Of a stretch of 64,000 nucleotides of DNA, positions 1 through 64,000 are shown piece by piece. Made by a program: the position numbers and the translations under genes. Source of the DNA: a virus; the IMG/VR virus record IMGVR_UViG_3300033153_016044, positions 1-64,000 of that record. The stretch is one strand, 5' to 3'. Position 1 is the first letter of the stretch; each line of letters starts with the position of its first letter. The notes beneath the pieces were generated by a model. It was not told the origin of the DNA. It searched no databases and saw only the letters and a program-made list of their open reading frames with translations.

Positions 1-909
1 CTAAGATTCATTTAAGACCTCATTAATTAGCTCTTCCCAGGATGCCTTGCAGCTATCCCATGTAAATGGAGTAGTAAGCATGTGTTCTCTAGGGGAATAC
101 GTACTACTAAGAACTCTCTGTATTGCATGAGAAAACTTATCTACTGTGTGCTCGCCGTCTATTCTAATTCCCACATCCATATTAAAATGACTTGCTAGCC
201 AACCAGTATGTGTGCCTATGACTGGCCTGTTACATAAGGCTGCTTCAACTGTTGTAAGATGCAGGGTTTCTAGTGGTGAGCACATGATGCAAAAGTCTGA
301 CTCATTGTATAGTCTAACCATTCCCTGTTCGCTAACTCCACCAGGATAGTTTCTTACATTTGGTAGGTTAATTCTATAACCAGCCTTGGATATATAGATG
401 AACTCAATCATAGTGTTGGCTTTAGCTATCTCTTCGAATAACTTAGTATTCTTTGTAGAGTTGTAGTCGCCGACAAATATTCCTATCCTTTTAAACTTAT
501 CAAAGATGTCATTCCTTTGTCTAAAGCTAGCCATGGGCTTGAATAGATTTTGATTCACACCAATAGGGATTGTCCTGACGTGGTCAAACGCCTCGAACTT
601 GTCTCTAGTGAAGTCACTATTAAATACAATGCAATCAGAATTATTACACACATCTAGCTGCTGTTCATCTCTACCATAGTAGTCTTGAACTAATGCAATT
701 TGCTTACATGGTCTATTAATTGTTCTAAAAAACGTTCCATTTCTTATGATTAAAGTGCATTGTCCTGGGTCATTTTCTATTGTCTCAGCCAGCTTATTAA
801 ATGGCGTGCCAGTCTTATCGACTGTGCCATCTATCTCAAGCAGCATGTGCCAGAAGGTCTTAGTGTCAGGTATACAGGTAAGTAGGTCGTTAACTATCCA
901 GATGCTCAT
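1..909 (-). CDS. Glycosyltransferase, GT4/GT-B fold
   Basis: IPIGVNQNLFKP, LYNESDFCIMCSPLETLHLTTVEAALCNRPVI (E-x7-E GT4 motif); TAG stop at 1-3. Confidence 0.8.
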   Translation of the reverse strand: MSIWIVNDLLTCIPDTKTFWHMLLEIDGTVDKTGTPFNKLAETIENDPGQCTLIIRNGTFFRTINRPCKQIALVQDYYGRDEQQLDVCNNSDCIVFNSDFTRDKFEAFDHVRTIPIGVNQNLFKPMASFRQRNDIFDKFKRIGIFVGDYNSTKNTKLFEEIAKANTMIEFIYISKAGYRINLPNVRNYPGGVSEQGMVRLYNESDFCIMCSPLETLHLTTVEAALCNRPVIGTHTGWLASHFNMDVGIRIDGEHTVDKFSHAIQRVLSSTYSPREHMLTTPFTWDSCKASWEELINEVLNES

Positions 910-1519
910 TATTAATCCAAACTGAGTCGTATTGAGTTCCGTGCTGTATTCTAGCTCCCGCTAATTTAAGCATCGTAAACCCTAGGGTCTTTAAGAAATT
1001 ACAAACTCCATCATGTAACATTTTCTGACCAGAGAAGTATGCAACAGTCTCGGTCTCAATGTGCATTATTTTAACTGTATCTAGTAAGTCACCCATGCCC
1101 TCGAAGACATCATAAGTTGCACCCTCTACATCTATCTTCATCATATCAATTGATTCATCTATTATATGTAGGAACTCAGAGTCTAATCTATAGCAGGGAA
1201 CAGTTCTTTGTTCTGTACCATAGATAGAACCTCTATCGTAGATACCGTGAATGCCATTAGTTGTCTTGACGTGAAAGGTTGTCTCTCCAGTATAGGATGA
1301 GATAACTTTATTAAGCCAAGCAATACCACTAGGTGAGTGTGCTTTGTAGTTTTCTTCTAGTCCCTCGTAAGCTACCACTTGAGCGTTAGGAAAACATTGT
1401 TTAAAGTAAACTGAATCTGCACCATCCAGTGCACCAACTTCTACTATAGTTTTGATTTCATCTTCAGAAAATTTGTTCTTTACAATCTGAATAAACTCTT
1501 CCATGCCTATATTAGCCAT
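890..1519 (-). CDS. FkbM-family SAM-dependent methyltransferase
   Basis: IVEVGALDG motif I; IDMMKIDVEGA FkbM signature. Confidence 0.85.
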   Translation of the reverse strand: MANIGMEEFIQIVKNKFSEDEIKTIVEVGALDGADSVYFKQCFPNAQVVAYEGLEENYKAHSPSGIAWLNKVISSYTGETTFHVKTTNGIHGIYDRGSIYGTEQRTVPCYRLDSEFLHIIDESIDMMKIDVEGATYDVFEGMGDLLDTVKIMHIETETVAYFSGQKMLHDGVCNFLKTLGFTMLKLAGARIQHGTQYDSVWINNEHLDS

Positions 1520-2024
1520 TTCGCCAGTCCGCTCCTACTTTTCGTATTACACTAAGGCCATATGGAACAGGAATAGTAAGCAGTTCACAATTATATTTTT
1601 CTTTAATTTCTTTTGTAGCAAGGTAACAGTTTCCACTGTAGCCGGGTTTGGTTTGCTCTTTATTTAGAGGCCACGTATCATGAAGAAGCATTAGTCCCGT
1701 ATCATTTTTTAAATAGGGCCAAAAATTATCAACATCTTTTAAGACTGCCTCCTTGCTGTGGTCTGCATCTATAAACATCAAGTCTATATCCTCATGTATA
1801 TCTTCATTCCATAGCTCAGAAAATTCTTCAGTTGACATGGTATAGATGTTAAAATTCTCACCAGATAACTCATCTGTTTTTGGCTCCAGGTCTACACCAT
1901 ATAACCAATCCTGAACATGTGGCTTTACTTTATTAAACGTACTACAATCATAAGTCCCCAGCTCTACATAAACTTGAGGTTTAGTGTAGGATGCAATAAA
2001 TTCTATAAACTCTTCATGCTTCAT
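1512..2024 (-). CDS. Class I SAM-dependent methyltransferase (Methyltransf_24-like)
   Basis: YVELGTYD, IDLMFIDADHS, GLMLLHD motifs. Confidence 0.8.
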   Translation of the reverse strand: MKHEEFIEFIASYTKPQVYVELGTYDCSTFNKVKPHVQDWLYGVDLEPKTDELSGENFNIYTMSTEEFSELWNEDIHEDIDLMFIDADHSKEAVLKDVDNFWPYLKNDTGLMLLHDTWPLNKEQTKPGYSGNCYLATKEIKEKYNCELLTIPVPYGLSVIRKVGADWRNG

Positions 2025-2194
2025 TCGTATTGCCTATAGTTTTCTTGACAGTATTTCTTAAAGGTATTCATAGTCATCCACTTCTTATCTCCACACACAT
2101 GGCACTCCCAAAAATGTCTTACAGGATTGGAGCACTGCACCATCTTACTTGCTATTATGTAAGTGTGAAACTTACAGGTCTCCGACTTCTGCAC
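2021..2194 (-). CDS. Small Cys/His (zinc-ribbon-like) protein
   Basis: GTG start at 2194 after GGGGAG SD; C-x2-H ... C-x2-C (WECHVCG); ATGA overlap with next gene. Confidence 0.55.
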   Translation of the reverse strand: MQKSETCKFHTYIIASKMVQCSNPVRHFWECHVCGDKKWMTMNTFKKYCQENYRQYE

Positions 2195-2897
2195 TTTCTC
2201 CCCTTTGAAAATGGTAAGCAATGCTATCATTTACCATCACTCTTTTCATACCAAATTTTTGCTCAAGAAGTCCAAAGGTTATCTTATCACCTGGGATACC
2301 TCTCCAGTTCTTTCTCCAGCCTCCTGCTTTGTATAGTATTTCCTTTTTAAATAGGCATGGCATATAAGCTCCAACCCCTTCTACTACACTATCCTCTTTT
2401 ACTGAGTCTGCAAAAGTTTCAAATTCTTCTTTCTTAAAAGACGCTAATGTTTGTCCAAAGTTCTTAGAGATTAACCCTGGTAGGCTAGGCATTCTTTCAC
2501 TCTCAACTAGTCTACATGTAGGAATAAATTGGTCCAGGTTATACTTAGCTAGATTATCTAGCCAGTCATCTGTAAAGGCCATATCACTATTGACAAAGCA
2601 AATTGCTTCTGTCTCACATTCTATTAGGCAACGGTTCCATGCATTGTAAACATTCTGAATCCACCAGTCATCTGGATTATCATTTTTATGAACAACTATT
2701 TTTATTGGAGGGTCATAGTTATGAGATAGATAGGATGAGTATTCACTAGCCTTGATAATTACTTCAGTTGTAGCATCATTACATACTATTAAATAGCTAA
2801 CATTGTGCTCTTTAGAAGGGAAGCTAAGAAGAGACTTCATTACAAAGTCTAGGTATGCTGGACTCTTGTATATTAGTGTGGCTACTGTAATATCCAT
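2172..2897 (-). CDS. Glycosyltransferase, GT2/GT-A fold
   Basis: LIVCND, AWNRCL, FVNSDMAF (DxD-like), WLDNL. Confidence 0.75.
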   Translation of the reverse strand: MDITVATLIYKSPAYLDFVMKSLLSFPSKEHNVSYLIVCNDATTEVIIKASEYSSYLSHNYDPPIKIVVHKNDNPDDWWIQNVYNAWNRCLIECETEAICFVNSDMAFTDDWLDNLAKYNLDQFIPTCRLVESERMPSLPGLISKNFGQTLASFKKEEFETFADSVKEDSVVEGVGAYMPCLFKKEILYKAGGWRKNWRGIPGDKITFGLLEQKFGMKRVMVNDSIAYHFQRGESAEVGDL

Positions 2898-4096
2898 TAG
2901 AAACTCTTCCAGTTCTCTGCTCTGAATGCATTGGTTATTGCACGCCCACCTCTATAGAAGTTATTCTTTAATCTATCTAATAGGTCAGTTACAATAATAT
3001 CTGCGGCATTACCATCACCAAGGGAGAAGTTTGGATTTTTCTTTTGACTAATAACATAATCCGCAGCATGATAAATCTTGTGTGGTTTATCTGTCATTAC
3101 AGTAATTCCGCTCTTGAATGTCTCAGGTCTTTCTGTGCTCCTTCTTAATACAACACATGGAGTTCCAAGTAATGCAGTAGTTTCTTGGTTAGTTCCTGAA
3201 TCAGTGAACTCTATCAGTGCACCCTTTTCTAACATAACAAACTCAAAGAATCCAAGAGGTTTTGTAAATACAAAATTAGTAAGTCCATCACCACCTAGTC
3301 TTTTCTTAAATCTAGATTGTTCCATTAGTAGTTTGAGTCTAGGCATTAGGGGAAGGACAACTGGAATTTCATGACAACTTGCCCACTCGTTTATCTCCAT
3401 CATTAAATCCGCTGACCCTACATGGTCCTTCATTCGTTCATCTCTGTGCATTGTCATTAGTGCAAACTTCTTGTATTGCAAGCTAACTCCATCTTTTAAA
3501 ATGTATGAATCAAGTTCAAAATTTTTCATAGGGTCTACTGGCCAATTAAACCTATCCTTATATTCATCAAGAATATCTACAATAGTATTGCCAGTTACAA
3601 CGATTTTAGTAGGGTCAATCCCCTCCTGCACAAGCTTACACTTATAGTCATGCTGATAAGCATAGAGGACGTCGCTAACTCTATCTATGATTACTCTGTT
3701 GCGCTCCTCTGGCATTCTCCAGTCATGGCTACGCATGCCGGCCTCGACGTGAGCAATAGGAATGCCCATCTTAAGTGGAGTAATACATCCAATGACAGCA
3801 TTGGCATCTCCAAGGAACATAACCACATCTGGCTTACCCTCTTCTATTACTGGCTCAAGTTGACTAATAAGTTTGGAGTGTTGTTGTGGGTGTGAACCAG
3901 CCTTGGTGTCCAGGTTGAATTGTGGCTCTGAGATACCAAGCTCTCTAAAGAAAATCCCCTTGAGGTTCTCATCGTAGTGTTGTCCTGTGTAGACAAACTG
4001 CAGCTCAACCTTAGGGTGTGCTTTAAGTTTCTTAAGTATCAGACTAGAACGTATGAAGTCCGGTCGAATACCAAACACAGTCATGACTTTAAACAC
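2897..4096 (-). CDS. UDP-N-acetylhexosamine 2-epimerase (non-hydrolysing; WecB family, FnlC/QnlB-like)
   Basis: GIRPDFIR, TGQHYD, LGD, HVEAGMRS..MPEERNR, TDSGTNQE, TERPE motifs. Confidence 0.9.
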   Translation of the reverse strand: MFKVMTVFGIRPDFIRSSLILKKLKAHPKVELQFVYTGQHYDENLKGIFFRELGISEPQFNLDTKAGSHPQQHSKLISQLEPVIEEGKPDVVMFLGDANAVIGCITPLKMGIPIAHVEAGMRSHDWRMPEERNRVIIDRVSDVLYAYQHDYKCKLVQEGIDPTKIVVTGNTIVDILDEYKDRFNWPVDPMKNFELDSYILKDGVSLQYKKFALMTMHRDERMKDHVGSADLMMEINEWASCHEIPVVLPLMPRLKLLMEQSRFKKRLGGDGLTNFVFTKPLGFFEFVMLEKGALIEFTDSGTNQETTALLGTPCVVLRRSTERPETFKSGITVMTDKPHKIYHAADYVISQKKNPNFSLGDGNAADIIVTDLLDRLKNNFYRGGRAITNAFRAENWKSF

Positions 4097-4928
4097 TAAC
4101 TTTTGCCATCCATTTTGCCTGCTGTTCTAACATCTTATACATACCTAGAGGCTCTAGTAGTGAGTTGAGATTCATCCTTGTTCTCAGTGTTCTATTACAA
4201 GATTGTGCTGCTTCTGTGGGACTAACCTCAATGCCTAGCTCTAGGGTATCATTGATAAAAGTTAGCAGTTCAAACTTATTTACATCATTAGAGTATAGGT
4301 GATATAACTCCTTAGAATGTAGGTCTCTAAGCATAATGTCACAAATCATGGTGGAGAACTCAAGCGTGGTCAGACCATTCCAAATATGATTCGTATAGCC
4401 ATTGGTCGTCTTGCCTTTTTCTGACAAAAACCACTCTATAAGTGACCTTTTGTTGCCTCCCCACTCTGGTCCAATGATACTTGTTCTTAAGACCATGCAG
4501 TCTTCTGACTCACCTAAGCTTTTACTTTTGCCATAATTGTCTAGTGCGTTATGTGGGCTAGATTCAGTATAATAACCGTCTACTCCATCGAATACACAGT
4601 CAGTAGTGATATGAATAATCTTAGCACCAATATTGAAGGTATCATTCCATTCTACTAGGTCGTGAGGAAAGCATGCGTTAGTATAAATTGCCTCATTTAG
4701 CCTGGATTTATCGTTAAATACAGGCTTAATGGCACCTATACAGTTTACTATATAATCTGCATCTTCTAGTGCTGGAATCTTATTTAACAATGACGCCATG
4801 CAGTATGAGGGATTGACTAATAGTCCATCTTTTCTTGATATACCTTCTACTTTTATGCCATGCACTTCCATCACTCTCTTGAGCATGCCTCCAAGCATGC
4901 CGGTATCTCCAAGAACAACAGCTTTCAT
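4089..4928 (-). CDS. NDP-4-keto-6-deoxyhexose reductase (RmlD family, QnlA-like)
   Basis: GDTGMLG, HITTDCVFDG, YGKSK (YxxxK), LRTSIIG, SLIEWFL. Confidence 0.88.
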   Translation of the reverse strand: MKAVVLGDTGMLGGMLKRVMEVHGIKVEGISRKDGLLVNPSYCMASLLNKIPALEDADYIVNCIGAIKPVFNDKSRLNEAIYTNACFPHDLVEWNDTFNIGAKIIHITTDCVFDGVDGYYTESSPHNALDNYGKSKSLGESEDCMVLRTSIIGPEWGGNKRSLIEWFLSEKGKTTNGYTNHIWNGLTTLEFSTMICDIMLRDLHSKELYHLYSNDVNKFELLTFINDTLELGIEVSPTEAAQSCNRTLRTRMNLNSLLEPLGMYKMLEQQAKWMAKVSV

Positions 4929-5389
4929 CTATTATCGACTCCCCAAATATCTTTATTAACTGTCCAGATTAATCTATGGTCATCTGATTTTACCATATCA
5001 AATGTTAGAGTGGAATAAACAAGTATCTTTGTGTTATCTGTTAGACTTACGGCTCCATTATAGAAACCTGCCGGAATATAAAATAGCTGTGGCTTTCTTT
5101 CTGTAAGAACTACCGATGTTATATCCTCATCATTGTCCATATTCATGGCAGCAAGTTTCACTGCACCACTAAGCACGTGCATATAGGTGTCACCCCTGCG
5201 ATGACCATGCCACGCGCGCACCAGCCCCCTAGAATGATTCTCAACAACGTATGTTCTTTGAATCATGTCGCTAATTAGCTCATCTCTGACACAATAAACA
5301 AAGCCTCTGTCATCTTGATACATAGGAATGTCATAGACTTCGGGTCGCGTCTCTGTGTGCTGTGTAAAGTCTACTGCAGACTTACTCAT
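4925..5389 (-). CDS. NDP-sugar 3,5-epimerase-like cupin (RmlC family)
   Basis: DDRG, VRAWHGH, YIPAGFYNG cupin motifs. Confidence 0.85.
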   Translation of the reverse strand: MSKSAVDFTQHTETRPEVYDIPMYQDDRGFVYCVRDELISDMIQRTYVVENHSRGLVRAWHGHRRGDTYMHVLSGAVKLAAMNMDNDEDITSVVLTERKPQLFYIPAGFYNGAVSLTDNTKILVYSTLTFDMVKSDDHRLIWTVNKDIWGVDNR

Positions 5390-6333
5390 GATAGCTCCTT
5401 AATGAACTTTGCGTTGTTGTATTGTGTGAGCCAGGGGTTTTTAATCCGACCCTCTATTTTATACTTTGTTAGTATCTCTACGACTCCATCATCAAGAGAT
5501 ATTTTAGATTTAATTCCATGAGCCAGTGCCTTCAGGTTATCTACTTGGTAATTTCTAAGGTCCTCGAACTTCATATCTGTTACTTCTACTCCACCATTAC
5601 CATCTACTAAATTTAAAATGGTATTGGCTACGTCAGATATCTTATAGTTTTTGTGACTTAGAATAAAGGTACCAACTGTGTCTGTTGACACAGCCTCGGC
5701 GAAAATTCTTCCCGCATCTCTAACGTGCAGCATGGGACGCCATTGTTCTCCACCAAAGACAGTAAGCTTCTCTCCCTCACACGCCTTGAATGTTAAGATG
5801 TTTGCCACCAAATCAGAACGAATACGGCCAAAAGGGCTAGAAAGACCAAACAATGTGCCGAGACGATAAATAACATGATTAGCATGTCTACTAACGTGTT
5901 TCTCTGCATTTAATTTTGTCCCAGCATACAGGCTAAGTGGGTTAGTTTCGCTTTGTTCATCTAATATTTTGTTGTTGGCGCCATAGACAGAGCAGGTTGA
6001 TGCAAAGATTAGTCTTATCTCTTCTGGTAGCTTATCCGCCAGAAAGGCCACGAACTCTTCGTTAATACTGACTGTTTCTGTAGGGTTTGCCGAGCATGCT
6101 CCGTCCCCCACAAGGGCAGCGAGGTGGATTACTGCATCAAAACGCTCAGATTCAATAAGGAATTCAAACTCTGGACTTCTGATGTCGGTCTGCATAAACG
6201 TGACGCCCTGTCTCATATATGAATCTGTATACAGCAGACTATCTACAACAACAACATCATGATTTTCCTCTAAGAGAGTCTCAACTACTGAGTCACCTAT
6301 GTATCCCGCTCCGCCAGTAACTAGAACTCTCAC
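5386..6333 (-). CDS. NAD-dependent sugar epimerase/dehydratase (extended SDR)
   Basis: VTGGAGYIG, IHLAA, STCSVYG, YAGTK; GTG start at 6333 after GAGGAG preferred over the track start at 6354. Confidence 0.88.
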   Translation of the reverse strand: MRVLVTGGAGYIGDSVVETLLEENHDVVVVDSLLYTDSYMRQGVTFMQTDIRSPEFEFLIESERFDAVIHLAALVGDGACSANPTETVSINEEFVAFLADKLPEEIRLIFASTCSVYGANNKILDEQSETNPLSLYAGTKLNAEKHVSRHANHVIYRLGTLFGLSSPFGRIRSDLVANILTFKACEGEKLTVFGGEQWRPMLHVRDAGRIFAEAVSTDTVGTFILSHKNYKISDVANTILNLVDGNGGVEVTDMKFEDLRNYQVDNLKALAHGIKSKISLDDGVVEILTKYKIEGRIKNPWLTQYNNAKFIKELS

Positions 6334-6503
6334 TTCTCTCTGCTCCTCAGCCATGCTCTACTACTATAAGAGTTTACTTTCTCTCTCTGGTCACTTTTAG
6401 CTTGAACAATTTTAACAGGGCCGCCACAATAGCATAGCTTTTCATACATCGGCATTAGCTCTTTGCATATGCCACACTCTTTTGCATAGAACAGGGAGGC
6501 CAA
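6330..6503 (-). CDS. 57-aa zinc-ribbon protein (not in ORF track)
   Basis: AGGAG SD then TTG; MASLFYAKECGICKELMPMYEKLCYCGGPVK...REK*; TGA overlaps the GTG of the epimerase. Confidence 0.65.
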   Translation of the reverse strand: MASLFYAKECGICKELMPMYEKLCYCGGPVKIVQAKSDQREKVNSYSSRAWLRSREK

Positions 6504-7323
6504 AATAAACTCCTAGGTGACAGTTAAGTAAAATTAAAGACACAAGAAGAAAGGTCTGAAGTTGATAAGCTTTTGTATCTTCAATAGTCTGGATGTAATG
6601 TTCAGCATTATGCTCCATTAGATGAAGCCTAATACTAGTTGCTCCCATGTATCCAGACCACAATTGAGGACCAAATGGTCCGGCATCTCTTTTAATTATT
6701 ATTATACCAAGTAGTTGTCCGTCATCTTCTGTAAAGACTGGTCCACCACTATTACCAAACCAAATATTGAGAGTGGTCCTATCGTACATGGCAAACCCTT
6801 CTGCATCTGTGCTTTGATTTCCAAAAGTAATGTGGAGAGTTTCCCCGTTCGACCTTCCTATTGTATAAATCTTTTTGCCTGCACCAGTAAGAATGTGGTC
6901 TTCTAGAGAAACTAGCCTAATGTTAGACTTCATAGAAGTTTCTGGTTGGATTACAACAAAATCATATCCTTTTGCTACTCTTAATTTACCAGGAGGAGCA
7001 TATACTACTCTGCCTGTTAGAGAAAACTCTTCAGGATAATAGAACTTGAGCCGCACATCTCTTTCTCCAAAATCAATTCTTCCATTTCTATTTACATCTA
7101 CTACATGCTTTGCTGTAAGAATTTTTCCATTACTTATAAGAACACCTGTGCCTCCTCCATCGAAGCTTTTATCAAGAAGAACAGTAACCGCGCATGTAGC
7201 TGCAAACTGGTCTTCAAATTTTTCTTCTACATGAAAGGTAGGTCTATCTGGTGGGGTTAGAACTTCATATATAAAGACTAGGGACGACAAAAAGAAGAGA
7301 CTATAGAGTAAAGCTTTTTTCAT
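6442..7323 (-). CDS. Membrane-anchored trypsin-like serine protease
   Basis: ILTAKHV (His), YDF (Asp), GNSGGP (Ser); hydrophobic N- and C-terminal segments. Confidence 0.85.
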   Translation of the reverse strand: MKKALLYSLFFLSSLVFIYEVLTPPDRPTFHVEEKFEDQFAATCAVTVLLDKSFDGGGTGVLISNGKILTAKHVVDVNRNGRIDFGERDVRLKFYYPEEFSLTGRVVYAPPGKLRVAKGYDFVVIQPETSMKSNIRLVSLEDHILTGAGKKIYTIGRSNGETLHITFGNQSTDAEGFAMYDRTTLNIWFGNSGGPVFTEDDGQLLGIIIIKRDAGPFGPQLWSGYMGATSIRLHLMEHNAEHYIQTIEDTKAYQLQTFLLVSLILLNCHLGVYFGLPVLCKRVWHMQRANADV

Positions 7324-8087
7324 TTTATTCTCATGGCAACTGGCGCTTGGAAAACCTGGTTGAAGTCAGCCTCCATTGGCTGAATCCTAAACCATTCCGG
7401 CTTAGACTTTGCTACACGCAGCGTGCGCTCATCTATTAGCCTATTAAGAGCCCAACCACTCTGTCCATGAGACCTATAAGTTAAATACTTGTCTACGATT
7501 CTATCATCACTTGAGAACCCGTAATGTATAACCTTTATGTCTGTTGTATCTATCCTATCTATTCCGTTGGGGTATTGCCTCTGGTGAAGTCCAGGTCTAT
7601 CATCATAATATAGTTCTCCTGTATTTTTCCACAGCCTACAGAACTCTCCATCGTTGTAAGAGTTGTCTAGTCTATAGAAAGATGGGTCTCTCCACAGGTT
7701 AACCTCTTTAAAGCCATAAGCATTACAGACGGCGTTTTCGCACACCTCTCTGATGCCTCCGCTCTCTCCCTTGGCCTCTACAACCTCGTCACAATCTAGC
7801 CAGAAAATCCAATCTGACCCAATTTCTACAGCTACCTCAAGCATTTTTTGCTTATGCTGTATTTCATTCTTAAAGTTATTCTTCTCACCATGTATAAATA
7901 TTATCTCCGACATATAACTATCCATATGGGAGCCTCTTGATAGATACTTTACTGTATCATCAGTGGAGCCATCATTATATACGATGAGTGTATCACAATA
8001 TCTTTTTACTGAGTCCATAAAGCGTGGAAGATTATTCTTTTCCATTTCGTTATAGATTTGGCATATTGCCGTTAACTTAAATGACAT
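7320..8087 (-). CDS. Glycosyltransferase, GT2
   Basis: YNE, YNDGSTDDT, WIFWLDCDE, IHYG. Confidence 0.85.
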   Translation of the reverse strand: MSFKLTAICQIYNEMEKNNLPRFMDSVKRYCDTLIVYNDGSTDDTVKYLSRGSHMDSYMSEIIFIHGEKNNFKNEIQHKQKMLEVAVEIGSDWIFWLDCDEVVEAKGESGGIREVCENAVCNAYGFKEVNLWRDPSFYRLDNSYNDGEFCRLWKNTGELYYDDRPGLHQRQYPNGIDRIDTTDIKVIHYGFSSDDRIVDKYLTYRSHGQSGWALNRLIDERTLRVAKSKPEWFRIQPMEADFNQVFQAPVAMRIK

Positions 8088-8101
8088 GTGTCCATACTCT
8101 C

Positions 8102-8212
8102 CTATGATAGATTTACAGTTCTGCCTATGTAATATCTCTGTCCGCAGATTATCTTATAGATGCAGCCAAAAGAAAAATCTTTTTTATTAGCCACTATACA
8201 GGTGAGCTTCAT
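8102..8212 (-). pseudogene. GIY-YIG homing endonuclease remnant (36 codons)
   Basis: MKLTCIVANKKDFSFGCIYKIICGQRYYIGRTVNLS*; a +1 shift continues RRVWTH, matching GIY...YIG..NL..R...H. Confidence 0.6.
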
Positions 8213-9111
8213 ACTAGTAATTCTCTAACGATTGGGGCTAATGTAGTAACTATGGCCGGGTGTTTTGTAAATGGAAACAGTATTTGTTTTGGCCAGAAAT
8301 TAAATCCATATGTCATTCTATCTAGATTAGGCTTGTCTAATACTTCCCATCTTTCTTCTAGTCCTGTGACCCTAAGGTCTATCGCTTCTCCGTGTGTCCA
8401 TATATTATTCTTCCGCAGCTTCTTATCCATTGGACGCGCCCAGCCGTAGTGAACTATATTCTCATCGTAGTCACCAATGCACTTACGAATACAGCCCGGA
8501 TGACCAATATCTTCTCCTGGTCCTGTGCCCCACGCTTCGTCTGTCCACTTACCTAAAGATACAGCGCCTTCTGTTCTGTAGATTCTTGCGTGACCATATG
8601 AGCCTGTAAATCTCCCCTCATAAGAAGGAGGTATTCTCATACAAAGGAAGTCTGGCTTTTTAATTCCAGCCACCTCTTTAATAAGTCCTTCTGTCCAGTC
8701 TAGGCTGTTATTATATTGGTTCTGGTATAGTTCCCAGTGGTTAATTGTGAACATAGTCACGTCGTCTGGTAGTTCTCTGGCGTCCTGAGCTGCCTTCTGA
8801 GCACCCTTCATGTAGAATACGTCGTCTGCGTCTAGACGAATAAAGCGGCGGCACCCTTCGGCTCTGAGGGTCTGTATGGCCTCGTTCTTTGGCTTACTTA
8901 TGTCAAAGTCTTCGAGCTTACCATACTCAATTAAAATGAGCTTGCCAAACTTAATGTCTTTCTCAAACAATGTCTTTATTATTTTTAATGTATGGTCATC
9001 TGAACCAGTATCTACCACTACATAACAGTCCACATGTGGTAGTAGACTAGCTATCGTATAAGCTATGGTTGTCTGCTCATTCCAGCAGCAGGTGAGTGCT
9101 CCGACTTTCAT
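8209..9111 (-). CDS. Glycosyltransferase, GT2
   Basis: WNE, VVDTGSDDHT, LDADD, VHYGW. Confidence 0.85.
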   Translation of the reverse strand: MKVGALTCCWNEQTTIAYTIASLLPHVDCYVVVDTGSDDHTLKIIKTLFEKDIKFGKLILIEYGKLEDFDISKPKNEAIQTLRAEGCRRFIRLDADDVFYMKGAQKAAQDARELPDDVTMFTINHWELYQNQYNNSLDWTEGLIKEVAGIKKPDFLCMRIPPSYEGRFTGSYGHARIYRTEGAVSLGKWTDEAWGTGPGEDIGHPGCIRKCIGDYDENIVHYGWARPMDKKLRKNNIWTHGEAIDLRVTGLEERWEVLDKPNLDRMTYGFNFWPKQILFPFTKHPAIVTTLAPIVRELLV

Positions 9112-10349
9112 TTTAACTCCGGCTCATGTGTTATTACCTTTAGTTCAGGAAAGAATGTAAGGAACTTGTATCCTTTATCTTGTAGCTTTGACATAATCAT
9201 ATCTGCAAAGTTCCATGCAAAAATAATAATGTAATCTACATCTTTGTCTTCTAGTGCAGAAGGAGACACAATAGGAATTTGTTTACCTGCAATGAATCTT
9301 CCTGCTCTTTCTGGAGATTCATCTACTATAAAATCAACTTGCTCCTTAGTAATGTCACATATATTACATAGCATGTTAGCTCGACCGGAGGCTCCGTATC
9401 CAACAATGGTGGCGCCCTCTTGTTTTAGTTCTTTTATTGTATTCTTAACTGTCTCTATATGATTTGTAACTTCATCACTAAAATCTTTAAACCATTCAGA
9501 GCTAGTCATTCCAGTATCGAATTCTTTCATTAGAAGTCTAGTTACTTTTTTTGGTATGCTTTCTACTTTACCATTCTTTACGTAGACTCTAATACTTCCA
9601 CAGTGAATTGGGATAAAATCATAATCAATTATGGTCATTCCAAAACTTGAAAACAATTTCCACAAAGCATTTAGAGAATAGTAATAAATATGCTCGTGAT
9701 AGATATTATCATATTGAATTTTCTCTATTAGGTCTTTAAGATAGGACACCTCAAAAACAAAGTAGCCACTTTTCTTGAGGGAATACTTGATTCCCTCAAC
9801 AACAGAACGGATATCTTCTATATGTGCAAAACAGTTATTAGAAACAATTAAGTCTGTTGAACTTTCGTCTATATACCTCTCTGCCTTTTCTAGATTAAAA
9901 TAATCATTTATAACATCTAACTCTTTGTCTATGGCAATCTTAGATATATTGACTGCTGGTTCAAATCCAGTCGCATCTATACCTAGTTTCATTAATGGCT
10001 CAAGCAACACTCCATCATTAGAGCCAATCTCAATAACTCTAGAATTAGAATCTAAATTAAATCTATTCTTAAGAAGCTTAGCTACTTTCTTAAAATGTCC
10101 ACTTAGTCCTATAGAACTCATATAGCGATAGTCTTTGAATAGCTTATCCGAATTAATTATGCTATCCGTTTGGACCAAATAGCACTCAGAACAAAATAGA
10201 ACATCTAAATTAAATAGCTCTTCTTCTTCTAGTTGGTCTTCACCTGGAAAGTATCCTGCCAGGGGGACGCTTCCGTACTTTAGTATAGAGAGCATTTCTG
10301 TATTGTCACATATAGCACAGGATTTTCTCTTTTTGTATACGTCGCTCAT
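9108..10349 (-). CDS. NDP-sugar C-methyltransferase (zinc-binding N-domain + SAM domain + C-terminal domain)
   Basis: CAIC...CSEC, EIGSNDG, YDNIYHEH, GYGASGR, FAWNF motifs of TcaB9/NovU-type enzymes. Confidence 0.88.
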   Translation of the reverse strand: MSDVYKKRKSCAICDNTEMLSILKYGSVPLAGYFPGEDQLEEEELFNLDVLFCSECYLVQTDSIINSDKLFKDYRYMSSIGLSGHFKKVAKLLKNRFNLDSNSRVIEIGSNDGVLLEPLMKLGIDATGFEPAVNISKIAIDKELDVINDYFNLEKAERYIDESSTDLIVSNNCFAHIEDIRSVVEGIKYSLKKSGYFVFEVSYLKDLIEKIQYDNIYHEHIYYYSLNALWKLFSSFGMTIIDYDFIPIHCGSIRVYVKNGKVESIPKKVTRLLMKEFDTGMTSSEWFKDFSDEVTNHIETVKNTIKELKQEGATIVGYGASGRANMLCNICDITKEQVDFIVDESPERAGRFIAGKQIPIVSPSALEDKDVDYIIIFAWNFADMIMSKLQDKGYKFLTFFPELKVITHEPELK

Positions 10350-11149
10350 CCGTGAAAAACCTCCATTTTATGCATAATGCTTGTGCCAGTTGTTGTAGGC
10401 CATGAGCATTCTATATTATATTTCTTACAATATCTTTCTGTATACCTGGGGTGCCAATCTATTTCAGTCTTCGCTCTGTATGCAGGCTTTTTCCAATTTA
10501 AATTATTGGACCACTTCTCCTGTATCCAATCTGCATTATTGCAACCAGCCCAGTTATTACTTTGGCTATACTCATGCTTTGTATGCTTAACGAAGTGACC
10601 AACTTCAGTCTTTCCTTCTTTGTGAGTAAAGTCATGTGACCTATCAACTCTATCTTTTAGTCCTGCCTCATACATTCTAAGCTGATAATCATTGTCCTCG
10701 TATCCTCCTCCATGGAACCTCTCATCAAACCAACCAACCTTACAGATTAAGCTTTTATGGAATACTACTGCACCGTAGGAGAATAGACAAATCATATCAT
10801 ATTTATTAGTGGCAATTTGTTCTTCCACATATTCAAGCCAGCCGGGTCTGAATTCTATATCATCATTACATAGCATAACCCAGTCTGTTGGACTATGTAT
10901 AATGGCTTTATTGTATAATCCACAGAGCCCGTGCTTATCAAATAGAGTTATTTCTTGTAAGCTATGCTTATATTCGTAAACAGGTCTACTTAGCTTTGGT
11001 GGTTCTGGTGCATCGTAGAGAATAGTTAGATGTGGTCTATTAACTCCTGCGATTCCATCATTTGTATTTTTATCTAAGGTCTCTACAAATTTAGAAATAA
11101 CTTCTGACCTATGTCGCGTAGGAACTGCTACACTAATATCCTTATGCAT
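10346..11149 (-). CDS. Glycosyltransferase, GT2
   Basis: VAVPT, LCNDDI, VGWFDERF, YEDNDY; ATG at 11149 chosen as start. Confidence 0.82.
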   Translation of the reverse strand: MHKDISVAVPTRHRSEVISKFVETLDKNTNDGIAGVNRPHLTILYDAPEPPKLSRPVYEYKHSLQEITLFDKHGLCGLYNKAIIHSPTDWVMLCNDDIEFRPGWLEYVEEQIATNKYDMICLFSYGAVVFHKSLICKVGWFDERFHGGGYEDNDYQLRMYEAGLKDRVDRSHDFTHKEGKTEVGHFVKHTKHEYSQSNNWAGCNNADWIQEKWSNNLNWKKPAYRAKTEIDWHPRYTERYCKKYNIECSWPTTTGTSIMHKMEVFHG

Positions 11150-11933
11150 CAGGAGCCTTAACAAGCTGTGGAGCATACTGAGACTGCATTGCTTGCTGCG
11201 CCATACTATCGTAGCGTCCTGTTTTTATGTATTCAAGAGCTAGCTCTTTGCATTTGTGTGCAGCCGCCGCCTCTTCTTCTTTTCTGTTTCCACTAATCTG
11301 GTTGGGGTGCACTCTGAATCCAGCAAGGATATTCTTAATTAGGGCGAAACGAGTAAATTCTGCTGCTCTGACACACCAATTAAAGTCCTCACAAATCTCG
11401 TGACAATAGTCTCCGACCTTATCCCATAATTCTTTTGTATACATAAATGACATACCTATATCGTAGCCATTAACTAGGTCCTGTGCTGGCTGTGGTTGAG
11501 TATGCTTAACTTCCTTAATGGCTCTATCGTTGTGGTCGATAAAAACAAAATCAGAATAAACAAAGTGAACATCCTGAGCCACTGTGGCCTGCAAGCATTG
11601 AGATAATGTTGCTAGGAAGCCTGGGAAATACAGGTTATCAGCACTGCACCATGTCATAAACTTACCCTTGGCTGCGTGGTGTCCCACGTTTAGTGCGCTC
11701 CCTGTTCCTCCATTCTCTTTCTCAAGATACCTAATACGTCGGTCAAAGAAGAACTTCTCAATAATAGACTTTGTGTTATCTATAGAGCCATCATTAACTA
11801 TTATGATTTCAAAATCACCCATGGGCTGCTTGATTAAACAGTCAAGAGTCTTAGCTATATACTTCTCTGCATTATACGCTGGAACTATTATTGAAACAAG
11901 CGGATTGTCGTTATCAATTTTGATTTCTATCAT
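11142..11933 (-). CDS. Glycosyltransferase, GT2
   Basis: VSIIVPAYNAEKYI, VNDGSIDNT, ENGG, CSADN, EDF. Confidence 0.92.
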   Translation of the reverse strand: MIEIKIDNDNPLVSIIVPAYNAEKYIAKTLDCLIKQPMGDFEIIIVNDGSIDNTKSIIEKFFFDRRIRYLEKENGGTGSALNVGHHAAKGKFMTWCSADNLYFPGFLATLSQCLQATVAQDVHFVYSDFVFIDHNDRAIKEVKHTQPQPAQDLVNGYDIGMSFMYTKELWDKVGDYCHEICEDFNWCVRAAEFTRFALIKNILAGFRVHPNQISGNRKEEEAAAAHKCKELALEYIKTGRYDSMAQQAMQSQYAPQLVKAPDA

Positions 11934-12529
11934 TTCCAGTTCCTTATTACCTTTCTATAAACATACTTCATGTATTGAGGTCCACCATACTTGAGGGTAT
12001 GGTTCAAAGTATAGGCCATTTGCTCTGAGTATTCACCAACGCCGAATAAATCTGTAAGAATTCTGTCTGCAAATTTATTTACATATGCAGCGCGGCTTGG
12101 ATATTCTTTTTTAAACCTAGCCCACGCAGGCTTGAATTCTTCTACACTTACTAGGTCTATATCTCCATCTCTTGTCATATCATCTATGTGATGGAAGTAT
12201 TCATGTGCAAGAAGATAAACTCCGTTGTTCTTTAATCCTTTCATGTTAATGACAACCTTGCGACCCAAGCCTAATCGTGTTACAACAGCAAGCAGACTGG
12301 TCCAAACATTAACGCCAGCAACATAGCTGCCACCAAACGTAATGCCATCTATACTTGGTATGCCCTTAACTGCATCATATGCTTCATCAGTAAAGTAATA
12401 CTGCAGAGCGCTGTCTACAGTCTCGTGGTGAGGGGCTCGTCTTTGACTAATTGGAATGATGTGATTTATCTTTGTAATATGGGTAGCACAACCAGTAAAA
12501 AACATTAGAAAAACTAATAAATATCTCAC
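11930..12529 (-). CDS. Putative lipoprotein with zincin metallopeptidase motif
   Basis: Signal and lipobox-like MRYLLVFLMFFTG-C; LLAHEYFHH (HExxH); downstream SEQMA Glu. Confidence 0.6.
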   Translation of the reverse strand: MRYLLVFLMFFTGCATHITKINHIIPISQRRAPHHETVDSALQYYFTDEAYDAVKGIPSIDGITFGGSYVAGVNVWTSLLAVVTRLGLGRKVVINMKGLKNNGVYLLAHEYFHHIDDMTRDGDIDLVSVEEFKPAWARFKKEYPSRAAYVNKFADRILTDLFGVGEYSEQMAYTLNHTLKYGGPQYMKYVYRKVIRNWK

Positions 12530-13230
12530 TTCTTTTTATTCCTTACTAGATAATAGCCTCCGTTGTAGGTATCACCTAGGTTCTTGAGGAATGTTTGGCA
12601 CTCTTGGTCTGGTCTCTTTACTTTGCTTGACCAGTATACCTTATTCTCTAATCCTATTGTGAGTATTGTTGCTGAGAATAATCCTTTTTCATTTCTCCAA
12701 TCTTGAGCATCTCTAATTATATTGTAGGAACTACGGTAGCCACTTCGCGTAACAGATTCAGTGAATCCACCATCAGTAATTAAAATGATAGTCAATGTTC
12801 TGGACATTGCATTATTTTTATTAAGTGGATTGCTGCTCTTAATGGCCATAGACATAGCCTTGTTGCCGTATGACCTTACCTGTTTGCTTTTAGATATCCA
12901 TCCGTAAAGTTTTTTTAATTCCTTCTCGCTCTTCTTGCCACCGGCTGAAATCCACGGATAGAACTTCTCGTTGTTCTTATCTCCAAATAAAATTGCAGAG
13001 AAATACCATTCATCTGAAACAAGTCTATTTGTTATAACTCTCCACGCTCTATAGAACTTAGTCTTAAGCCCCTTGCTGTTCCTCATGGTGCTGGAGCCAT
13101 CTATTACAAACACGATATTATTGGAAACAAACTTAGTAGGCAGAATTTCCACAAACTCTGTGTTGTGATGAGCGAAGACCGGGAGAACTAGCATTATATA
13201 GAAGATAATAGCAAGTAATTTACTTCTCAC
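12526..13230 (-). CDS. Secreted vWA (MIDAS) domain protein
   Basis: Signal peptide ending VFA; VFVIDGSSTM (DxSxT) and IILITDG. Confidence 0.75.
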   Translation of the reverse strand: MRSKLLAIIFYIMLVLPVFAHHNTEFVEILPTKFVSNNIVFVIDGSSTMRNSKGLKTKFYRAWRVITNRLVSDEWYFSAILFGDKNNEKFYPWISAGGKKSEKELKKLYGWISKSKQVRSYGNKAMSMAIKSSNPLNKNNAMSRTLTIILITDGGFTESVTRSGYRSSYNIIRDAQDWRNEKGLFSATILTIGLENKVYWSSKVKRPDQECQTFLKNLGDTYNGGYYLVRNKKK

Positions 13231-13681
13231 TTAGGAGACCCTTGCGCTTTAATATTTGTTCAACAAAAGACTCGAAGGAATATAGTGGGTCATCCATATA
13301 CTTTGCCTGGGCCTGTTGTGAATAGGCTACACCATGGACTCTAAAATTAATGGATGTCTTATCTCCTAGCGGTATAAAGGCTATCTGTCTTTGGTTAAAT
13401 GCTACGAGAGCAAACCCATCTATATCTTCCTTCTCATAGATAGATGACTTGTTTCTATTTTTCTTTAGTGAAAATTCATAGACTAGCTTCTGTGTCTTAG
13501 AAGCCTTGCGAGGCAAGTTAATAGTCTTAACCTGAATCTTAATCAAGTTGTCATTTACATCAGCCACTAGGTCATACTTAACCTTGGGCGGTGTGGTAAG
13601 ACAGACGTGACCGCGAGCTGTAATCTCTGCAGCTACTAGGTATTCTCCCGCCTGTCCCATAAAATGTGCGTCGTGTTGCAT
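13220..13681 (-). CDS. PD-(D/E)XK homing-type endonuclease (group I intron-associated family), free-standing
   Basis: GQAGEYLV, YDLVAD, KIQVKT, Y..EDIDGFALV. Confidence 0.75.
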   Translation of the reverse strand: MQHDAHFMGQAGEYLVAAEITARGHVCLTTPPKVKYDLVADVNDNLIKIQVKTINLPRKASKTQKLVYEFSLKKNRNKSSIYEKEDIDGFALVAFNQRQIAFIPLGDKTSINFRVHGVAYSQQAQAKYMDDPLYSFESFVEQILKRKGLLSEK

Positions 13682-13881
13682 TAGTTTTCCTCAAATAGAT
13701 GAACATCGAATAGTGTATTAAAATCATCAAGACACTCCCAAGACAACAGCATTACTGTGCAGCCTCGCTTTCCTTTTACAAAGATAGATGCTCCATGCTC
13801 TGGCAGGTATCCAGTTATGGGAAACTCATCATCCTTTTTGAATATATCCCAATCTTTTGTTAGTGTTGCTATACCATGCAT
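13681..13881 (-). CDS. Hypothetical protein
   Basis: TAATG/TAATG-type coupling on both sides. Confidence 0.55.
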   Translation of the reverse strand: MHGIATLTKDWDIFKKDDEFPITGYLPEHGASIFVKGKRGCTVMLLSWECLDDFNTLFDVHLFEEN

Positions 13882-14486
13882 TATTGTTTCTCAAAAATAA
13901 ATACGGCTCTAACTCTATGGTTAGTTGACCTACTAATTGCTATCTCTCCAACTCTTTTAAATTCTTCCTTACGATACATTGGCAGGACCATATCCATCCA
14001 GCATAGGTAGCCACCCTTGCGTAACACCTTGTAAGCTTCCTTCACTACCTTATTCCGATTCACCATGGGGTTCCCGTAGCGTAGTGCGTCCGACTCTGTA
14101 TATGGTGGGTCTGCTAGAATCAAATCGTAGTAATCGTTTTTGACATGCTCAGACATCTCTTCTGCGTTGCAGCATACGTCTGGACCAAGGTCAGGATTAA
14201 TATCAATCTTCAGCCCCCTATTCATATCACCCAGTGAGCCACTAAATAACTGTAGTGTTCTGCATTTAGCTACGTCTGGAAAAAGAGAATGAATTCTTTT
14301 TAAGTAAGAAGGAGGATAACTTCCGTGATACCCACTACCCTTGTAGTTATTGCCTATATTCCAGATGCCAAGCAACCATCCTTTATCATGCCACATAGAT
14401 GGATAATGAGGGAAGGTTCCATTGTATAATTTTACTCTTTCATCCATGGTATATTTCATGCTTCTAGCCAGATTTTCATACTTCAA
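13881..14486 (-). CDS. N6-adenine/N4-cytosine DNA methyltransferase-like protein
   Basis: LFSGS (motif I variant) followed by DLILADPPY (motif IV). Confidence 0.75.
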   Translation of the reverse strand: MKYENLARSMKYTMDERVKLYNGTFPHYPSMWHDKGWLLGIWNIGNNYKGSGYHGSYPPSYLKRIHSLFPDVAKCRTLQLFSGSLGDMNRGLKIDINPDLGPDVCCNAEEMSEHVKNDYYDLILADPPYTESDALRYGNPMVNRNKVVKEAYKVLRKGGYLCWMDMVLPMYRKEEFKRVGEIAISRSTNHRVRAVFIFEKQ

Positions 14487-15510
14487 CCGTATTATAGAAT
14501 GGCTCCATTCTTTTTGTGCCCCAGAAGTCTTCCATCCACACTGCTATGTTAGGTAGCCTTGGCTTAGAGTAAATCTTATCCTCTTTCCAATTTTTGATTG
14601 GTATTCCTCTCTTGACTGCCGAAGAAGCCAGCAAATGATAACCTTCATCATTCGCATCTCTCTGTGGGTGACCATCTATCGCTGCAGGATGTGGTCCATC
14701 ATAGTGGAGGATTTCATTAAGGTCTTCTTTTCGGTTTACAAACTCATCTAGCTTAATATCAAACTCTGCACCAGCATTACCTCCACGTCCTTCAAACTTA
14801 GCTAGCTCACTGCGATAAAACTCTGCCTTCATCTTGTGAAACTCAACACCCTTTGCGTGACCATAGTGATATATATAGAGGCCAGGCATAGTAAACCTTA
14901 GCGTCTGCATTCCTGGGTCAAAGTATGTGCACTTGCCGTTAGGAAGTGTAGCAACTGGATGAGTATGGTATCTCATGCCAGGAACATACTTGATTATCCT
15001 TTGGTGCTGTGGCTGCCATTCGGGATGTGGTGCCCTGACGTGAGAAAAGTCTCTATAGAAATGCAGAAATGTTGGAATGATTTCTGAAGCCGAGGGATGT
15101 TTATGAATAGCCTGACGGACCCTCTCTATATCTCCCTCCATGTAGAACTCATCGGCATCTACTATGAATAGCCATTCGCCTTCTGTGGCTGCCTCAAGAA
15201 AGATTTGCTTCTGCTCTTCCAGTGACTTAAACGGTCGGTTAAGCGTATATAATTGAATCTTATTGTCGGGGTCAGGGAAATTTTTAATAATTTCCACAGT
15301 ATTGTCAGTGCTAGAACCATCAGGCGTAGCTCCTGGACGCCCCTCCACAGCACCCTCAACAATCCTAATGATGTCAAATTCATCATAGTTGTTTTTAAGA
15401 ACGTGCTCAATCCAATCCGCTTCATTGTGACATCCAATACATTTAACAAGCTTAATATTATTCAGCGCATAGTTTACATCTGTAAGAATCCTTGACATTT
15501 GATTAGACAT
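14476..15510 (-). CDS. Glycosyltransferase, GT2
   Basis: HNEADWI, STDNTVEI, WLFIVDADEF, YHYG; ATG at 15510 chosen as start. Confidence 0.82.
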   Translation of the reverse strand: MSNQMSRILTDVNYALNNIKLVKCIGCHNEADWIEHVLKNNYDEFDIIRIVEGAVEGRPGATPDGSSTDNTVEIIKNFPDPDNKIQLYTLNRPFKSLEEQKQIFLEAATEGEWLFIVDADEFYMEGDIERVRQAIHKHPSASEIIPTFLHFYRDFSHVRAPHPEWQPQHQRIIKYVPGMRYHTHPVATLPNGKCTYFDPGMQTLRFTMPGLYIYHYGHAKGVEFHKMKAEFYRSELAKFEGRGGNAGAEFDIKLDEFVNRKEDLNEILHYDGPHPAAIDGHPQRDANDEGYHLLASSAVKRGIPIKNWKEDKIYSKPRLPNIAVWMEDFWGTKRMEPFYNTVEV

Positions 15511-16600
15511 TACAGGCTTCTTTCTCAATGCATTCTAGGACGCTCTTAGTGGTGTTAGCCCAGGTCAATCCCTTGGCTGTTTCAATACCTGCAATATTTA
15601 ATCCTAACTGACCTGACTGCTTTCTTTCGTGAACAGTTCTCATGTGAGCCACTAGCTGTGCTAAATCAAAAGTAGCCCAGTCTCCTTGGCCGTTAAACCA
15701 TTTACCATCTATAGCAGGTTCCATTCCAGTAACGTCTAACATTAGAGAGTTCTCTTCTGTCAAGAACTGAGTGTGACCTGAATAGTTTGTAGAAATAATA
15801 TGAGCACCGCAAGCCATAAGCTCTGGAATCTCTAGGTTCCAGCCTTCTGCATGACTAGGGAACACACCGCAGTCTACATGGTTAAAGATTTTTCTAATCT
15901 GGTCGTGACTATCTAGTCTAGGGAAGAACTTAATATGCCCAACCATATTAGTGCTGGCATACTTCTGCTTCCATTGAAAGTTCTCGTGACCAATAAACGG
16001 ATTGTCGTTTATCATCCATAGCTCTACGTTATCACCTGGCTGAAAAGCTGCACAGAAAGCTGCAATTAATTCATCATGTCCCTTGCGCTTCTCCCACTTG
16101 CCCATGTTGATAAATATAGTAGTGTCCTTCTGCCAGTATGCTCTCTTGGCTCTCTCTGCTTCATCTACGAAGAAGATTTTAGGGTCTATACCTAGAGGAG
16201 CTACTGTTACTGGAACATCTATTCCATTTTCTTTAATTACATTCTTAGCCCAGTCCGAACATACAATAAGGTTGTCAACATTACTAAGGTTATGCATCTC
16301 TCTGTCATTGAATCTGTTCAGTTCAAAGATAGGCCACCCAATTCTAAGCCCCTTGCCCGGAAACATATCTAGCTCATATTGATGCCAAATTCTAAGAGAT
16401 GGCGCATTACTATTATATCTCTGGGCCCTAGCTATTGCATCATCAAACTTCTTTTGCAATTCATTATTGGCGGGCCAACTTACATTGCCAAGTGGGAAGT
16501 AAGCTACGTCGTGACCATCAGCTACTAGTGACTGAAATACATTACAACCAACAACACCATAGCCTAATGTGTTGATGGGTGAGATTAAATTAATATCCAT
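15503..16600 (-). CDS. Glycosyltransferase, GT4
   Basis: GYG, PLGID, GKWEKRKG, FPSHAEGWNLEIPELMACG. Confidence 0.9.
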   Translation of the reverse strand: MDINLISPINTLGYGVVGCNVFQSLVADGHDVAYFPLGNVSWPANNELQKKFDDAIARAQRYNSNAPSLRIWHQYELDMFPGKGLRIGWPIFELNRFNDREMHNLSNVDNLIVCSDWAKNVIKENGIDVPVTVAPLGIDPKIFFVDEAERAKRAYWQKDTTIFINMGKWEKRKGHDELIAAFCAAFQPGDNVELWMINDNPFIGHENFQWKQKYASTNMVGHIKFFPRLDSHDQIRKIFNHVDCGVFPSHAEGWNLEIPELMACGAHIISTNYSGHTQFLTEENSLMLDVTGMEPAIDGKWFNGQGDWATFDLAQLVAHMRTVHERKQSGQLGLNIAGIETAKGLTWANTTKSVLECIEKEACNV

Positions 16601-17750
16601 TAGACAACTTCCATTTTTTGTAGTAGTACATTATGCTATCTCTCATGTGTGTTCCAATCTTATCATAGGAAAAGTCCTCGACTCTATCCTTACATGATTT
16701 AATTCTATTAGACCACTTGGAGTTACTGCTATTTAATTGGTGATAGTTCCACTCGTGATATGCGTTCCTCATGGCACTTCTCAAACTAGAGGTGCTGGGC
16801 TCAGCCCAGTTATCATTTCCTGTATACATAAACTTATGTGGGTGAGGCATATCAAAACATGGACTCATGTCGTAATCCACGAGCCAACCACAGTCATCTG
16901 TGATGAACTCTGTTGGTCCACCCCAGTTAACAGCAATAGGAGGAACACCAAATCCCATCGCATCAAAGTGAGGAATGCCCCAGCCTTCTCCTCTACTAGG
17001 TAGCACGTAGCAATCTGAACTAGAATACAATCTATCAATTGACTCTTGTTTCAATACCTCGTGCACTAGGTATAGACTTGGATATGAGTCTATACGCAGT
17101 AACTCTTTAGCCTTATTAATTTGGTTGAGCATTTTCTGCTTGTGGTCAGCACCATCTGAGCTTCCGAAGTATACTTTTAGAATAAGCATCACATTATCTG
17201 ATGCTCTAAACTCACTGAAGTATGCCTTGAGCAATGCGTCCAATCCCTTCTTCTTGCTAATCTGACAGATGGCTAGGAACTTAAACTTACCACTACTATT
17301 GGGAATTTGAAATGGCTGTGCTTCAATATATCTACTCTTGTCAAATGTATGCTGAACCTTAACAATAGGAATGTGAACACCAGCCACTCTTGCGGCCCTG
17401 ACATTTTCATCGCAGGGAACCAGTGCTAGGTCCATAGTATTTATTTTCTCGACCCACTCTGTTGGAACTCTATCTGTCTCCCATGCAAAGTAGTTAACAT
17501 TAAACACGCCATCTTTTCTAACTGTCTCATTTGGAGTGGTGTGCTGGATGACTATGTCCACATTCTGAACATCTCTATTGAGAAGCTCTACCTCTCTAGC
17601 AGAAAACGGATGTTCTCCGCCATCGTAGCTTAATGTTCTTGTAACTAAATTACAGCCCACACTATCTAGTGCTCTTACATAATCTCTAGCAGCAGTAGCG
17701 TAGCCGCTGAAATCTTTTAGTGGTGCTGCATATAAAATCTTAGGACTCAT
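16590..17750 (-). CDS. Glycosyltransferase, GT4
   Basis: SGYA, AWET, KKGLD, LPSRGEGWGIPHFDAM. Confidence 0.9.
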   Translation of the reverse strand: MSPKILYAAPLKDFSGYATAARDYVRALDSVGCNLVTRTLSYDGGEHPFSAREVELLNRDVQNVDIVIQHTTPNETVRKDGVFNVNYFAWETDRVPTEWVEKINTMDLALVPCDENVRAARVAGVHIPIVKVQHTFDKSRYIEAQPFQIPNSSGKFKFLAICQISKKKGLDALLKAYFSEFRASDNVMLILKVYFGSSDGADHKQKMLNQINKAKELLRIDSYPSLYLVHEVLKQESIDRLYSSSDCYVLPSRGEGWGIPHFDAMGFGVPPIAVNWGGPTEFITDDCGWLVDYDMSPCFDMPHPHKFMYTGNDNWAEPSTSSLRSAMRNAYHEWNYHQLNSSNSKWSNRIKSCKDRVEDFSYDKIGTHMRDSIMYYYKKWKLSNGY

Positions 17751-19384
17751 AGGAGTATACCTGCCAGTGAGGTGTTGTTAAATGAAAGACCTTGGCTTGG
17801 GTCGAATCCTCTAACTTCAAGCGACTTTTCCCACCTAATCCTTTCAAAGTTATTGTGTGTGGCTCCTTCATTTCTAAAGAATGACTCAACCGCTGCTCTT
17901 GAGGTCCCATTGGCCAGTGAGGTAACCCAATTGGTGTATCCCTCTTGGTCTGGTTCTCTACCAAGGATGAGCTGATAACAAGCAAGAACAAAGTTTTCAT
18001 TATTTAGATTGCCAGGAACTTGTCTTTTGTTTATAACTCTATACTCTGGTCGCCTATCCCAAGTTTTGTTTCTATCATCAATTTGAATCTCATCGAAGAT
18101 TTCCTCAAATTTCTCTGCAGTAGAACTCCAGTTATGAAGCTTTTCTGATACAGCCCTAGCCAGTTTGCCCAGCTTCTTTCTCTTCTTTGGATTGCAGAGC
18201 AGAAGCTTAAATCCATCTACCATACTTTGGACATCTGGTAGTGACCTTACTGCCATCGTCTCAGCTTCTGTATAGAATGTTCCAATGTCTATGCCCATTC
18301 CTCCACCATTCTCAACGTGGTCTTCCATAGCTGAGTAGTTAGAATATAGGCCAGGAACTCCACAGGATTTTGCTTCAACAATAGGAAGAGCCCAGCCCTC
18401 ACAAATAGCTGGCTGGACATATATATCCATCATGTTAAAAATTTCAGATAGTTCCTCGGTAGAGACACCACTATGTGTGTTGGGCATATGAGCCTTCATC
18501 TCTCCACAGAAGATGCACTTGCCTAGCCCTTTCTTTCCCTCACTAGGAATGAACCAAGAGAAGAAGCACCTGTGGCAGCCGTCACACTTATAGGTGAATA
18601 TGACATGACGATTGATTCCATTTCTTTCAATTAGCTCAGGTATATTCCAACCAACATCCGGCCAACTGGTGTGGCAAAGTAGAACAGACTTCTTAACTTC
18701 TCTTAGATGTCCATACTCTTTACGTAGCTGGGAGTATGCCTGAAACAGTTCGGGGAAACACTTGCGCTTCTGATTTCTCATCACTGTTCCTATAATCTTC
18801 AAGCCTTTTTGAATTCCCCAGTCTGACCTAATCTTATTCTTATCGCCAGGAGAAAAGGCTTCTAGGTCTACACCGGGACTAGTAACAGTCTTGACTACTG
18901 CACCTTGACCTTCTAATACCCTCTTGCCAAACCTACTATATGTAGTGACTACATCTGCCTTCTTGAATATATTATCTATCCAATCTTTTCTTTGTGGGGC
19001 GCTATCAACAGTTGGAGTAAGAACAACCTTAAAGTTATCTCTAAACTGAGACTTCATAATATGTTCTACCATCCATGGGTCTCGGGCATCGAAGACAATA
19101 TCAGGCTGGAAGTCTGCTACTACAGCATCGAACTTATAAACACCAAACTGATTTGTGGGTTTACTCTTGTATATATCTGCCTCCTGTTGGTTCTTAGGTA
19201 GATTACCGTAAAACTTCCAGGGTAGCGCGAGGGCGCTAGGGTCTGATGAATTACCATAGCTACCAAACTCTGCTATGGTATACTTGCCTGTGTTGTGGAT
19301 TCTTCTTATAATCTCTTTGTTGTACGTAGCAAAACCAGTTGAAAGCCAACTGGATTCTCCACAAAATAAAATTCTCTTTTTCAT
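17747..19384 (-). CDS. Glycosyltransferase, GT4, with zinc-ribbon insert and C-terminal DUF4214-like domain
   Basis: STGF, RNQKRK, CDGC..CIFC insert, EGWALPIVEAKSCG; C-terminal FVLACYQLILGREPDQEGYTNWVTSLANGTSR. Confidence 0.88.
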   Translation of the reverse strand: MKKRILFCGESSWLSTGFATYNKEIIRRIHNTGKYTIAEFGSYGNSSDPSALALPWKFYGNLPKNQQEADIYKSKPTNQFGVYKFDAVVADFQPDIVFDARDPWMVEHIMKSQFRDNFKVVLTPTVDSAPQRKDWIDNIFKKADVVTTYSRFGKRVLEGQGAVVKTVTSPGVDLEAFSPGDKNKIRSDWGIQKGLKIIGTVMRNQKRKCFPELFQAYSQLRKEYGHLREVKKSVLLCHTSWPDVGWNIPELIERNGINRHVIFTYKCDGCHRCFFSWFIPSEGKKGLGKCIFCGEMKAHMPNTHSGVSTEELSEIFNMMDIYVQPAICEGWALPIVEAKSCGVPGLYSNYSAMEDHVENGGGMGIDIGTFYTEAETMAVRSLPDVQSMVDGFKLLLCNPKKRKKLGKLARAVSEKLHNWSSTAEKFEEIFDEIQIDDRNKTWDRRPEYRVINKRQVPGNLNNENFVLACYQLILGREPDQEGYTNWVTSLANGTSRAAVESFFRNEGATHNNFERIRWEKSLEVRGFDPSQGLSFNNTSLAGILL

Positions 19385-19737
19385 TCAATCACCTGGTAAG
19401 AAACCTTTTGTAAGTTTGCAAGCCTGTCCAGTGACCTTATTCTACTCTTCGCTAGTTTCTTTTCTATAGGCTTATTATTATGCTTGGCTGCCTTATATTT
19501 ACATAACATCATGAACGTCATTTTATCAAGGGACATGGGGTAGTTTAGCTCTGCAACAACAGTCAGAACTTCATGATACATACATCTCCAGGCATATGAC
19601 CTGAAGTTTTTTGCTGTTTCCCTTTTCTCAAAGGCACGCAATAGGCCTAGACATGCGGCCTGATAGCAGTCATCTCTTAGGTGGTATGGAACCTTCTTCA
19701 GGACTGAATAAATTAAGCTTTTGTATTCTTCTATCAC
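19381..19737 (-). CDS. Sigma-70 region-2-like protein (short)
   Basis: DDCYQAACLGLLRAFEK...FRSYAWRCM resembles DL.Q.G..GL..A...F..YA..W; no region 4. Confidence 0.65.
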   Translation of the reverse strand: MIEEYKSLIYSVLKKVPYHLRDDCYQAACLGLLRAFEKRETAKNFRSYAWRCMYHEVLTVVAELNYPMSLDKMTFMMLCKYKAAKHNNKPIEKKLAKSRIRSLDRLANLQKVSYQVIE

Positions 19738-19748
19738 GTATATACTCC

Positions 19749-19780
19749 GGAAGGGAGAGCAGAAAACTGCTCTCCCTTCC
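19749..19780. other. Perfect 14-bp hairpin between ssb and the sigma-like gene
   Basis: GGAAGGGAGAGCAG-AAAA-CTGCTCTCCCTTCC; no U-tract on the minus strand. Confidence 0.85.
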
Positions 19781-19788
19781 TGGCTATC

Positions 19789-20199
19789 CTAGAACGGCAG
19801 GTCGTCAATTGTTTCGGAGGTGCTGCTGGTAGTGGCGCTAACGACGGCTGCACTTGAACCATTAGAATCCTTACGGTTCTTGCCCACCTGAAGCTCTAGC
19901 ACATAAACCTTAAGTTTACTGCGCTTCTCGCCGGAGTCTCTAGTTGTCCACTCGTCTGTTTCTAGCCGACCTCTAATGTATACTTCGGTTCCCTTACCTA
20001 CACTTCTTTCAATATAATCAGCCTTTTGATTCCAAGCTTCACAATCTACAAAGGTTGGCTTATCAATCCACTTATCACCCTTCTTATATGAGCGATTAAC
20101 GGCCAGACGGATGGTGGCAACTCTACTGTCTCCACCAACTTCTTTAATCTCTGGCTCTTTAGTAGTGTGACCTACCAACATTACTTGATTTACATTCAT
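19789..20199 (-). CDS. ssb: Single-stranded DNA-binding protein
   Basis: VNQVMLVGH, LAVNR, GRLE, acidic tail ending DDLPF. Confidence 0.95.
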   Translation of the reverse strand: MNVNQVMLVGHTTKEPEIKEVGGDSRVATIRLAVNRSYKKGDKWIDKPTFVDCEAWNQKADYIERSVGKGTEVYIRGRLETDEWTTRDSGEKRSKLKVYVLELQVGKNRKDSNGSSAAVVSATTSSTSETIDDLPF

Positions 20200-20211
20200 T
20201 TTAAACTTCCT

Positions 20212-20691
20212 TTACGAATTCAAATTTACTAAAGACAAAAATGGAGATAAAACTCCAAATGAAATTGCTTCTCCGATGATATCCTCTGATAAGTTATCAT
20301 TCTCATCTATAAACTTTTCGTATAACTCTTTTACTTTAAGCTTCTTGAGTATAACATCAAAGTTTACAGTTCCTAGTTCTGGAGGATTGATAATAATTCC
20401 ATCAGTCTTCTCCCCTCCAGGGGTAACATAAATTACCTCGTCAGTATTTACGCCTTCCATTCTAAGGAAGGCCAACAGCTCTTCTGTTATTAAAGCCTCC
20501 GCTGCTAGCGGACTTATGGCTAGCGGCACCTGTGAGCCCGGACAAATCAGACCATTATCCCATCTCCATAATAACTTCGTGCCATCATATGACAACACTA
20601 CTCTATAACCATTTATATCACTAACCACAACGCATTGTGCTTTTGGTGGCGATAACTGAAGATAATTTAATATTCTGTTTCTACTTGACAT
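20212..20691 (-). CDS. Hypothetical protein
   Basis: AGGAG SD; downstream of a consensus promoter. Confidence 0.7.
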   Translation of the reverse strand: MSSRNRILNYLQLSPPKAQCVVVSDINGYRVVLSYDGTKLLWRWDNGLICPGSQVPLAISPLAAEALITEELLAFLRMEGVNTDEVIYVTPGGEKTDGIIINPPELGTVNFDVILKKLKVKELYEKFIDENDNLSEDIIGEAISFGVLSPFLSLVNLNS

Positions 20692-20708
20692 CTAGCTCTC
20701 CTGTTCTT

Positions 20709-20736
20709 ATTATACGCGGATTGAACAAGGTGTCAA
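20709..20736 (-). promoter_or_regulatory. Consensus sigma-70 promoter
   Basis: Minus strand TTGACA-N16-TATAAT (TTGACAccttgttcaatccgcgTATAAT). Confidence 0.85.
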
Positions 20737-20744
20737 TTACTTTC

Positions 20745-22313
20745 TTATAAATGTTCAATCGAATCTACTAGAAGACCAGTACCCTTATTATTATCGCTCT
20801 TCTTTCCTCTTATCAATACTGCCTTTCCTTCTTTAATAATCCAGCCCAGCTTATTGTATTGTCTAGAGAATACTGTCACACCATCCATCATATAGGTGGC
20901 GTCACTCACCTTCATAAAGCACATTAGATTTTGATTCTTATCTTTAATCTCTCTAATTTCCTCTATGATAACTCCTATACTTACTCTATCTCCATGCTTA
21001 AGACTAAGGAAATTTTGACATGTGGTATCCACATTCCAGTTATTGTATAGCTCAACCTCGCTACCGCTGAGTGGCATACCTAGGTGAAACTTTTCCCAAG
21101 CCAGAGCCATGCGTTTTCTGTTGCCGCCAAGGTCTCTTTTAATACCTGTCCATGAGCCCAGTAACTTTTCAATCCTGCCATTGCCACGAGGCACGCCATC
21201 TCTAATCAGCCCAGCCAACATATCATCAACAGGGACGTCATTAACACCATCGTTTTCAAACAGATAATTTCTTTCTCTATCTGTTAGCGTTAGGAGAAAA
21301 TCATACCTAGCCAGCAGCTTAACTCTATCTATAGGTATTGGGAGAGCACCGCACTTTATTAAAGACTGAACTACATTCTTCTTTACCTTACACTTGTCAA
21401 TAAATAGCTTCTTAAATAGTCCGTAGCTAGTATCAATTCCCTTTAGTTCCTTTATGGTCTTCAGAGATTTCTTACCCACCCCCTTAATATGACCCAGGCC
21501 AAACACCAAATCATTCTTCTCTGTGAATTCAAACTCACTATTACCAACCTCTACACTAGGGGGTAAGACATTAATCTTAAACAACTTAGCTTCATATACC
21601 AGCTGTTTAATTTCATCAAACTCATCCGGATTACTATCCGAGAACGCTAGCTTATTCTTGAAGAACTCTATAGGGAAGTGGACCTTGGCGTATGCTCCCC
21701 AATATCCAAGGAATGCGTAGCTAACAGCATGACTCTTATTAAATCCATAGCCAGCAAACTCTCTAATCCATGAGAAGATGGTTTCTGCTTTCTCTTTACT
21801 ATGTCCATTCTTAATAGACCCTTCAATGAATGCGGCCTCTACTTTCTCCATTAGAACAAGGTTCTTCTTGCCTACTGCCTTACGAGCCGTGTCAGCGTCC
21901 TGAAGAGAGAATCCTGCGAAGTCCGTGCAGATTCTCATAATCTGCTCCTGGTAGATGGGGACGCCCATGGTGTCCCTGAATATAGGCTCCAGCACAGAGT
22001 CAATATACTCTGGCTTCAGCTCCCCAGTCTTCGTCTTTACATAGGTGTCTGTAATGTTTAATATCTTGCCAGTCTCTGGGTCTTCTCTATACTCAGCTTC
22101 AAGACAGCCTGGCCTAATGAGACTGATGACTGCGGCCAGCTCTTCTATATTCTTAGGTTCAATCCTTTTGCAGAATCTTCTACCTAGCTGTTTCTCAATC
22201 TGAAAGAGCCCCTTGGTCAAGCCGTTACCTAGCAGGTCCCAGGCTGCGGGACATTGCAGATTCACTTTCTCAAAGTCTAGCTCCTCAAACTCACAACCAC
22301 AATCAAATTTCAT
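20745..22313 (-). CDS. dnaE: DNA polymerase III alpha subunit, C-terminal fragment (fingers, HhH, OB)
   Basis: GLFQIE, SLIRPG, IYQEQIM, RKAVGKK, FAGYGFNKSHAVSYA, FGLGHIKGVG; own GGAG SD and ATG. Confidence 0.92.
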   Translation of the reverse strand: MKFDCGCEFEELDFEKVNLQCPAAWDLLGNGLTKGLFQIEKQLGRRFCKRIEPKNIEELAAVISLIRPGCLEAEYREDPETGKILNITDTYVKTKTGELKPEYIDSVLEPIFRDTMGVPIYQEQIMRICTDFAGFSLQDADTARKAVGKKNLVLMEKVEAAFIEGSIKNGHSKEKAETIFSWIREFAGYGFNKSHAVSYAFLGYWGAYAKVHFPIEFFKNKLAFSDSNPDEFDEIKQLVYEAKLFKINVLPPSVEVGNSEFEFTEKNDLVFGLGHIKGVGKKSLKTIKELKGIDTSYGLFKKLFIDKCKVKKNVVQSLIKCGALPIPIDRVKLLARYDFLLTLTDRERNYLFENDGVNDVPVDDMLAGLIRDGVPRGNGRIEKLLGSWTGIKRDLGGNRKRMALAWEKFHLGMPLSGSEVELYNNWNVDTTCQNFLSLKHGDRVSIGVIIEEIREIKDKNQNLMCFMKVSDATYMMDGVTVFSRQYNKLGWIIKEGKAVLIRGKKSDNNKGTGLLVDSIEHL

Positions 22314-22885
22314 TAGAGACGCTCCAGTTTCAATTTCTTACCCATCCAGCATTCGAAGCACCTGGGCTCATACATATCTATTCCCCCTACTGCTACCTGG
22401 TCTGTATTATTAGTTTTCCTATATGTTCTAGTAGCGCTGCTTATCTTCTTGCACTTAGAGCAGACTGCCTTCAGACACACAATGTTATCTGCTAGAGATA
22501 GTAGGTCTGGCATAGCCCCGAATGGCATACCAGATGAGTCTTGTGCTAGCCCAGCGACTATGACATGAGTCCAACACATGAAGTCTCTAACTGTAGCTAT
22601 CAATTGGTTTCTATTAAAGAATTGAGCTTCATCGAATAAGAACACGTCAATACTTTGATATTTAGATAGTTGAGCAAAGCATTCGCCAACAACATTCTCT
22701 GTGTCTATTGCTATAGCAGGGAACTTATCTCCGTAGTGAGTAGCTATGCTATCAACACTATACCTATCATCATTCTTTGGTTTAAAAGCAACTACATCAT
22801 CACCGGCTATTGTGTGTGCTACGCCCTTGCTGATTAAAACAGAACTCTTGCCAGAAAACATAGGACCTGTAATGACCGTCAGCAC
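22313..22885 (-). CDS. tdk: Thymidine kinase
   Basis: GPMFSGKS, FDEAQFF, AVCSKC, YEPRCFEC. Confidence 0.95.
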   Translation of the reverse strand: MLTVITGPMFSGKSSVLISKGVAHTIAGDDVVAFKPKNDDRYSVDSIATHYGDKFPAIAIDTENVVGECFAQLSKYQSIDVFLFDEAQFFNRNQLIATVRDFMCWTHVIVAGLAQDSSGMPFGAMPDLLSLADNIVCLKAVCSKCKKISSATRTYRKTNNTDQVAVGGIDMYEPRCFECWMGKKLKLERL

Positions 22886-23103
22886 TATTCACCCATCAAT
22901 TCTTTTCCGATTTTATTCTTATACCAATCGCCGAAAGTTTCTCTCTTCATTTGAATATTGTTACTTCCTATAATTCTTCTTTCGCCTTTGCCATGGCACC
23001 TCATAAAGCTGCACTTAATTTTCTCTTTAGGGTCAGACGCGATGGGCATCGCTGCCGTCCATGAACCGCCACATAGGTCACAGATATATTTATAGTTTGG
23101 CAT
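22885..23103 (-). CDS. FmdB-family zinc-ribbon protein
   Basis: MPNYKYICDLCG...C...C...RII. Confidence 0.75.
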   Translation of the reverse strand: MPNYKYICDLCGGSWTAAMPIASDPKEKIKCSFMRCHGKGERRIIGSNNIQMKRETFGDWYKNKIGKELMGE

Positions 23104-23587
23104 TTATATGCTCCACTCTATATGCGACGCCATCTTTTTCAATTACTTCTCTCTTTACTAATAGCATGCAGGTGGCAAATCTATCTCCACCATTGACACT
23201 TCTGAATTTAGAGATGTTGGCATCATCAAACAGATATGCTTTTAGGTCTTCTGTAATAAACATGTATAATGTAAATCCTTTGTCTCCGGGAACTACATAA
23301 AAAACTTCTTCTGCTTCTGTAGAAGATATCCCCGTGAGCTTACCTTTTTTATTATGAGTTTCGAAACATAAATTCCCTGTCTTCTGAGCCATCTTGTCAT
23401 ATTTGATTTCAACTCGATATGAAATACCGCTATTAGATGTGACCTCTATGTCTCCCTCTGACTGTCTTTCTTTTTCCAGGTCAGCTATAGTAACCTTATA
23501 CGGACCCTTGTGTAGCTTATTAAGAAATGTCTTTACTACATCTACTGCTACTTTTGAATCTTCTAAATCTTTTAAAAAGTGTCCCAT
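23090..23587 (-). CDS. PD-(D/E)XK-fold nuclease-like protein
   Basis: GDI...VEIKYD...TGNLCFE motif. Confidence 0.6.
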   Translation of the reverse strand: MGHFLKDLEDSKVAVDVVKTFLNKLHKGPYKVTIADLEKERQSEGDIEVTSNSGISYRVEIKYDKMAQKTGNLCFETHNKKGKLTGISSTEAEEVFYVVPGDKGFTLYMFITEDLKAYLFDDANISKFRSVNGGDRFATCMLLVKREVIEKDGVAYRVEHINAKL

Positions 23588-24063
23588 TATGAAACTCCTG
23601 TACTTCCATATCCGCCCTCTCCTCTTTTAGAGATAGAGATACTATCAGTCCATGTAAAGTTTGCTTGAGGAGCCCTCTTAATAACAAACTGAGCCACTCT
23701 ATCTCCAGTCCTAACTGGAAATGGTTCTTTAGAACTGTTCTGTAGAATTACACCACACTTGCCTCTATATCCAGAGTCTATAGTTCCCGGTGAATTCAAT
23801 ACTGTGATGCCTTTTTTAAGAGCTAGACCCGACCTTGGTCTCACCTGAATCTCCCAGCCGTCTTCTATCTCCATCTTAAAGCCTAGGTCTAGTAAAGCTC
23901 TAGCTCCTGGTTGGATTACAGTCTCAGTTACACTACTTACATCTGCTCCTGCATCTCCAGGTTTTTTATATTCAGGCAACACAGCTTGCTCATGTGTTCT
24001 TTCTAATTTTACGCTAGGGTTTTTCCTCACGGCAATCTCAAAATCACTTTGCATCTTTTCCAT
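23587..24063 (-). CDS. dut: dUTPase (trimeric)
   Basis: AGADV, RPRSGLA, GTIDSGYRG, RVAQ, RGEGGYGSTG. Confidence 0.95.
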   Translation of the reverse strand: MEKMQSDFEIAVRKNPSVKLERTHEQAVLPEYKKPGDAGADVSSVTETVIQPGARALLDLGFKMEIEDGWEIQVRPRSGLALKKGITVLNSPGTIDSGYRGKCGVILQNSSKEPFPVRTGDRVAQFVIKRAPQANFTWTDSISISKRGEGGYGSTGVS

Positions 24064-25936
24064 TTCCGTTATGTCTCCTGTTTACATCTTCTTGAATTTG
24101 ATATAAAACATCCATTGTATTAAGTCCAAGAATATCTACCTTAAGATATCCAAGAGAATCTAATGTCTCTCCGTCCCACTCAGTAATAAGTTTCTTTTCT
24201 TTAGCATTCCATCTTAAAGGAATAGAACCTGTATCAAAAGATTCATCACTAATAACAATACCAGCGGGGTGCTGTCCAGAACTCTTTGGACAACCCTCTA
24301 GTCTGCCGGCGATACTGAATAGCCTGGGATACTTTTCTTGATACTCTTTTAGCTTATCATTCTTCTCTACTGCATCTTCCAGGTTCTTAACCTTTGTTAA
24401 TACATTACGAGTCATGACGTTGGCATCCTGGTGAGACATTCCCTTTCTTCCTAGAATCTTGGCAGTGTCCTTGAGTGCTGCCTTAGTAGCAAGAGTATTG
24501 AATGTTACCATCTGTGCTACTCTATCTTTTCCGAAGCGGTCCTCTATATATTTGACTACCTCACCTCTGCGGGCGCGGCTAACATCTATATCAATATCAG
24601 CCATAGAACCTTTACGTCCTATGTTGTAGAACCTCTCCCAAATAAGCCCATACTTAATTGGGTCAATTCCGGTAATTCTAAGAATATAACTAACAATAGA
24701 ACCCGCAGCAGAACCACGGCCTGGACCAACAGGAATATGCTGAGAACGGGACCAATTAACAATGTCCCAGATAATAAGAAAGTAGTCAGCAAGACGAGCG
24801 TCTTTAATATCTCGTAACTCTTTCTTAATCCTGGCCTTATGCTCCTCACAAGCTTCTTCAATCGGCGTACCATACCTGACTTCGTATCCGGACATAACAA
24901 GTTCAACGAGATAATTAAAGGATGTAAGGTCAATGACTTCTCCATTTTCATCTGTGTGCTCACAGCTCTTTGTAGCACAACCAGTTCCTTGATTAATGTT
25001 AGGAACGAATTCATACCTAGGAAGATGTAGCTTGTGCTTTATCTCTACGTCTCCTATGCGGTCAGCAATCTGAGCACTCATTTCTAGCTCTGCTTCAGTC
25101 ACAGTGCTCATGCGCTCTTCGCCGTCTTCTGTAGTAAGAGATTCTCTCAACATATGTTCGGCATTTTTTAGCCAATACTCTCTAGTAGAATAGTATGGGC
25201 GGAACTCTTTACCCTTGCCGTAGCCAACGGGCTTGTCGAAAGTATCCTTTGTTCTAATGGCCCAGATAGCCTCATGAACTTCAACATCATTTCTGTCAAT
25301 GTAATGAGCATCCTGACAGCCAACAATAGGAATATCTAGATGACCACCTAGCTGACGTAGCATCTTGTTAATCTCTGGCTGACAATTCAGTCCACCGTCT
25401 TGTGTCTCAAGATAGAATCTGTCACCGAAGATGCCCTTTAGTCTAAGAGCGTGCTCTGCAGCAACATCATAATTGCCTTCGTTGATATTCCATGGCACAA
25501 TGCCCTTGAGGCAGGCAGTAAGACATATAAGCCCCTCTCCGTATTGGTCCAGGTCATTGTAATCAACTCTGGCTGAGTAGTAGTATTTCTCATTAGCCTT
25601 TGTATTTAGAATCTTAATATTCTCCCACCCCTTTTGATTCATGGCAAGCATAATGATGTGGTGGTTTCGCGAAGCTCTTCTCTTATCTATCTTTGCTCTT
25701 GCCTTGTCCTTAGTATGGTCGTCTACCATATAAAATTCACAGGCTAGAATTGGTTTGATGCTTCTCTTCTTGCATTCCTTATAGAACTCTGGTACACCAG
25801 AGATGGTACCGTGGTCTGTTAGGGCTAGGGACTTGTGACCATACTCATCAGCTCTCTTGACTATATCTGGAATTTTAGATATAGCATCTAGTATGCTGTA
25901 TGAACTATGTAAGTGAAGGTGTGCCATCTCTGTCAT
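24044..25936 (-). CDS. dnaE: DNA polymerase III alpha subunit, N-terminal fragment (PHP + palm/thumb)
   Basis: HLHLHSSYS, LTDHG, GPGRGSAAGS, MADIDID, HPAGIVI, YLKVDILGL, then stop. Confidence 0.93.
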   Translation of the reverse strand: MTEMAHLHLHSSYSILDAISKIPDIVKRADEYGHKSLALTDHGTISGVPEFYKECKKRSIKPILACEFYMVDDHTKDKARAKIDKRRASRNHHIIMLAMNQKGWENIKILNTKANEKYYYSARVDYNDLDQYGEGLICLTACLKGIVPWNINEGNYDVAAEHALRLKGIFGDRFYLETQDGGLNCQPEINKMLRQLGGHLDIPIVGCQDAHYIDRNDVEVHEAIWAIRTKDTFDKPVGYGKGKEFRPYYSTREYWLKNAEHMLRESLTTEDGEERMSTVTEAELEMSAQIADRIGDVEIKHKLHLPRYEFVPNINQGTGCATKSCEHTDENGEVIDLTSFNYLVELVMSGYEVRYGTPIEEACEEHKARIKKELRDIKDARLADYFLIIWDIVNWSRSQHIPVGPGRGSAAGSIVSYILRITGIDPIKYGLIWERFYNIGRKGSMADIDIDVSRARRGEVVKYIEDRFGKDRVAQMVTFNTLATKAALKDTAKILGRKGMSHQDANVMTRNVLTKVKNLEDAVEKNDKLKEYQEKYPRLFSIAGRLEGCPKSSGQHPAGIVISDESFDTGSIPLRWNAKEKKLITEWDGETLDSLGYLKVDILGLNTMDVLYQIQEDVNRRHNGNGKDAK

Positions 25937-25937
25937 G

Positions 25938-26861
25938 TTATGCTCCTACCGTCGGTAGCTTCTTGCTTCGCTCTACTGCTGGTGGCAACACGAACCTACC
26001 ATTTACTGTATATTCCTGCTTGATTTTTCCACACTCATCATAACCTATGCACCAACTGCACTTGAATGACTTCTTTCTGACTGGGCTACATGCCGTAGCA
26101 ATCTTCCCGTAACAATCTTTAAGGAACTGTCTAGTCTTCTCATCATCCTCTCTATTAAAGATAACACTAACAGGTCCCTTCCTTAAATAATCCAGTGTCA
26201 TAACTACATAGTTATACTGTGGGAATAGTTCCTTTGCTACCATGCTATAGATACGCATCTGCAAATCCTTAAAGGCTGCATCTGTATTCTTAGTATAATT
26301 GCCAGTCTTATAGTCCCTGACCTCTAGGGTTTCTTCGTCTATCTCTGTCACCAAATCCATAAAGCCTCGGACCTTAAAGCCCTCATACTCTTTTTCAAAG
26401 GCAACCTCAGCACCAATTATCTTGCGATTCAGAACCGAGTCTGGTCTAATAATGGTATGCTCAAGAAGCTTAAGGTCATCTTCAAAGTTTGGCTTAGGAC
26501 AGCCCTCAAAATCCTCTACGCTTCTATTAGCTATAGAGCAGGTGTTGCCACTAGCTAGCCATTTACATTCAGCACAATTCTTTTCTACGGGGTGAGGGAA
26601 TCCTCTATTCGGCTTTCTGTCATCCCACTCCCAGACCTTGTGCTTTTCATAATAATTCTTCAGATGTTGGACATAATCCTTGCTGTCTTCTTTTACATAT
26701 AGCTCAAGAGCCTCGTGAACTGCACTACCCTTGTGTGTGGCTATAGAAGCACCCTTAAGCTCAGGCAGAGCTAGGTGATACTGTAGAAAGTATTTGAATG
26801 GACACGTCATGTATGTGTCCAATCTAGAGGCTGATAGATATTCAATTTTCATTACTGACAC
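25938..26861 (-). CDS. PD-(D/E)XK exonuclease, Cas4/AddB-like with Fe-S cysteines
   Basis: LSASRL..CP, GSAVHEALE, GFMDLV, DYKTG, QMRIY, CSWC...C. Confidence 0.85.
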   Translation of the reverse strand: MSVMKIEYLSASRLDTYMTCPFKYFLQYHLALPELKGASIATHKGSAVHEALELYVKEDSKDYVQHLKNYYEKHKVWEWDDRKPNRGFPHPVEKNCAECKWLASGNTCSIANRSVEDFEGCPKPNFEDDLKLLEHTIIRPDSVLNRKIIGAEVAFEKEYEGFKVRGFMDLVTEIDEETLEVRDYKTGNYTKNTDAAFKDLQMRIYSMVAKELFPQYNYVVMTLDYLRKGPVSVIFNREDDEKTRQFLKDCYGKIATACSPVRKKSFKCSWCIGYDECGKIKQEYTVNGRFVLPPAVERSKKLPTVGA

Positions 26862-27649
26862 TCACCTTGGTGCATCTTTCTATATTGTTTCCAGCCAACA
26901 AAATTACCAGACCTATGTTCTGGATTCCTGGCGGCCAGCGCTACGTGTTCAAATGGGGACCAGTGTCCGTGACCACTACCTGTAAGCAGTCTCTCATGTA
27001 GAGTCAAGTCTTTGTCAATGTTTCTTTTACCATCATGAGTTAGGTAGGAAACACGAGCACATCTAGCAACGCTAATTTTCTTCTTAACGTCTAGTGGCAC
27101 ATCTTCTTCATCTTCCTGAACGTATGGCAAATGCCATATGCGCTGAACTGGCCTAGAATTTTCTCTCGCTTCAAACATCATGTTTGCCAAATGATGAATT
27201 TCTGGCTGAGCATCTTCATGCCTACGCAATCCATAGAAGTTATCCCACTCTGTGGCTGTGCAGATAACTGTTATGTTTTTCCATGGCTCTATAATACGAT
27301 TAACAATTTGTTTATGGGCATTTAAATTCTTTAGACAATGTGCATGATGAACTGCTTCGTCTCTAGCCTTCAGCCACATCTTCTTTGCAAGCTCAACCTC
27401 TTTAATCTCTTCCTTTGCAGCCATACCTCTTTTGTTCTTGCCCCAATAGACAGGCATGGCCGGGTCATTAAGAACCATATCTATCATCTTACGGGTAGGG
27501 ATAGCTCTACTGCTGGCTGCGTTTCTACTAAACATTCTGTGTGTCATAAACTCAGCATGAATAAAACGAGGATAAGTAAGCTCCATAGTTATTAGACGTG
27601 GTCCTGCTATACTAACTGAATCAAGAATAATCTCTGCCTTAAAACCCAT
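26852..27649 (-). CDS. thyX: Flavin-dependent thymidylate synthase
   Basis: RFIHAEFMTHRMFSRNAASSRAIP, AQPEI, ARCARVSY, HWSPFEH; ATG at 27649 after GGAG. Confidence 0.88.
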   Translation of the reverse strand: MGFKAEIILDSVSIAGPRLITMELTYPRFIHAEFMTHRMFSRNAASSRAIPTRKMIDMVLNDPAMPVYWGKNKRGMAAKEEIKEVELAKKMWLKARDEAVHHAHCLKNLNAHKQIVNRIIEPWKNITVICTATEWDNFYGLRRHEDAQPEIHHLANMMFEARENSRPVQRIWHLPYVQEDEEDVPLDVKKKISVARCARVSYLTHDGKRNIDKDLTLHERLLTGSGHGHWSPFEHVALAARNPEHRSGNFVGWKQYRKMHQGECQ

Positions 27650-28172
27650 GCTTCTTCTGCTCTCCAAGATAAGTAAACGAATCTTTTGGTTCTGGATACT
27701 TCTCTATAATCTTAAGTGCCAACTTATCCATCTTATTAAAGAAGTCCTTAGGCGCCCTGGGTGGTCTATCATCTATGAACTTGTCACAAATCATTCCATC
27801 TCTCATTACAACTAGAGATGCAATAGCTTTCGTTATATGGTTCAAGCCACTATCAGGGTCTAAGTCTTCTCCCTCCCACCATTTATTAAGATGACGAAAG
27901 GTAGCATCCCTATATACGCTGGCACGTACACCATCAACACGATAATTATGTCTTCCATACTTCCTTGCTCCTTCCAGCATAGCACATCCAATCTCGGCTA
28001 TAACCGTTCCAGGCACGGTAGATATGGGAGCCTTCTTAACTCCTACTGAATCCTTGGGGTTAGTCTTCTTGCCTTCTGGTGTTTGCATTTTTCTAATGGC
28101 CTCGTTAATTATATCCAGGCTAACCTCGGGAAGCAGAGGAATGTTCCCTGGCCCCGGTCCGTATACCGGCAT
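27639..28172 (-). CDS. dATP/dGTP diphosphohydrolase domain protein (DUF5664-like)
   Basis: NPKD..G.KK.P, GARKYGRHNYR, RHL..WWEGEDLDPDSGLNH. Confidence 0.85.
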   Translation of the reverse strand: MPVYGPGPGNIPLLPEVSLDIINEAIRKMQTPEGKKTNPKDSVGVKKAPISTVPGTVIAEIGCAMLEGARKYGRHNYRVDGVRASVYRDATFRHLNKWWEGEDLDPDSGLNHITKAIASLVVMRDGMICDKFIDDRPPRAPKDFFNKMDKLALKIIEKYPEPKDSFTYLGEQKKHGF

Positions 28173-28732
28173 TAAATTGCCTCTGCTAATAGGAAATCAT
28201 CCCAATCTTTAATTCTCTCAACATTATGATGTTCTATCTTTCTATTATAAGGATAGTCTACACAATAGATGTATGCCTCTGTGTGGTCAGCAATATCCAT
28301 TATGTTAGCATCTGAATCCTCAATGAAGACACCAATGTTAAGCTTGTTAATCAGTGGCGACTTAGAACCATCTGTAAAGAATAGGTTCTTACTAGATGGG
28401 AATCCATTCTCTCTGAGTGCAGCAATCGTATCTTGTCTAGCATACTCTGGCCGGTTGGTAATGTAAAAGATTTCATGACCACCACTCTCAATTCTCTCAA
28501 GCGCATCTATTGTTCCTGCCAAAACAGGCAAGGTTCTATATCCACCAGAGTAACCGAACTTGTGAAACTCATCAAAGAACTGTTCCTTGCTAAGACCTTC
28601 TGTTATCTTGTACCAATAGTAGTCAGTAATGTCTTCCTTTGTTAAGCTTAGATTGAATACATCATTAAGACGATTTATAAATACATCAAGGAAGTCAAAA
28701 CAAACTCCATCTAAATCTACTCCATACCTCAT
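28172..28732 (-). CDS. HAD-family 5'(3')-deoxyribonucleotidase
   Basis: VDLDGV, YITNR, FIED, YPYN. Confidence 0.85.
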   Translation of the reverse strand: MRYGVDLDGVCFDFLDVFINRLNDVFNLSLTKEDITDYYWYKITEGLSKEQFFDEFHKFGYSGGYRTLPVLAGTIDALERIESGGHEIFYITNRPEYARQDTIAALRENGFPSSKNLFFTDGSKSPLINKLNIGVFIEDSDANIMDIADHTEAYIYCVDYPYNRKIEHHNVERIKDWDDFLLAEAI

Positions 28733-29706
28733 GCGAAAATCTCCCTCGTCTTCTCTACTGTTAAATCTCCAACGTCTCCATTTTGTAGGTCAACAACTGA
28801 TACATTAAAGAATGCTTTTGCTGTATTGAACGCCGTCTGTGCGCCTGACCTACCAGCCGTGTCTGCATCTAGTGCAACTATTAATTTCTGTGCACCACAC
28901 TTCGCTAACAAGGCTATCTGTCCGTTGTGTAATTTTCTACCAAAGATTGCAACACCATTATGTATATCTGCATGCTCTAATCTAAGAACATCCAATGGCC
29001 CCTCTACCAAAATAACTTCTTTTGTATTCTTTATATGCGTGGCGGCCCTATCTATATTGAATAGGTTCTCTCCACCAATGAATCCTTTACTGTGAACCCA
29101 CTTAGGAATCTTTCTTTCTTTCCAGTTGGGAAAGAGAGTTCTACCCGTGAACCCTACTATCTGACTATAGATATTTCTAACTGGAACTATCAATCTATTT
29201 GACATTTGCTTGTAATCCTCAGAGGTAGTTCCAATCTGATAACTTTCAATTAATCCCTTGGGATATCCTCTGCCCTCTAGGTAAGGATGGTATAGGAGGT
29301 TCTTAAGTGCGCTCTCGGCATACACTCTTATTTCTTTTTTTGCTCTCTCCACAAACTTCTTGTTGGCACTAAGGTGTGCTGCCTCATCAATGTTAATGCC
29401 ATCTTCCTTAACAATGCTTTCTACAAACTTACAAGCATCTGGAAAACTACAATCTAAAACACCCATTACTAAACCGAACACATCTTTATTAAATCTATCA
29501 TGACAGCCACGAGAAAAGCACTGCCATAGTCCTTTTTCTAAATGCCAGGACCATGCGTCATCTCTATCCCCATTATGAATGGGGCAGGCTGCAGTAACAT
29601 ACTGATAGCGTTCTCTATAGTCAATTCTTAAAGCATCTAGAACACTGACTATTCTTTCTGATGCTATAGACCGCAGTGCTTCAATTTTCTTTCTATTCAT
29701 TACCAT
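28729..29706 (-). CDS. dnaG: DNA primase
   Basis: CPIH...C..C zinc domain, VGFTGR, LVEGPLD, LDAD TOPRIM. Confidence 0.9.
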   Translation of the reverse strand: MVMNRKKIEALRSIASERIVSVLDALRIDYRERYQYVTAACPIHNGDRDDAWSWHLEKGLWQCFSRGCHDRFNKDVFGLVMGVLDCSFPDACKFVESIVKEDGINIDEAAHLSANKKFVERAKKEIRVYAESALKNLLYHPYLEGRGYPKGLIESYQIGTTSEDYKQMSNRLIVPVRNIYSQIVGFTGRTLFPNWKERKIPKWVHSKGFIGGENLFNIDRAATHIKNTKEVILVEGPLDVLRLEHADIHNGVAIFGRKLHNGQIALLAKCGAQKLIVALDADTAGRSGAQTAFNTAKAFFNVSVVDLQNGDVGDLTVEKTREIFA

Positions 29707-31118
29707 TCACTTACGTTTGCCATTCTTGTTGTTGCTTGGTCTTCTAGGTTTTGCCTTAGTTTCTTAACCACTGTTACTATCTCCGAGTTGCGCTTATCTT
29801 CTTTGAACTGACCACATGATTTATCAAAGTGAACATTGACCCACTCGTTATATGCGTGGCCGCATCCGTTGCGTGCGAACCTAGCCTCTAGGACGTGTGT
29901 GCCCCTCGCTGGTCCATCCTCCTGCATCTCCTCTAATCTCTTAGGTCTGAGTATGGTAGCGGAATCTACATTCTCTACGATACGCCTAATGCCAATGTCT
30001 TCCTGCTTGTTAAGCTGACCCAGGGCCATGATTGGTATATTGAGATGCGCAGCGCAATCGTGCAGGCTAGACATCAGTAATCCAATTAGCTGATACTCCT
30101 GTAATCTATCTACGTCTGACGAATCCATAAGCTTAATATAGTCATAGATAACCAGCCCCTTGCCCTCATCTCCTATAATGGGTCCACCTAGATTCTTGTA
30201 TACAAACTTACGTATCATTGGGATAACACTATGAACAGAGCGGCCCGCGATATTTTTATAGAATAGAGGAGCGTCTTTGATTATATCAAATGCCTTCTTA
30301 ATCTTAGCTATCTGCTCTCTGTCGCTCTTCCACTCGCCGCCTTCAATAATATTGTAGGGAATGCCTGTCATGATTCCACATAGTCTCATCTGCTGCTGTC
30401 TAAGCTGAAGCTCGGTATCTAAATACAGAACTGGTTTCCTCTGTATCACCGCTGCTTGAAATGCAGACCACATAGACAACTGAGACTTACCTACCTTTGT
30501 GCTAGCAAAGATTCCTGTTATGGCTCCGTTACGGATATAACCAACGTCCTTCTGCCATCTAGGAAGACCTATATCAATACCCATGGCCCCCTCAAGGTCA
30601 GCATAGTTATTAATGGTCTCTTCAAAACCATCAGCTAAACACTTAACATCATCTTCTCCTGTATCAAGGTTCTTGAGCGAATCTAGAATACTAGTCTCGA
30701 CCATGTTGCGCATGTCTGAAGTCTTGCCATCCCATTCCTCAATATCATCCTTGAGGTCCTCGCACTTATTAATTAGAGCACGCTTAAGTGAGGCTTGTTT
30801 GACTGCTGCAACAAACTTAACAAAGTTACTGGCATTAATGTTCTGTTCGACTATGGCATCTATTAACTCGCCATTTAATGTGTGGTGGTAGAAGCCTTCT
30901 ACATTATTCTGCTCAGCTGTTGCAATAATGATATGTTTATCAATACTAATTGATTCTTCTGATACAATTAAATCTTTAATGATTCCATATATCAAGGCTG
31001 CACCTGTATTAACAAAGTCACCAGGCATTAACACATCATTAATAGTAAAGAATCTATCTGGTTCTTTAATAAGAATAGAAAGTATAGCTCTCTCAGCTGC
31101 GTGGGCTTCTATACTCAT
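29700..31118 (-). CDS. dnaB: Replicative DNA helicase
   Basis: AERAIL, Walker A ASTKVGKS, LYLDTE, IYDYIKL, GQLN, ARNG. Confidence 0.85.
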   Translation of the reverse strand: MSIEAHAAERAILSILIKEPDRFFTINDVLMPGDFVNTGAALIYGIIKDLIVSEESISIDKHIIIATAEQNNVEGFYHHTLNGELIDAIVEQNINASNFVKFVAAVKQASLKRALINKCEDLKDDIEEWDGKTSDMRNMVETSILDSLKNLDTGEDDVKCLADGFEETINNYADLEGAMGIDIGLPRWQKDVGYIRNGAITGIFASTKVGKSQLSMWSAFQAAVIQRKPVLYLDTELQLRQQQMRLCGIMTGIPYNIIEGGEWKSDREQIAKIKKAFDIIKDAPLFYKNIAGRSVHSVIPMIRKFVYKNLGGPIIGDEGKGLVIYDYIKLMDSSDVDRLQEYQLIGLLMSSLHDCAAHLNIPIMALGQLNKQEDIGIRRIVENVDSATILRPKRLEEMQEDGPARGTHVLEARFARNGCGHAYNEWVNVHFDKSCGQFKEDKRNSEIVTVVKKLRQNLEDQATTRMANVSEW

Positions 31119-31560
31119 TCCTTACTCTCCTATCATATATCTTAGACATTACATATATCTTATTCTTTATTGTATCACACACAGGACGGAGCATTTCTAG
31201 TTTAGCTGTCTCTCTATCTAGGATGATTTTCTTCTTTTGAAGTATCTCATTCTTAGAGATTGCTATGGCTCGTCTTTCCTTTGCATGTGAAGCACCATAC
31301 TTACTAGCTAGTGGCGCCACCTCTATATCAAAAGACTCTTCTAGGTGTCGGACACGGGCAGAAATAATTCCAAGCTGACTATGTAGGTAAATATAATAGT
31401 TGGACAAAACAAGCATAAGCTCGTCAAACTGCTCTAGGTTAATTGACCTGACCTCACGGCCCGAAAACTGAATGGCTTCTTTAACCAAGTCAACTTCTTG
31501 GTTCTCTATATATACTAGACCAGCTTCTCTTCGCCAATCTGCTACGCTTTTATTACTCAT
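31093..31560 (-). CDS. Hypothetical helical protein (possible recombination mediator)
   Basis: Coiled-coil character; located between recA and dnaB. Confidence 0.5.
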   Translation of the reverse strand: MSNKSVADWRREAGLVYIENQEVDLVKEAIQFSGREVRSINLEQFDELMLVLSNYYIYLHSQLGIISARVRHLEESFDIEVAPLASKYGASHAKERRAIAISKNEILQKKKIILDRETAKLEMLRPVCDTIKNKIYVMSKIYDRRVRNEYRSPRS

Positions 31561-31567
31561 GTTATAG

Positions 31568-31601
31568 ACCTCTACTTATAGTATACGCGTACATTATTGT
31601 T
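31568..31601 (-). promoter_or_regulatory. Conserved phage promoter-like element, copy A
   Basis: AACAATAATGTACGCGTATACTATAAGTAGAGGT; 28/34 identical to the copy at 33799-33832. Confidence 0.7.
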
Positions 31602-32004
31602 AGTCAGATAAGAGTTTATTTACAATTGTTTCTTCTTCGTCGTCTGCTCTAATCACCACCAATCTAATGTCGTTATATGTACACCATAAGGATTTCTTTC
31701 TATCTCTTGCTTGGGCTAACTTAAAGTTCTCTTGTGAGCCATGAAAGAAGTTGCTGTATTCATAGTGCTGTCTGCCCTGTGCTTCAACTGCTATTCTTTT
31801 TCTGGGTAAGAAGAAGTCAATATACAATCTGTCACCGGGGATATAGAATTCTTCTAGTATTACTTCATTGGGGAATACCCTATCTACAACTTCTCCTACG
31901 GAGAACTGAAAATTACTCTTGCAGTTATCAGAAGACCTCCGAGGCCATTTAGATGGTCGGAGGTCTATCTTGTAAATACGCCCCTCAGTTGAGAGGAATT
32001 TCAT
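31600..32004 (-). CDS. PD-(D/E)XK (DUF559/Vsr-like) endonuclease
   Basis: EEF, IDFFLP, AVEAQGRQH, RD..K. Confidence 0.75.
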   Translation of the reverse strand: MKFLSTEGRIYKIDLRPSKWPRRSSDNCKSNFQFSVGEVVDRVFPNEVILEEFYIPGDRLYIDFFLPRKRIAVEAQGRQHYEYSNFFHGSQENFKLAQARDRKKSLWCTYNDIRLVVIRADDEEETIVNKLLSD

Positions 32005-33008
32005 TAGAATACTTCTTTAATCTTATCGGTAATACTCTTTTTAAATTCGACATCTGTTCTAAACATCTCGATAACTTTTGCTTGTCTGATTCTCTTCTCT
32101 GTTCCATCTTCTTGTGGCACCATATACCAACCATTACTGTAGGGCAGAATCCCCAAGTCTCTGGCGAACTCTAGCATATCTAGTTCTGAATCAATCCCCT
32201 TGCCATAGATGATAGGAAACTCTATCGTTATCTCAGGACGATTAACATTGTTCTTGACTATCTTTGCTCTTACTCTTTGGCCTATTTGGTCACCGTTGGC
32301 ATTTTTAATTCTACCTGCTGCTGGAGCAAATAGCTCTATGCGTTGAGCCGACCTATTCTTTATTGCCTTGCCTCCATGAGTGGTAGTAGATTTGCCAAAC
32401 ATAGCCATAGTAGAGGTTAGGTGGTTAAGGAATATTGTAACACACTTGTTGCGCGCGTTTATTCCTGTAAGCTTGCGTATCATCTTGTGACACAGCCTGG
32501 CTACCAGACCCATACTTTGCTTTTCGAAGTTCTCAGCGTCCTCTACTTCGGGCAGGAGGCCACCCACTGAGTCGAGCACGATTACACAGCCGGGATGTCC
32601 AACCATTAAGTCATACATCATATTCATGGCTTCTTCGCCAGTATCAGGATACAATATAGTGAAGTTAGTTCTATCAAATCCATCAATCATATCAAGCTGA
32701 GCTTCTCTTAGCTTATATTCTAAGTCTATATAAAAAACAAGCTTGCCCATCTTCATGGCGTTGGACGCCACCTCTAGTGCTAAGGTGGTCTTGCCCGTAG
32801 CGTTGGGAGCAAAGACTTCTACAAACTGCCCCTCTAAGAATGGTCTGCCAAGAGCCCAGTCTAACTTAATAGACCCCGTAGGTATATGTTTGAGTTCGTC
32901 ATCATTAAACTCCTTACCTATCTTAACCTTATCTCTCCACTCTTTTTTGAAATCATTAATATCAAAGCCCATAATTTCACTCACTTGTTCTTCTGCGCTA
33001 GTTGTCAT
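32004..33008 (-). CDS. recA: RecA-like recombinase
   Basis: IPTGSIKLDWALG, Walker A APNATGKTT, VLDSVG, GGKAIK, KIVKN. Confidence 0.92.
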   Translation of the reverse strand: MTTSAEEQVSEIMGFDINDFKKEWRDKVKIGKEFNDDELKHIPTGSIKLDWALGRPFLEGQFVEVFAPNATGKTTLALEVASNAMKMGKLVFYIDLEYKLREAQLDMIDGFDRTNFTILYPDTGEEAMNMMYDLMVGHPGCVIVLDSVGGLLPEVEDAENFEKQSMGLVARLCHKMIRKLTGINARNKCVTIFLNHLTSTMAMFGKSTTTHGGKAIKNRSAQRIELFAPAAGRIKNANGDQIGQRVRAKIVKNNVNRPEITIEFPIIYGKGIDSELDMLEFARDLGILPYSNGWYMVPQEDGTEKRIRQAKVIEMFRTDVEFKKSITDKIKEVF

Positions 33009-33352
33009 TTAATTGCCTCTTCTAATTTCTTTTGCGCTCTCACGCCTGCCTTTCTTCCTGCTGACTCAAATAGTTCATCATGACTAATGCCACATAGAGT
33101 TGCTATATTAAGACATACTACAATTACATCGCCCAATTCTTCCTTGACGGCCTGCTTGGGTGTTTGTCCCTTGCTTAAAATCTTCTTTATCTTATTCTTG
33201 CTCGCACCTGTAAATGCTATTACAGCCTCGGCAACCTCTCCTGCTTCTTCACCTAGCTTAAGTGCAGATACCAGAATGTTACTGGGCTTCTTTATCTTAA
33301 ACCACTTAGTGTATTCTTCATGGAACTTATTAAATCTATCTCTCAAATTCAT
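33005..33352 (-). CDS. MazG-like nucleotide pyrophosphohydrolase
   Basis: KLGEEAGEVAEAV...KEELGDV; ATG at 33352 chosen as start. Confidence 0.85.
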   Translation of the reverse strand: MNLRDRFNKFHEEYTKWFKIKKPSNILVSALKLGEEAGEVAEAVIAFTGASKNKIKKILSKGQTPKQAVKEELGDVIVVCLNIATLCGISHDELFESAGRKAGVRAQKKLEEAIK

Positions 33353-33764
33353 CGAGCTTCTCAAACAGTCCTTTCTTCCTAATAGAAAAACGAGGCTCAC
33401 GAAGGTCCACGACCTCACGAGTCTCGTTCTTTATTTCAGAAGTGTCTTTGGGTTGAGCTAGCCTAGAGTCCCTAGCCGATTCCTTTTGTAGGAAAAATTC
33501 TAACTGTGCGTAATCTGTAAAGGTATTAATTTGAACATTGTTAGCCACTGTCACAACAGCCTTAGGTCCATAGTTCTTAAGGAACTTTGACACTGCTCTA
33601 ACTTCTTTTGTATACAGGCCCTTCCAATACTTGTGTCTCCAAAAATATGGACGTAGACTAGTTAGTCCATACTGTCTTACTAGCATTAGTTCTGCTATGT
33701 AGGACCTGAGTTGCATTTTATGACCATCTGTGGTTTGAGATAACACTTTAATTTTCTTAGGCAC
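33336..33764 (-). CDS. Hypothetical protein
   Basis: GGAG SD + GTG; first gene after the promoter-like element. Confidence 0.7.
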   Translation of the reverse strand: MPKKIKVLSQTTDGHKMQLRSYIAELMLVRQYGLTSLRPYFWRHKYWKGLYTKEVRAVSKFLKNYGPKAVVTVANNVQINTFTDYAQLEFFLQKESARDSRLAQPKDTSEIKNETREVVDLREPRFSIRKKGLFEKLDEFER

Positions 33765-33798
33765 TAGTACTTCTCCAATCTCTTTACTATAACTACTA

Positions 33799-33832
33799 AC
33801 CTCTACTAGTATGATACGCGTAATTTATTGTT
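33799..33832 (-). promoter_or_regulatory. Conserved phage promoter-like element, copy B
   Basis: AACAATAAATTACGCGTATCATACTAGTAGAGGT at the tail/replication module boundary. Confidence 0.7.
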
Positions 33833-33838
33833 TGTATG

Positions 33839-34114
33839 TTACTTTATCAAAAGCCTTCCAAGAAATGCGCCATGCTCTGGTGTAAACGGAACTACATAGA
33901 GTACCGTATTTCCCTTAGACATATCATGATTTCTAACTGCGTTAATCTTTATCCTTGTAACATCTCTATATTCTTCTGTTTCTTTTGCTTCTTGTCTAAT
34001 TCTAACTAGTGTAGCTTTTTTCATTCTTTGTTCATCACATGTTAGATAGTATTGTGGTTGCCCAACTGACAACTTATTTTTAGGTTGTCATCTTTTTCTT
34101 GGTTTAATATTCAT
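33839..34114 (-). CDS. Small basic protein with in-frame TGA at codon 9 (possible recoding or pseudogene)
   Basis: GAGGA SD, ATG directly after the upstream TAA; MNIKPRKR*QPKNKLSVGQPQ... in frame with the 77-aa track ORF. Confidence 0.55.
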
Positions 34115-35917
34115 TTATTCCTCATTCGCGGCGCATGGTCCGGTATCTTCGTAATCTGGTTCAGAGTTATTACCGCCACCACAACCAACTCCAATATTAA
34201 GTTCTGTATCAGGAGCATTAGAACAAGGAGCTTTGATTTTAACAGGAACACACTGGTCGCAATCAAACTCATTAAGTTTTTGTACGGTTATTGTAGAACC
34301 TGTGGGCTTAGGAACAGCAGGGGGCGAAATCGTTGGTATTGATGATTCACCTCCTATACCATCAATAGATGTCTCACATTCACAAGCAGCAAGAGCTGCA
34401 TTAATCTGTTGAACTAATATAATAAGGTCTGTTCCATGAGTAACTGCAATAGCAACGAGTGCTGCATTAATAGAAGCAGTTAGTCCAGCAAAAGCAGCAT
34501 TAATACTGACTGCAAGCTTTGATGCTGCTCCAACAGCACCACCAATTCCACCAACTAAAGCAGCATTATTACCATCTTGTCTACCTTTTAAATCTTCAGA
34601 GTAACTACTAATCTCAGTACATAAGCCATCTAATCTCATGATGGTATTTATATCATTAGTAACTAAAGTTTCACAGGCTCCAGCAATCAAAGAGCACTCA
34701 TCTATTGCAACAGCAGGCACCCATTCACATGGGGGTTTCTCTTCTGCTTCTCCAATCTCTCCTGGGTCATCATCGCAAGTAGGCAGTTCTTCGTCCATAA
34801 AGACCATCTCTCCAATGAACAATTTAGGCTTAGTTTTTAATGACGATGAATCACAACAAATTTCATCTCCTAAATCTGACAGACTTCTTCCGAACTTTAT
34901 AGGTCCGTCTATTTCGTTTTCTTTCCAGAAGTGAACAGTGCTTCTAATATCTATACCGATACTATCTCCTGTGGTTTCACCACCTAGGATATTTTCTTCT
35001 CCCTTTTTGTGACATGAATCATCCTCTTCAGATGCTTCCTTATGGGGAATAACAAAGACAGTTTTTAATTTAGCAGAACCATCTGTTTCTTCATCGAAAA
35101 AACTATGTTCTAAATGAGTCATTATTTCTGCTGTTTTCTGACCTTCTAGTTTTCCATTAGTCCCGTTAAGAGCAGTAGGTTGGCGAACCCACCATACATC
35201 TTCTAGCTTACCCTTTAGCCAAGGGAACCCTTCTCCTGCATCAGGATTAGTACTGAAGACAGTTGTTCCCAGCCCCTTGCTTTCGTGGTCAACGATAATA
35301 TCATTCCAAGCACCCCATACATTACGTCTTTCATCCCATCTTAAATCAACAGTTCCTACTTTCCATTGTGCTCTATCTAATTTTGCATCCTCTTCATTCT
35401 TTCTTGCATCATCAGCAGAGGGAAATAACGGCAACATGTCCTTTGTTCTACCGTAGCCCTGCGCCATCATAGGCGTTCTCATGCAGAGACCTCTGATATT
35501 AAATAGCTCACCGAAGGTACCAATCCGTGTTCTGGCAGTCTCTATATCGTCTCCACTAACTACATACTGAACTTGTTGTTGTTTCTTGGGGACAGGCACG
35601 AGTTCAGGACTAGGTTCTACTGGCGCCCATATATTGTCTGTATTTGTATTTGGAAATGCGGAAGCATATATTCCTTGAACCGTTATTGTACTCATGGCAT
35701 TTACAATCTTAAATCCATCTACTATAGATAGAAATGAATCCAAGGATGCACCATACGTATCTGACCATTTAGTCTCTAGCGTTCCTGGAGTATTTAGATT
35801 TATAATCATCGGTGCGTCTACGCCTTGCTCTAAGGCCCAGTCGGAACCGGCTATCGCGTATCCTGCTCTGGGTAAATTAATACCGAGCAGCTCATCTATA
35901 TTTTTTTGTTCTGACAT
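34115..35917 (-). CDS. Putative tail-tip/virion protein, acidic and Cys-rich
   Basis: Position after tape measure; Ala/Gly hydrophobic segment with INAA repeats. Confidence 0.55.
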   Translation of the reverse strand: MSEQKNIDELLGINLPRAGYAIAGSDWALEQGVDAPMIINLNTPGTLETKWSDTYGASLDSFLSIVDGFKIVNAMSTITVQGIYASAFPNTNTDNIWAPVEPSPELVPVPKKQQQVQYVVSGDDIETARTRIGTFGELFNIRGLCMRTPMMAQGYGRTKDMLPLFPSADDARKNEEDAKLDRAQWKVGTVDLRWDERRNVWGAWNDIIVDHESKGLGTTVFSTNPDAGEGFPWLKGKLEDVWWVRQPTALNGTNGKLEGQKTAEIMTHLEHSFFDEETDGSAKLKTVFVIPHKEASEEDDSCHKKGEENILGGETTGDSIGIDIRSTVHFWKENEIDGPIKFGRSLSDLGDEICCDSSSLKTKPKLFIGEMVFMDEELPTCDDDPGEIGEAEEKPPCEWVPAVAIDECSLIAGACETLVTNDINTIMRLDGLCTEISSYSEDLKGRQDGNNAALVGGIGGAVGAASKLAVSINAAFAGLTASINAALVAIAVTHGTDLIILVQQINAALAACECETSIDGIGGESSIPTISPPAVPKPTGSTITVQKLNEFDCDQCVPVKIKAPCSNAPDTELNIGVGCGGGNNSEPDYEDTGPCAANEE

Positions 35918-38325
35918 TATCCGAAATCTAACCCTCCTCCATTTAAACTAGAATCAGAGAACCCAATATGTGAACCAAATCCTTTATCCACATTTACATT
36001 ATGTCCGCTAATAAAACCAGCTTGTTGTTGTGGCAACACTCTGCCTCCACCATTGTTAACCATATAAGCTATAAGAGCTAACTCTTCTTTACTTATTTCA
36101 CCAAACTTTCTTGTATATGTTTGAAGTGAATAGCTAGTCTTAACTCCACCGTCACCAAAGCTTATACTAATAGAGTTTATATTTGAATTCTTTTCAAGAG
36201 AATCCCCAATGCTAAATTGAGGAAATCCTTCTACTTGAATGCTAGCAGAGAATGCCTCCTTCTGTAATGATGTAGCATTATCTACTTTTATCTGCATGGA
36301 TTCTATCATTGCTCCTATACTTCCAAATTCCCATGGAGCAAATCCATCATCCTGTATAATTTGAACCTTACCCTGAGAATCAGCTCCAAGATTACTTGAG
36401 AACACAGGACCATATCTAATATTTCTAGAACGTGTAGGTATATAGGCAAAGCTTGGCCCATAAGCAAAAGCGTGCACTCCAAAAAACGAAGAACCATAAA
36501 AAGCTATGTATCTACCATGAAGTTTTTCATGAGCTTCTATCGTACCTATGCCTCTGCCGTCTGCGATTTCTAAAGCATCCGACATTAATTTATTTTTTAG
36601 GGGTGTCTTCTCAAAAACACCTCCAGGAATAGTTACAACACCATCCTTATCTACCGTGCATGATACATACAGAGACGTTTTAACAGAACCAAATGGACTA
36701 GCAGATTCCTTATAAATATAACTAGCGGTATCTTTAATCTCTAAAGTTACATCATTGGGGTCATATGCATTAACTAATTTTAATACCAGAATAGCCTCTC
36801 CGGCATTAATAATTCTATTGACAAACGTGGAACCATAAACAATAGAATTTCTAGCAAAAGATTGTTGATTACCAAATAGTTGTGTTAAATTCTCTAGCCC
36901 CAGAGAGAATGCACCTCCAGCAGCTTCTGAGGAAAATTCTACATAAGCTTTAGTTCTTCCATCGTTCTGCCTAAAATATTCATTAGGGTCATCGTTTCCC
37001 CCTACTACATCTCTAGTCCACGCAGATTGAATTACCTCATCTAATATTGTATCATGAACAAATCTTTTTCCATATGAAGATTTTGCATGTGCTTCAAGTT
37101 TTTTATATACAGCTCCGACCTCGGCCCGCTTTGCTATTTTTAGCTTAAGTAAAGCAGCAGCTCTTTTTGTATTAAAAGTAGGGACTTTATCTTTATCATT
37201 AGGCTCGTCAACATCATTCAAATCTGCAATTAAACTTACTATGCCAGCTATATCATCATCTCCAAATCCAGGACCATATCTACTCATTCCAAAAGAACTT
37301 TCATTTGATTCTACTGTAGTTTTAGATTTTTCATTTCCTAACCACAGTTCCCACTGATGTTTTCCAGCTATTACTGCTATCATTTCATCTTCTGTCATTA
37401 TATAATTATTAAATCCACCTTCAATAGATAAGTCAATTGGCTCATTAGCCATACCTAATATTGCTACCTTAGTTAGATTCTCAAGTGGTGCACCCTGCAG
37501 GGCCATACAAGAAACTTCATTTCTAAGTTCTATCCCAGAGGTTGCAGTTATTACTCTCTCATCATGCTGGTCTAAGAAGCTTTGCAGGTCTATGTCTATA
37601 TTATCAGTAGACCTATCAATTACTTTTACAGTTACCTCTATGATGCCATCTGCTCTCTTCTCCGATTCAACAAACCAATCAAACGCATGTCTCTGTGACA
37701 AATCTTCTATTAGATTAGAAATGGGCGTTAGGTTTGTATTAACTCTGTGGTTGGGATTTACTATCGCTGCAACCTCGTCTAAATTAAATACATATCGCTC
37801 TCCAAATACATTGGCGATTTGTTGAGGAATAGGAATTACTGCAGTTCCAAATAAAACATTATCCCCCTTTAGGGCGCTAACTATTCTTTCGAATGGCATA
37901 CCAGATTGATTCCATCCAGATAAGTTAATAAGACCTGCTCCATAAGGACCATATATATCAAGGACGGAACAGCCAGTATTATTTATTGTATCTATGATTG
38001 CCTGAGAGCCCGGAGCAAGAATCACAGGAATAGATTTCATTATCTCTCTTGGGTCAGATACGGATACTCTAATTGTTCTTCCGGAAATATTAGTCACATC
38101 TATTTCATATCTAGTCAGCACACCAGAGAAGCTCCAGGAATCTCCCAGGGTTATTGTTTGAAAGGTTCCTACCTCCGGAAATTCAAATAATGCATCATCA
38201 TCTTCTACGATAGTCACAGAAGCTGTACTTGGACTAGTAGAAAGACCTAGACTATTAGATATGTTTTTTATATATGAACCGAGGAACTTATTTGCTCCCC
38301 CACCACCTAAATCAGTTGCCGTCAT
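35917..38325 (-). CDS. Putative tail hub/baseplate protein
   Basis: Position; N-terminal FLGSYI...TVTIVED and C-terminal APWEFG...SISFGDGGVKTSY beta-rich pattern. Confidence 0.55.
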   Translation of the reverse strand: MTATDLGGGGANKFLGSYIKNISNSLGLSTSPSTASVTIVEDDDALFEFPEVGTFQTITLGDSWSFSGVLTRYEIDVTNISGRTIRVSVSDPREIMKSIPVILAPGSQAIIDTINNTGCSVLDIYGPYGAGLINLSGWNQSGMPFERIVSALKGDNVLFGTAVIPIPQQIANVFGERYVFNLDEVAAIVNPNHRVNTNLTPISNLIEDLSQRHAFDWFVESEKRADGIIEVTVKVIDRSTDNIDIDLQSFLDQHDERVITATSGIELRNEVSCMALQGAPLENLTKVAILGMANEPIDLSIEGGFNNYIMTEDEMIAVIAGKHQWELWLGNEKSKTTVESNESSFGMSRYGPGFGDDDIAGIVSLIADLNDVDEPNDKDKVPTFNTKRAAALLKLKIAKRAEVGAVYKKLEAHAKSSYGKRFVHDTILDEVIQSAWTRDVVGGNDDPNEYFRQNDGRTKAYVEFSSEAAGGAFSLGLENLTQLFGNQQSFARNSIVYGSTFVNRIINAGEAILVLKLVNAYDPNDVTLEIKDTASYIYKESASPFGSVKTSLYVSCTVDKDGVVTIPGGVFEKTPLKNKLMSDALEIADGRGIGTIEAHEKLHGRYIAFYGSSFFGVHAFAYGPSFAYIPTRSRNIRYGPVFSSNLGADSQGKVQIIQDDGFAPWEFGSIGAMIESMQIKVDNATSLQKEAFSASIQVEGFPQFSIGDSLEKNSNINSISISFGDGGVKTSYSLQTYTRKFGEISKEELALIAYMVNNGGGRVLPQQQAGFISGHNVNVDKGFGSHIGFSDSSLNGGGLDFG

Positions 38326-38332
38326 TAATCAC

Positions 38333-40321
38333 CTATGTATTAGTGTATTTCCAGGTCACACTTCTAGTAAAAACAAGAGTCTGCCTATTGAACGAATATT
38401 GGTCTGCCGTTTTAAATGTCTTAGTCGCTACAGGTTGTTCTCCTCTAGAATTTGTAAGAGGAGTATTACTAATCAGTATATTAGATTCTGTAAGAGCTTC
38501 AAGTTCTAGCAGCCCTTGGTTTGTAGTATCTACTGAGCCACAATCGTTACCACTAGCCTGCATTGTATATGTAATCTTGAGGGTTTTTTGTGAGCCTGTT
38601 ACAGTCTCTTGGTCCTGAAGAATGGGGCCGGTTGCCTTTTGAGGAATAGGAATTTCAGCAACCACATCTGCTGGTAGTGTGTAGTTAACATCAATCTTCT
38701 CATCTCGAATACTTGGGTTGGCTGTAGTAAATCTATTATCAAACCTTGATGAATATGTCAATGTCCCGTTTAGTTTATTAAACCCCAAAGAAGTCTGAAC
38801 AGCGGAGGCCCCAAGACAAGTTCCAGGTGGGATAATTTCCAATGCTCTACTATTAATTAGTCCCTGAATACTAGAATAAAAGGCTCCAGATGCGGCAATG
38901 AATCTTTCAATGCTATTTGTGCCTAGCTCAGCAGCCAAGCCCTGAATGGTTCCATTCACAGTTACCGTAGTGGATGCATTCTCTATACTTTGCTCACGAG
39001 CAACCTGATATTCTTCTCTGTAAAGAGCGGTTCCTTGCTCTCTAAAGCTCCTGGTTAATGAGAATGATTTTGCAATTTCATCTCTTTGATAACTAACTGC
39101 TTCAATATTACCAGAGAGGGATGCATCAAAGAATGGTTCAACTGTTGAGTTAATAGGAAAGTTACTTGCGAAACAATAATCTATCGCTGACTGAATACCT
39201 GAATCACTAGCTAATCTTATCGACGCGGAGGTCGCTACAGTCTGTGAAACTGTTCCATCTTCATTCCTCTGTAGAGAATAGGAAATCGCCCGGCTTTCAA
39301 TCGGGTCATCGTTTATTACACCAAAAGTAATAGAGTAGCTTACCGTGCCGGCAAATCTATTTTCACTCAAAGATTTTGATGCTATGTCACTAGCGGTAAG
39401 AAATCCAATCTCAACAGCTACTACATTATTAAATCCATCTAATGCATTATTAAGTTTCTCTGTAGTAGTATCTCCGTAACCAAGAACGGTTCCATTAATA
39501 GTTAGAGATTCTACTAACACCCCTAAGTCATCTAGTTCATAAGACCTATCAATAGTTCTATCATCCTTATAGTTTCCGGAGGCCATAATCCAAGTTTCAC
39601 TAACAGCATAGGATGCATTAGTTTCATTGATACTCTCCGACCTAATATGATTAAACTCAAACAGGTTGTCAGCATCTACTACAGGGGGGAGGAATGGCGC
39701 AGTCAGGAATGCATACTGAGTTCTATCTAGCGTATCTACCCTAGCGAGGACGAACGTCTTTGCGTTATCCAAGGCTCCCATTCCATCTTGGTTAGATATA
39801 CCCACTGCACTTACACTGTGGCTTACAGCTATTGTATCATCTTCTTGTGTAGAGAAATCCCAGGACTCATCAAACTCACTAACCTTACAGTTAGCATCGA
39901 AGCCTTCTTCATACTCAAACTGAATAGAGTAATCTCTCTTCTGAACCATTTGGCTTTCTGGAAAATCTATAGATACAACTTTTGGAAACACGCTCAACAT
40001 CGGATAGCCACTGCCATCTACAATTAGAAGGTTGCCTCTATCTTCATCTAGAGCTGCACACAGTTGGTCAGATTTTCTATCAAGAAGCTCAAAGCAAGAG
40101 GCGTTAGGGTCTACTCCAGATAGAGCAGGTAGACTAGGAAGTAGTGTTCCAGTAAACGTAAGAGAATGTATAACCCCTAGTCTTGTTTCTACTCCGTCTT
40201 TTATTTTAGTTAACGTTTGTTTGCTATCTTGTATAAGCGGCACTGGACTAAAGCAATATGCTAGACCATCTGACTGTCTTACATAATACATTTGTGTGCC
40301 GGCATTAGGATTCGCACTCAT
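38333..40321 (-). CDS. Putative distal tail protein with repeated beta-rich domains
   Basis: Position; repeated TINGTV/TVNGTI...G motifs and ESW/ETW motifs. Confidence 0.55.
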   Translation of the reverse strand: MSANPNAGTQMYYVRQSDGLAYCFSPVPLIQDSKQTLTKIKDGVETRLGVIHSLTFTGTLLPSLPALSGVDPNASCFELLDRKSDQLCAALDEDRGNLLIVDGSGYPMLSVFPKVVSIDFPESQMVQKRDYSIQFEYEEGFDANCKVSEFDESWDFSTQEDDTIAVSHSVSAVGISNQDGMGALDNAKTFVLARVDTLDRTQYAFLTAPFLPPVVDADNLFEFNHIRSESINETNASYAVSETWIMASGNYKDDRTIDRSYELDDLGVLVESLTINGTVLGYGDTTTEKLNNALDGFNNVVAVEIGFLTASDIASKSLSENRFAGTVSYSITFGVINDDPIESRAISYSLQRNEDGTVSQTVATSASIRLASDSGIQSAIDYCFASNFPINSTVEPFFDASLSGNIEAVSYQRDEIAKSFSLTRSFREQGTALYREEYQVAREQSIENASTTVTVNGTIQGLAAELGTNSIERFIAASGAFYSSIQGLINSRALEIIPPGTCLGASAVQTSLGFNKLNGTLTYSSRFDNRFTTANPSIRDEKIDVNYTLPADVVAEIPIPQKATGPILQDQETVTGSQKTLKITYTMQASGNDCGSVDTTNQGLLELEALTESNILISNTPLTNSRGEQPVATKTFKTADQYSFNRQTLVFTRSVTWKYTNT

Positions 40322-40329
40322 ATTTTCTC

Positions 40330-43300
40330 CTAATTAATAAAACCAGATGGTAATGTGATTGAAAGTAACGGACAAAGAGGGAAGTTGTGAGATGGACATG
40401 CAGAAGAAGAACTTTCGGCAACTATACTTCCGATTAATGTTCCCCAAATTTCAGAACTAGGAAGACCAACACCAGTTAAGTATCCATGAATACTTGTAGT
40501 AATAATTCCACTTACTCCGAATACATAACCATGTATAGATGAAGAATTAAATCCCAACCCACTAGCATAACCATGAATACTACTTGGAATTTCATCAGAA
40601 GCATCGACAAAACCATGAATGGTCATATCGGCAGCTCCACTTAATACATACCCTTTAATAGTTGAGGTTGCAATAGGTGGCCGCTTAACATAGCCATGAA
40701 TAGCTTGCGCGCTAATCTCACCCTTTAGATATCCATGAAGAAAGTTAACACCAGGAACTACATTAGATGTAGATGGGTTACCCACTAGGCCACCACCAGA
40801 AGGAACAAGCCCCTCACTACCTAGATAACCATATATACTAGAGTTGGGATAATTACCCAATAGATATCCATGAACAGATATCGACCCTGACCCAATAGGT
40901 GGCAATACATATCCATAAATAGCCTTTTGGTTTGGACCGAGCCCAAAGATTCCTCCATCCCAACCTTGAGTAAAGCCGTGTCTAAACTTACTAGTAAACT
41001 CTCCAGACTCACCAGCTATATAACCATGAATAAGCTGAGCCCCAGTAAGGCCTTCTAGGTATCCATGAATATTATCTTGACTTGACATATCTCCGGAGCC
41101 AAAGCCTCCGATTAGGAAGCCATCGATTACAGAACTAACACCAGTAGGGTCTACGGGAACATTACCAAATAAATAACTATGAACTTGAGAGGTTGTTAAT
41201 TCATGTCCATGCAAAAACCCATGAATTAAACCAGAGGCTTCTGTTCCAAGACCTACTAAATAACCATCTCTAAATGATTGTTGTGGTAGACCAGACGGAA
41301 TATATCCATGAATAAATTCTGTAGCAATACCAGAACTAATTACATATCCATTTATACTACTTATCTCGAACGGACTTCCACCAGTCAAATATCCATAGCG
41401 CTGATGTCTTGGTCCAAATTCAATATCTACAGGGTCAAGACCGAATACACCATCAATCCAAGCAGCACCATAGGGATATAGAAGTCTGTCAGCAGGAATA
41501 TCATAGACGCCCTTTGTGTATACCCACTTTAAAGTTTGAGCCCCTGCAAGACTAGTAGAAAAAGTTTCTCTTTCTCCAAGTTCAGGAATGTTTGAGTTAA
41601 AAGCATCTAGAGTATGCCAATGCATATCTCCATAAGTTTCTTGAAGAACATTATCTATAAAGAATTCAATCTTATCATCTACGTGAACATCCGAACGTAT
41701 ATAAAATCCAAACTCTCTACCAGCACTGCCGTCTGGTAATCTTTCATCTATATTGACATCAATATCTACTTCCAGAATAGCAGAATGTCCTGGTTGTATT
41801 CCTCCGCTCGGTACTATCCTTAGTGGACTACCCAATCCAGAAGCATCTCCAATAGCCTCGCTTCTTATAGAAAATCCATCATCAGTTCCTCTTTGTGGAA
41901 ATACAAATGACCAAATTCCACTCTGTACAGTTCCATCAAAATCAACTGGAAGAGGAGTAGATGGCAAGAAATTTGTTCTAGTGGCATTACCACTTGCTAC
42001 AATTCCCCATTCAAAATCTCCAGATGTTCTCCAGCCTTCTGGTAGAGTCCCCTGTTCTTGTCTGAATGTTTGTTGTGTAGTTTGTAGTGGGCTTCTTACA
42101 ATCTGTCTGTTATATGGGGGCGGGTCAGAGGTCGAGTTAGACCATGTTACAACTTCTGGATTAGTAGCTGCTGGACCAAATAATTTAATTTCATATACTC
42201 TTGAACTACTTTGTATAGAGTTAAAAAATTGAAGTGTTACAAATTTTGCAGTAAATGGGTTAATGTTAAAAATTGGAACTAGCGATGCTACGTTTAAAGA
42301 TTCTGTAACAGTCTGTGTTCCAGCCATATATTTTTCTAATGAACTATTTTGTGGAGGAAGCGAACTAATTGCACCAGATGGTATTGTAAATAATCTAACA
42401 TGGTTTATTCCATCTAGTGTTCCCGATACAGCTATGCCGGGAGCAGACGTTGTTCCATTTCTTTGTAGTACCTCTACTCTTTCTATAGTTCTAATCTTGT
42501 CTAATTCAAGAGTTAATGTATAGCCATCTCTGACTCTACCATAGGTAGTATTATCATCATCAAAAAGATTAGGAGATTCTTCATAATGAGATGTGAACTG
42601 TACGTTAGTATATGCAGCAATGCCTGTAAAGATTTCATTGGCCGTGCCGGACGTAAGAGTATAGTCAATGGTAAATTCTGATTCTTGCCACCTACCTAAT
42701 GCGGGAGATTGTTCTACATCCCATACTGTTAAGATTCCACCAGAAGGATATGTTGAAACATGTCCCTGCGTAACTAGTAGTTCTTGCTTTGTGCCGCTGG
42801 CACCCGCGGGCTCTGTGGGATGCTTTAGTGCTTTAAATCCTCCCCAGAATAATGTATTGCTCCAGCCTCCAGTTTGAGATTGGCCCACAGATGCAGGATG
42901 TTTAAGACCCTTATCTTGGTCATCCATGGTAGGAAATACCCAGTTGCTTCCATCAAAGTCAGCCTTGAATCTTCCTATTGATTGTTTTCCCCATTCGTTT
43001 TTCTTTTGAAAATAGAATAAGAATTCTCCATCATCATTAAAAGAGAAGTCACAATTAGTTCCTTCTCCTGGGAAGTTATGTCTTGTTACACCTTCTCCTG
43101 AAAAATTATTAGGACCTATACCATACATATCGCCAGTGGGCACAATTCCAGATTGGATTAGTAATCCGCTTGTGCTACCATTAAGACTACCAGCTTTTGT
43201 TACCCAACTATTTTCTGTTCCATTTGCTATATCTTTTACATTTATATATTCATCTGTATCTTCTGTCCAGTGATAAATACTCTGACCTACCCCTCCAATT

Positions 43301-44106
43301 CCAGAAGAGCATACAACGGCCATGCCGTGACTTCCATTGAGTCCGCTGCCAATGGCCATGCTGGGACCAAAGCGCACCTCGTCTGATTCAATAGCTCTCT
43401 CATCAGGAGTTCCAAACCAGCCACCAAAATCTCTATGCCATGTTTTTAGTTCATTATCTTCTGCATCATAGTATGTAGCATACGATGTTTTAAGTCCGAA
43501 GATTTCCGATACATATATAATAGGGAATCCGCCACTTGCACCTGCGGCGATATCTCCAAACTGAAGAGGGTCCAAAGAGGGGGCTACATTATACGGCGTT
43601 CCCAATACGGCAGTAGTCATGTCATTAGCAGAATCTTTGACAATCATTTTTACTGCGGGGAAACTAATGCCGGCTACTTCACTAGCGAACGGATGTTCTT
43701 GCATAGTAAGTGAGCCCTGAAAGCCTTTAGCTAAATTTCCAGAATCACCAGCAGCAACTAGCCCAATAGGACCTATGCCGCTTGCTCTCGTCCAACCACC
43801 GCCTGGTAGCTTACCTACAAACTGATAGCAACCAGAGCCATTAAACCTGAAGCCACAATGTATATGACCACTCCTATCCATTACTGTATCAAAGTTATTA
43901 TGGATATGAAAGTCTTCTACTGGGAATAAAAGCTCAGGAGCACTCCATGATAATCCACCATTAGTAGATGTTATAAAATCAACTTCACTAGTTCCTGAAC
44001 CATAGGCTAGAAATATTTCATCATCATTGGGGTCTTGCCAAAAAGCCCTGCCCCACTGAGGGAGTCTCATATCTTGAGAACCCGTAGTGGCTATTGAAAA
44101 AATCAT
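40330..44106 (-). CDS. Large virion protein (putative fibre/receptor-binding) with C-terminal IHGY repeats
   Basis: Directly after tape measure; Asp-box-like TSTNGGLSW; Gly/Ser-rich; ~21 repeats. Confidence 0.6.
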   Translation of the reverse strand: MIFSIATTGSQDMRLPQWGRAFWQDPNDDEIFLAYGSGTSEVDFITSTNGGLSWSAPELLFPVEDFHIHNNFDTVMDRSGHIHCGFRFNGSGCYQFVGKLPGGGWTRASGIGPIGLVAAGDSGNLAKGFQGSLTMQEHPFASEVAGISFPAVKMIVKDSANDMTTAVLGTPYNVAPSLDPLQFGDIAAGASGGFPIIYVSEIFGLKTSYATYYDAEDNELKTWHRDFGGWFGTPDERAIESDEVRFGPSMAIGSGLNGSHGMAVVCSSGIGGVGQSIYHWTEDTDEYINVKDIANGTENSWVTKAGSLNGSTSGLLIQSGIVPTGDMYGIGPNNFSGEGVTRHNFPGEGTNCDFSFNDDGEFLFYFQKKNEWGKQSIGRFKADFDGSNWVFPTMDDQDKGLKHPASVGQSQTGGWSNTLFWGGFKALKHPTEPAGASGTKQELLVTQGHVSTYPSGGILTVWDVEQSPALGRWQESEFTIDYTLTSGTANEIFTGIAAYTNVQFTSHYEESPNLFDDDNTTYGRVRDGYTLTLELDKIRTIERVEVLQRNGTTSAPGIAVSGTLDGINHVRLFTIPSGAISSLPPQNSSLEKYMAGTQTVTESLNVASLVPIFNINPFTAKFVTLQFFNSIQSSSRVYEIKLFGPAATNPEVVTWSNSTSDPPPYNRQIVRSPLQTTQQTFRQEQGTLPEGWRTSGDFEWGIVASGNATRTNFLPSTPLPVDFDGTVQSGIWSFVFPQRGTDDGFSIRSEAIGDASGLGSPLRIVPSGGIQPGHSAILEVDIDVNIDERLPDGSAGREFGFYIRSDVHVDDKIEFFIDNVLQETYGDMHWHTLDAFNSNIPELGERETFSTSLAGAQTLKWVYTKGVYDIPADRLLYPYGAAWIDGVFGLDPVDIEFGPRHQRYGYLTGGSPFEISSINGYVISSGIATEFIHGYIPSGLPQQSFRDGYLVGLGTEASGLIHGFLHGHELTTSQVHSYLFGNVPVDPTGVSSVIDGFLIGGFGSGDMSSQDNIHGYLEGLTGAQLIHGYIAGESGEFTSKFRHGFTQGWDGGIFGLGPNQKAIYGYVLPPIGSGSISVHGYLLGNYPNSSIYGYLGSEGLVPSGGGLVGNPSTSNVVPGVNFLHGYLKGEISAQAIHGYVKRPPIATSTIKGYVLSGAADMTIHGFVDASDEIPSSIHGYASGLGFNSSSIHGYVFGVSGIITTSIHGYLTGVGLPSSEIWGTLIGSIVAESSSSACPSHNFPLCPLLSITLPSGFIN
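40430..41400 (-). repeat. About 21 degenerate protein repeats, [I/V/R]-H-G-[Y/F]-phi-x-G, mostly ~13-17 aa period
   Basis: RYGY, INGY, IHGY, RDGY, IHGF ... IHGY, IWGT read in translation. Confidence 0.85.
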
Positions 44107-44115
44107 TTAATCATC

Positions 44116-47100
44116 CTATGTAAGGTTGCTTCCGCGAACTCTTGCTTTATTAGGCTTTCCTGTTCTAGGAGAATCCAAAAAGTGAACGAGACTAGCAGAC
44201 CCACCCCTATCTATCTCGGTCTGAACAAGTTTCGAAACAGTCTCAGCAATTACTTCTACCTGGTCTTCAAGTCCAGTTCCTATCAAGGCCTGCACTAGCT
44301 GCTCTGCGAATTCCTCTCCCTTAATTATACTTTCAATCTTAGCATTTAGCTCAAGCTCCATGGGGGCAACATTTACGTCTAGCTGGCCTTCGCTAAGTGC
44401 GGCGCTGAACTGAGTAACCCATAGCTGACAGGCCTCATCGAATTTTTCTTTGAAAGAATTAATAAAGTCTTCACGAGAAGCTTCGTCTATAATTAGCTTA
44501 GCCTGTTGTGCTTCTGCTAATTTCTTTCTTTGAATTGTGTTCTGTGTATGCTGTGCTGCCTGCTCTTGTTTATGTGCACTTGTAGCATTGAATAAGCTAT
44601 CCATCTTTGCATTAAACTGTTGCATAAAGTTTGCCGTCTTCTTTGCTGCATCCACTACTGGCTTATTGGCATCCGCAGTTTGTTGGCCTGCGGCGGCTAT
44701 TGCTGCAGATGTTTTTTCTTGCTGAACCAATAGGTGGTCAATTCCTGCAGAGATAAGAACATTGGGGTCTCTATCATCCGTGATTAGTCCTTCCTTAATA
44801 GCATCAAGCCTTTCTTTCTCTCCCTGCTGTAGTGAATACTGGGCTTTTAATTGCTCTAGGTTTTCTTTAGCAACAACTAGGGCTTCTGCGGTTAGGTTTC
44901 CGAATACTCCCTCTTTTTCAAACTGCCCCTCGTTAACCGAGACGATTCTTTCCATGGCTGCAATCTGTCTAGCTAGGGGGTCGTTCATTACATTAGAAAG
45001 GGCTTGTTCTAGTTTTCCCTTTTCGTCATTGGAAGCCGCTTCTCTAGCAGCATTAATTTCAGCAGCTAATGTTCCAGGAGAAAGAATTTCAGACAGAGCA
45101 GTCTTTAGGTCTGCAGAGCCCTCTCCTCCGTTAGTTTTATCAAGAAGCTCTCCAGCTAGTGCGCTAACTAAGACTTTATTAAAATCTTCTTCACTGTTAA
45201 CTAGTCCAGACCTCTGAGCAATAGCCTCCAGAGCCTTGCTATTAAGCCCAAGGTCATTTGCTAGGACTTCAAATTGACTTCCAAACTTACTTATGTCAGC
45301 ATCAGGGTCAGCTATTCGTGTCTTTATAGCTTCGGCAAAATCAAAGCCAAGCCTCTTAGATAACTGTTCTACGAGGCCACCCTCGTCTACTCTCTTGGCC
45401 TTCTGTGTTGATATGGCTGCTTGTGCTGCTCTAGACAATTCAACCTTTGGTGCTGCGGTGGCTGCTGTTGTTGAAGCCGTTGCTGCGGCTCTTTGGGCGT
45501 CTGCCTTAGAGAGGGTCTCTGCGGCGGCTGCCCTGAGCGCTTCTCCTGCATCCTTTAGTCTTTCATTATTATCTTTAACGGCACCCAGGCTGGTTATTGT
45601 TTTTTCTGCGGCTGCAGCTTGTTCACATGCTGCAGCAAAAGCTTTGTTCGCAGCGGTCGCCTGTGTTTCGGCAGCAACCCTTACGGCAGAGTCTGTTTCA
45701 GAACTAAGTCTTATATCTCCGCTAGCATCTATATTAAATTTTTCTGTTGCTATTCTTTTAATTTCGGCGGCCCCTAATTCTGTACTTATTCTAGCTGCTT
45801 CAGTAGCATTGGCTACGGCTGCTGCACCAGTAGCTAGGCTGGTAGTAAAACCACCCATGGCTTTAATCACGTCAACCCCACCTGTTGCTAGTGATTTTTC
45901 TAGTACTTTGATTCTATCTGCAATAAATGATTTCTTAAAATCTGACTCAAACTGCTCAGTAGTCTTTGCTGTTTCTAGTAGTCTTTTATTAAGCGCTGCG
46001 AATGCATCTTGGGCTTCAAAGAAAACTTTCGCTTCATCATCTGTTAATAAGTTAGGATTTATTCTTCCTTCTTTTAATTCGGTAGCTGCTATAAAAAGCT
46101 TAGCAACTTGAGCAAGAGAATCTCCCGTCCCATCGAGGCCAATCTGTCCACCACTAGCTACTGCAGCTATTGCTGAGGGGATTCCTTTTAGCAATGTTCC
46201 CACATCAAAATCTGTAGCAAGCTTTGATATGGTATTTTGTTGTCCCTCTAGTCTCCCTAATGTTTTAGATAAGTCCTGTAGAATAGCTGCATCTCTTTTT
46301 TGTTGACTACTACGAGATGTTGTCCGAGCCTCTAGTCCTATCGCGAATGCCTTCTTATCGGACTCTCCTACATTTCCCTTTCTAAGAGCAAATAATTCTT
46401 CTAGTGCACGTTTGATTACTGTTGGCTGACCACCAACCTTCACTTCTCTTGCATCCCTAATGTCTTTAAGTAAACTACTTACATTAACTAAAGAAGAAAC
46501 AATTTGTTTATCTCCCTCTGTAGCTTGCGGAATTTTAGTATCGAAACTATCTTTGAGAAGGCTTACTTGAGAGGCCACTTTTTCTAAATTTCTCTTAGTA
46601 TTAGTAGCGTTTGTTATTGCTGTATCAGCAGTTCCTTTTGTTGCAGCTACAATTGAAATTATTCCATCTAACTGCTTCAAGAAGGTTTCACTCTGGTCAT
46701 TCATGAGGCTTGAAATAACTTTTTCTTCATCAAGTAATTTGATTAATTCTAGTTTATTATCTTGTTGAACTTTTATTAGTTCGCTGACTTCATTAAGAAG
46801 GGCTTGTTCCTGAGTAATCTGCTCCTCTAGTAGTTTTGCATTTGGGTTTGCGGCAAGTCTTGCAAACAAAGATGTCAATTGTCCAGGAGTAATTCCTTCT
46901 ACTAGGCTCTTTCCTCTAGACTCTGCGACCTCGAACCCTTCAAAGATAGACTTTAGAGCCTCTCCACCTAGCTGTTTGTTTACCGTAGTAATAATCTTTA
47001 GTAGGCCCTTTTCAATATTGCCGCTATTTACTTTCGCTAATTGCAATACATCTTCAGACTCGAATAGCTTGAGAGAGTTTTCTAGAAACTCCTTTGGTGT

Positions 47101-50100
47101 CTTAATTAATTCTTCGCCAATCTTAACTTCCAAATCTATTCTCTTCTGCATGACGCTTAGCTCTTCTCCAATAAGGCTAATACGTTGTCTAACAAAATCA
47201 TTTTCTGTGCTAAGTAGATTCTTTCGAAGGCTAATCTCAGATTGTGCTAAGTTCTTTTGGACATCCAATAGCTGCTTGCTGGCAGTTATCTGGTCTAGCT
47301 GAAACTTTGTGCTCCTATCTAGGCCATCTTTGAATTGAGCGAATGGTCCACCAACGGCTGCTATGTTTGCCTTTATGCTATCCGCGGCTGCCCCAAGCTC
47401 TTCTAGAGATGGAACAATACCTATCTGTCCGAATTGTCTTTGTAGCAGGTCTCCTGCCTTCTTCGCGCCATCAACTAGTATTTGATTTCTTCGCCTAATA
47501 ATATCTCTTTGTTGCTTAATATTGAGGTCAGTGATATCTCTTACGGCTCCACCAGCAGTAGACTTTTCTGCTGATTTAATTCCCTGCTCTTGTAGCTGGA
47601 ATATATCCTTAAATATATCTGCCTCTCTTCCAATAAGCTCAACGATTTTTGCCTGACTATCTACGAGATTTTTAATCTGCTGATTGGCTGAAGATGAGAT
47701 ACTTTTAAATCTATCTACTTCAGTCTCGGCAACTTGTTCTCTAGCATCTAGGGCGGCCTGTGCTTTATCAAACCTAAAATTAATTACATCCAACTCTATA
47801 TTTGCTAGTTTGTTCTGCAATGCCAATCTGTCTTTTGTTAATTTCTTAACTGTCTGGGCATTTTGATTTTGAGTACCAGCAGAAACAATAGCTAAGGTGA
47901 CTTCACCAATCTGTCGTTTAATAGATTGTTTTTCTATAGCTAGTTGTCTTTCGTCTACTGTTGCGTTTATCTGTGCTTCAATTACTGGAGTAATTGCTAA
48001 GGTTTTATCTAGCGTTGCAAGCTCAGCTTTCTTGAGTAACTCTGAAACTTTACTTAATGTATTCTGCTCTTGCTTTATCTTTGAAATTCTTTCTTCAAAT
48101 TTAATCTGTTCCTCAAGCTGTGCATCCTCTGCTCTCTTTTGTTGAGATAGTATGATATTTAATTTACTCTGTGCTATCTTCTTTTGTTCTATTAAGCCTT
48201 CGGAACTAAGTTGGGCTTCAGTATTTCTTTTAATTCTAATGTCTAAATCTGCAATATCCTTCTGTAGCTGAAGAGATAGCTCCTGTCTTGCTGTAATTTT
48301 TTCTTGACCTTTAGCTTTTTCTTCATCTGCCTTTGCTTGGAGTTCTCTATCTCTTTCAATAGCCTTTCTTACCTTGGCTTTAATTTTTACTTCCTCAAGT
48401 CGTAGTTCATTACCAGCAGAGACCTGAGAGTTATAAGCAGCGGCTGCGCCAACCAGGGCTCCGACAAAAGCACCAATAGGCCCACCGACAGCAAACCCTA
48501 GAAGTCCACCAGTTAAAGCTCCTTGCAAACTAGTCTCTACTTCTTTACCAACATTTCCACCAATCGCTTTTCCAATAATTGGGGCTGCGAATAGGCCAGC
48601 TCCAATAAGGGCGGCTCCGACTCCTGTCTGAATTCTACGAGTACTTTTTCCACCAAGCACCCCTTGTCCACCTCTCACACTTGACTTAAGATTTGATTGA
48701 ATTCCTAGTCTTTGTTCTTCAAGAAGTTTCAATTCTACAGCTAATGCAACCTCTCTTGCTTTTAATTTATTTATATCTCTTTGGTTTACAGACCCAAACT
48801 TTGATATCGCAGCAAGCTCTGCAGCATTAACTACAAGCTCTCTTTCTTTTACAGATATTGCACTAGTTACGCCTACTATTGATGTTCTAAAGCTTAATAT
48901 TTGTTGCTCAGTAAGTAGTCCTTGCGCCCTAGCAGCGTTAGCTCCCTCTAAAAGATTCCCTTCAACTTGTATATTATTTATTATTTTGTCAGTGACTTCT
49001 GCTAGCTTCTGAGATGGCAATAGACCAGCAACAAAACCCTGAGATACAGCCCTTAGGGTAGGAGCTAATGCCGCAAAGGCAGCAGCAAATATTGGAGCAA
49101 CACCGCCTACAATATTAACAAAAGTATCGACGCCGCCTATAACGTCTGTTAATCCTCTGGTTGTAGCCTTTAGAAAACCAATTACTCCAGAATCATTTAC
49201 AAGCCCTTCTAGTGAGGCCTTTAGTTTTCCGAACTCTGCTGTCACAGTTCTTGATTGTGCTTCAGTTTCAGCCAGGAATCTCCTTAGAGTTCTTTCAATT
49301 CTTATGGCTTTAGTTTCTGTATTATTAAGTTTAGCGATGGAATCTTTAACTTCATCAACGTTACGTGCAAGACCAAGAATAACAGAGGCGTTTCTTTCAT
49401 CTGTGAACTGCGAGATAAAATCAATCGCAGACTGTTCACCTTTAAAGGAGTTAATAACCTCTAGAACTTTTACTAGAGCTTCGGGGCCAGCTAGCTGTCC
49501 TTCTTCAATAATATCAATGCCGGCGAACTCTTTAATTTCATCTGCACTCTTAGCGACACCAATGCTTAATTGACGAAGCGTCGTTCCTACTCGGGAGACA
49601 CTTGTCTGTGCAGCGTTAGAAGCTGAAGCCAGGAACTCAAGAGACTCAGCTACTGTAGCGCCCTGCACAGAACTGAAGGCACCACCAACTCTAGTTAGGC
49701 CTTCTGCAAGCTCTCCAGCACTGAAGGCACTTCGCTGAGACACCTCAGCTAGCTGTGCTGCTACAATAACGGCCTCAGAGCCTTCAAGTTGGAACTGGTT
49801 TAGAACAGAGTTCAAATCAGCAGTTAGCTTTTCAGCATTACCAAGTGGACCCTCTAGACGAAGTAGTCCTTCCACGGCCTGTGCGAATGGGTTTAGTTCT
49901 CCCGTCTCAGAAAAAGCCTCTCTGTTTACACGACCGGCAACTAATACAATGTCGGCAAGCTTAGAGACTTCAAGGCCTGTTTCTTTTGCGCGCTCTATCA
50001 AGAGCTTCTGAGTTTGAGCGGCAGCAAGAGTTAGAGCGACATACTGTTCTGTAACATTGTTTAGTCTATCAAAAGAGCCAACGAGAGCACTTGACTCCCC

Positions 50101-53100
50101 CTCTATACTTCCGAATGCTGTTCCTAATCTATTAACGCCAGCAGCAGCTCTATCTAATGTTTCAGGATTGAAGAAGGCAATTCTTGTAACTTGCTCATCT
50201 AGACGTATGATAACCTGAACAGCTTCTCTTAGAGAGCCAATTGCCTGGAAGATAAACGCAGCAGGACTAGCCCAGGCCAGCAATCTATCTGCAGCATTGG
50301 CTGCGGCAAAACCAAACTGGAAGGCAGCTTTCTGTCCAGACGTCATGCTAGCGGTTAGCCTATCTACTCGTGAGTTTGCCTTTCCAATGTTTCCTTGGTG
50401 AGCTTTTAGCTGAGTATTCACAGTAGCAAGATTGGCGTCTTCTTGTTTTAGAATAGAAACGAATTTTTCCTGAGTTTTAACATCTAGTTTCTGCCCAAAG
50501 TTTTGTAGTGACTTTAGGTCAAACGATTGCAGAGGTCCACCACCTCCGACTCTATTGTCTGAGCCCGTGGCTGTGCGACGATTTCTTTTTTCTTGTAGTG
50601 CTGCAGATTCTTGGGTAGCTTTTGCTAGGCGATTTTCTGCAGTAAATATATCATCTTCAGCCCTAACTATTTGTTCTTGCTTTGCTCTTGCTTCATTTGC
50701 AGCTTGCACTTGTTTCGAAAAAGCTACAGCTATTGCAGCCTCAGAAGAAAGGACGGATTCTTCTACGCTAGCTCGTTTAGCTAATAGACCTTCTAATTCC
50801 TGCTCAAGAGCTAATGCATTATCAAAATCAAAGGACTGTATTGAGTCTCGTATTTGATTTCTTAATAGTCCAATCGCCCTTACTAAAGATTGTTGTACGC
50901 CTCTAGCTTCACGATTTCTAGTCTCTGCGAATCTTACAGATTCTGATTGAGCGCCTTCCTCTTGTCTCAAGCCAGCGACCTGAGCACTTAATGCAACTAC
51001 GGCTTCTTTTGAAGCAGCTATAAGCGCAGAATTAACTGATTTTCTTTCTTCATTATTTGCTAGTATTTCCTTCTCTTCTGAAGAAAATGCATTTTGCAAT
51101 CCACCAGCAGCTCTCTTAAACACATCTGCTATAGCACGACCGGCATTAGCTATGGCTCCACCACCAATCTCTCCTGCTAGTTCGCTTGCATTGAAGGCAT
51201 TATTAATTCTATTGACAAGCTCTTGTGCCGCAGTTTCTTCTTTTGCTCTAATGGCAGCTATAGCACTATCTGATTGTGCGCGGTCTCCGGCTGCCTTTTT
51301 AATTTGTCTTCTTAGTGGCTTAGTTACATCATCGACAATCTCCTCACTTAGTCGAGGAAAGTCAGAAGTAATTTTGCTTAGAGCATTTTGTAAAAAGTCA
51401 GGGTCTAACAATTGGCCGGCTTCGCCGCCAGACTCAGCTATTTTACTAGCTAATCTCTTAGCTCCTCTTAGAGCTTCAGCATCTAAGGTTCTAGCAACGT
51501 TCTTACTTTCTTTAGTAAATTCTGTTTCAAAAGTTGTTCCAGCTCTAAGAATAGCTTGTTCAAGTATATCTGAAACATCTACGCCAGCCTGGTCTAAGAA
51601 AGCGATTTGTCCTGGGTCAGTTGCTGCAAGTATATTACGCCTTACAGTAGCGAGACCTTCTTCAAGAGTTTTGAATGGAGCACCATTTACGAACTGTGCT
51701 GCCGCAGCACCGGCTCCTTTCATACCGAACAATGTTCTTTTTAAAGTTTCCGCTAAATCAGCTTGTGCTGATTGAAGCTCTGTACTAGCCGTTTTTTGTA
51801 AGGCTGCACTAGATTCTCCTCTTCTGGAATCTGCTAATTGTTTTGTGCTGTCGGATAGCGCAGTAGTCTGCCTAGCAGCTTCATCTGTTGTAGCTTTAAA
51901 TATAGCCATAGATGAATCAATGTCTGCTACAGCAGTACCTGCCCCATCGACTCCTTCTCTAAAGCTTCTAATAGTTTGCCTAAGGTCTTTTCCAGTATTT
52001 AAAAAAGTTTGTCTGAATAATTTTACACCATCAATTATTTCTTTTTGAGTTCCATCTGGTATAATTCCTCTGACAACATTCTCCGTAGCAGAACTAAAGC
52101 CTACAGCCAGCTCTTCCATCCTCTGTCTTAGCGGCTCAATAGGCCTCGACAGAGTCGAAAGAGACTTGGCCGAATTCAGTAGTTGCTGAATTAGTTCAAA
52201 CTGAGCATCACTTAGCCCCTCTGTTGCACTAGCTCCTTGCCGGATACGATTCGCCTGCGCCAGCAAGTCGTCCTTTAGTAGTTGACCTGCTACCGCTCCA
52301 TCCTCTAGTATTTTATTAAACTTTCTGGACGCATTTCCTAGAGAGCTGGCATCAAGGTCAAAGCCATCCAGAGACTCCGTAGAACCAACGAGTCCTAATC
52401 TAAATCTGACTACAGCCTCGGTTCCCTTCTTTACTTGTTCTTTAAATTGTTCATTTATATCATCGTCTGAGATACCAAGAACAGATGCGCCGCCCGCTGC
52501 AGAATTCCTGGCTTCATCCTCTAGGTTTTTACGAACATCTCTTGTAGCATTAAGTCTGGCAAGAGCCTCATCTTTTGTCTGTATGATAACTACAGCTAAT
52601 GCCTCTTGTGCATCTGCCTGTTTTGTAGCGAGCCTGGCCTGCTCAATGATTGTTGCCTTTGTTTTTCTGACCCCCTCTAGGTTATCAGATATGGCAGCAA
52701 CCATTTCTTGAGTGACCAAGGAGCCATCCCTTAGAGCAAAGAAGATTGCTCGGTCAGCTTCTTCTGCTTTTGTTTGAAAGTTTCTTCTCTCGTTCTGGAG
52801 TCTATTAAGTATCTCTTGACTATTAAGCTGCTCAGAGGATATTGATTTTTGTTTTCTTTGTAGAACAGCAAGGTCAGATTGTAACTGGTTAGCTATATTT
52901 ATTTCTTCAAGTCTCTTCTGCTGCGCCTTTGCAATTAATACTGCAGACCTTTTAACTTGTGCGAACTCATCTTCGCTACCCTCAATGGCGCCTAGCCCAA
53001 GAACAACATCCTCTAGTCCCTGACTTAGTCTTCTAGCTTTTGTGAGCTGCTCTTTAGTTTCCGCAACGAACAACTGTTGGTTGCCTTTTATTTCATTCAG

Positions 53101-54066
53101 TTTGCTATTTAGAGAATCTTGTATTGCATTGAGGTCTGCAGCCTTTCTTACATTTAGGCCCCACTCTTTAGATATTTGTTGAATCTTATTTGTAAGACCA
53201 GCAGTAATAGGTATTTGATTTTCAACTCTAAAGGCATAGGCCTTAGACGCTCTGTTGGCGCGAGTAGCTAGGTCCTCAGCCTCCTTCGCGAGAGAGTTTA
53301 GAGCCCCCTGAGTGGCTGCCCTAGATGTCACTAGAGGAATAATCTCTCTAGCTACAGCTCTAGTCTTAGCCTCTAGCTGAGTTGATAGCTCTACCTCTCT
53401 TTGTCTGTGTATAAGAGCTGCCTTAATAGCTTTCTGTTCAATATCTGTATTAAGGCCCCCTCCGGTATCTAGGGACTCTTGGCGCTCAGGTAAAGAAAAA
53501 CTCTTTAATTTTTGGACTGCTGTTCCTGCTGCCCGAGAAACCTCTACCATATTTTTTGAGGTTGTTCCGAACGCGCTTCTTAGGTCTCCAAAACCTAGGT
53601 TTTCTGTTTGAGCATCTACTGCTGCTAATTTTCCCTGCAGTAAATCAGCCTGTTTCGACAGCCTATCAAAGCTAGCCCGTGCTCTATTTGTAACGCCAGT
53701 AAGTCCACCCTTTGATGCGTTGGCGGCTCTGAGCTGTCTTTGTTCCTCTGCTGTAATAGAAGCACCCTTAGCTTCTAGTTCAGTTATCTTGATTAAATTA
53801 TCGGCCCTCTTAGTCGCTGCGGCCGTAAGCTTGATAGAGGCGTCCTTGGCCTTCTTTGCTACTATCGCTAGCTCAGATTCAATTCCTTTTGACTTAGAGC
53901 TTTTCTGCCCAGACTTTCCACCAGGAGCAAACTTGCCACGTCCTCCTGTCTGAACATCAAGCTTTAGGGGGCGACCAAACTCTTTATCTAGAGCATCCCT
54001 AACGCCCTTAAGGGCACCCTTCGCTAAGTCGAATTCAATAATAAATGGAAGTTTTTCAGCCATCAT
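44116..54066 (-). CDS. Tail tape measure protein (3316 aa)
   Basis: Ala/Leu/Glu-rich helical; TMP core (LNQFQL...AFSAGELAEGLTRVGG..SRVGTTLRQ); GxxxG hydrophobic segments. Confidence 0.9.
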   Translation of the reverse strand: MMAEKLPFIIEFDLAKGALKGVRDALDKEFGRPLKLDVQTGGRGKFAPGGKSGQKSSKSKGIESELAIVAKKAKDASIKLTAAATKRADNLIKITELEAKGASITAEEQRQLRAANASKGGLTGVTNRARASFDRLSKQADLLQGKLAAVDAQTENLGFGDLRSAFGTTSKNMVEVSRAAGTAVQKLKSFSLPERQESLDTGGGLNTDIEQKAIKAALIHRQREVELSTQLEAKTRAVAREIIPLVTSRAATQGALNSLAKEAEDLATRANRASKAYAFRVENQIPITAGLTNKIQQISKEWGLNVRKAADLNAIQDSLNSKLNEIKGNQQLFVAETKEQLTKARRLSQGLEDVVLGLGAIEGSEDEFAQVKRSAVLIAKAQQKRLEEINIANQLQSDLAVLQRKQKSISSEQLNSQEILNRLQNERRNFQTKAEEADRAIFFALRDGSLVTQEMVAAISDNLEGVRKTKATIIEQARLATKQADAQEALAVVIIQTKDEALARLNATRDVRKNLEDEARNSAAGGASVLGISDDDINEQFKEQVKKGTEAVVRFRLGLVGSTESLDGFDLDASSLGNASRKFNKILEDGAVAGQLLKDDLLAQANRIRQGASATEGLSDAQFELIQQLLNSAKSLSTLSRPIEPLRQRMEELAVGFSSATENVVRGIIPDGTQKEIIDGVKLFRQTFLNTGKDLRQTIRSFREGVDGAGTAVADIDSSMAIFKATTDEAARQTTALSDSTKQLADSRRGESSAALQKTASTELQSAQADLAETLKRTLFGMKGAGAAAAQFVNGAPFKTLEEGLATVRRNILAATDPGQIAFLDQAGVDVSDILEQAILRAGTTFETEFTKESKNVARTLDAEALRGAKRLASKIAESGGEAGQLLDPDFLQNALSKITSDFPRLSEEIVDDVTKPLRRQIKKAAGDRAQSDSAIAAIRAKEETAAQELVNRINNAFNASELAGEIGGGAIANAGRAIADVFKRAAGGLQNAFSSEEKEILANNEERKSVNSALIAASKEAVVALSAQVAGLRQEEGAQSESVRFAETRNREARGVQQSLVRAIGLLRNQIRDSIQSFDFDNALALEQELEGLLAKRASVEESVLSSEAAIAVAFSKQVQAANEARAKQEQIVRAEDDIFTAENRLAKATQESAALQEKRNRRTATGSDNRVGGGGPLQSFDLKSLQNFGQKLDVKTQEKFVSILKQEDANLATVNTQLKAHQGNIGKANSRVDRLTASMTSGQKAAFQFGFAAANAADRLLAWASPAAFIFQAIGSLREAVQVIIRLDEQVTRIAFFNPETLDRAAAGVNRLGTAFGSIEGESSALVGSFDRLNNVTEQYVALTLAAAQTQKLLIERAKETGLEVSKLADIVLVAGRVNREAFSETGELNPFAQAVEGLLRLEGPLGNAEKLTADLNSVLNQFQLEGSEAVIVAAQLAEVSQRSAFSAGELAEGLTRVGGAFSSVQGATVAESLEFLASASNAAQTSVSRVGTTLRQLSIGVAKSADEIKEFAGIDIIEEGQLAGPEALVKVLEVINSFKGEQSAIDFISQFTDERNASVILGLARNVDEVKDSIAKLNNTETKAIRIERTLRRFLAETEAQSRTVTAEFGKLKASLEGLVNDSGVIGFLKATTRGLTDVIGGVDTFVNIVGGVAPIFAAAFAALAPTLRAVSQGFVAGLLPSQKLAEVTDKIINNIQVEGNLLEGANAARAQGLLTEQQILSFRTSIVGVTSAISVKERELVVNAAELAAISKFGSVNQRDINKLKAREVALAVELKLLEEQRLGIQSNLKSSVRGGQGVLGGKSTRRIQTGVGAALIGAGLFAAPIIGKAIGGNVGKEVETSLQGALTGGLLGFAVGGPIGAFVGALVGAAAAYNSQVSAGNELRLEEVKIKAKVRKAIERDRELQAKADEEKAKGQEKITARQELSLQLQKDIADLDIRIKRNTEAQLSSEGLIEQKKIAQSKLNIILSQQKRAEDAQLEEQIKFEERISKIKQEQNTLSKVSELLKKAELATLDKTLAITPVIEAQINATVDERQLAIEKQSIKRQIGEVTLAIVSAGTQNQNAQTVKKLTKDRLALQNKLANIELDVINFRFDKAQAALDAREQVAETEVDRFKSISSSANQQIKNLVDSQAKIVELIGREADIFKDIFQLQEQGIKSAEKSTAGGAVRDITDLNIKQQRDIIRRRNQILVDGAKKAGDLLQRQFGQIGIVPSLEELGAAADSIKANIAAVGGPFAQFKDGLDRSTKFQLDQITASKQLLDVQKNLAQSEISLRKNLLSTENDFVRQRISLIGEELSVMQKRIDLEVKIGEELIKTPKEFLENSLKLFESEDVLQLAKVNSGNIEKGLLKIITTVNKQLGGEALKSIFEGFEVAESRGKSLVEGITPGQLTSLFARLAANPNAKLLEEQITQEQALLNEVSELIKVQQDNKLELIKLLDEEKVISSLMNDQSETFLKQLDGIISIVAATKGTADTAITNATNTKRNLEKVASQVSLLKDSFDTKIPQATEGDKQIVSSLVNVSSLLKDIRDAREVKVGGQPTVIKRALEELFALRKGNVGESDKKAFAIGLEARTTSRSSQQKRDAAILQDLSKTLGRLEGQQNTISKLATDFDVGTLLKGIPSAIAAVASGGQIGLDGTGDSLAQVAKLFIAATELKEGRINPNLLTDDEAKVFFEAQDAFAALNKRLLETAKTTEQFESDFKKSFIADRIKVLEKSLATGGVDVIKAMGGFTTSLATGAAAVANATEAARISTELGAAEIKRIATEKFNIDASGDIRLSSETDSAVRVAAETQATAANKAFAAACEQAAAAEKTITSLGAVKDNNERLKDAGEALRAAAAETLSKADAQRAAATASTTAATAAPKVELSRAAQAAISTQKAKRVDEGGLVEQLSKRLGFDFAEAIKTRIADPDADISKFGSQFEVLANDLGLNSKALEAIAQRSGLVNSEEDFNKVLVSALAGELLDKTNGGEGSADLKTALSEILSPGTLAAEINAAREAASNDEKGKLEQALSNVMNDPLARQIAAMERIVSVNEGQFEKEGVFGNLTAEALVVAKENLEQLKAQYSLQQGEKERLDAIKEGLITDDRDPNVLISAGIDHLLVQQEKTSAAIAAAGQQTADANKPVVDAAKKTANFMQQFNAKMDSLFNATSAHKQEQAAQHTQNTIQRKKLAEAQQAKLIIDEASREDFINSFKEKFDEACQLWVTQFSAALSEGQLDVNVAPMELELNAKIESIIKGEEFAEQLVQALIGTGLEDQVEVIAETVSKLVQTEIDRGGSASLVHFLDSPRTGKPNKARVRGSNLT

Positions 54067-54074
54067 ATACCTCT

Positions 54075-54124
54075 AAAAAAATAAGCCATACATACAGATG
54101 TTGGTCCAACTGTAAGCATGGCTT
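54075..54124 (-). terminator. Intrinsic terminator/attenuator upstream of the tape measure gene
   Basis: AAGCCATGCTTACAG...CTGTATGTATGGCTT followed by a T-run. Confidence 0.7.
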
Positions 54125-54143
54125 TGTTTAGTCCTTAAAGCTT

Positions 54144-54842
54144 TTACTTTGCGGTAGCTTTCGCTTTCTTCTTTCTTGTCTTACGTTTCTTTGTAGCCTT
54201 CTCTGGGACTACCTTAGTCTCTGCTATGAAACCATTTAGCCACTCGTCTTCTGGCAGCGCAGTTTCCGACAGGTCTTTAGGCAACGTAATACCTAGCGCC
54301 TTCTCATAGTTAATAATTAGAGCCTGTTTATAGCAGTCAGTGGTGATTTGCTCATCGAGCCTAGCGAGAAAATCCTTGAGACTATCAAAGACCTTTCTAC
54401 CTGTCTTATTATACACCACGCACTCACTGGCAAAGAACTGTGTTCTCATTTCGGATGCCATCGATTCTGCGGTATTATCTAGGACATTACTTCTAACGCT
54501 ATTAGAGTGATGCAGGCTACGCCTAGTCTGCTTAATCTCATCATAGAGAGAAATACTAGAGAGGTCTTTTTTCTTACATTCTTTTAATTGATTCTCAAGG
54601 TCAAACAACTTAACCTGCAAATCAACTACCTCCTTCTCTTGCTCATCTCCCCAAATTTCTCTATCTCTTAGAATTTTAAGGGCCTCGGCATTAGTCATAA
54701 CTCCTGCACGCATAGCCTTAGAGAAATACTCTCTATAAATAAAATCGCCTCTTGTTAGAACAACCTGGTTAAGATTACCGAACGTAACCTCTACCTCATT
54801 GTCATCCTTGTCCTTGCTTGTGAAAACCCTTTCCTCAGCCAT
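54144..54842 (-). CDS. Putative tail assembly chaperone
   Basis: Position before tape measure; helical; Lys-rich tail. Confidence 0.5.
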   Translation of the reverse strand: MAEERVFTSKDKDDNEVEVTFGNLNQVVLTRGDFIYREYFSKAMRAGVMTNAEALKILRDREIWGDEQEKEVVDLQVKLFDLENQLKECKKKDLSSISLYDEIKQTRRSLHHSNSVRSNVLDNTAESMASEMRTQFFASECVVYNKTGRKVFDSLKDFLARLDEQITTDCYKQALIINYEKALGITLPKDLSETALPEDEWLNGFIAETKVVPEKATKKRKTRKKKAKATAK

Positions 54843-54843
54843 C

Positions 54844-55152
54844 TTACTCTCCTAATTCTTCCGGCCTATTATCCGGATGCTCGAATCTAATTTGATACGG
54901 AATAAACTCGATATTGTATCTTTCTAATTCTATTTCCATATTTCTAATCTGGTTATTTCCTACACTTAATATTTTGCTGCGTATTCTTTTGAATCTCTCC
55001 TGCTCATCATCACTGAACTCATCCTCTATAGCAATTAATGATTCAACAAACGTCCGTTTAATCTTGTGTCTCATCGCAGCCTTCAACTTCTGTCTCGAAC
55101 CTTTAGAGTAATTATCTTCCTTCTTTTCAGTATGTTTTTCTAAATGACTCAT
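54844..55152 (-). CDS. Hypothetical protein
   Basis: AGGAG SD, ATG at 55152 (MSHLEK). Confidence 0.65.
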   Translation of the reverse strand: MSHLEKHTEKKEDNYSKGSRQKLKAAMRHKIKRTFVESLIAIEDEFSDDEQERFKRIRSKILSVGNNQIRNMEIELERYNIEFIPYQIRFEHPDNRPEELGE

Positions 55153-55153
55153 G

Positions 55154-56371
55154 TTATTCTCTCCTACCCTGCAGGGTTCCTCCCGGCTTCTTATCAACTA
55201 CGCGCTTACCAGTAAAGCCATCTGGTCTGCGAGCCTTTTTAAATACCACATCCTGCGAACCTATTACTCTTCTGGAATTACCATCCGACCTTAGGTCCTG
55301 CTCAGATATTACTCCGTACTTCTTAATCTTTCCTCTTTGATGAGCCAAGAACTTTTTCTGCAGTGGACCATTCAGGTCATTAACCTCAGCGGTAGTGGGC
55401 ACATATGTATCTTTTGCTATGCCCATCTTGGCTGACCTATTCATATCCGCCTGAGCCTGAGGGTTAGTAATAATGCCAACTTCAGAATGTCTCCAGATTC
55501 TCTTGCTTCCAGTCTTACCTATATTGCTCTTGCCAGACTCTGTGTCTTTCATCTTTCTCTTTTTCGCCTGGTCCTCGAACCATTTATCTAAGGCTTCGTC
55601 ATCATCTATTACATCTTGGCTTGGCCTATCCATTGATTCATATGCAACATCATAGACCTGACTCCAATAAACTAACGCGTCCTGGTCGTTGGTTAACTCC
55701 TTTAGTGGCTTTCCGAATAGGTCCCCAGATGCCTTGTATGCTGCCCATCTGAATCTCCAATTGGAAGACCTCGCCATTTCTCTTATCTGACCAACGGTAG
55801 TTTGTTTCTTATTAAAGACGGCAATGGTGGCATTCCTAATTAGCTTGTCATCTATTTCATTTAGGAAGTCTTCCCACTCAGGCCAGTATCTTTTGTCAGG
55901 GCTCCTATATAGAGAGGAGAAGATTGATGCATTAACTCTCTGCGTTCCGGCGTATGTCTCAAGAGAGTTAGTGAAGTGATTTGACTTTATATGTTCTTTC
56001 TTATTCAGCTCTTTTGTTAGTGTGTTCTTTAGCTTAAGGCTTAGCTTCTTCTCTCTCTTGCTAATATCTTCACCTAAAGTTTCATTAATTCTAGAGAGGC
56101 TAATCTTTAAGTTCTGAATTTCCTTATTATCCTTCTTTGTCCAGACGCCACATGTTTCCAAAAAAACAGCAAGCTCGCTAGAAGGCATGAGATTATTCTC
56201 TCTACCCTCAGCTAAAGCTTGCTCGTATATAAATTCAATCCAGATTTTGTCTTGTAATTCCAGGTCTTTTGAGATAAGAATTTTTTTCCTATTCTTACTG
56301 TCCTCGATACTAACATACCGTCTACCCCACAGTATATTATTTAATAGCTTCGAAGTCTCCGCTTTCATCAC
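55154..56371 (-). CDS. Putative tail assembly chaperone
   Basis: AGGAGG SD; follows tail tube gene. Confidence 0.5.
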   Translation of the reverse strand: MMKAETSKLLNNILWGRRYVSIEDSKNRKKILISKDLELQDKIWIEFIYEQALAEGRENNLMPSSELAVFLETCGVWTKKDNKEIQNLKISLSRINETLGEDISKREKKLSLKLKNTLTKELNKKEHIKSNHFTNSLETYAGTQRVNASIFSSLYRSPDKRYWPEWEDFLNEIDDKLIRNATIAVFNKKQTTVGQIREMARSSNWRFRWAAYKASGDLFGKPLKELTNDQDALVYWSQVYDVAYESMDRPSQDVIDDDEALDKWFEDQAKKRKMKDTESGKSNIGKTGSKRIWRHSEVGIITNPQAQADMNRSAKMGIAKDTYVPTTAEVNDLNGPLQKKFLAHQRGKIKKYGVISEQDLRSDGNSRRVIGSQDVVFKKARRPDGFTGKRVVDKKPGGTLQGRRE

Positions 56372-56380
56372 CGCCTCCTA

Positions 56381-56419
56381 AAAGGCAAAAGGGGGACGAG
56401 CTTACACCTCGCCCCCCCC
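56381..56419 (-). terminator. Intrinsic terminator after major tail gene
   Basis: GGGGGGCGAG-gtgtaag-CTCGTCCCCC-TTTTGCCTTTT. Confidence 0.85.
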
Positions 56420-56435
56420 TGTTCCATATTCTTTA

Positions 56436-57569
56436 TTAGCTGAATGTGCTATGAGTAATAGTCAAATCGTTGAAGTTACTATAGTTGTAAGTAACTGTCA
56501 TGTTACCTCCACCAGCTTCACCACCAGCCATGTCAACAGACTGCAGGCGGTTCTTGGTGCCAAGGTTAATGTTCAGCCCCTCACACAAGCAAACAATGAT
56601 TTCTTCATTGACCGTGTTGTTGGTTCTATTACAATCCAAATCCTCAAAAGCGACAGCATCAATGAAGTCACCCTGAGACGTCACAACTTCAACAGAAGTG
56701 GTTACCTCAAGAGGGAATGTAACGAACTTAGTGAATGGTCTCTTCTTGCCAAGCTCGAAGATATCCTCACGACCAAGGTCGCTAGAGATTGTAATGGTCT
56801 GAATGTGCTCAACAATACCAGCCAGTGTTCCAGACGAACTAACGCCAGGAATCTGAGTAGGTAGTCTAGAACAATCTAGGTCAAAGCTCTCACGTCTCTG
56901 AACACCGGAACCAATAACCTGAGCATCCTCTAGGTTCTGGAACTGAAGTCCACCGGGGAAGCCCACGGGAGTAGCAGCATCAGATGCGCCCTCAGCAGGC
57001 AGTGCATCAGCAGCGCCAGTAACACCTTCGTAATCAGCCCAAATCTTATCGTTACCTACCAGAGTAATAGACTCTGTGAAGTTACCATCGACTGGGAAGG
57101 TATAGTTGACGGAACTAATGAACATTCCGGAACCAAGAACCATCGAGATTGGGTTTCCAGAAGCTCTAGTCTGCGTATCAGAATAGATGCTAATTGCGAC
57201 GTCAGTCTGGTAATCAGCAGTTCTATCTGTTAGTAGAGTAGTTCCTCGCTCAGTAGCCATGAACCAAAGAGGTTTCGTTCCATCAAGAACCTTCTCAACG
57301 GTAACCTCAATCTCAGGCTCTGCTTCAATGAACTCATAAATCTCCAACTGACCAAGCTCAAACACTTGCTCAAAGTTGAATGTAGTAGTCATACCAACAG
57401 ACTGTGCTCCACGAGCAACTTCCCAAAGGGGCTGGTTTCTGACTCCCGTAATTTCTACGTCTACGCCAGGCTGGATAACCACAACTTCGTTAGTTGGGTC
57501 GGCTCCACCACCTGCGTTATTTTTAAAGGCCACACTGTGTATGGCATAGAAAACTCTTTGATTTGGAAT
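56436..57569 (-). CDS. Probable major tail tube protein; apparent ATT start
   Basis: AQSVGMTTTFNFEQVFELGQLEIY and duplicated REDIFELG; followed by terminator; GGAG-N8-ATT CCA AAT CAA. Confidence 0.7.
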   Translation of the reverse strand: MPNQRVFYAIHSVAFKNNAGGGADPTNEVVVIQPGVDVEITGVRNQPLWEVARGAQSVGMTTTFNFEQVFELGQLEIYEFIEAEPEIEVTVEKVLDGTKPLWFMATERGTTLLTDRTADYQTDVAISIYSDTQTRASGNPISMVLGSGMFISSVNYTFPVDGNFTESITLVGNDKIWADYEGVTGAADALPAEGASDAATPVGFPGGLQFQNLEDAQVIGSGVQRRESFDLDCSRLPTQIPGVSSSGTLAGIVEHIQTITISSDLGREDIFELGKKRPFTKFVTFPLEVTTSVEVVTSQGDFIDAVAFEDLDCNRTNNTVNEEIIVCLCEGLNINLGTKNRLQSVDMAGGEAGGGNMTVTYNYSNFNDLTITHSTFS

Positions 57570-57597
57570 TTAATCTTCTCCATTGGTAGCTAAGGAA

Positions 57598-58275
57598 TTA
57601 TTCCTTCCTAGGTCTACTCTCTACGGAATCGCGAATTAATATCCACTCACTGAGTAACTTTGCGCCTTTACTTAAGTTACACGATTCACATGCTATCGTA
57701 ACATTATTAATACAATTTTGGCCGGCTCTTGATAAAGGAATAATGTGGTCTATAGTTAATTTAACTTCAACTTTTCCACAATACTCACAATACGGATGCC
57801 GGGCTAACAACTCTTCTATCTGTTTAAAGCTCAGGGTATTATTGCCATTTATTCTTGCCCACTCTCTTGTTCTGTGTGAGCTGGCTTTACTTTGGTTCCT
57901 AGCACGCTCAAGATTATTATGATACCAAGACTTCCAGTAATCTCTAATCCTTTGCCTATTAAGCTTTACGTATTCCTTATGTCTCTCTGAGATATATTCT
58001 TTATTATTAATACGCCAGGCCTTATCCTGCTGAGCTTTCTTTACCTTAGCTTCAGGCCTCTGTCTTAGTTCAGAACGACGTTTAAGAATCTCATCATTAT
58101 TTTCTTGGTAATGGTTCCTAACTCTAGCAATTACCTTTTCTTGATTGGCTAAGTAATATTCCTTATTGCAGGCTTTACACTTAGGCTGACGTCCATCGGT
58201 TTTATTGCGAGCATTCTTAGCAAACTTATCTAACTGCTTTGCTTTGAAGCATCTCGTGCATTTCTTAACGCGCAT
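57598..58275 (-). CDS. Free-standing HNH homing endonuclease
   Basis: KKCTRC...CKAC N-terminus; CEYCG..LTIDHIIPLSRAG..NV..ACESCNLSK. Confidence 0.9.
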   Translation of the reverse strand: MRVKKCTRCFKAKQLDKFAKNARNKTDGRQPKCKACNKEYYLANQEKVIARVRNHYQENNDEILKRRSELRQRPEAKVKKAQQDKAWRINNKEYISERHKEYVKLNRQRIRDYWKSWYHNNLERARNQSKASSHRTREWARINGNNTLSFKQIEELLARHPYCEYCGKVEVKLTIDHIIPLSRAGQNCINNVTIACESCNLSKGAKLLSEWILIRDSVESRPRKE

Positions 58276-58295
58276 AGAATATTCGACCGTCCTTT

Positions 58296-58315
58296 CCTAC
58301 TATATAATACACCGC
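58296..58315 (-). promoter_or_regulatory. Putative late promoter-like motif
   Basis: GCGGTGTATTATATAGTAGG, related to the CGCGTATA.T...AGTAG element. Confidence 0.45.
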
Positions 58316-59242
58316 CTAGAAGTTCGGATACACCCTTATAAGAAAATTAATCTGTGTTCTTTCAATATTATAAAAAGGAGTGACTCTCCTGGAATCAATC
58401 TCGTCAATATAGATGCGTCTCCAGAAATGAGGACTACCCAAGTTGGCAAGCGTATCATAACTACTGAATGCTAGATTCTTATCGTTACGATAATCAAGGG
58501 GATAAGGAGCTGTATTAAAGTCTATGCCTAAGGCGACAACATGTTCTTGTGAACCAACCAAATCTTCTATCTGGTCCCTAGTATAGTCATCCCTAGCCCA
58601 TACGATAAGGGAGCCTTGTAGGTCTAGCCTGTTCGATGCGTTACCTAGCTCATAAGAGTCATAGCTCATTTGGGTTACGTCAATCATTACCATAGGAAGA
58701 GTTCTGCTGTTCTCTTCTGGGAACGTTATAACTCCTGTCTGGTATGGGTTGTCTTTATATGCAGTTTCAAAATAGAATTCTTTTTGTTCATTCTCAAACG
58801 TCGCAGCTAGGGCAACCGTTATTTCTTTATAGGAGAACTCTCCCTGAACAGTCGACGTCAGGGTAATGGGGGTGTCAAATATGACACGTCCGTTACGGTA
58901 GTCTAGAGCGTGTGAGAAGGCCGGATTAAAGCCCGGGGCTGCTGAGTCCTTTGGGTAGAATACACCGTCCACAGTGACCCCTGAGGCGACGAGAGGGGGT
59001 GTTGTTGTTGACTCTGTAGGTATGATTCCGCTCTCGTGAACCCACTCTTTAAATGCCGATTGCCAGACCCTCCCATCTGCATAGGAAAAGTCCGATACAT
59101 TAATCATCTCACTTATATCTCTGCTGTAAACATCAGTCTCGCCAGTAGATACGTCTGTGAAAAATCCATCCTTAAGGAATAGGTTATTCAGCCATAGGTC
59201 AAGGTTTGATTTGACCAAAGCTTTGCGTCTTAATCTCGGCAT
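58316..59242 (-). CDS. Putative tail terminator/completion protein
   Basis: Position before tube gene; LPMVMID...YELG...IVWARD..RDQI pattern. Confidence 0.55.
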   Translation of the reverse strand: MPRLRRKALVKSNLDLWLNNLFLKDGFFTDVSTGETDVYSRDISEMINVSDFSYADGRVWQSAFKEWVHESGIIPTESTTTPPLVASGVTVDGVFYPKDSAAPGFNPAFSHALDYRNGRVIFDTPITLTSTVQGEFSYKEITVALAATFENEQKEFYFETAYKDNPYQTGVITFPEENSRTLPMVMIDVTQMSYDSYELGNASNRLDLQGSLIVWARDDYTRDQIEDLVGSQEHVVALGIDFNTAPYPLDYRNDKNLAFSSYDTLANLGSPHFWRRIYIDEIDSRRVTPFYNIERTQINFLIRVYPNF

Positions 59243-59243
59243 A

Positions 59244-60020
59244 TTAACCCTCCACGATACTGTTTCTGATACTCTTTGCTATTTTGTTTTTAAATGCTGC
59301 GGACCTTAAGGACTTACCTATCTCAGCTAGTAGCTTACCAAAGGTGTTAGCTCGCCCCCTGCCGCGAAATGTAAATTGCTGTGCAGGAATCTTCAGCTTA
59401 CCTACGGGGACCATGTGTCCAAGTCCGGTTCTAGAGAAGTTAGGATTAAAGTCAGGTCCTCCAGTTACGAAGGCAAACTCTGTTTCACCATCTGGGTATT
59501 CTCTTGTCTGCTCAGTGGGGACGCCATCTATGAGATTTTGCATCCATGAGATTTGAAAATCTGAATCCCCTCTCTTTCGAGATATATATGTTGACCTAAA
59601 GTTATTAAAGAAACTATCTAAATTAATCGTATATGTAATTCTTCCGAAGTTACCAGCTCTAGCCTTTCTAAAAGAAGACGATAGTGCTGCGATTCCTTTT
59701 CCTTTAATAGGCCTAAGCAATGTCCAGGCAGCATCTTCACCAGCATACTTTTGCGTTGATGGTCTGCCGGCCTGACTTCCTGTAGATGACTGACCAATTC
59801 CAAGAAAGCCAACCAGGTCATCCCCACCTTCGGGACCTCTGTCTGGTCTGAATAAATCTTGGTTATTATTAACAGTCTTTTCTATTTGACTTAGTGCTAA
59901 GTTCTCCACTGAAGCCTTTAGCTTCCTAGAAGAAAGACCTGCGAGTATAGCATCCCTTAAGATTTTTTCTGCTCTGTCCAAGTTTATTGAAGCACTAACT
60001 GATTCAGGTATCTTAGCCAT
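59244..60020 (-). CDS. Putative neck/tail-completion protein
   Basis: Position; basic; SRTG.G.M motif. Confidence 0.45.
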   Translation of the reverse strand: MAKIPESVSASINLDRAEKILRDAILAGLSSRKLKASVENLALSQIEKTVNNNQDLFRPDRGPEGGDDLVGFLGIGQSSTGSQAGRPSTQKYAGEDAAWTLLRPIKGKGIAALSSSFRKARAGNFGRITYTINLDSFFNNFRSTYISRKRGDSDFQISWMQNLIDGVPTEQTREYPDGETEFAFVTGGPDFNPNFSRTGLGHMVPVGKLKIPAQQFTFRGRGRANTFGKLLAEIGKSLRSAAFKNKIAKSIRNSIVEG

Positions 60021-60547
60021 TATCTATTAACTACCTTCCACCAAGTTATGGCATAGAGAAGAGGAGCTTTACCGAAGCCAGTGCGCTTAGGCTCTCTAAA
60101 TAGTTCTACGTTAACCTCATCTATAGTCGCACCAACAGATTGTCTTAGGTGGTCTATCGAAGAGTAAACTGTCTTTGTTCTCACAAAGTTTGCCCCCTTT
60201 CTTCCTGGTGCAAAAGTCTCCTGTGTATTTCGTGTGCTCTCATTAAATGGCTCTTCTGTCCACCTAATGTTTGCCACGTATACTGTTTGATTATTCTCTA
60301 CTAAGAATCCTTGACCCTTACATGTCTCGCAAATCTTACCGTTTGTTCCAATGTATCTCTGGTAGGTTGAATTATATTTGCAGTTTACATCTGGGCATGC
60401 ACTTTTACTAGCAGGAAGATGAATAGTTATATCTCTTCCTAGTCCAACCAGCACTGTATCCATAGAGTTTTGAAATGCTGGTTTGAAGTCAATTAGATTG
60501 CCAGATGGCAAAGTAGGAAATGATTGAGAGTTTGGTATTATAGCCAT
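60020..60547 (-). CDS. Putative head-closure/head-tail joining protein with Zn motif
   Basis: CPDVNC...CETCKGQG; position. Confidence 0.5.
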   Translation of the reverse strand: MAIIPNSQSFPTLPSGNLIDFKPAFQNSMDTVLVGLGRDITIHLPASKSACPDVNCKYNSTYQRYIGTNGKICETCKGQGFLVENNQTVYVANIRWTEEPFNESTRNTQETFAPGRKGANFVRTKTVYSSIDHLRQSVGATIDEVNVELFREPKRTGFGKAPLLYAITWWKVVNR

Positions 60548-60552
60548 AAGGA

Positions 60553-60933
60553 TTACCAGATATCATATCCACAAGTTCTTTTAAGTTTTTCTATTATCAT
60601 TTCTTTTTTGTATGTCGCGCAGGGGCCGTATTCGCTATCAAAGAATTTACTTCTAGCGTCTCCCTTTCCTCTATTATCAAGCGCCTGTTCTCCATCCACA
60701 ACTCTAATGCCGATTTGGTCACTATTTAAATCATAGCTAAAGTCTCTCTGAGATAGTAAGCACTCAGACTGCATTAGAACTAAGTCTTCTAGTGTACCGT
60801 CCTGTGGTGTAATACATCCGGACGCATCAACAACAATTTCATCATTTGTATTAAATAGACACAACTCTCTATTAACTCTTCTTGCGGCCTTCCTTAAGAT
60901 GGCGAGTAGTTGTGCATCACTAAGTCTTGGCAT
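60553..60933 (-). CDS. Putative head-tail connector
   Basis: AAGGAG SD; LSDAQL..IL..AA..V.. helix; position. Confidence 0.5.
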   Translation of the reverse strand: MPRLSDAQLLAILRKAARRVNRELCLFNTNDEIVVDASGCITPQDGTLEDLVLMQSECLLSQRDFSYDLNSDQIGIRVVDGEQALDNRGKGDARSKFFDSEYGPCATYKKEMIIEKLKRTCGYDIW

Positions 60934-61000
60934 CTTGCATCTCCTTTTCTAAATCTTTCGGTAAATTCAGCCATTACTATCCTCTATTCATTTTGTTATT

Positions 61001-63268
61001 TTAAGTTATAGTATTACCATCTGTAAATCCAACTCCCTCAATACTCATTGCAATCATGGTTAATTGACTACCTATAGACGTAGGCGTCATTTCCATAAAA
61101 ATAAAATCTCCTGCATAATAATCAGAAATATCAACTCCTGTAAATTCTGCGACTACAACATTAGACTTATTAGTAGATGGATTTGGCGTTACAATAGGAC
61201 TACTCGGTGGATTAATAGGTGTAAGGGAATCTGTTAGGGCAGCAACACTTATATCTCTTCCTATTGGAACCTTTCCTCCTGCCGGGTCTGCAATAAGATT
61301 TTCAACTGTCTCTGCCGGAACATAAAGCATTTCGATAGTGCTTGTACCACCACTAGAGTGAAAGCCATAATACAACTTTATAGTAACAGGATGGGCCGTA
61401 CATGTTCCTTGTGGTATAATCAGAAAAGACTCAACCGTATCTCCTGTATTATCTAACTTCCCCTTTTCAAGCTTCTGGTTCCACCCTGTCCCTCCTGCTC
61501 CTAAATCAATATCACTATTAGTTAAATTAGTGCCTTGCCACTTTACCTGAGATACATCAACATTTTTCGTCCACATAGCAAGACCTTTAGCTAAACGATT
61601 ACCTCGATTATTAATCGTTGTATGAGAAGGTATCAGCTTCATCCTTTCAAGTACAGGTGCTGTAGTTATGGTAGTGGCAATTCTTACACGCATCCAGTGA
61701 CCTAAAGTTCCGTTAATAGTCGTCTCAGGCCAAGTAGTACTCCCATCAATTCCTACAAATATTGATTCATCGCTACTTGCTCTAATAAATACATTATTAG
61801 CATATCTATACCCTTCTTCATTACTTACCGCCATTACATTAATTTCTGTCCAAGTATTTGCTGCTGTTTGAATTTCCCAAATATAAGTTCCACCAACACC
61901 TGCAATAGTTTGGTCTAACTCAACTCCCCAGGATTTAAGTTTATTCCCCGTATTATCTGTCCGGTTAGTACACCAAAGAATGCTGTGCCCCGCCGTTAAG
62001 CCTTGAAAAGAAAAAGTAGAACCCGACTTGCTTTCTGCTTCTACTGATTCATCAACAAACGTACTTCCATTATTACTTGGACTTGCTGTATTATCAGTTG
62101 TTAACACGGTATTATTTTTAGAATAGCTAATTCCCTCTCCAGCACTCCATCCACTTCCAAACTCTGGATGACCGATGGCCATCTTTGCTCCCCACAATTG
62201 CCAAGTAGCATTTTCTGTGTCATCAGACTTAGTAAAAAATGTCCATGCGTGGTCAGCATCAAACCATGTATCAGGAATACTAAACTTTGGCTCCATATGG
62301 AGAGATAGACGAACAGTACCCGTAGCTCCTGTTAATCCTGAATCAATAAGAATATTAAAGGTAGATGCTTCAAATAAACCCCCCGTTACTCGCACGTCCG
62401 CAGAATTATCTGAAATGCGAAGGGCATTTGTCATATTAAATAGGTTAACACCAATACCAATAAATATAGCGTCCAACACTTGTACGCCAGTTGTTATTGT
62501 TGGGGCTCCCATATTAGGATGAATGATTTGTCCTCTTGCTCCACCACTAAGCCTAATACCTACTGCCACTGCTCCAGCAGTTCCGGGTACATGGCACGAA
62601 TCAAGTGCTAGAACACCCGCAGTAGCCTCAATGATAGCATCACAATCTCCGGTCCCGTATCGAACTTCACTTGCGATAAGTTTGCCCGCGCCACTAAGCC
62701 GCAAACCAACACCATTCGCACCAGCGCCATTCAATGTTATATTTAATATCGTAGCAACCCCGGCAGCAGCAGTCACGGATACCGCTGGCACTGCATCAGT
62801 TGTCATCGTAACTGTGAATCCGTCTAACTTTCCTCCTGCGGCTACTGTCACCCTAGTTCCAGTAACTGCCGCACCGCTAATAGTGGTAACCGTCCAGCCA
62901 CCCTCAGACTGCAATACGACATCAGTAGGAACACTTAAGCCGCTCTCAGCGTATGTGCCTGGTCTCACGATTACAGCATCACCAGGCGCAGCAGCAGCAA
63001 GCGCGGCGGCAATCGTCAAATACGGAAGGTCAAGCCGATTAGGTAATGCTGTTCCATTATCTCCAGCCTTGTCTACCCAATTGATATTCGTAGTGGTTAA
63101 AACTGCAGTGGCTATTACTCCCGTTAAAGAAGCTTGGTCCACAAACGTTGGATTATTTTGGTCACTCCAAGCAAGCACTTGGCCTGGCCCTCCAACAACT
63201 ACAGTAGTACTATCACCATCTGTGAATGCCATTAGTCCACTAGTTGCGCTTTCTCCTTGCCATGTCAT
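61001..63268 (-). CDS. Putative fibre/spike protein with beta-helix-like domain
   Basis: PYLTIAAALAAAAPGDAVIVRPGTYAE cap motif typical of right-handed beta-helices; ATG at 63268 (TAATG overlap). Confidence 0.65.
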   Translation of the reverse strand: MTWQGESATSGLMAFTDGDSTTVVVGGPGQVLAWSDQNNPTFVDQASLTGVIATAVLTTTNINWVDKAGDNGTALPNRLDLPYLTIAAALAAAAPGDAVIVRPGTYAESGLSVPTDVVLQSEGGWTVTTISGAAVTGTRVTVAAGGKLDGFTVTMTTDAVPAVSVTAAAGVATILNITLNGAGANGVGLRLSGAGKLIASEVRYGTGDCDAIIEATAGVLALDSCHVPGTAGAVAVGIRLSGGARGQIIHPNMGAPTITTGVQVLDAIFIGIGVNLFNMTNALRISDNSADVRVTGGLFEASTFNILIDSGLTGATGTVRLSLHMEPKFSIPDTWFDADHAWTFFTKSDDTENATWQLWGAKMAIGHPEFGSGWSAGEGISYSKNNTVLTTDNTASPSNNGSTFVDESVEAESKSGSTFSFQGLTAGHSILWCTNRTDNTGNKLKSWGVELDQTIAGVGGTYIWEIQTAANTWTEINVMAVSNEEGYRYANNVFIRASSDESIFVGIDGSTTWPETTINGTLGHWMRVRIATTITTAPVLERMKLIPSHTTINNRGNRLAKGLAMWTKNVDVSQVKWQGTNLTNSDIDLGAGGTGWNQKLEKGKLDNTGDTVESFLIIPQGTCTAHPVTIKLYYGFHSSGGTSTIEMLYVPAETVENLIADPAGGKVPIGRDISVAALTDSLTPINPPSSPIVTPNPSTNKSNVVVAEFTGVDISDYYAGDFIFMEMTPTSIGSQLTMIAMSIEGVGFTDGNTIT

Positions 63269-63969
63269 TAGATTATATTCCACTCCGTTCCGTTCCACAG
63301 AAGACAGTATGCCTGATAATTCTGTGCTAACAGAACCGTAGATACTCCATCTATAGTAACTCCACTACTGGGGGCTATAGTTATATTATTAGTATTTGCA
63401 CTACCGTCTCCATCTTTGATTATTAATTCTTGTCCGAAGAGTGGAACGCTAGGTAGATTTACGGTTGTAGGACCACCTGTCTTTACTATTACTCTATTAT
63501 TATCTGAATCTAGATTTATTATAGTTCCAGATGTAAAAATTTCTATCTCATTTGAAGGCTTCTTCCACTGTAGAAAATTTCCACTTGAGATACCGAGGAA
63601 CTGCCCAGGTATTCCAATTGGAAATCTTAACCACGATGGCCCTGCTCCAGACGCAACAATTATATCTCCAACTACAGGAGATGCCACCACTGTATCAAGG
63701 TGAACAGAAGATAGTAGATTATGTGGACCAATTCCACTAGCGCCTGCACCAGATGCAGACGGAGCCCACTGACTTCCATCAAACGTCAGTACATCACCAA
63801 ACACAGGGATGGCAGTAGAAACTGACTGCCCCTGTAGTCCAATGACTAGTAAATTATCTATAGGACCAGTAACATCTCCGTTAGGAAATTCCCAATCTGT
63901 TCTTGCAATACCTCCGCCAATATTGATGGTCCAAAAAGCACCACTTGGAGCGTACCCTGCCCAGGACAT
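63268..63969 (-). CDS. Putative virion fibre/decoration protein
   Basis: GAGGAGG SD; GDVLTFDGSQWAP; TVNLP...GQELIIKD..G.A.TNNITI...IDG...WNII C-terminal module. Confidence 0.6.
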   Translation of the reverse strand: MSWAGYAPSGAFWTINIGGGIARTDWEFPNGDVTGPIDNLLVIGLQGQSVSTAIPVFGDVLTFDGSQWAPSASGAGASGIGPHNLLSSVHLDTVVASPVVGDIIVASGAGPSWLRFPIGIPGQFLGISSGNFLQWKKPSNEIEIFTSGTIINLDSDNNRVIVKTGGPTTVNLPSVPLFGQELIIKDGDGSANTNNITIAPSSGVTIDGVSTVLLAQNYQAYCLLWNGTEWNII

Positions 63970-64000
63970 ATGTCCTCCTCTTAGCTAAAATAGATTATAG

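Follow-up and report, generated by a model that had tools for sequence, protein, structure and literature searches.

Genomic context of the small gene

The stretch of DNA analyzed here, which we call the window, is the first 64 kb (positions 1 to 64,000) of a 97.7-kb IMG/VR record, IMGVR_UViG_3300033153_016044. The record is 62% complete, with a G+C content of 42%, and is classified as a provirus. Large terminase, portal, and major head genes at 64 to 84 kb of the record mark the virus as a tailed phage, and its terminase shares only approximately 26% identity with the terminases of Bacillus siphophages and of a Microcystis phage. Nearly all of the genes are on the minus strand, most have strong AGGAG-type ribosome-binding sites, and most start with ATG. 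A Shine-Dalgarno (SD) sequence of the GGAG, GAGG, or AGGA type precedes 53 of 101 candidate minus-strand open reading frames (ORFs). TAA is the commonest stop codon, and TGA closes about a fifth of the genes. TGA functions as a normal stop elsewhere in this phage, as the original prediction had held, ending 19 minus-strand ORFs of at least 100 amino acids, several of them as ATGA overlaps.

Very large tail-fibre-like genes form a block, and the small gene that is the subject of this analysis sits at its end. Its 5′ neighbor, likewise at the end of that block, is a Cys-rich gene of 600 amino acids (34115 to 35917, minus strand) whose protein had no Pfam or PHROG match. On the other side of the small gene lies a conserved intergenic element, and beyond that element come, in order, a gene encoding 142 amino acids, MazG, and a UvsX-like recombinase.

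Organization of the small gene

The features described in this section are all on the minus strand. The SD sequence GAGGA (34119 to 34123) lies within the last codons of the 600-amino-acid gene, 4 nt before an ATG (34114 to 34112) that directly follows the TAA stop of that gene (34117 to 34115). The ATG and seven further codons encode MNIKPRKR and are followed, as codon 9, by an in-frame TGA (34090 to 34088), so that the leader and its stop together occupy 34088 to 34114. Both the SD sequence and its spacing before the leader ATG match those of the phage's other genes. Past the TGA, the frame is open for 82 codons. An A-rich spacer of 15 nt (34073 to 34087), or five codons encoding QPKNK, leads to the TTG that is annotated as the start of the gene (34070 to 34072), and the body of the gene (33839 to 34072) comprises 77 codons from that TTG and belongs to an ORFan family of 72 to 107 amino acids. 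Counted from the ATG, the small gene specifies 91 residues (92 codons with the stop). The original prediction had described the SD sequence, the TAA, the ATG, the TGA at codon 9, and the 82 open codons, and all are present on the minus strand; its statement that the TTG start at 34072 has no SD sequence was also borne out.

A 17-nt hairpin (34057 to 34073) begins 14 nt past the UGA and spans the TTG and the S-V-G-Q codons that follow it. Its arms, GUUGUC and GGCAAC, form 6 bp around the loop AGUUG, with a calculated energy of −4.9 kcal/mol. Positions 34090 to 34084 can instead pair with 34073 to 34067, and this alternative 7-bp stem (34067 to 34090), which takes in the UGA itself, excludes the 17-nt hairpin.

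An SD-bearing ATG followed by a short ORF, a stop of any kind, and an in-frame open frame of at least 60 codons occurs only at this place in the 97.7-kb record, and the arrangement therefore does not reflect genome-wide recoding. Reassignment of TGA throughout the genome was ruled out, there being a single in-frame case while TGA ends about a fifth of the genes. Frameshifting and bypassing were also ruled out: the body is in the zero frame, and there is no conserved slippery site and no matched pair of take-off and landing codons.

A family of small metagenomic proteins

No Pfam or PHROG family matched the small protein when it and its neighbors were searched, and a phage collection searched by both DNA and protein gave no match. 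Exhaustive HMMER and profile searches yielded about 17 homologues of 47 to 107 amino acids, all of them metagenomic and none of them named. They share a core that starts with a nearly invariant Cys and continues with two basic helices and a beta hairpin. An AlphaFold2 model of the small protein (pLDDT of 83) has residues 1 to 20 disordered, helices at 26 to 46 and 50 to 61, and a beta hairpin. No meaningful match to the fold emerged from Foldseek (PDB and BFVD), VIA-align wide, or the ESM Atlas; a generic helical hairpin ranked highest, with a Z score of 5.3.

The homologues fall into two groups. Members of the first have ordinary Met starts and long, variable N-terminal tails in which the SVGQ/SGGQ motif is absent. 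Those of the second start exactly at the position of the window's TTG with the sequence M/L/V-S-V/G-G-Q; at least seven database homologues begin at the equivalent codon. The original prediction had named homologues that start downstream of the TGA as an observation that would refute it, and several of the database proteins, beginning with MSVG or MSGG, formally do just that. However, every homologue whose DNA was read has the same upstream ATG and TGA. The SVGQ/SGGQ starts in the database are, judged from the DNA, evidently a gene-calling artefact.

Conservation of the in-frame TGA at syntenic loci

One metagenome scan and one viral scan gave three loci syntenic with the window, designated L002, L003, and L006. 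The viral contigs were scanned with the small protein, with the homologue P0014, with alignment A3, and with an alignment of the 600-amino-acid protein, and these gave just one relative contig; the genome contigs that were scanned gave no match. The DNA comparison is thus one of four sequences, the window, L006, L002, and L003, two of which are close relatives. All three loci have the 600-amino-acid gene, the small gene, and the 142-amino-acid gene in the same order. The 600-amino-acid gene is syntenic across the four sequences with 45 to 78% identity, and the 142-amino-acid gene is 80 to 85% identical. A single reading frame runs through the 600-amino-acid gene, the leader, and the small gene at all four loci.

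The relatives share a general layout of an ATG, one to seven codons, a TGA, four or five codons, and a hairpin over x-S-V/G-G-Q codons. L006 has GAGGAG, TAA, ATG, seven codons (MNNKLRKK), TGA, five codons, and TTG. In L002, AGGAG and ATG are followed by four codons (MPRRR), TGA, five codons, and CTG, and in L003 a weak SD sequence and ATG are followed by one codon (MG), TGA, four codons, and ACG. The leader thus runs to 8, 8, 5, and 2 codons in the window, L006, L002, and L003, respectively, and its sequence is not conserved. The spacer from the TGA to the candidate start is 15, 15, 15, and 12 nt, always a multiple of 3, with one indel of 3 nt. Its third codon, AAA, is invariant in the four loci, and the residues following the TGA are R-D-K-K in both L006 and L003, the Arg being encoded synonymously by CGA in one and AGA in the other.

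Amid this variation, the TGA column is invariant in all four loci, while the adjoining codons on both sides vary in nearly every locus. Between clades, synonymous differences are saturated (pS of 0.72 to 0.89), and the window and L006 are separated by a dS of 0.77. Purifying selection acts on the body of the gene, where dN/dS is 0.2 to 0.37 among the four loci. The free-standing stops of neighboring orthologues in the same genomes have switched between TAA and TAG in three or four of six genes, whereas the in-frame stop of the small gene is TGA at every one of the four loci and never TAA or TAG. With the TGA invariant at saturated synonymous divergence, the site is neither a sequencing error nor a nonsense mutation, the two possibilities that the original prediction had left standing, nor is the gene a pseudogene. 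On this comparative evidence, we take the conserved early UGA to be a deliberate translational signal and not damage.

The codon at the position of the window's TTG is itself variable, being TTG in the window and L006, CTG in L002, and ACG in L003. Between the TGA and an ATG inside helix 1, neither L002 nor L003 has an ATG, GTG, or TTG, and as a result the gene caller could predict only a 47-amino-acid stump, P0017, in L003. The literal first residues given in four JGI entries, two of which share a cluster with Prodigal-style entries that begin with M, are L in the window (TTG), L in P0014, and V in both P0004 and P0019. If L is read as TTG and V as GTG, by extension from the window's case, then the candidate start codon in the seven known cases is TTG three times, GTG twice, CTG once, and ACG once, and in none of them is it ATG. 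A start-capable codon stands at this position in about 9 of the 12 members of the clade with SVGQ/SGGQ starts.

Hairpin and alternative stem

The hairpin reported in the original prediction, with a loop about 20 nt downstream of the UGA, is present, and its placement agrees with the spacing rule for bacterial selenocysteine insertion sequence (SECIS) elements. In the window alone, it is no better than chance. The coding strand contains 1,667 TGA trinucleotides, of which 14% are followed by a hairpin of 5 bp or more that starts 12 to 16 nt downstream; in 5.6%, such a hairpin also has a G within the first two loop positions. The local folding energy at the window site is at the 16th percentile, with folding z-scores of −0.10 (116 nt) and −1.9 (56 nt). 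A search of Rfam over positions 33500 to 34500 found no SECIS family and one snoRNA match at chance level.

Across the loci, a hairpin with a core of 4 to 6 bp occurs in the same register in four of four cases. The arms are GUUGUC/GGCAAC in the window, UUGUC/GACAG in L006, CUGUC/GACAG in L002, and GUCC/GGAC in L003, giving stems of 6, 5, 5, and 4 bp, respectively, of which that in L002 can be extended to 8 bp. In the same order, the loops are AGUUG, AGUUG, GGUCG, and GGC, the distances from the UGA to the loop are 20, 20, 20, and 18 nt, and the energies are −4.9, −2.5, −9.0, and −2.5 kcal/mol. Paired cells make up 79% of the alignment, versus 25 to 46% when the partner strand is slid. There is one compensatory pair, from U-A to C-G, and covariation over the four sequences was indistinguishable from that of shuffles. 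Four core pairs are dictated by the codons for [L/V/M]-S-x-G-Q, which makes the hairpin and the conserved peptide inseparable on four sequences.

The second structural claim of the original prediction, that a mutually exclusive stem buries the UGA as a switch, fared less well. The alternative stem does form, and it is the minimum-energy fold in the window and L006, but it is absent in the same register from L002 and L003, and a conserved switch stem was thereby ruled out. On the plus strand, the inverted repeat at 34067 to 34090 is followed by a T-rich run and has a terminator-like score. A terminator at this site was ruled out, the sole match being on the antisense strand and at chance level (1 found versus 0.5 expected); since the pairing is weaker in L006, the antisense repeat is probably incidental.

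The UGA as a candidate leaky stop

The reading that we favor, at a probability of about 40%, is in-frame decoding: the UGA would be a conserved stop, leaky by design, through which a small late gene of the phage is gated. Ribosomes would load at the GAGGA-ATG abutting the stop of the 600-amino-acid gene and translate 2 to 8 unimportant, mostly basic codons before meeting the UGA, where most of them would terminate. In a small fraction, an ordinary near-cognate tRNA would read the UGA, and translation would proceed in frame to yield the full 91-residue protein, with the annotated TTG (34072) more probably serving as an internal codon for Leu. Expression of the gene would thereby be tied to the structural operon but lowered by one or two orders of magnitude. 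Decoding of the UGA, the tRNA involved, and the purpose are what we infer from a layout, a conservation, and an in-frame continuity that are plain in the DNA.

The evidence for in-frame decoding begins with the UGA itself, which is invariant across four syntenic loci at saturated divergence and is always TGA while the stops of neighboring genes switch between TAA and TAG. The leader has an SD sequence and an ATG context equal to those of the phage's bona fide genes. The spacer has tolerated only a 3-nt indel, and R-D-K-K has been kept in L006 and L003 across a synonymous change. A restart would have to use TTG, TTG, CTG, and ACG at the four loci, canonical start codons being missing from L002 and L003. 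An independent start for the downstream part is therefore lacking in L002 (CTG) and L003 (ACG), although not in the window and L006 (TTG) or in several of the database homologues. Against in-frame decoding, the leader is unconserved and in L003 is merely M-G behind a weak SD sequence; an upstream product of this kind would have no function, unlike that in the classic readthrough systems. The base following the UGA also varies (C, C, G, and A in the four loci). Finally, the hairpin begins 14 to 15 nt past the UGA across the loci, too distant to touch a ribosome paused on the stop, and readthrough leaves it unexplained.

The alternative that survives best is termination followed by restart, which we regard as possible, if less so than a leaky stop. 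The leader would be a mini-ORF that delivers ribosomes from its SD-bearing ATG; they would stop at the UGA and restart 12 to 15 nt farther on at an SD-less TTG, GTG, or CTG. That start codon would form part of the 5′ arm of the hairpin, which would block independent initiation, and the product would have 77 amino acids beginning with M-S-V-G-Q. Such a relay asks nothing of the leader, whose length (8, 8, 5, and 2 codons) and sequence are indeed unconstrained, and the stop-to-start distances of 15, 15, 15, and 12 nt fit reinitiation. The spacer ahead of the candidate restart codon is A-rich, the hairpin spans that codon, and stop and start are paired with each other in the alternative stem of the window and L006. 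At least seven database homologues begin at the candidate restart codon, and residues 1 to 20 lie outside the fold in the AlphaFold2 model. At the TTG position, the 9 or so of 12 clade members noted above carry a codon that can serve as a start, and in L002 a GAGGAG lies 11 nt upstream of the CTG; together these make restart feasible in most members.

The restart codon, however, would be CTG in L002 and ACG in L003, where no other ATG, GTG, or TTG precedes the conserved Cys, and it would be ATG in none of the seven cases. A restart also needs neither a leader and body in a shared frame, as found at all loci, nor a stop that is TGA rather than TAA, as found without exception at saturated divergence. 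The candidate start that is never ATG in seven cases and the in-frame spacing lead us to favor decoding of the UGA over restart. The two could also operate together.

Selenocysteine

The original prediction had offered selenocysteine or programmed readthrough at this UGA. The programmed part is upheld by a TGA that is invariant in four loci at saturated sites, but for selenocysteine the lack of a Cys counterpart, the weak hairpin, and the variable loop tell against it, and we judge it unlikely. Under that proposal, the hairpin 14 to 15 nt downstream would guide the host's SelB and tRNA-Sec to decode the UGA, and the gene would encode a small phage selenoprotein whose selenocysteine lies in a flexible N-terminal tail, 14 to 17 residues before the conserved Cys and able to reach it.

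Several features of the locus are as one would expect of such a gene. The window, L006, L002, and L003 all keep the UGA without change. The bacterial SECIS model calls for a loop of 3 to 9 nt, an upper stem of 4 to 16 bp, a G in the first two loop positions, a UGA-to-loop distance of 16 to 37 nt, and an energy of −7.5 kcal/mol or lower (PMC13188914). Four of four loci agree with the geometric rules (i to iii), with loops of 3 to 5 nt, an early loop G, and a spacing of 18 to 20 nt; comparable geometry is found at 5.6% of random TGAs in the same genome. The codons for SVGQ/SGGQ that form the hairpin are confined to the clade whose database entries start with this motif, and the UGA is present in all four of its members with readable DNA. 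At its distance from the UGA, the hairpin would also be better placed to act through a tethered factor than to touch the ribosome directly.

The evidence on the other side weighs more. In three of the four loci, including the window, the hairpin is weaker than the energy limit of −7.5 kcal/mol, and only that of L002 is stronger. The loop is not conserved (AGUUG, GGUCG, and GGC), the GU is lost in the SGGQ subclade, and the core pairs are largely dictated by the S-x-G-Q codons. Published screens for selenoproteins require Cys homologues, at least two of them (PMC1088965). When the homologues with ordinary starts (P0002, P0003, P0006, P0008, P0009, and P0011) were compared, none had a Cys at or near the site or anywhere ahead of the conserved domain Cys, a coarse test in that the tails align poorly. 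The alignment at codon 9 that the original prediction had suggested as a check thus gave a TGA conserved in four of four DNA loci and no Cys homologue. Upstream of the UGA there are merely 2 to 8 unconserved codons, the conserved coding sequence being on the downstream side only, and the AlphaFold2 model places the site in a disordered basic tail with no redox motif. No tRNA-Sec, SelA, or SelB was found on the two phage records, which combine to approximately 123 kb and are 62% (the window's) and 41% (that of L006) complete. Our literature search found no described phage selenoprotein, nor is there one in the 2026 review of the prokaryotic selenoproteome, in which phages and viruses go unmentioned (PMC13188914).

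Suppression and sequence damage

Slimmer still is the chance that the UGA is a gate that depends on suppression, closed until late infection brings a UGA-suppressor tRNA or a drop in RF2 activity. The small gene would then be a single-gene counterpart of the stop-codon recoding switches described in some large phages. A UGA that is both conserved and specific, in a small gene that closes a late structural block, would suit such a gate; the relative's record carries a tRNA cluster, and the two phage records are incomplete, at 62% and 41%. The four tRNAs of that cluster, however, are Glu-TTC, Thr-TGT, Arg-TCT, and Ile-TAT, none a suppressor, and no tRNA gene was found in the window's own record. 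The in-frame TGA is confined to one gene, and TGA closes about a fifth of the genes.

A sequencing error, a recent nonsense mutation, or a decaying pseudogene, as an ORFan gene with a single, early TGA might suggest, is highly improbable: four assemblies made independently from different samples share the TGA at saturated synonymous divergence, all four loci have an intact body with dN/dS values of 0.2 to 0.37, and a dS of at least 0.77 means that the loci are not one recent clone. This explanation is effectively refuted.

Comparison with known systems

The prototype of programmed UGA readthrough is the coat/A1 gene of the RNA phage Qbeta, in which the coat protein is the main product and the extension adds a domain. 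The arrangement proposed here from sequence would resemble it in having a leaky UGA, an in-frame continuation, a longer product made in the minority, and a conserved stop identity. It differs in that the genome is DNA and the upstream product is an unconserved peptide of 2 to 8 residues. With so short and unconserved a product, the stop would act purely as an attenuator, unlike that in Qbeta.

In bacterial selenoprotein genes, with Escherichia coli fdhF as the prototype, there is likewise a conserved in-frame UGA with a small hairpin in the coding sequence, here 18 to 20 nt on and with an early loop G. Unlike those genes, the present one has no Cys homologues, scant coding sequence upstream, a hairpin that is too weak in three of four loci, a variable loop, and no redox context.

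Translational coupling by termination and reinitiation is known from genes V and VII of the filamentous phage f1. As in such coupled cistrons (overlapping gene pairs are surveyed in PMC6728339) and in short leader cistrons, an SD-bearing ORF here ends a few nucleotides before an SD-less candidate start that would depend on upstream translation. The present locus departs from coupled cistrons in that its downstream "start" is never ATG and in two of four loci is CTG or ACG, its leader and body share one frame throughout, and its stop is always UGA, 12 to 15 nt from the start with no overlap.

If the UGA is decoded, then a DNA phage uses a leaky stop near the 5′ end purely as an expression gate, a form of recoding that is uncatalogued for phages. 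Gene callers hide such cases, either by placing the start after the stop or by leaving a stump such as P0017. If ribosomes instead restart at non-AUG codons, then the locus is a compact natural relay with a leader cistron, which would be useful but not surprising.

Other features of the phage records

The tRNA genes of the relative's record lie at positions 260 to 3602 of that record (L031, 260 to 1709, and L033, 1501 to 1573), in a region that corresponds to sequence beyond the left end of the window's record. AGA, the codon read by Arg-TCT, immediately precedes the UGA in the window and L002. Toward the other end of the window's record (87,000 to 97,729), the G+C content rises from approximately 41% to 50 to 54%, with a shift in gene orientation and start-codon usage. 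A flank of host DNA, an island, or a chimeric assembly joined to the phage could each account for this region; a family search of it gave a weak HATPase_c match as its sole result and nothing informative on the host.

A second odd start is found near a tail gene of 365 amino acids. At 57534 to 57582 of the window (minus strand), an in-frame TAA is directly followed by an ATT, with a GGAG 8 nt ahead of the ATT, and this arrangement lies upstream of the annotated GTG of that gene. This observation bears on whether the host tolerates non-AUG initiation.

The conserved intergenic element just 3′ of the small gene's TAA (33799 to 33838, minus strand) contains a palindromic core, TACGCGTA. The same core is found at about 5237 to 5260 in L002, about 4468 to 4500 in L003, and about 1424 to 1460 in L006, and conservation of the element among the four loci exceeds that of the flanking coding sequence. 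A scan of other DNA with the intergenic motif gave mostly chance matches. Within the window, a second copy of TACGCGTA precedes the next operon (31583 to 31598), making two matches versus 0.1 expected, and the element is probably a class of phage promoter or operator.

Follow-up and report, generated by a model that had tools for sequence, protein, structure and literature searches.

In this uncultured large phage, proteins of the tail and fibres contain more Ser-Gly (SG) dipeptides than their amino-acid composition predicts. We give a probability of about 0.5 to the reading that this excess is mainly a structural signature, i.e. a conserved turn motif. A similar plain SG excess was found in phages and bacterial proteins without sugar-adding genes, and therefore a conserved tight-turn motif is the most likely explanation. 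The window is the whole stretch analysed: 64,000 nucleotides, positions 1 to 64,000 of IMG/VR record IMGVR_UViG_3300033153_016044.

SG and GS content of the proteins

For each protein the expected number of SG and of the reversed control GS was derived from its amino-acid composition (Table 1). The first-pass annotation had counted more SG than GS in four predicted exposed virion proteins and fewer in the tape measure protein. An exact recount confirmed this observation and the hand counts were correct. After composition correction the excess is significant for the 1258-aa protein alone (p = 1.5e-4, z 4.15, 20,000 shuffles), also with shuffling inside 60-aa blocks (p = 4e-4) and after correction for 57 ORFs. 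For the 233-aa protein it is nominal only (p = 0.02), and the 662-aa protein and the tube candidate are not significant taken singly. The tube orthologues contain 7 SG each (3.7 and 2.8 expected). The 308-aa protein, already named as an exception, indeed has 2 SG and 3 GS (1.2 expected). The tape measure served as an internal control and is depleted in SG; the reversal holds in this phage but not in the tape measures of its relatives, which show 1.15x and 1.11x SG. The 802-aa tail protein is Gly/Ser-rich.

Table 1. Positions and dipeptide counts of the features discussed; the expected number is derived from composition.
Feature	Position	Strand	SG	GS	Expected	[A/P]SG	Remarks
Glycosyltransferase (GT) island	1..19384	(-)					Proposed enzyme side of the glycosylation hypothesis
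600-aa and 802-aa tail proteins	34115..38325	(-)				0	No SG excess
662-aa tail protein	38333..40321	(-)	7	3	4.4	3	
1258-aa tail protein	40330..44106	(-)	32	17	16.9	13	Main signal carrier
3316-aa tape measure protein	44116..54066	(-)	8	13	16.4		
365-aa candidate tail tube	56436..57533	(-)	4	2	2.4		Identity from gene position only; Pfam/PHROG matches weak
765-aa Gly-rich structural protein	61001..63298	(-)	9		6.5	0	
233-aa small fibre protein	63268..63969	(-)	7	2	3.0	4	T4 gp9/gp10-like C-terminal domain

We then pooled the 24 proteins of the tail/fibre module (34115 to genome position 73100, minus the tape measure). In this pool SG occurs 132 times compared to 81.5 expected (1.62x, Poisson p 1.7e-7), whereas GS occurs 88 times (1.08x). 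The excess is still 1.55x if the 1258-aa protein is left out. The remaining 66 ORFs of the genome show 0.97x. In two distant relatives the tail/fibre values are 1.78x and 1.96x. However, tail proteins of phages that have no protein-directed GT island are also raised in plain SG (Mu 1.56x, lambda 1.46x, T5 1.29x), and cellular BNR propellers (1.54x) and giant beta-rich proteins (1.55x) reach similar values. Because the Mu and lambda tails and the cellular BNR propellers show the bias without such islands, plain SG>GS is no diagnostic of a sequon.

An extended motif

Many sites had been read as [A/P/S/T]-S-G in the first pass. We found A (3.0x) and P (2.7x) enriched at position -1, and this part of the context stands, but S and T are unenriched there; G is also enriched (1.6x). 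Hydrophobic residues occur at -3, -2 and directly after the Gly, where I, L, V, T and N are enriched. The composition of the flanks showed no enrichment of acidic residues. [A/P]SG reaches 3.4-4.6x in this clade; the six reference phages show 1.6x and the BNR propellers 1.35x. For the extended form, [A/P]-S-G-[I/L/V/T/A], the difference is larger: 5.5-7.3x in the clade and 1.6x in the reference phages, with 0 observed against 5.9 expected in the cellular BNR propellers of the same fold. Judged from these sequence comparisons, [A/P]-S-G-hydrophobic is the clade-specific part of the signal and the plain SG excess is generic. An unbiased tripeptide scan gave ASG as the top non-repeat tripeptide (28 vs 5.75 expected, z 9.3), and it stays on top once the 1258-aa protein is removed; none of the baseline top 12 tripeptides contains SG.

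The motif prefers S and then T ([A/P]TG: 2.6x in the 1258-aa family), and D and N are unenriched, with 0.3-1.0x for [A/P]DG and 0.5-0.8x for [A/P]NG in this clade. The 43 motif sites are encoded by 31 distinct 9-mers, which indicates that selection on the motif acts at the protein level and not at the DNA level. The motif is present in proteins without detectable sequence homology to one another: the 1258-aa and 901-aa proteins, for example, contain 9-13 [A/P]SG each. It is absent from the capsid, portal, scaffold and three large tail proteins, and the major capsid protein (genome 73496-74497, phrog_2522) contains 0 SG and 0 GS.

Structure and conservation of the sites

The 1258-aa protein is predicted to adopt a six-bladed sialidase-like propeller fold with Asp-box repeats. 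In the AF2 model a CBM32/discoidin domain (about 471-650) comes after the propeller (about residues 1-470) and before a third beta domain; IHGY repeats form the C-terminal part. Foldseek gave sialidases as the top matches (Micromonospora viridifaciens large form, E about 1e-11), profile searches matched the Asp-box and CBM32 regions to PDB entries, and the Asp-box could be aligned to NanC. The N-terminal R-L-P presumably resembles the sialidase RIP motif. The order of a propeller followed by a galactose-binding-like domain is shared with the GH33 sialidase carrying CBM32 (PDB 1EUT/2BER). Sequence identity is about 10%. The third domain and the IHGY repeats, about 360 residues long, are additional in the phage protein, which is a tail protein whose gene adjoins the tape measure gene.

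SG recurs in the propeller roughly once per 55-70 residues. According to AF2/DSSP, 15 of 21 SG serines in the model lie in coil and 11 of 21 are 0-2 residues past a strand end. The IHGY region contributes 11 SG (8.4 expected), and the excess is located in the three globular domains.

We aligned 30 sequences of the 1258-aa family, which spans 25% sequence identity. For SG there are 12 conserved and 23 mid-frequency columns compared to 1 and 6 for GS, while the rare columns are equal (10.2 SG vs 11.1 GS per sequence). The dipeptide excess is thus confined to conserved columns. Many SG sites are invariant, and the Gly columns almost are. In pneumococcal NanC an Asn-Gly hairpin turn ahead of an Asp-box is the aligned counterpart of the invariant Ser37-Gly38. 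In the SG columns Thr is the commonest substitute, and the frequency of Asn is half of that in the remaining Ser columns; an interchange of Ser with Asp or Asn occurs at some sites and is absent at the 12 conserved ones. Lineage-specific [A/P]SG exceeds the reversed control with 3.7 vs 1.6 per sequence overall, and with 1.9 vs 0.8 in the well-aligned N-terminal part. Of the 7 SG of the 662-aa protein, 5 are also present in its orthologues from two distant relatives. In the 233/284-aa fibre family the SG sites of this phage align with DG, NG, PG or AG in relatives, and the N-terminal Ser9-Gly10 is the only SG of the 233-aa protein that is invariant among its four relatives. In other families the conservation of SG is close to that of DG (33% vs 38%).

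The sites as probable conserved turns

Type I beta-turns and hairpins prefer Pro or Ala at i+1, Ser, Asp or Asn at i+2 and Gly at i+3, so that Pro/Ala followed by a small hydroxyl residue is a usual composition. The phage sites fit this description: they sit at strand ends between hydrophobic strands, the Gly is kept, A or P precedes the Ser, and in the small fibres Ser interchanges with Asp, Asn and Pro. We propose that the tail and fibre proteins of this clade are all-beta and Gly/Ser-rich (propellers, beta-sandwiches, hairpin-repeat fibres) and that a hydrophobic strand would be closed by a short [Ala/Pro/Gly]-Ser-Gly turn before the next hydrophobic strand begins. The Gly would provide backbone freedom and the Ser hydroxyl could cap the turn. 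Such turns would be conserved in position because they belong to the fold, and this conservation would yield the SG excess. A milder bias of this kind (about 1.2-1.5x) is found generally in beta-rich tail and surface proteins, and this clade would have settled on a turn of unusual uniformity. The coil and strand-end positions, the hydrophobic flanks, the conserved columns, the Asn-Gly counterpart in NanC, the DG, NG, PG and AG at small-fibre sites, the similar conservation of SG and DG, the generic SG>GS and the motif-free capsid, portal and scaffold all support the reading as a turn.

A pure turn preference would be expected to favour Asp and Asn before Gly as well, and the low values of [A/P]DG and [A/P]NG count against it: the phage motif strongly prefers Ser. 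Unlike an ordinary turn, it is also 3-4 times denser than in the tails of the six other phages or in cellular proteins of the same fold, and far stronger in this clade than anywhere else tested. The lineage-specific gains of [A/P]SG, the presence of the motif in non-homologous proteins and Thr as the commonest replacement point in the same direction. If the sites are turns only, the excess is an ordinary trait of beta-rich tail proteins, and SG-vs-GS counts cannot be used for calling glycosylation sequons, since the bias is shared by phages that lack GTs and by cellular propellers.

A possible acceptor site for glycosylation

The second explanation, a tentative one that we rate as possible but less likely than the turn, takes up the first-pass proposal that links SG to the GT island. 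Here a cytoplasmic protein O-glycosyltransferase of the island, with a preference for Ser, would recognise [A/P]-S-G-hydrophobic as its acceptor signal and start the glycan during assembly; other GTs and methyltransferases would extend it. The strand-end loops of the sialidase-like tail-tip protein and the fibres would be modified and the head would not, resulting in a tail-specific glycan coat. The island encodes GT2 and GT4 enzymes, a UDP-GlcNAc 2-epimerase, RmlC/RmlD-like and SDR proteins and C- and FkbM-type methyltransferases. Of 9 related records 7 keep it and the other two are fragments; all 7 relatives with enough sequence, both near-complete genomes included, carry it. Pfam scans named no exporter among its genes, and the extended motif thus co-occurs with a conserved, exporter-less island. 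The specificity of the motif for clade and module, the rank of ASG, the preference for hydroxyl residues and the protein-level selection also argue for an acceptor site.

Several observations speak against it, among them the generic SG>GS. Many sites are invariant over a family spanning 25% identity and the excess is confined to conserved columns, which would be odd in a shield that is under pressure to diversify. The motif is missing from the capsid, the portal and three large tail proteins, and the small-fibre family swaps Ser freely for D, N, P or A. We recognised no GT from the families known to modify proteins; the island holds generic GT2 and GT4 genes only, with polysaccharide or elongating enzymes as PDB neighbours. 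Alternatively, the target of the island could be DNA or lipid-linked host glycans.

The Ser-Gly sequon of eukaryotic proteoglycan xylosylation has a strict Ser preference, acidic flanks and often the form G-S-G. The phage sites share the dipeptide and the preference for Ser, but their flanks are hydrophobic with Ala/Pro and the acidic residues of that sequon are absent. In bacteria, TibC modifies TibA at serine and not threonine, one mapped site being Ser-313 in an N-S-G-G turn, and TibC/AAH act in the cytoplasm on loops of the all-beta repeat proteins TibA and AIDA-I (PMC4358343). The proposed logic would resemble this heptosylation of beta-helix autotransporters with enzymes unrelated to known protein-modifying families. 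The sequence and DSSP pattern of the phage sites would fit an acceptor in short loops between short strands, and Ser is preferred over Thr. In contrast to that system, Pfam scans of the island ORFs (E up to 0.001-0.01) gave the GT families GT2 and GT1/GT4 only and no GT9-type (BAHT) dodecameric heptosyltransferase, and the substrates would be phage tail proteins. A viral precedent is given in PMC12619734, which cites Freeman et al. 2023 for mycobacteriophage virions (Che8, Corndog, Myrna) O-glycosylated by phage GTs and places the glycans at the C-termini of capsid and tail tube subunits. The island is similar in its phage-encoded GTs (GT2, GT4 and NDP-sugar enzymes) and lack of an exporter, and the proposed sugars would likewise sit on virion proteins. 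The capsid of our phage, however, has no SG, and the 4 SG of the tube candidate are not C-terminal. In Che8 the capsid and tube proteins have Gly-Ser and not [A/P]SG at their ends, with 0 [A/P]SG in three Che8 proteins examined. If the acceptor code were true, phage virion glycosylation would have its first sequon that can be read from sequence; a large GT island without an exporter would be tied to defined tail proteins, and glycosylated phage tails would become predictable from metagenomes.

Shared ancestry and chemical stability as improbable explanations

We consider it improbable that shared ancestry and internal repeats produced the excess as an artefact, with no selection on the motif needed. 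Blades, IHGY repeats and paralogous fibres would have inherited an SG-bearing unit and the counts would therefore not be independent. Two paralogues, the 486-aa and the 494-aa protein, have the same SG sites, the 233, 284, 165, 143 and 341-aa proteins have domains in common, SG recurs in the propeller at rough intervals, and the three compared genomes are related. However, the IHGY region adds little, the 1258-aa and 901-aa proteins both carry the motif without detectable homology, ASG ranks first even without the former, and lineage-specific [A/P]SG is above its controls.

Deamidation and isoaspartate formation affect Asn-Gly and Asp-Gly more readily than any other sequence, and Ser might replace Asn or Asp before Gly for the chemical stability of a long-lived environmental virion. 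We consider this highly improbable. NG (0.95x) and [A/P][D/N]G are low and SG is high in the tail module of the clade, compared to 1.20x for NG and 1.42x for [A/P]DG in the reference phages, but the Ala/Pro preference at -1 and the hydrophobic residue after Gly are left unexplained, and DG overall is not avoided (1.22-1.37x).

Ser-Gly excess in the tail and fibre module

We counted Ser-Gly (SG) and the reversed control Gly-Ser (GS) in the predicted virion proteins and compared the counts with the composition expectation (ratios of observed to expected are written as x). The exact recount of the same proteins bore out the hand counts of the first-pass annotation, which had proposed SG as the acceptor sequon for the phage's glycosyltransferase (GT) island. 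After composition correction the excess held for the 1258-aa protein alone; the 233-aa protein was only nominally enriched (p = 0.02) and no other protein was significant by itself. For the 1258-aa protein we obtained p = 1.5e-4 with whole-protein shuffling and p = 4e-4 with 60-aa block shuffling, which keeps the local composition. A global or local composition artefact is thus ruled out (p < 5e-4 for both shuffle types).

Dipeptide counts in individual proteins, with the composition expectation
Protein	SG	GS	Expected
1258-aa protein	32	17	16.9
233-aa protein	7	2	3.0
662-aa protein	7	3	4.4
Tube candidate, 365 aa	4	2	2.4
308-aa protein	2	3	1.2
Tape measure, 3316 aa	8	13	16.4
341-aa protein (past the window edge)	12	7	5.3
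901-aa protein (past the window edge)	18	16	9.5

Pooled over the 24 proteins of the tail/fibre module without the tape measure, we observed 132 SG vs 81.5 expected (1.62x) and 88 GS (1.08x); the respective rates for the 66 other ORFs were 0.97x and 0.92x. The depletion of SG in the tape measure, to which the first-pass annotation had drawn attention, is not a feature of the clade: the orthologues in two relatives gave 1.15x and 1.11x. At SG sites the codons for Ser and Gly follow general usage, both Ser codon classes occur there in normal proportions and the 43 [A/P]SG (Ala/Pro-Ser-Gly) sites comprise 31 distinct 9-mers, so the signal lies at the protein level and a DNA-level motif is ruled out.

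In order to judge the plain SG bias we computed baselines. The rates were 1.08x for T4 tail and virion proteins and, for tails, 0.97x in SPP1, 1.29x in both T5 and Bacillus phage Basilisk, 1.46x in lambda and 1.56x in Mu (six reference phages pooled: SG 1.22x, GS 1.08x). BNR/Asp-box propeller proteins that share only the fold, obtained by profile search and probably cellular (the protein library states no source), showed SG 1.54x and GS 0.96x, and giant beta-rich proteins 1.55x and 1.14x. A Ser-before-Gly bias of ~1.5x is therefore common to beta-rich, Gly/Ser-rich proteins in general. The first-pass annotation had named an equal excess in GT-less relatives as counting against its proposal, and these baselines go halfway there; the SG-vs-GS statistic alone should not serve as sequon evidence.

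The extended motif

An unbiased scan of all tripeptides ranked ASG first among the non-repeat tripeptides (28 vs 5.75 expected, z 9.3), followed by PSG (z 5.9). ASG still ranked first after removal of the 1258-aa protein, and the top 12 of the baseline held no SG-containing tripeptide. Across the clade, position -1 was enriched in Ala (3.0x), Pro (2.7x) and Gly (1.6x), positions -2 and -3 were hydrophobic and Gly was followed by Ile, Leu, Val, Thr or Ala. In the tail modules of the window's own phage (G000) and two distant relatives (G003 and G005), [A/P]SG reached 4.6x, 3.8x and 3.4x, respectively, vs 1.6x in the six reference phages, 1.35x in BNR propellers and 0.8x in the rest of G000. For [A/P]SG[ILVTA] the module rates rose to 7.3x, 5.5x and 6.0x; the reference phages stayed at 1.6x, the rest of G000 showed 1.2x and the BNR propellers had 0 sites vs 5.9 expected. 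Control motifs were flat: GS[A/P] 0.3-1.1x, [A/P]DG 0.3-1.0x and [A/P]NG 0.5-0.8x. [A/P]TG was ~1x in the G000 and G003 modules, 1.6x in G005 and 2.6x in the 1258-aa family. The first observation is thus borne out, and its motif narrows to [A/P]-S-G-hydrophobic.

The main carriers of [A/P]SG were the 1258-aa (13 sites vs 1.8 expected), 901-aa (9 vs 1.0) and 233-aa (4 vs 0.4) proteins; the 662-aa, 341-aa, 143-aa and 494-aa proteins also carry it. We found no [A/P]SG site in the 600, 802 and 765-aa tail proteins, the capsid, the portal or the scaffold.

Structure and conservation of the sites

The AF2 model of the 1258-aa protein (residues 1-1200, mean pLDDT 64) is all-beta; pLDDT is mostly above 70 in residues 1-890, a handful of short loops excepted, and below 50 in the IHGY repeats. 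The N-terminal part has an R-L-P (FRIP-like) and a six-bladed propeller fold. Its nearest Foldseek match is the large form of the Micromonospora viridifaciens sialidase, likewise a propeller with a galactose-binding domain, and profile matches to the PDB confirmed the Asp-box and a CBM32 domain. C-terminal of this CBM32/discoidin domain follow ~360 residues of IHGY repeats, which AF2 left unfolded as a monomer. Overall, the protein resembles a sialidase-type enzyme with a fused sugar-binding module; it may sit at the tail tip and bind or destroy a receptor.

The IHGY repeats are ruled out as the source of the excess (11 SG vs 8.4 expected); the three globular domains showed 13 vs 6.0, 3 vs 1.1 and 5 vs 2.0. 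Among the 21 SG sites of the well-modelled part, 15 serines lie in coil and 11 are at most 2 residues from a strand end. In the alignment with NanC, the family's invariant Ser37-Gly38 falls on an Asn-Gly hairpin turn.

In an alignment of 30 family members, SG occupied 12 columns at >=80% and 23 at 30-80%, vs 1 and 6 for GS, 0 and 8 for DG, 0 and 4 for NG and 0 and 6 for TG. In the rare columns SG (10.2 per sequence) equalled GS (11.1), so the dipeptide excess reflects fixed positions and not continual gain. The tripeptide behaves differently: lineage-specific [A/P]SG numbered 3.7 per sequence vs 1.6 for the reversed control, and 1.9 vs 0.8 where the N-terminal part is well aligned. Of the SG sites in the 233/284-aa fibre family, the N-terminal Ser9-Gly10 alone is invariant; the remaining ones align with DG, NG, PG, AG or GG, an interchange that ordinary x-Gly turns would be expected to show. 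In other families the conservation of SG (33%) came close to that of DG (38%), with GS at 13%.

Relatives and the glycosyltransferase island

For the 1258-aa protein, a 5.8-billion-protein set yielded 32 homologues. A profile search of 1.84 billion proteins gave 33 full-length representatives at 50% clustering and no full-length homologue outside the family. SG exceeded GS in all 33 (SG 1.70-3.02x, median 2.03; GS median 0.98x). The two distant relatives (177 kb with terminal repeats, and 167 kb) carry counterparts with 25-28% identity; their tail modules showed SG at 1.78x and 1.96x, GS at 1.0x, and SG elsewhere at 1.17-1.18x. Among 50,697 phage records, neither Megablast nor tblastn with the 1258-aa protein detected a cultured relative, and the only match of the 341-aa protein to phage records was a 68-residue stretch in a mycobacteriophage. 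The terminase is ~26% identical to those of Bacillus Basilisk-like phages and Microcystis MaeS.

The GT island was present in 7/9 related IMG/VR records, every one long enough to judge. No GT-less relative was found among the nine, the two records without the island being fragments (estimated 24-32% complete). When other phage lineages were sought with the best-conserved GT2 of the island, the same clade alone was retrieved. The largest island GT has a C-terminal DUF4214 and ~300 N-terminal residues without a family match, and is kept at 545-580 aa in every relative with the island.

Turn motif or acceptor site

We consider a structural role the best explanation, with a probability of about one half: the Ser-Gly sites would act as turns at the ends of beta-strands. 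It fits where the sites lie, their hydrophobic flanks and the conservation of their positions, as well as the SG bias that GT-less proteins show in general, the interchangeable residue before Gly in the small fibres and a head without the motif. Such turns do not explain well why one uniform version is several-fold denser in this clade only, why Ser/Thr are preferred to Asp/Asn or why the motif recurs in proteins that are unrelated. At SG columns Ser was most commonly replaced by Thr (91/310), and by Asn half as frequently as at other Ser columns.

The three features that turns leave poorly explained would be expected if the motif were read by something phage-specific, most obviously by the conserved, exporter-less GT island; we hold this only tentatively, as the second choice. 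A working precedent for serine-loop modification is TibC, which heptosylates serines, not threonines, in the TibA beta-helix loops, including Ser-313 in N-S-G-G (PMC4358343), but Pfam scans of the island here hit no GT9 enzyme. Among PDB entries, the neighbours of three island GTs were chondroitin synthase, GalT1, SpsA and an inositol-phosphate GT, which is uninformative because none of these would by itself identify a protein acceptor. The analogy with eukaryotic xylosylation drawn by the first-pass annotation breaks down on the acidic flanks of that sequon. PMC12619734, citing Freeman 2023, places mycobacteriophage glycans on capsid and tube C-termini, and C-terminal glycosylation of capsid and tail tube is reported for Mycobacterium phage Che8; this placement does not match the sites here. 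Both Che8 proteins end Gly-Ser (…T-G-S, …D-G-S). Our search for glycosylated phage tail fibres found no relevant literature.

Hidden common ancestry of repeat units could also spread a motif, though we think it improbable; no sequence homology was detected between the 1258-aa and 901-aa proteins. Least credible is the idea that deamidation-prone Asn-Gly and Asp-Gly are avoided.

Genome organisation

The phage record comprises 97.7 kb (CheckV completeness 62%), of which the window is the first 64 kb, and all long ORFs are on the minus strand. Terminase, portal, scaffold and a 333-aa major capsid protein (phrog_2522) lie beyond it. The minus-strand order is head genes, Gly/Ser-rich fibre cluster, connector/tube, tape measure, large tail proteins, replication and GT island.

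Coordinates of the features discussed
Feature	Position	Strand	Description
GT island	window 1-19384	-	GT2, GT4, UDP-GlcNAc 2-epimerase, RmlC/RmlD-like, SDR, C- and FkbM-type methyltransferases
Trypsin-like peptidase	window 6442-7323	-	among GT genes
von Willebrand factor A protein	window 12526-13230	-	among GT genes
Largest island GT	window 17747-19384	-	545 aa
1258-aa protein	window 40330-44106	-	adjoins tape measure gene
Four large tail proteins		-	1258, 662, 802, 600 aa; after tape measure in minus-strand order
Tape measure	window 44116-54066	-	3316 aa
Gly/Ser-rich fibre-like cluster	genome 73027 down to 63268	-	
Fibre-like genes between capsid and connector genes	genome 63995-73027		284, 165, 901, 113, 486, 494, 341, 143 aa
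113-aa protein	genome 68248-68589	-	tandem duplication
Major capsid protein	genome 73496-74497	-	333 aa
Che8 capsid	L034:5051-5872		
Che8 tail tube	L034:7613-8422		

Several proteins of the fibre-like cluster share a T4 gp9/gp10-like C-terminal domain, the 486-aa and 494-aa proteins are paralogues and the cluster counts fewer genes in two relatives. Within the 113-aa protein the 17-residue unit E-A-G-T-I-Y-Q-P-L-T-A-I-E-E-A-L-G is exactly duplicated in tandem. The major capsid protein is unusually Ser-poor (2.7%) with neither SG nor GS, and its orthologues in the two relatives have 0-1 of each. The tape measure orthologues of the two relatives are 1846 and 2220 aa long, and G003 has a separate 585-aa ORF that matches the tape measure as well. 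Provided the usual length rule holds, tails within the clade would differ widely in length.
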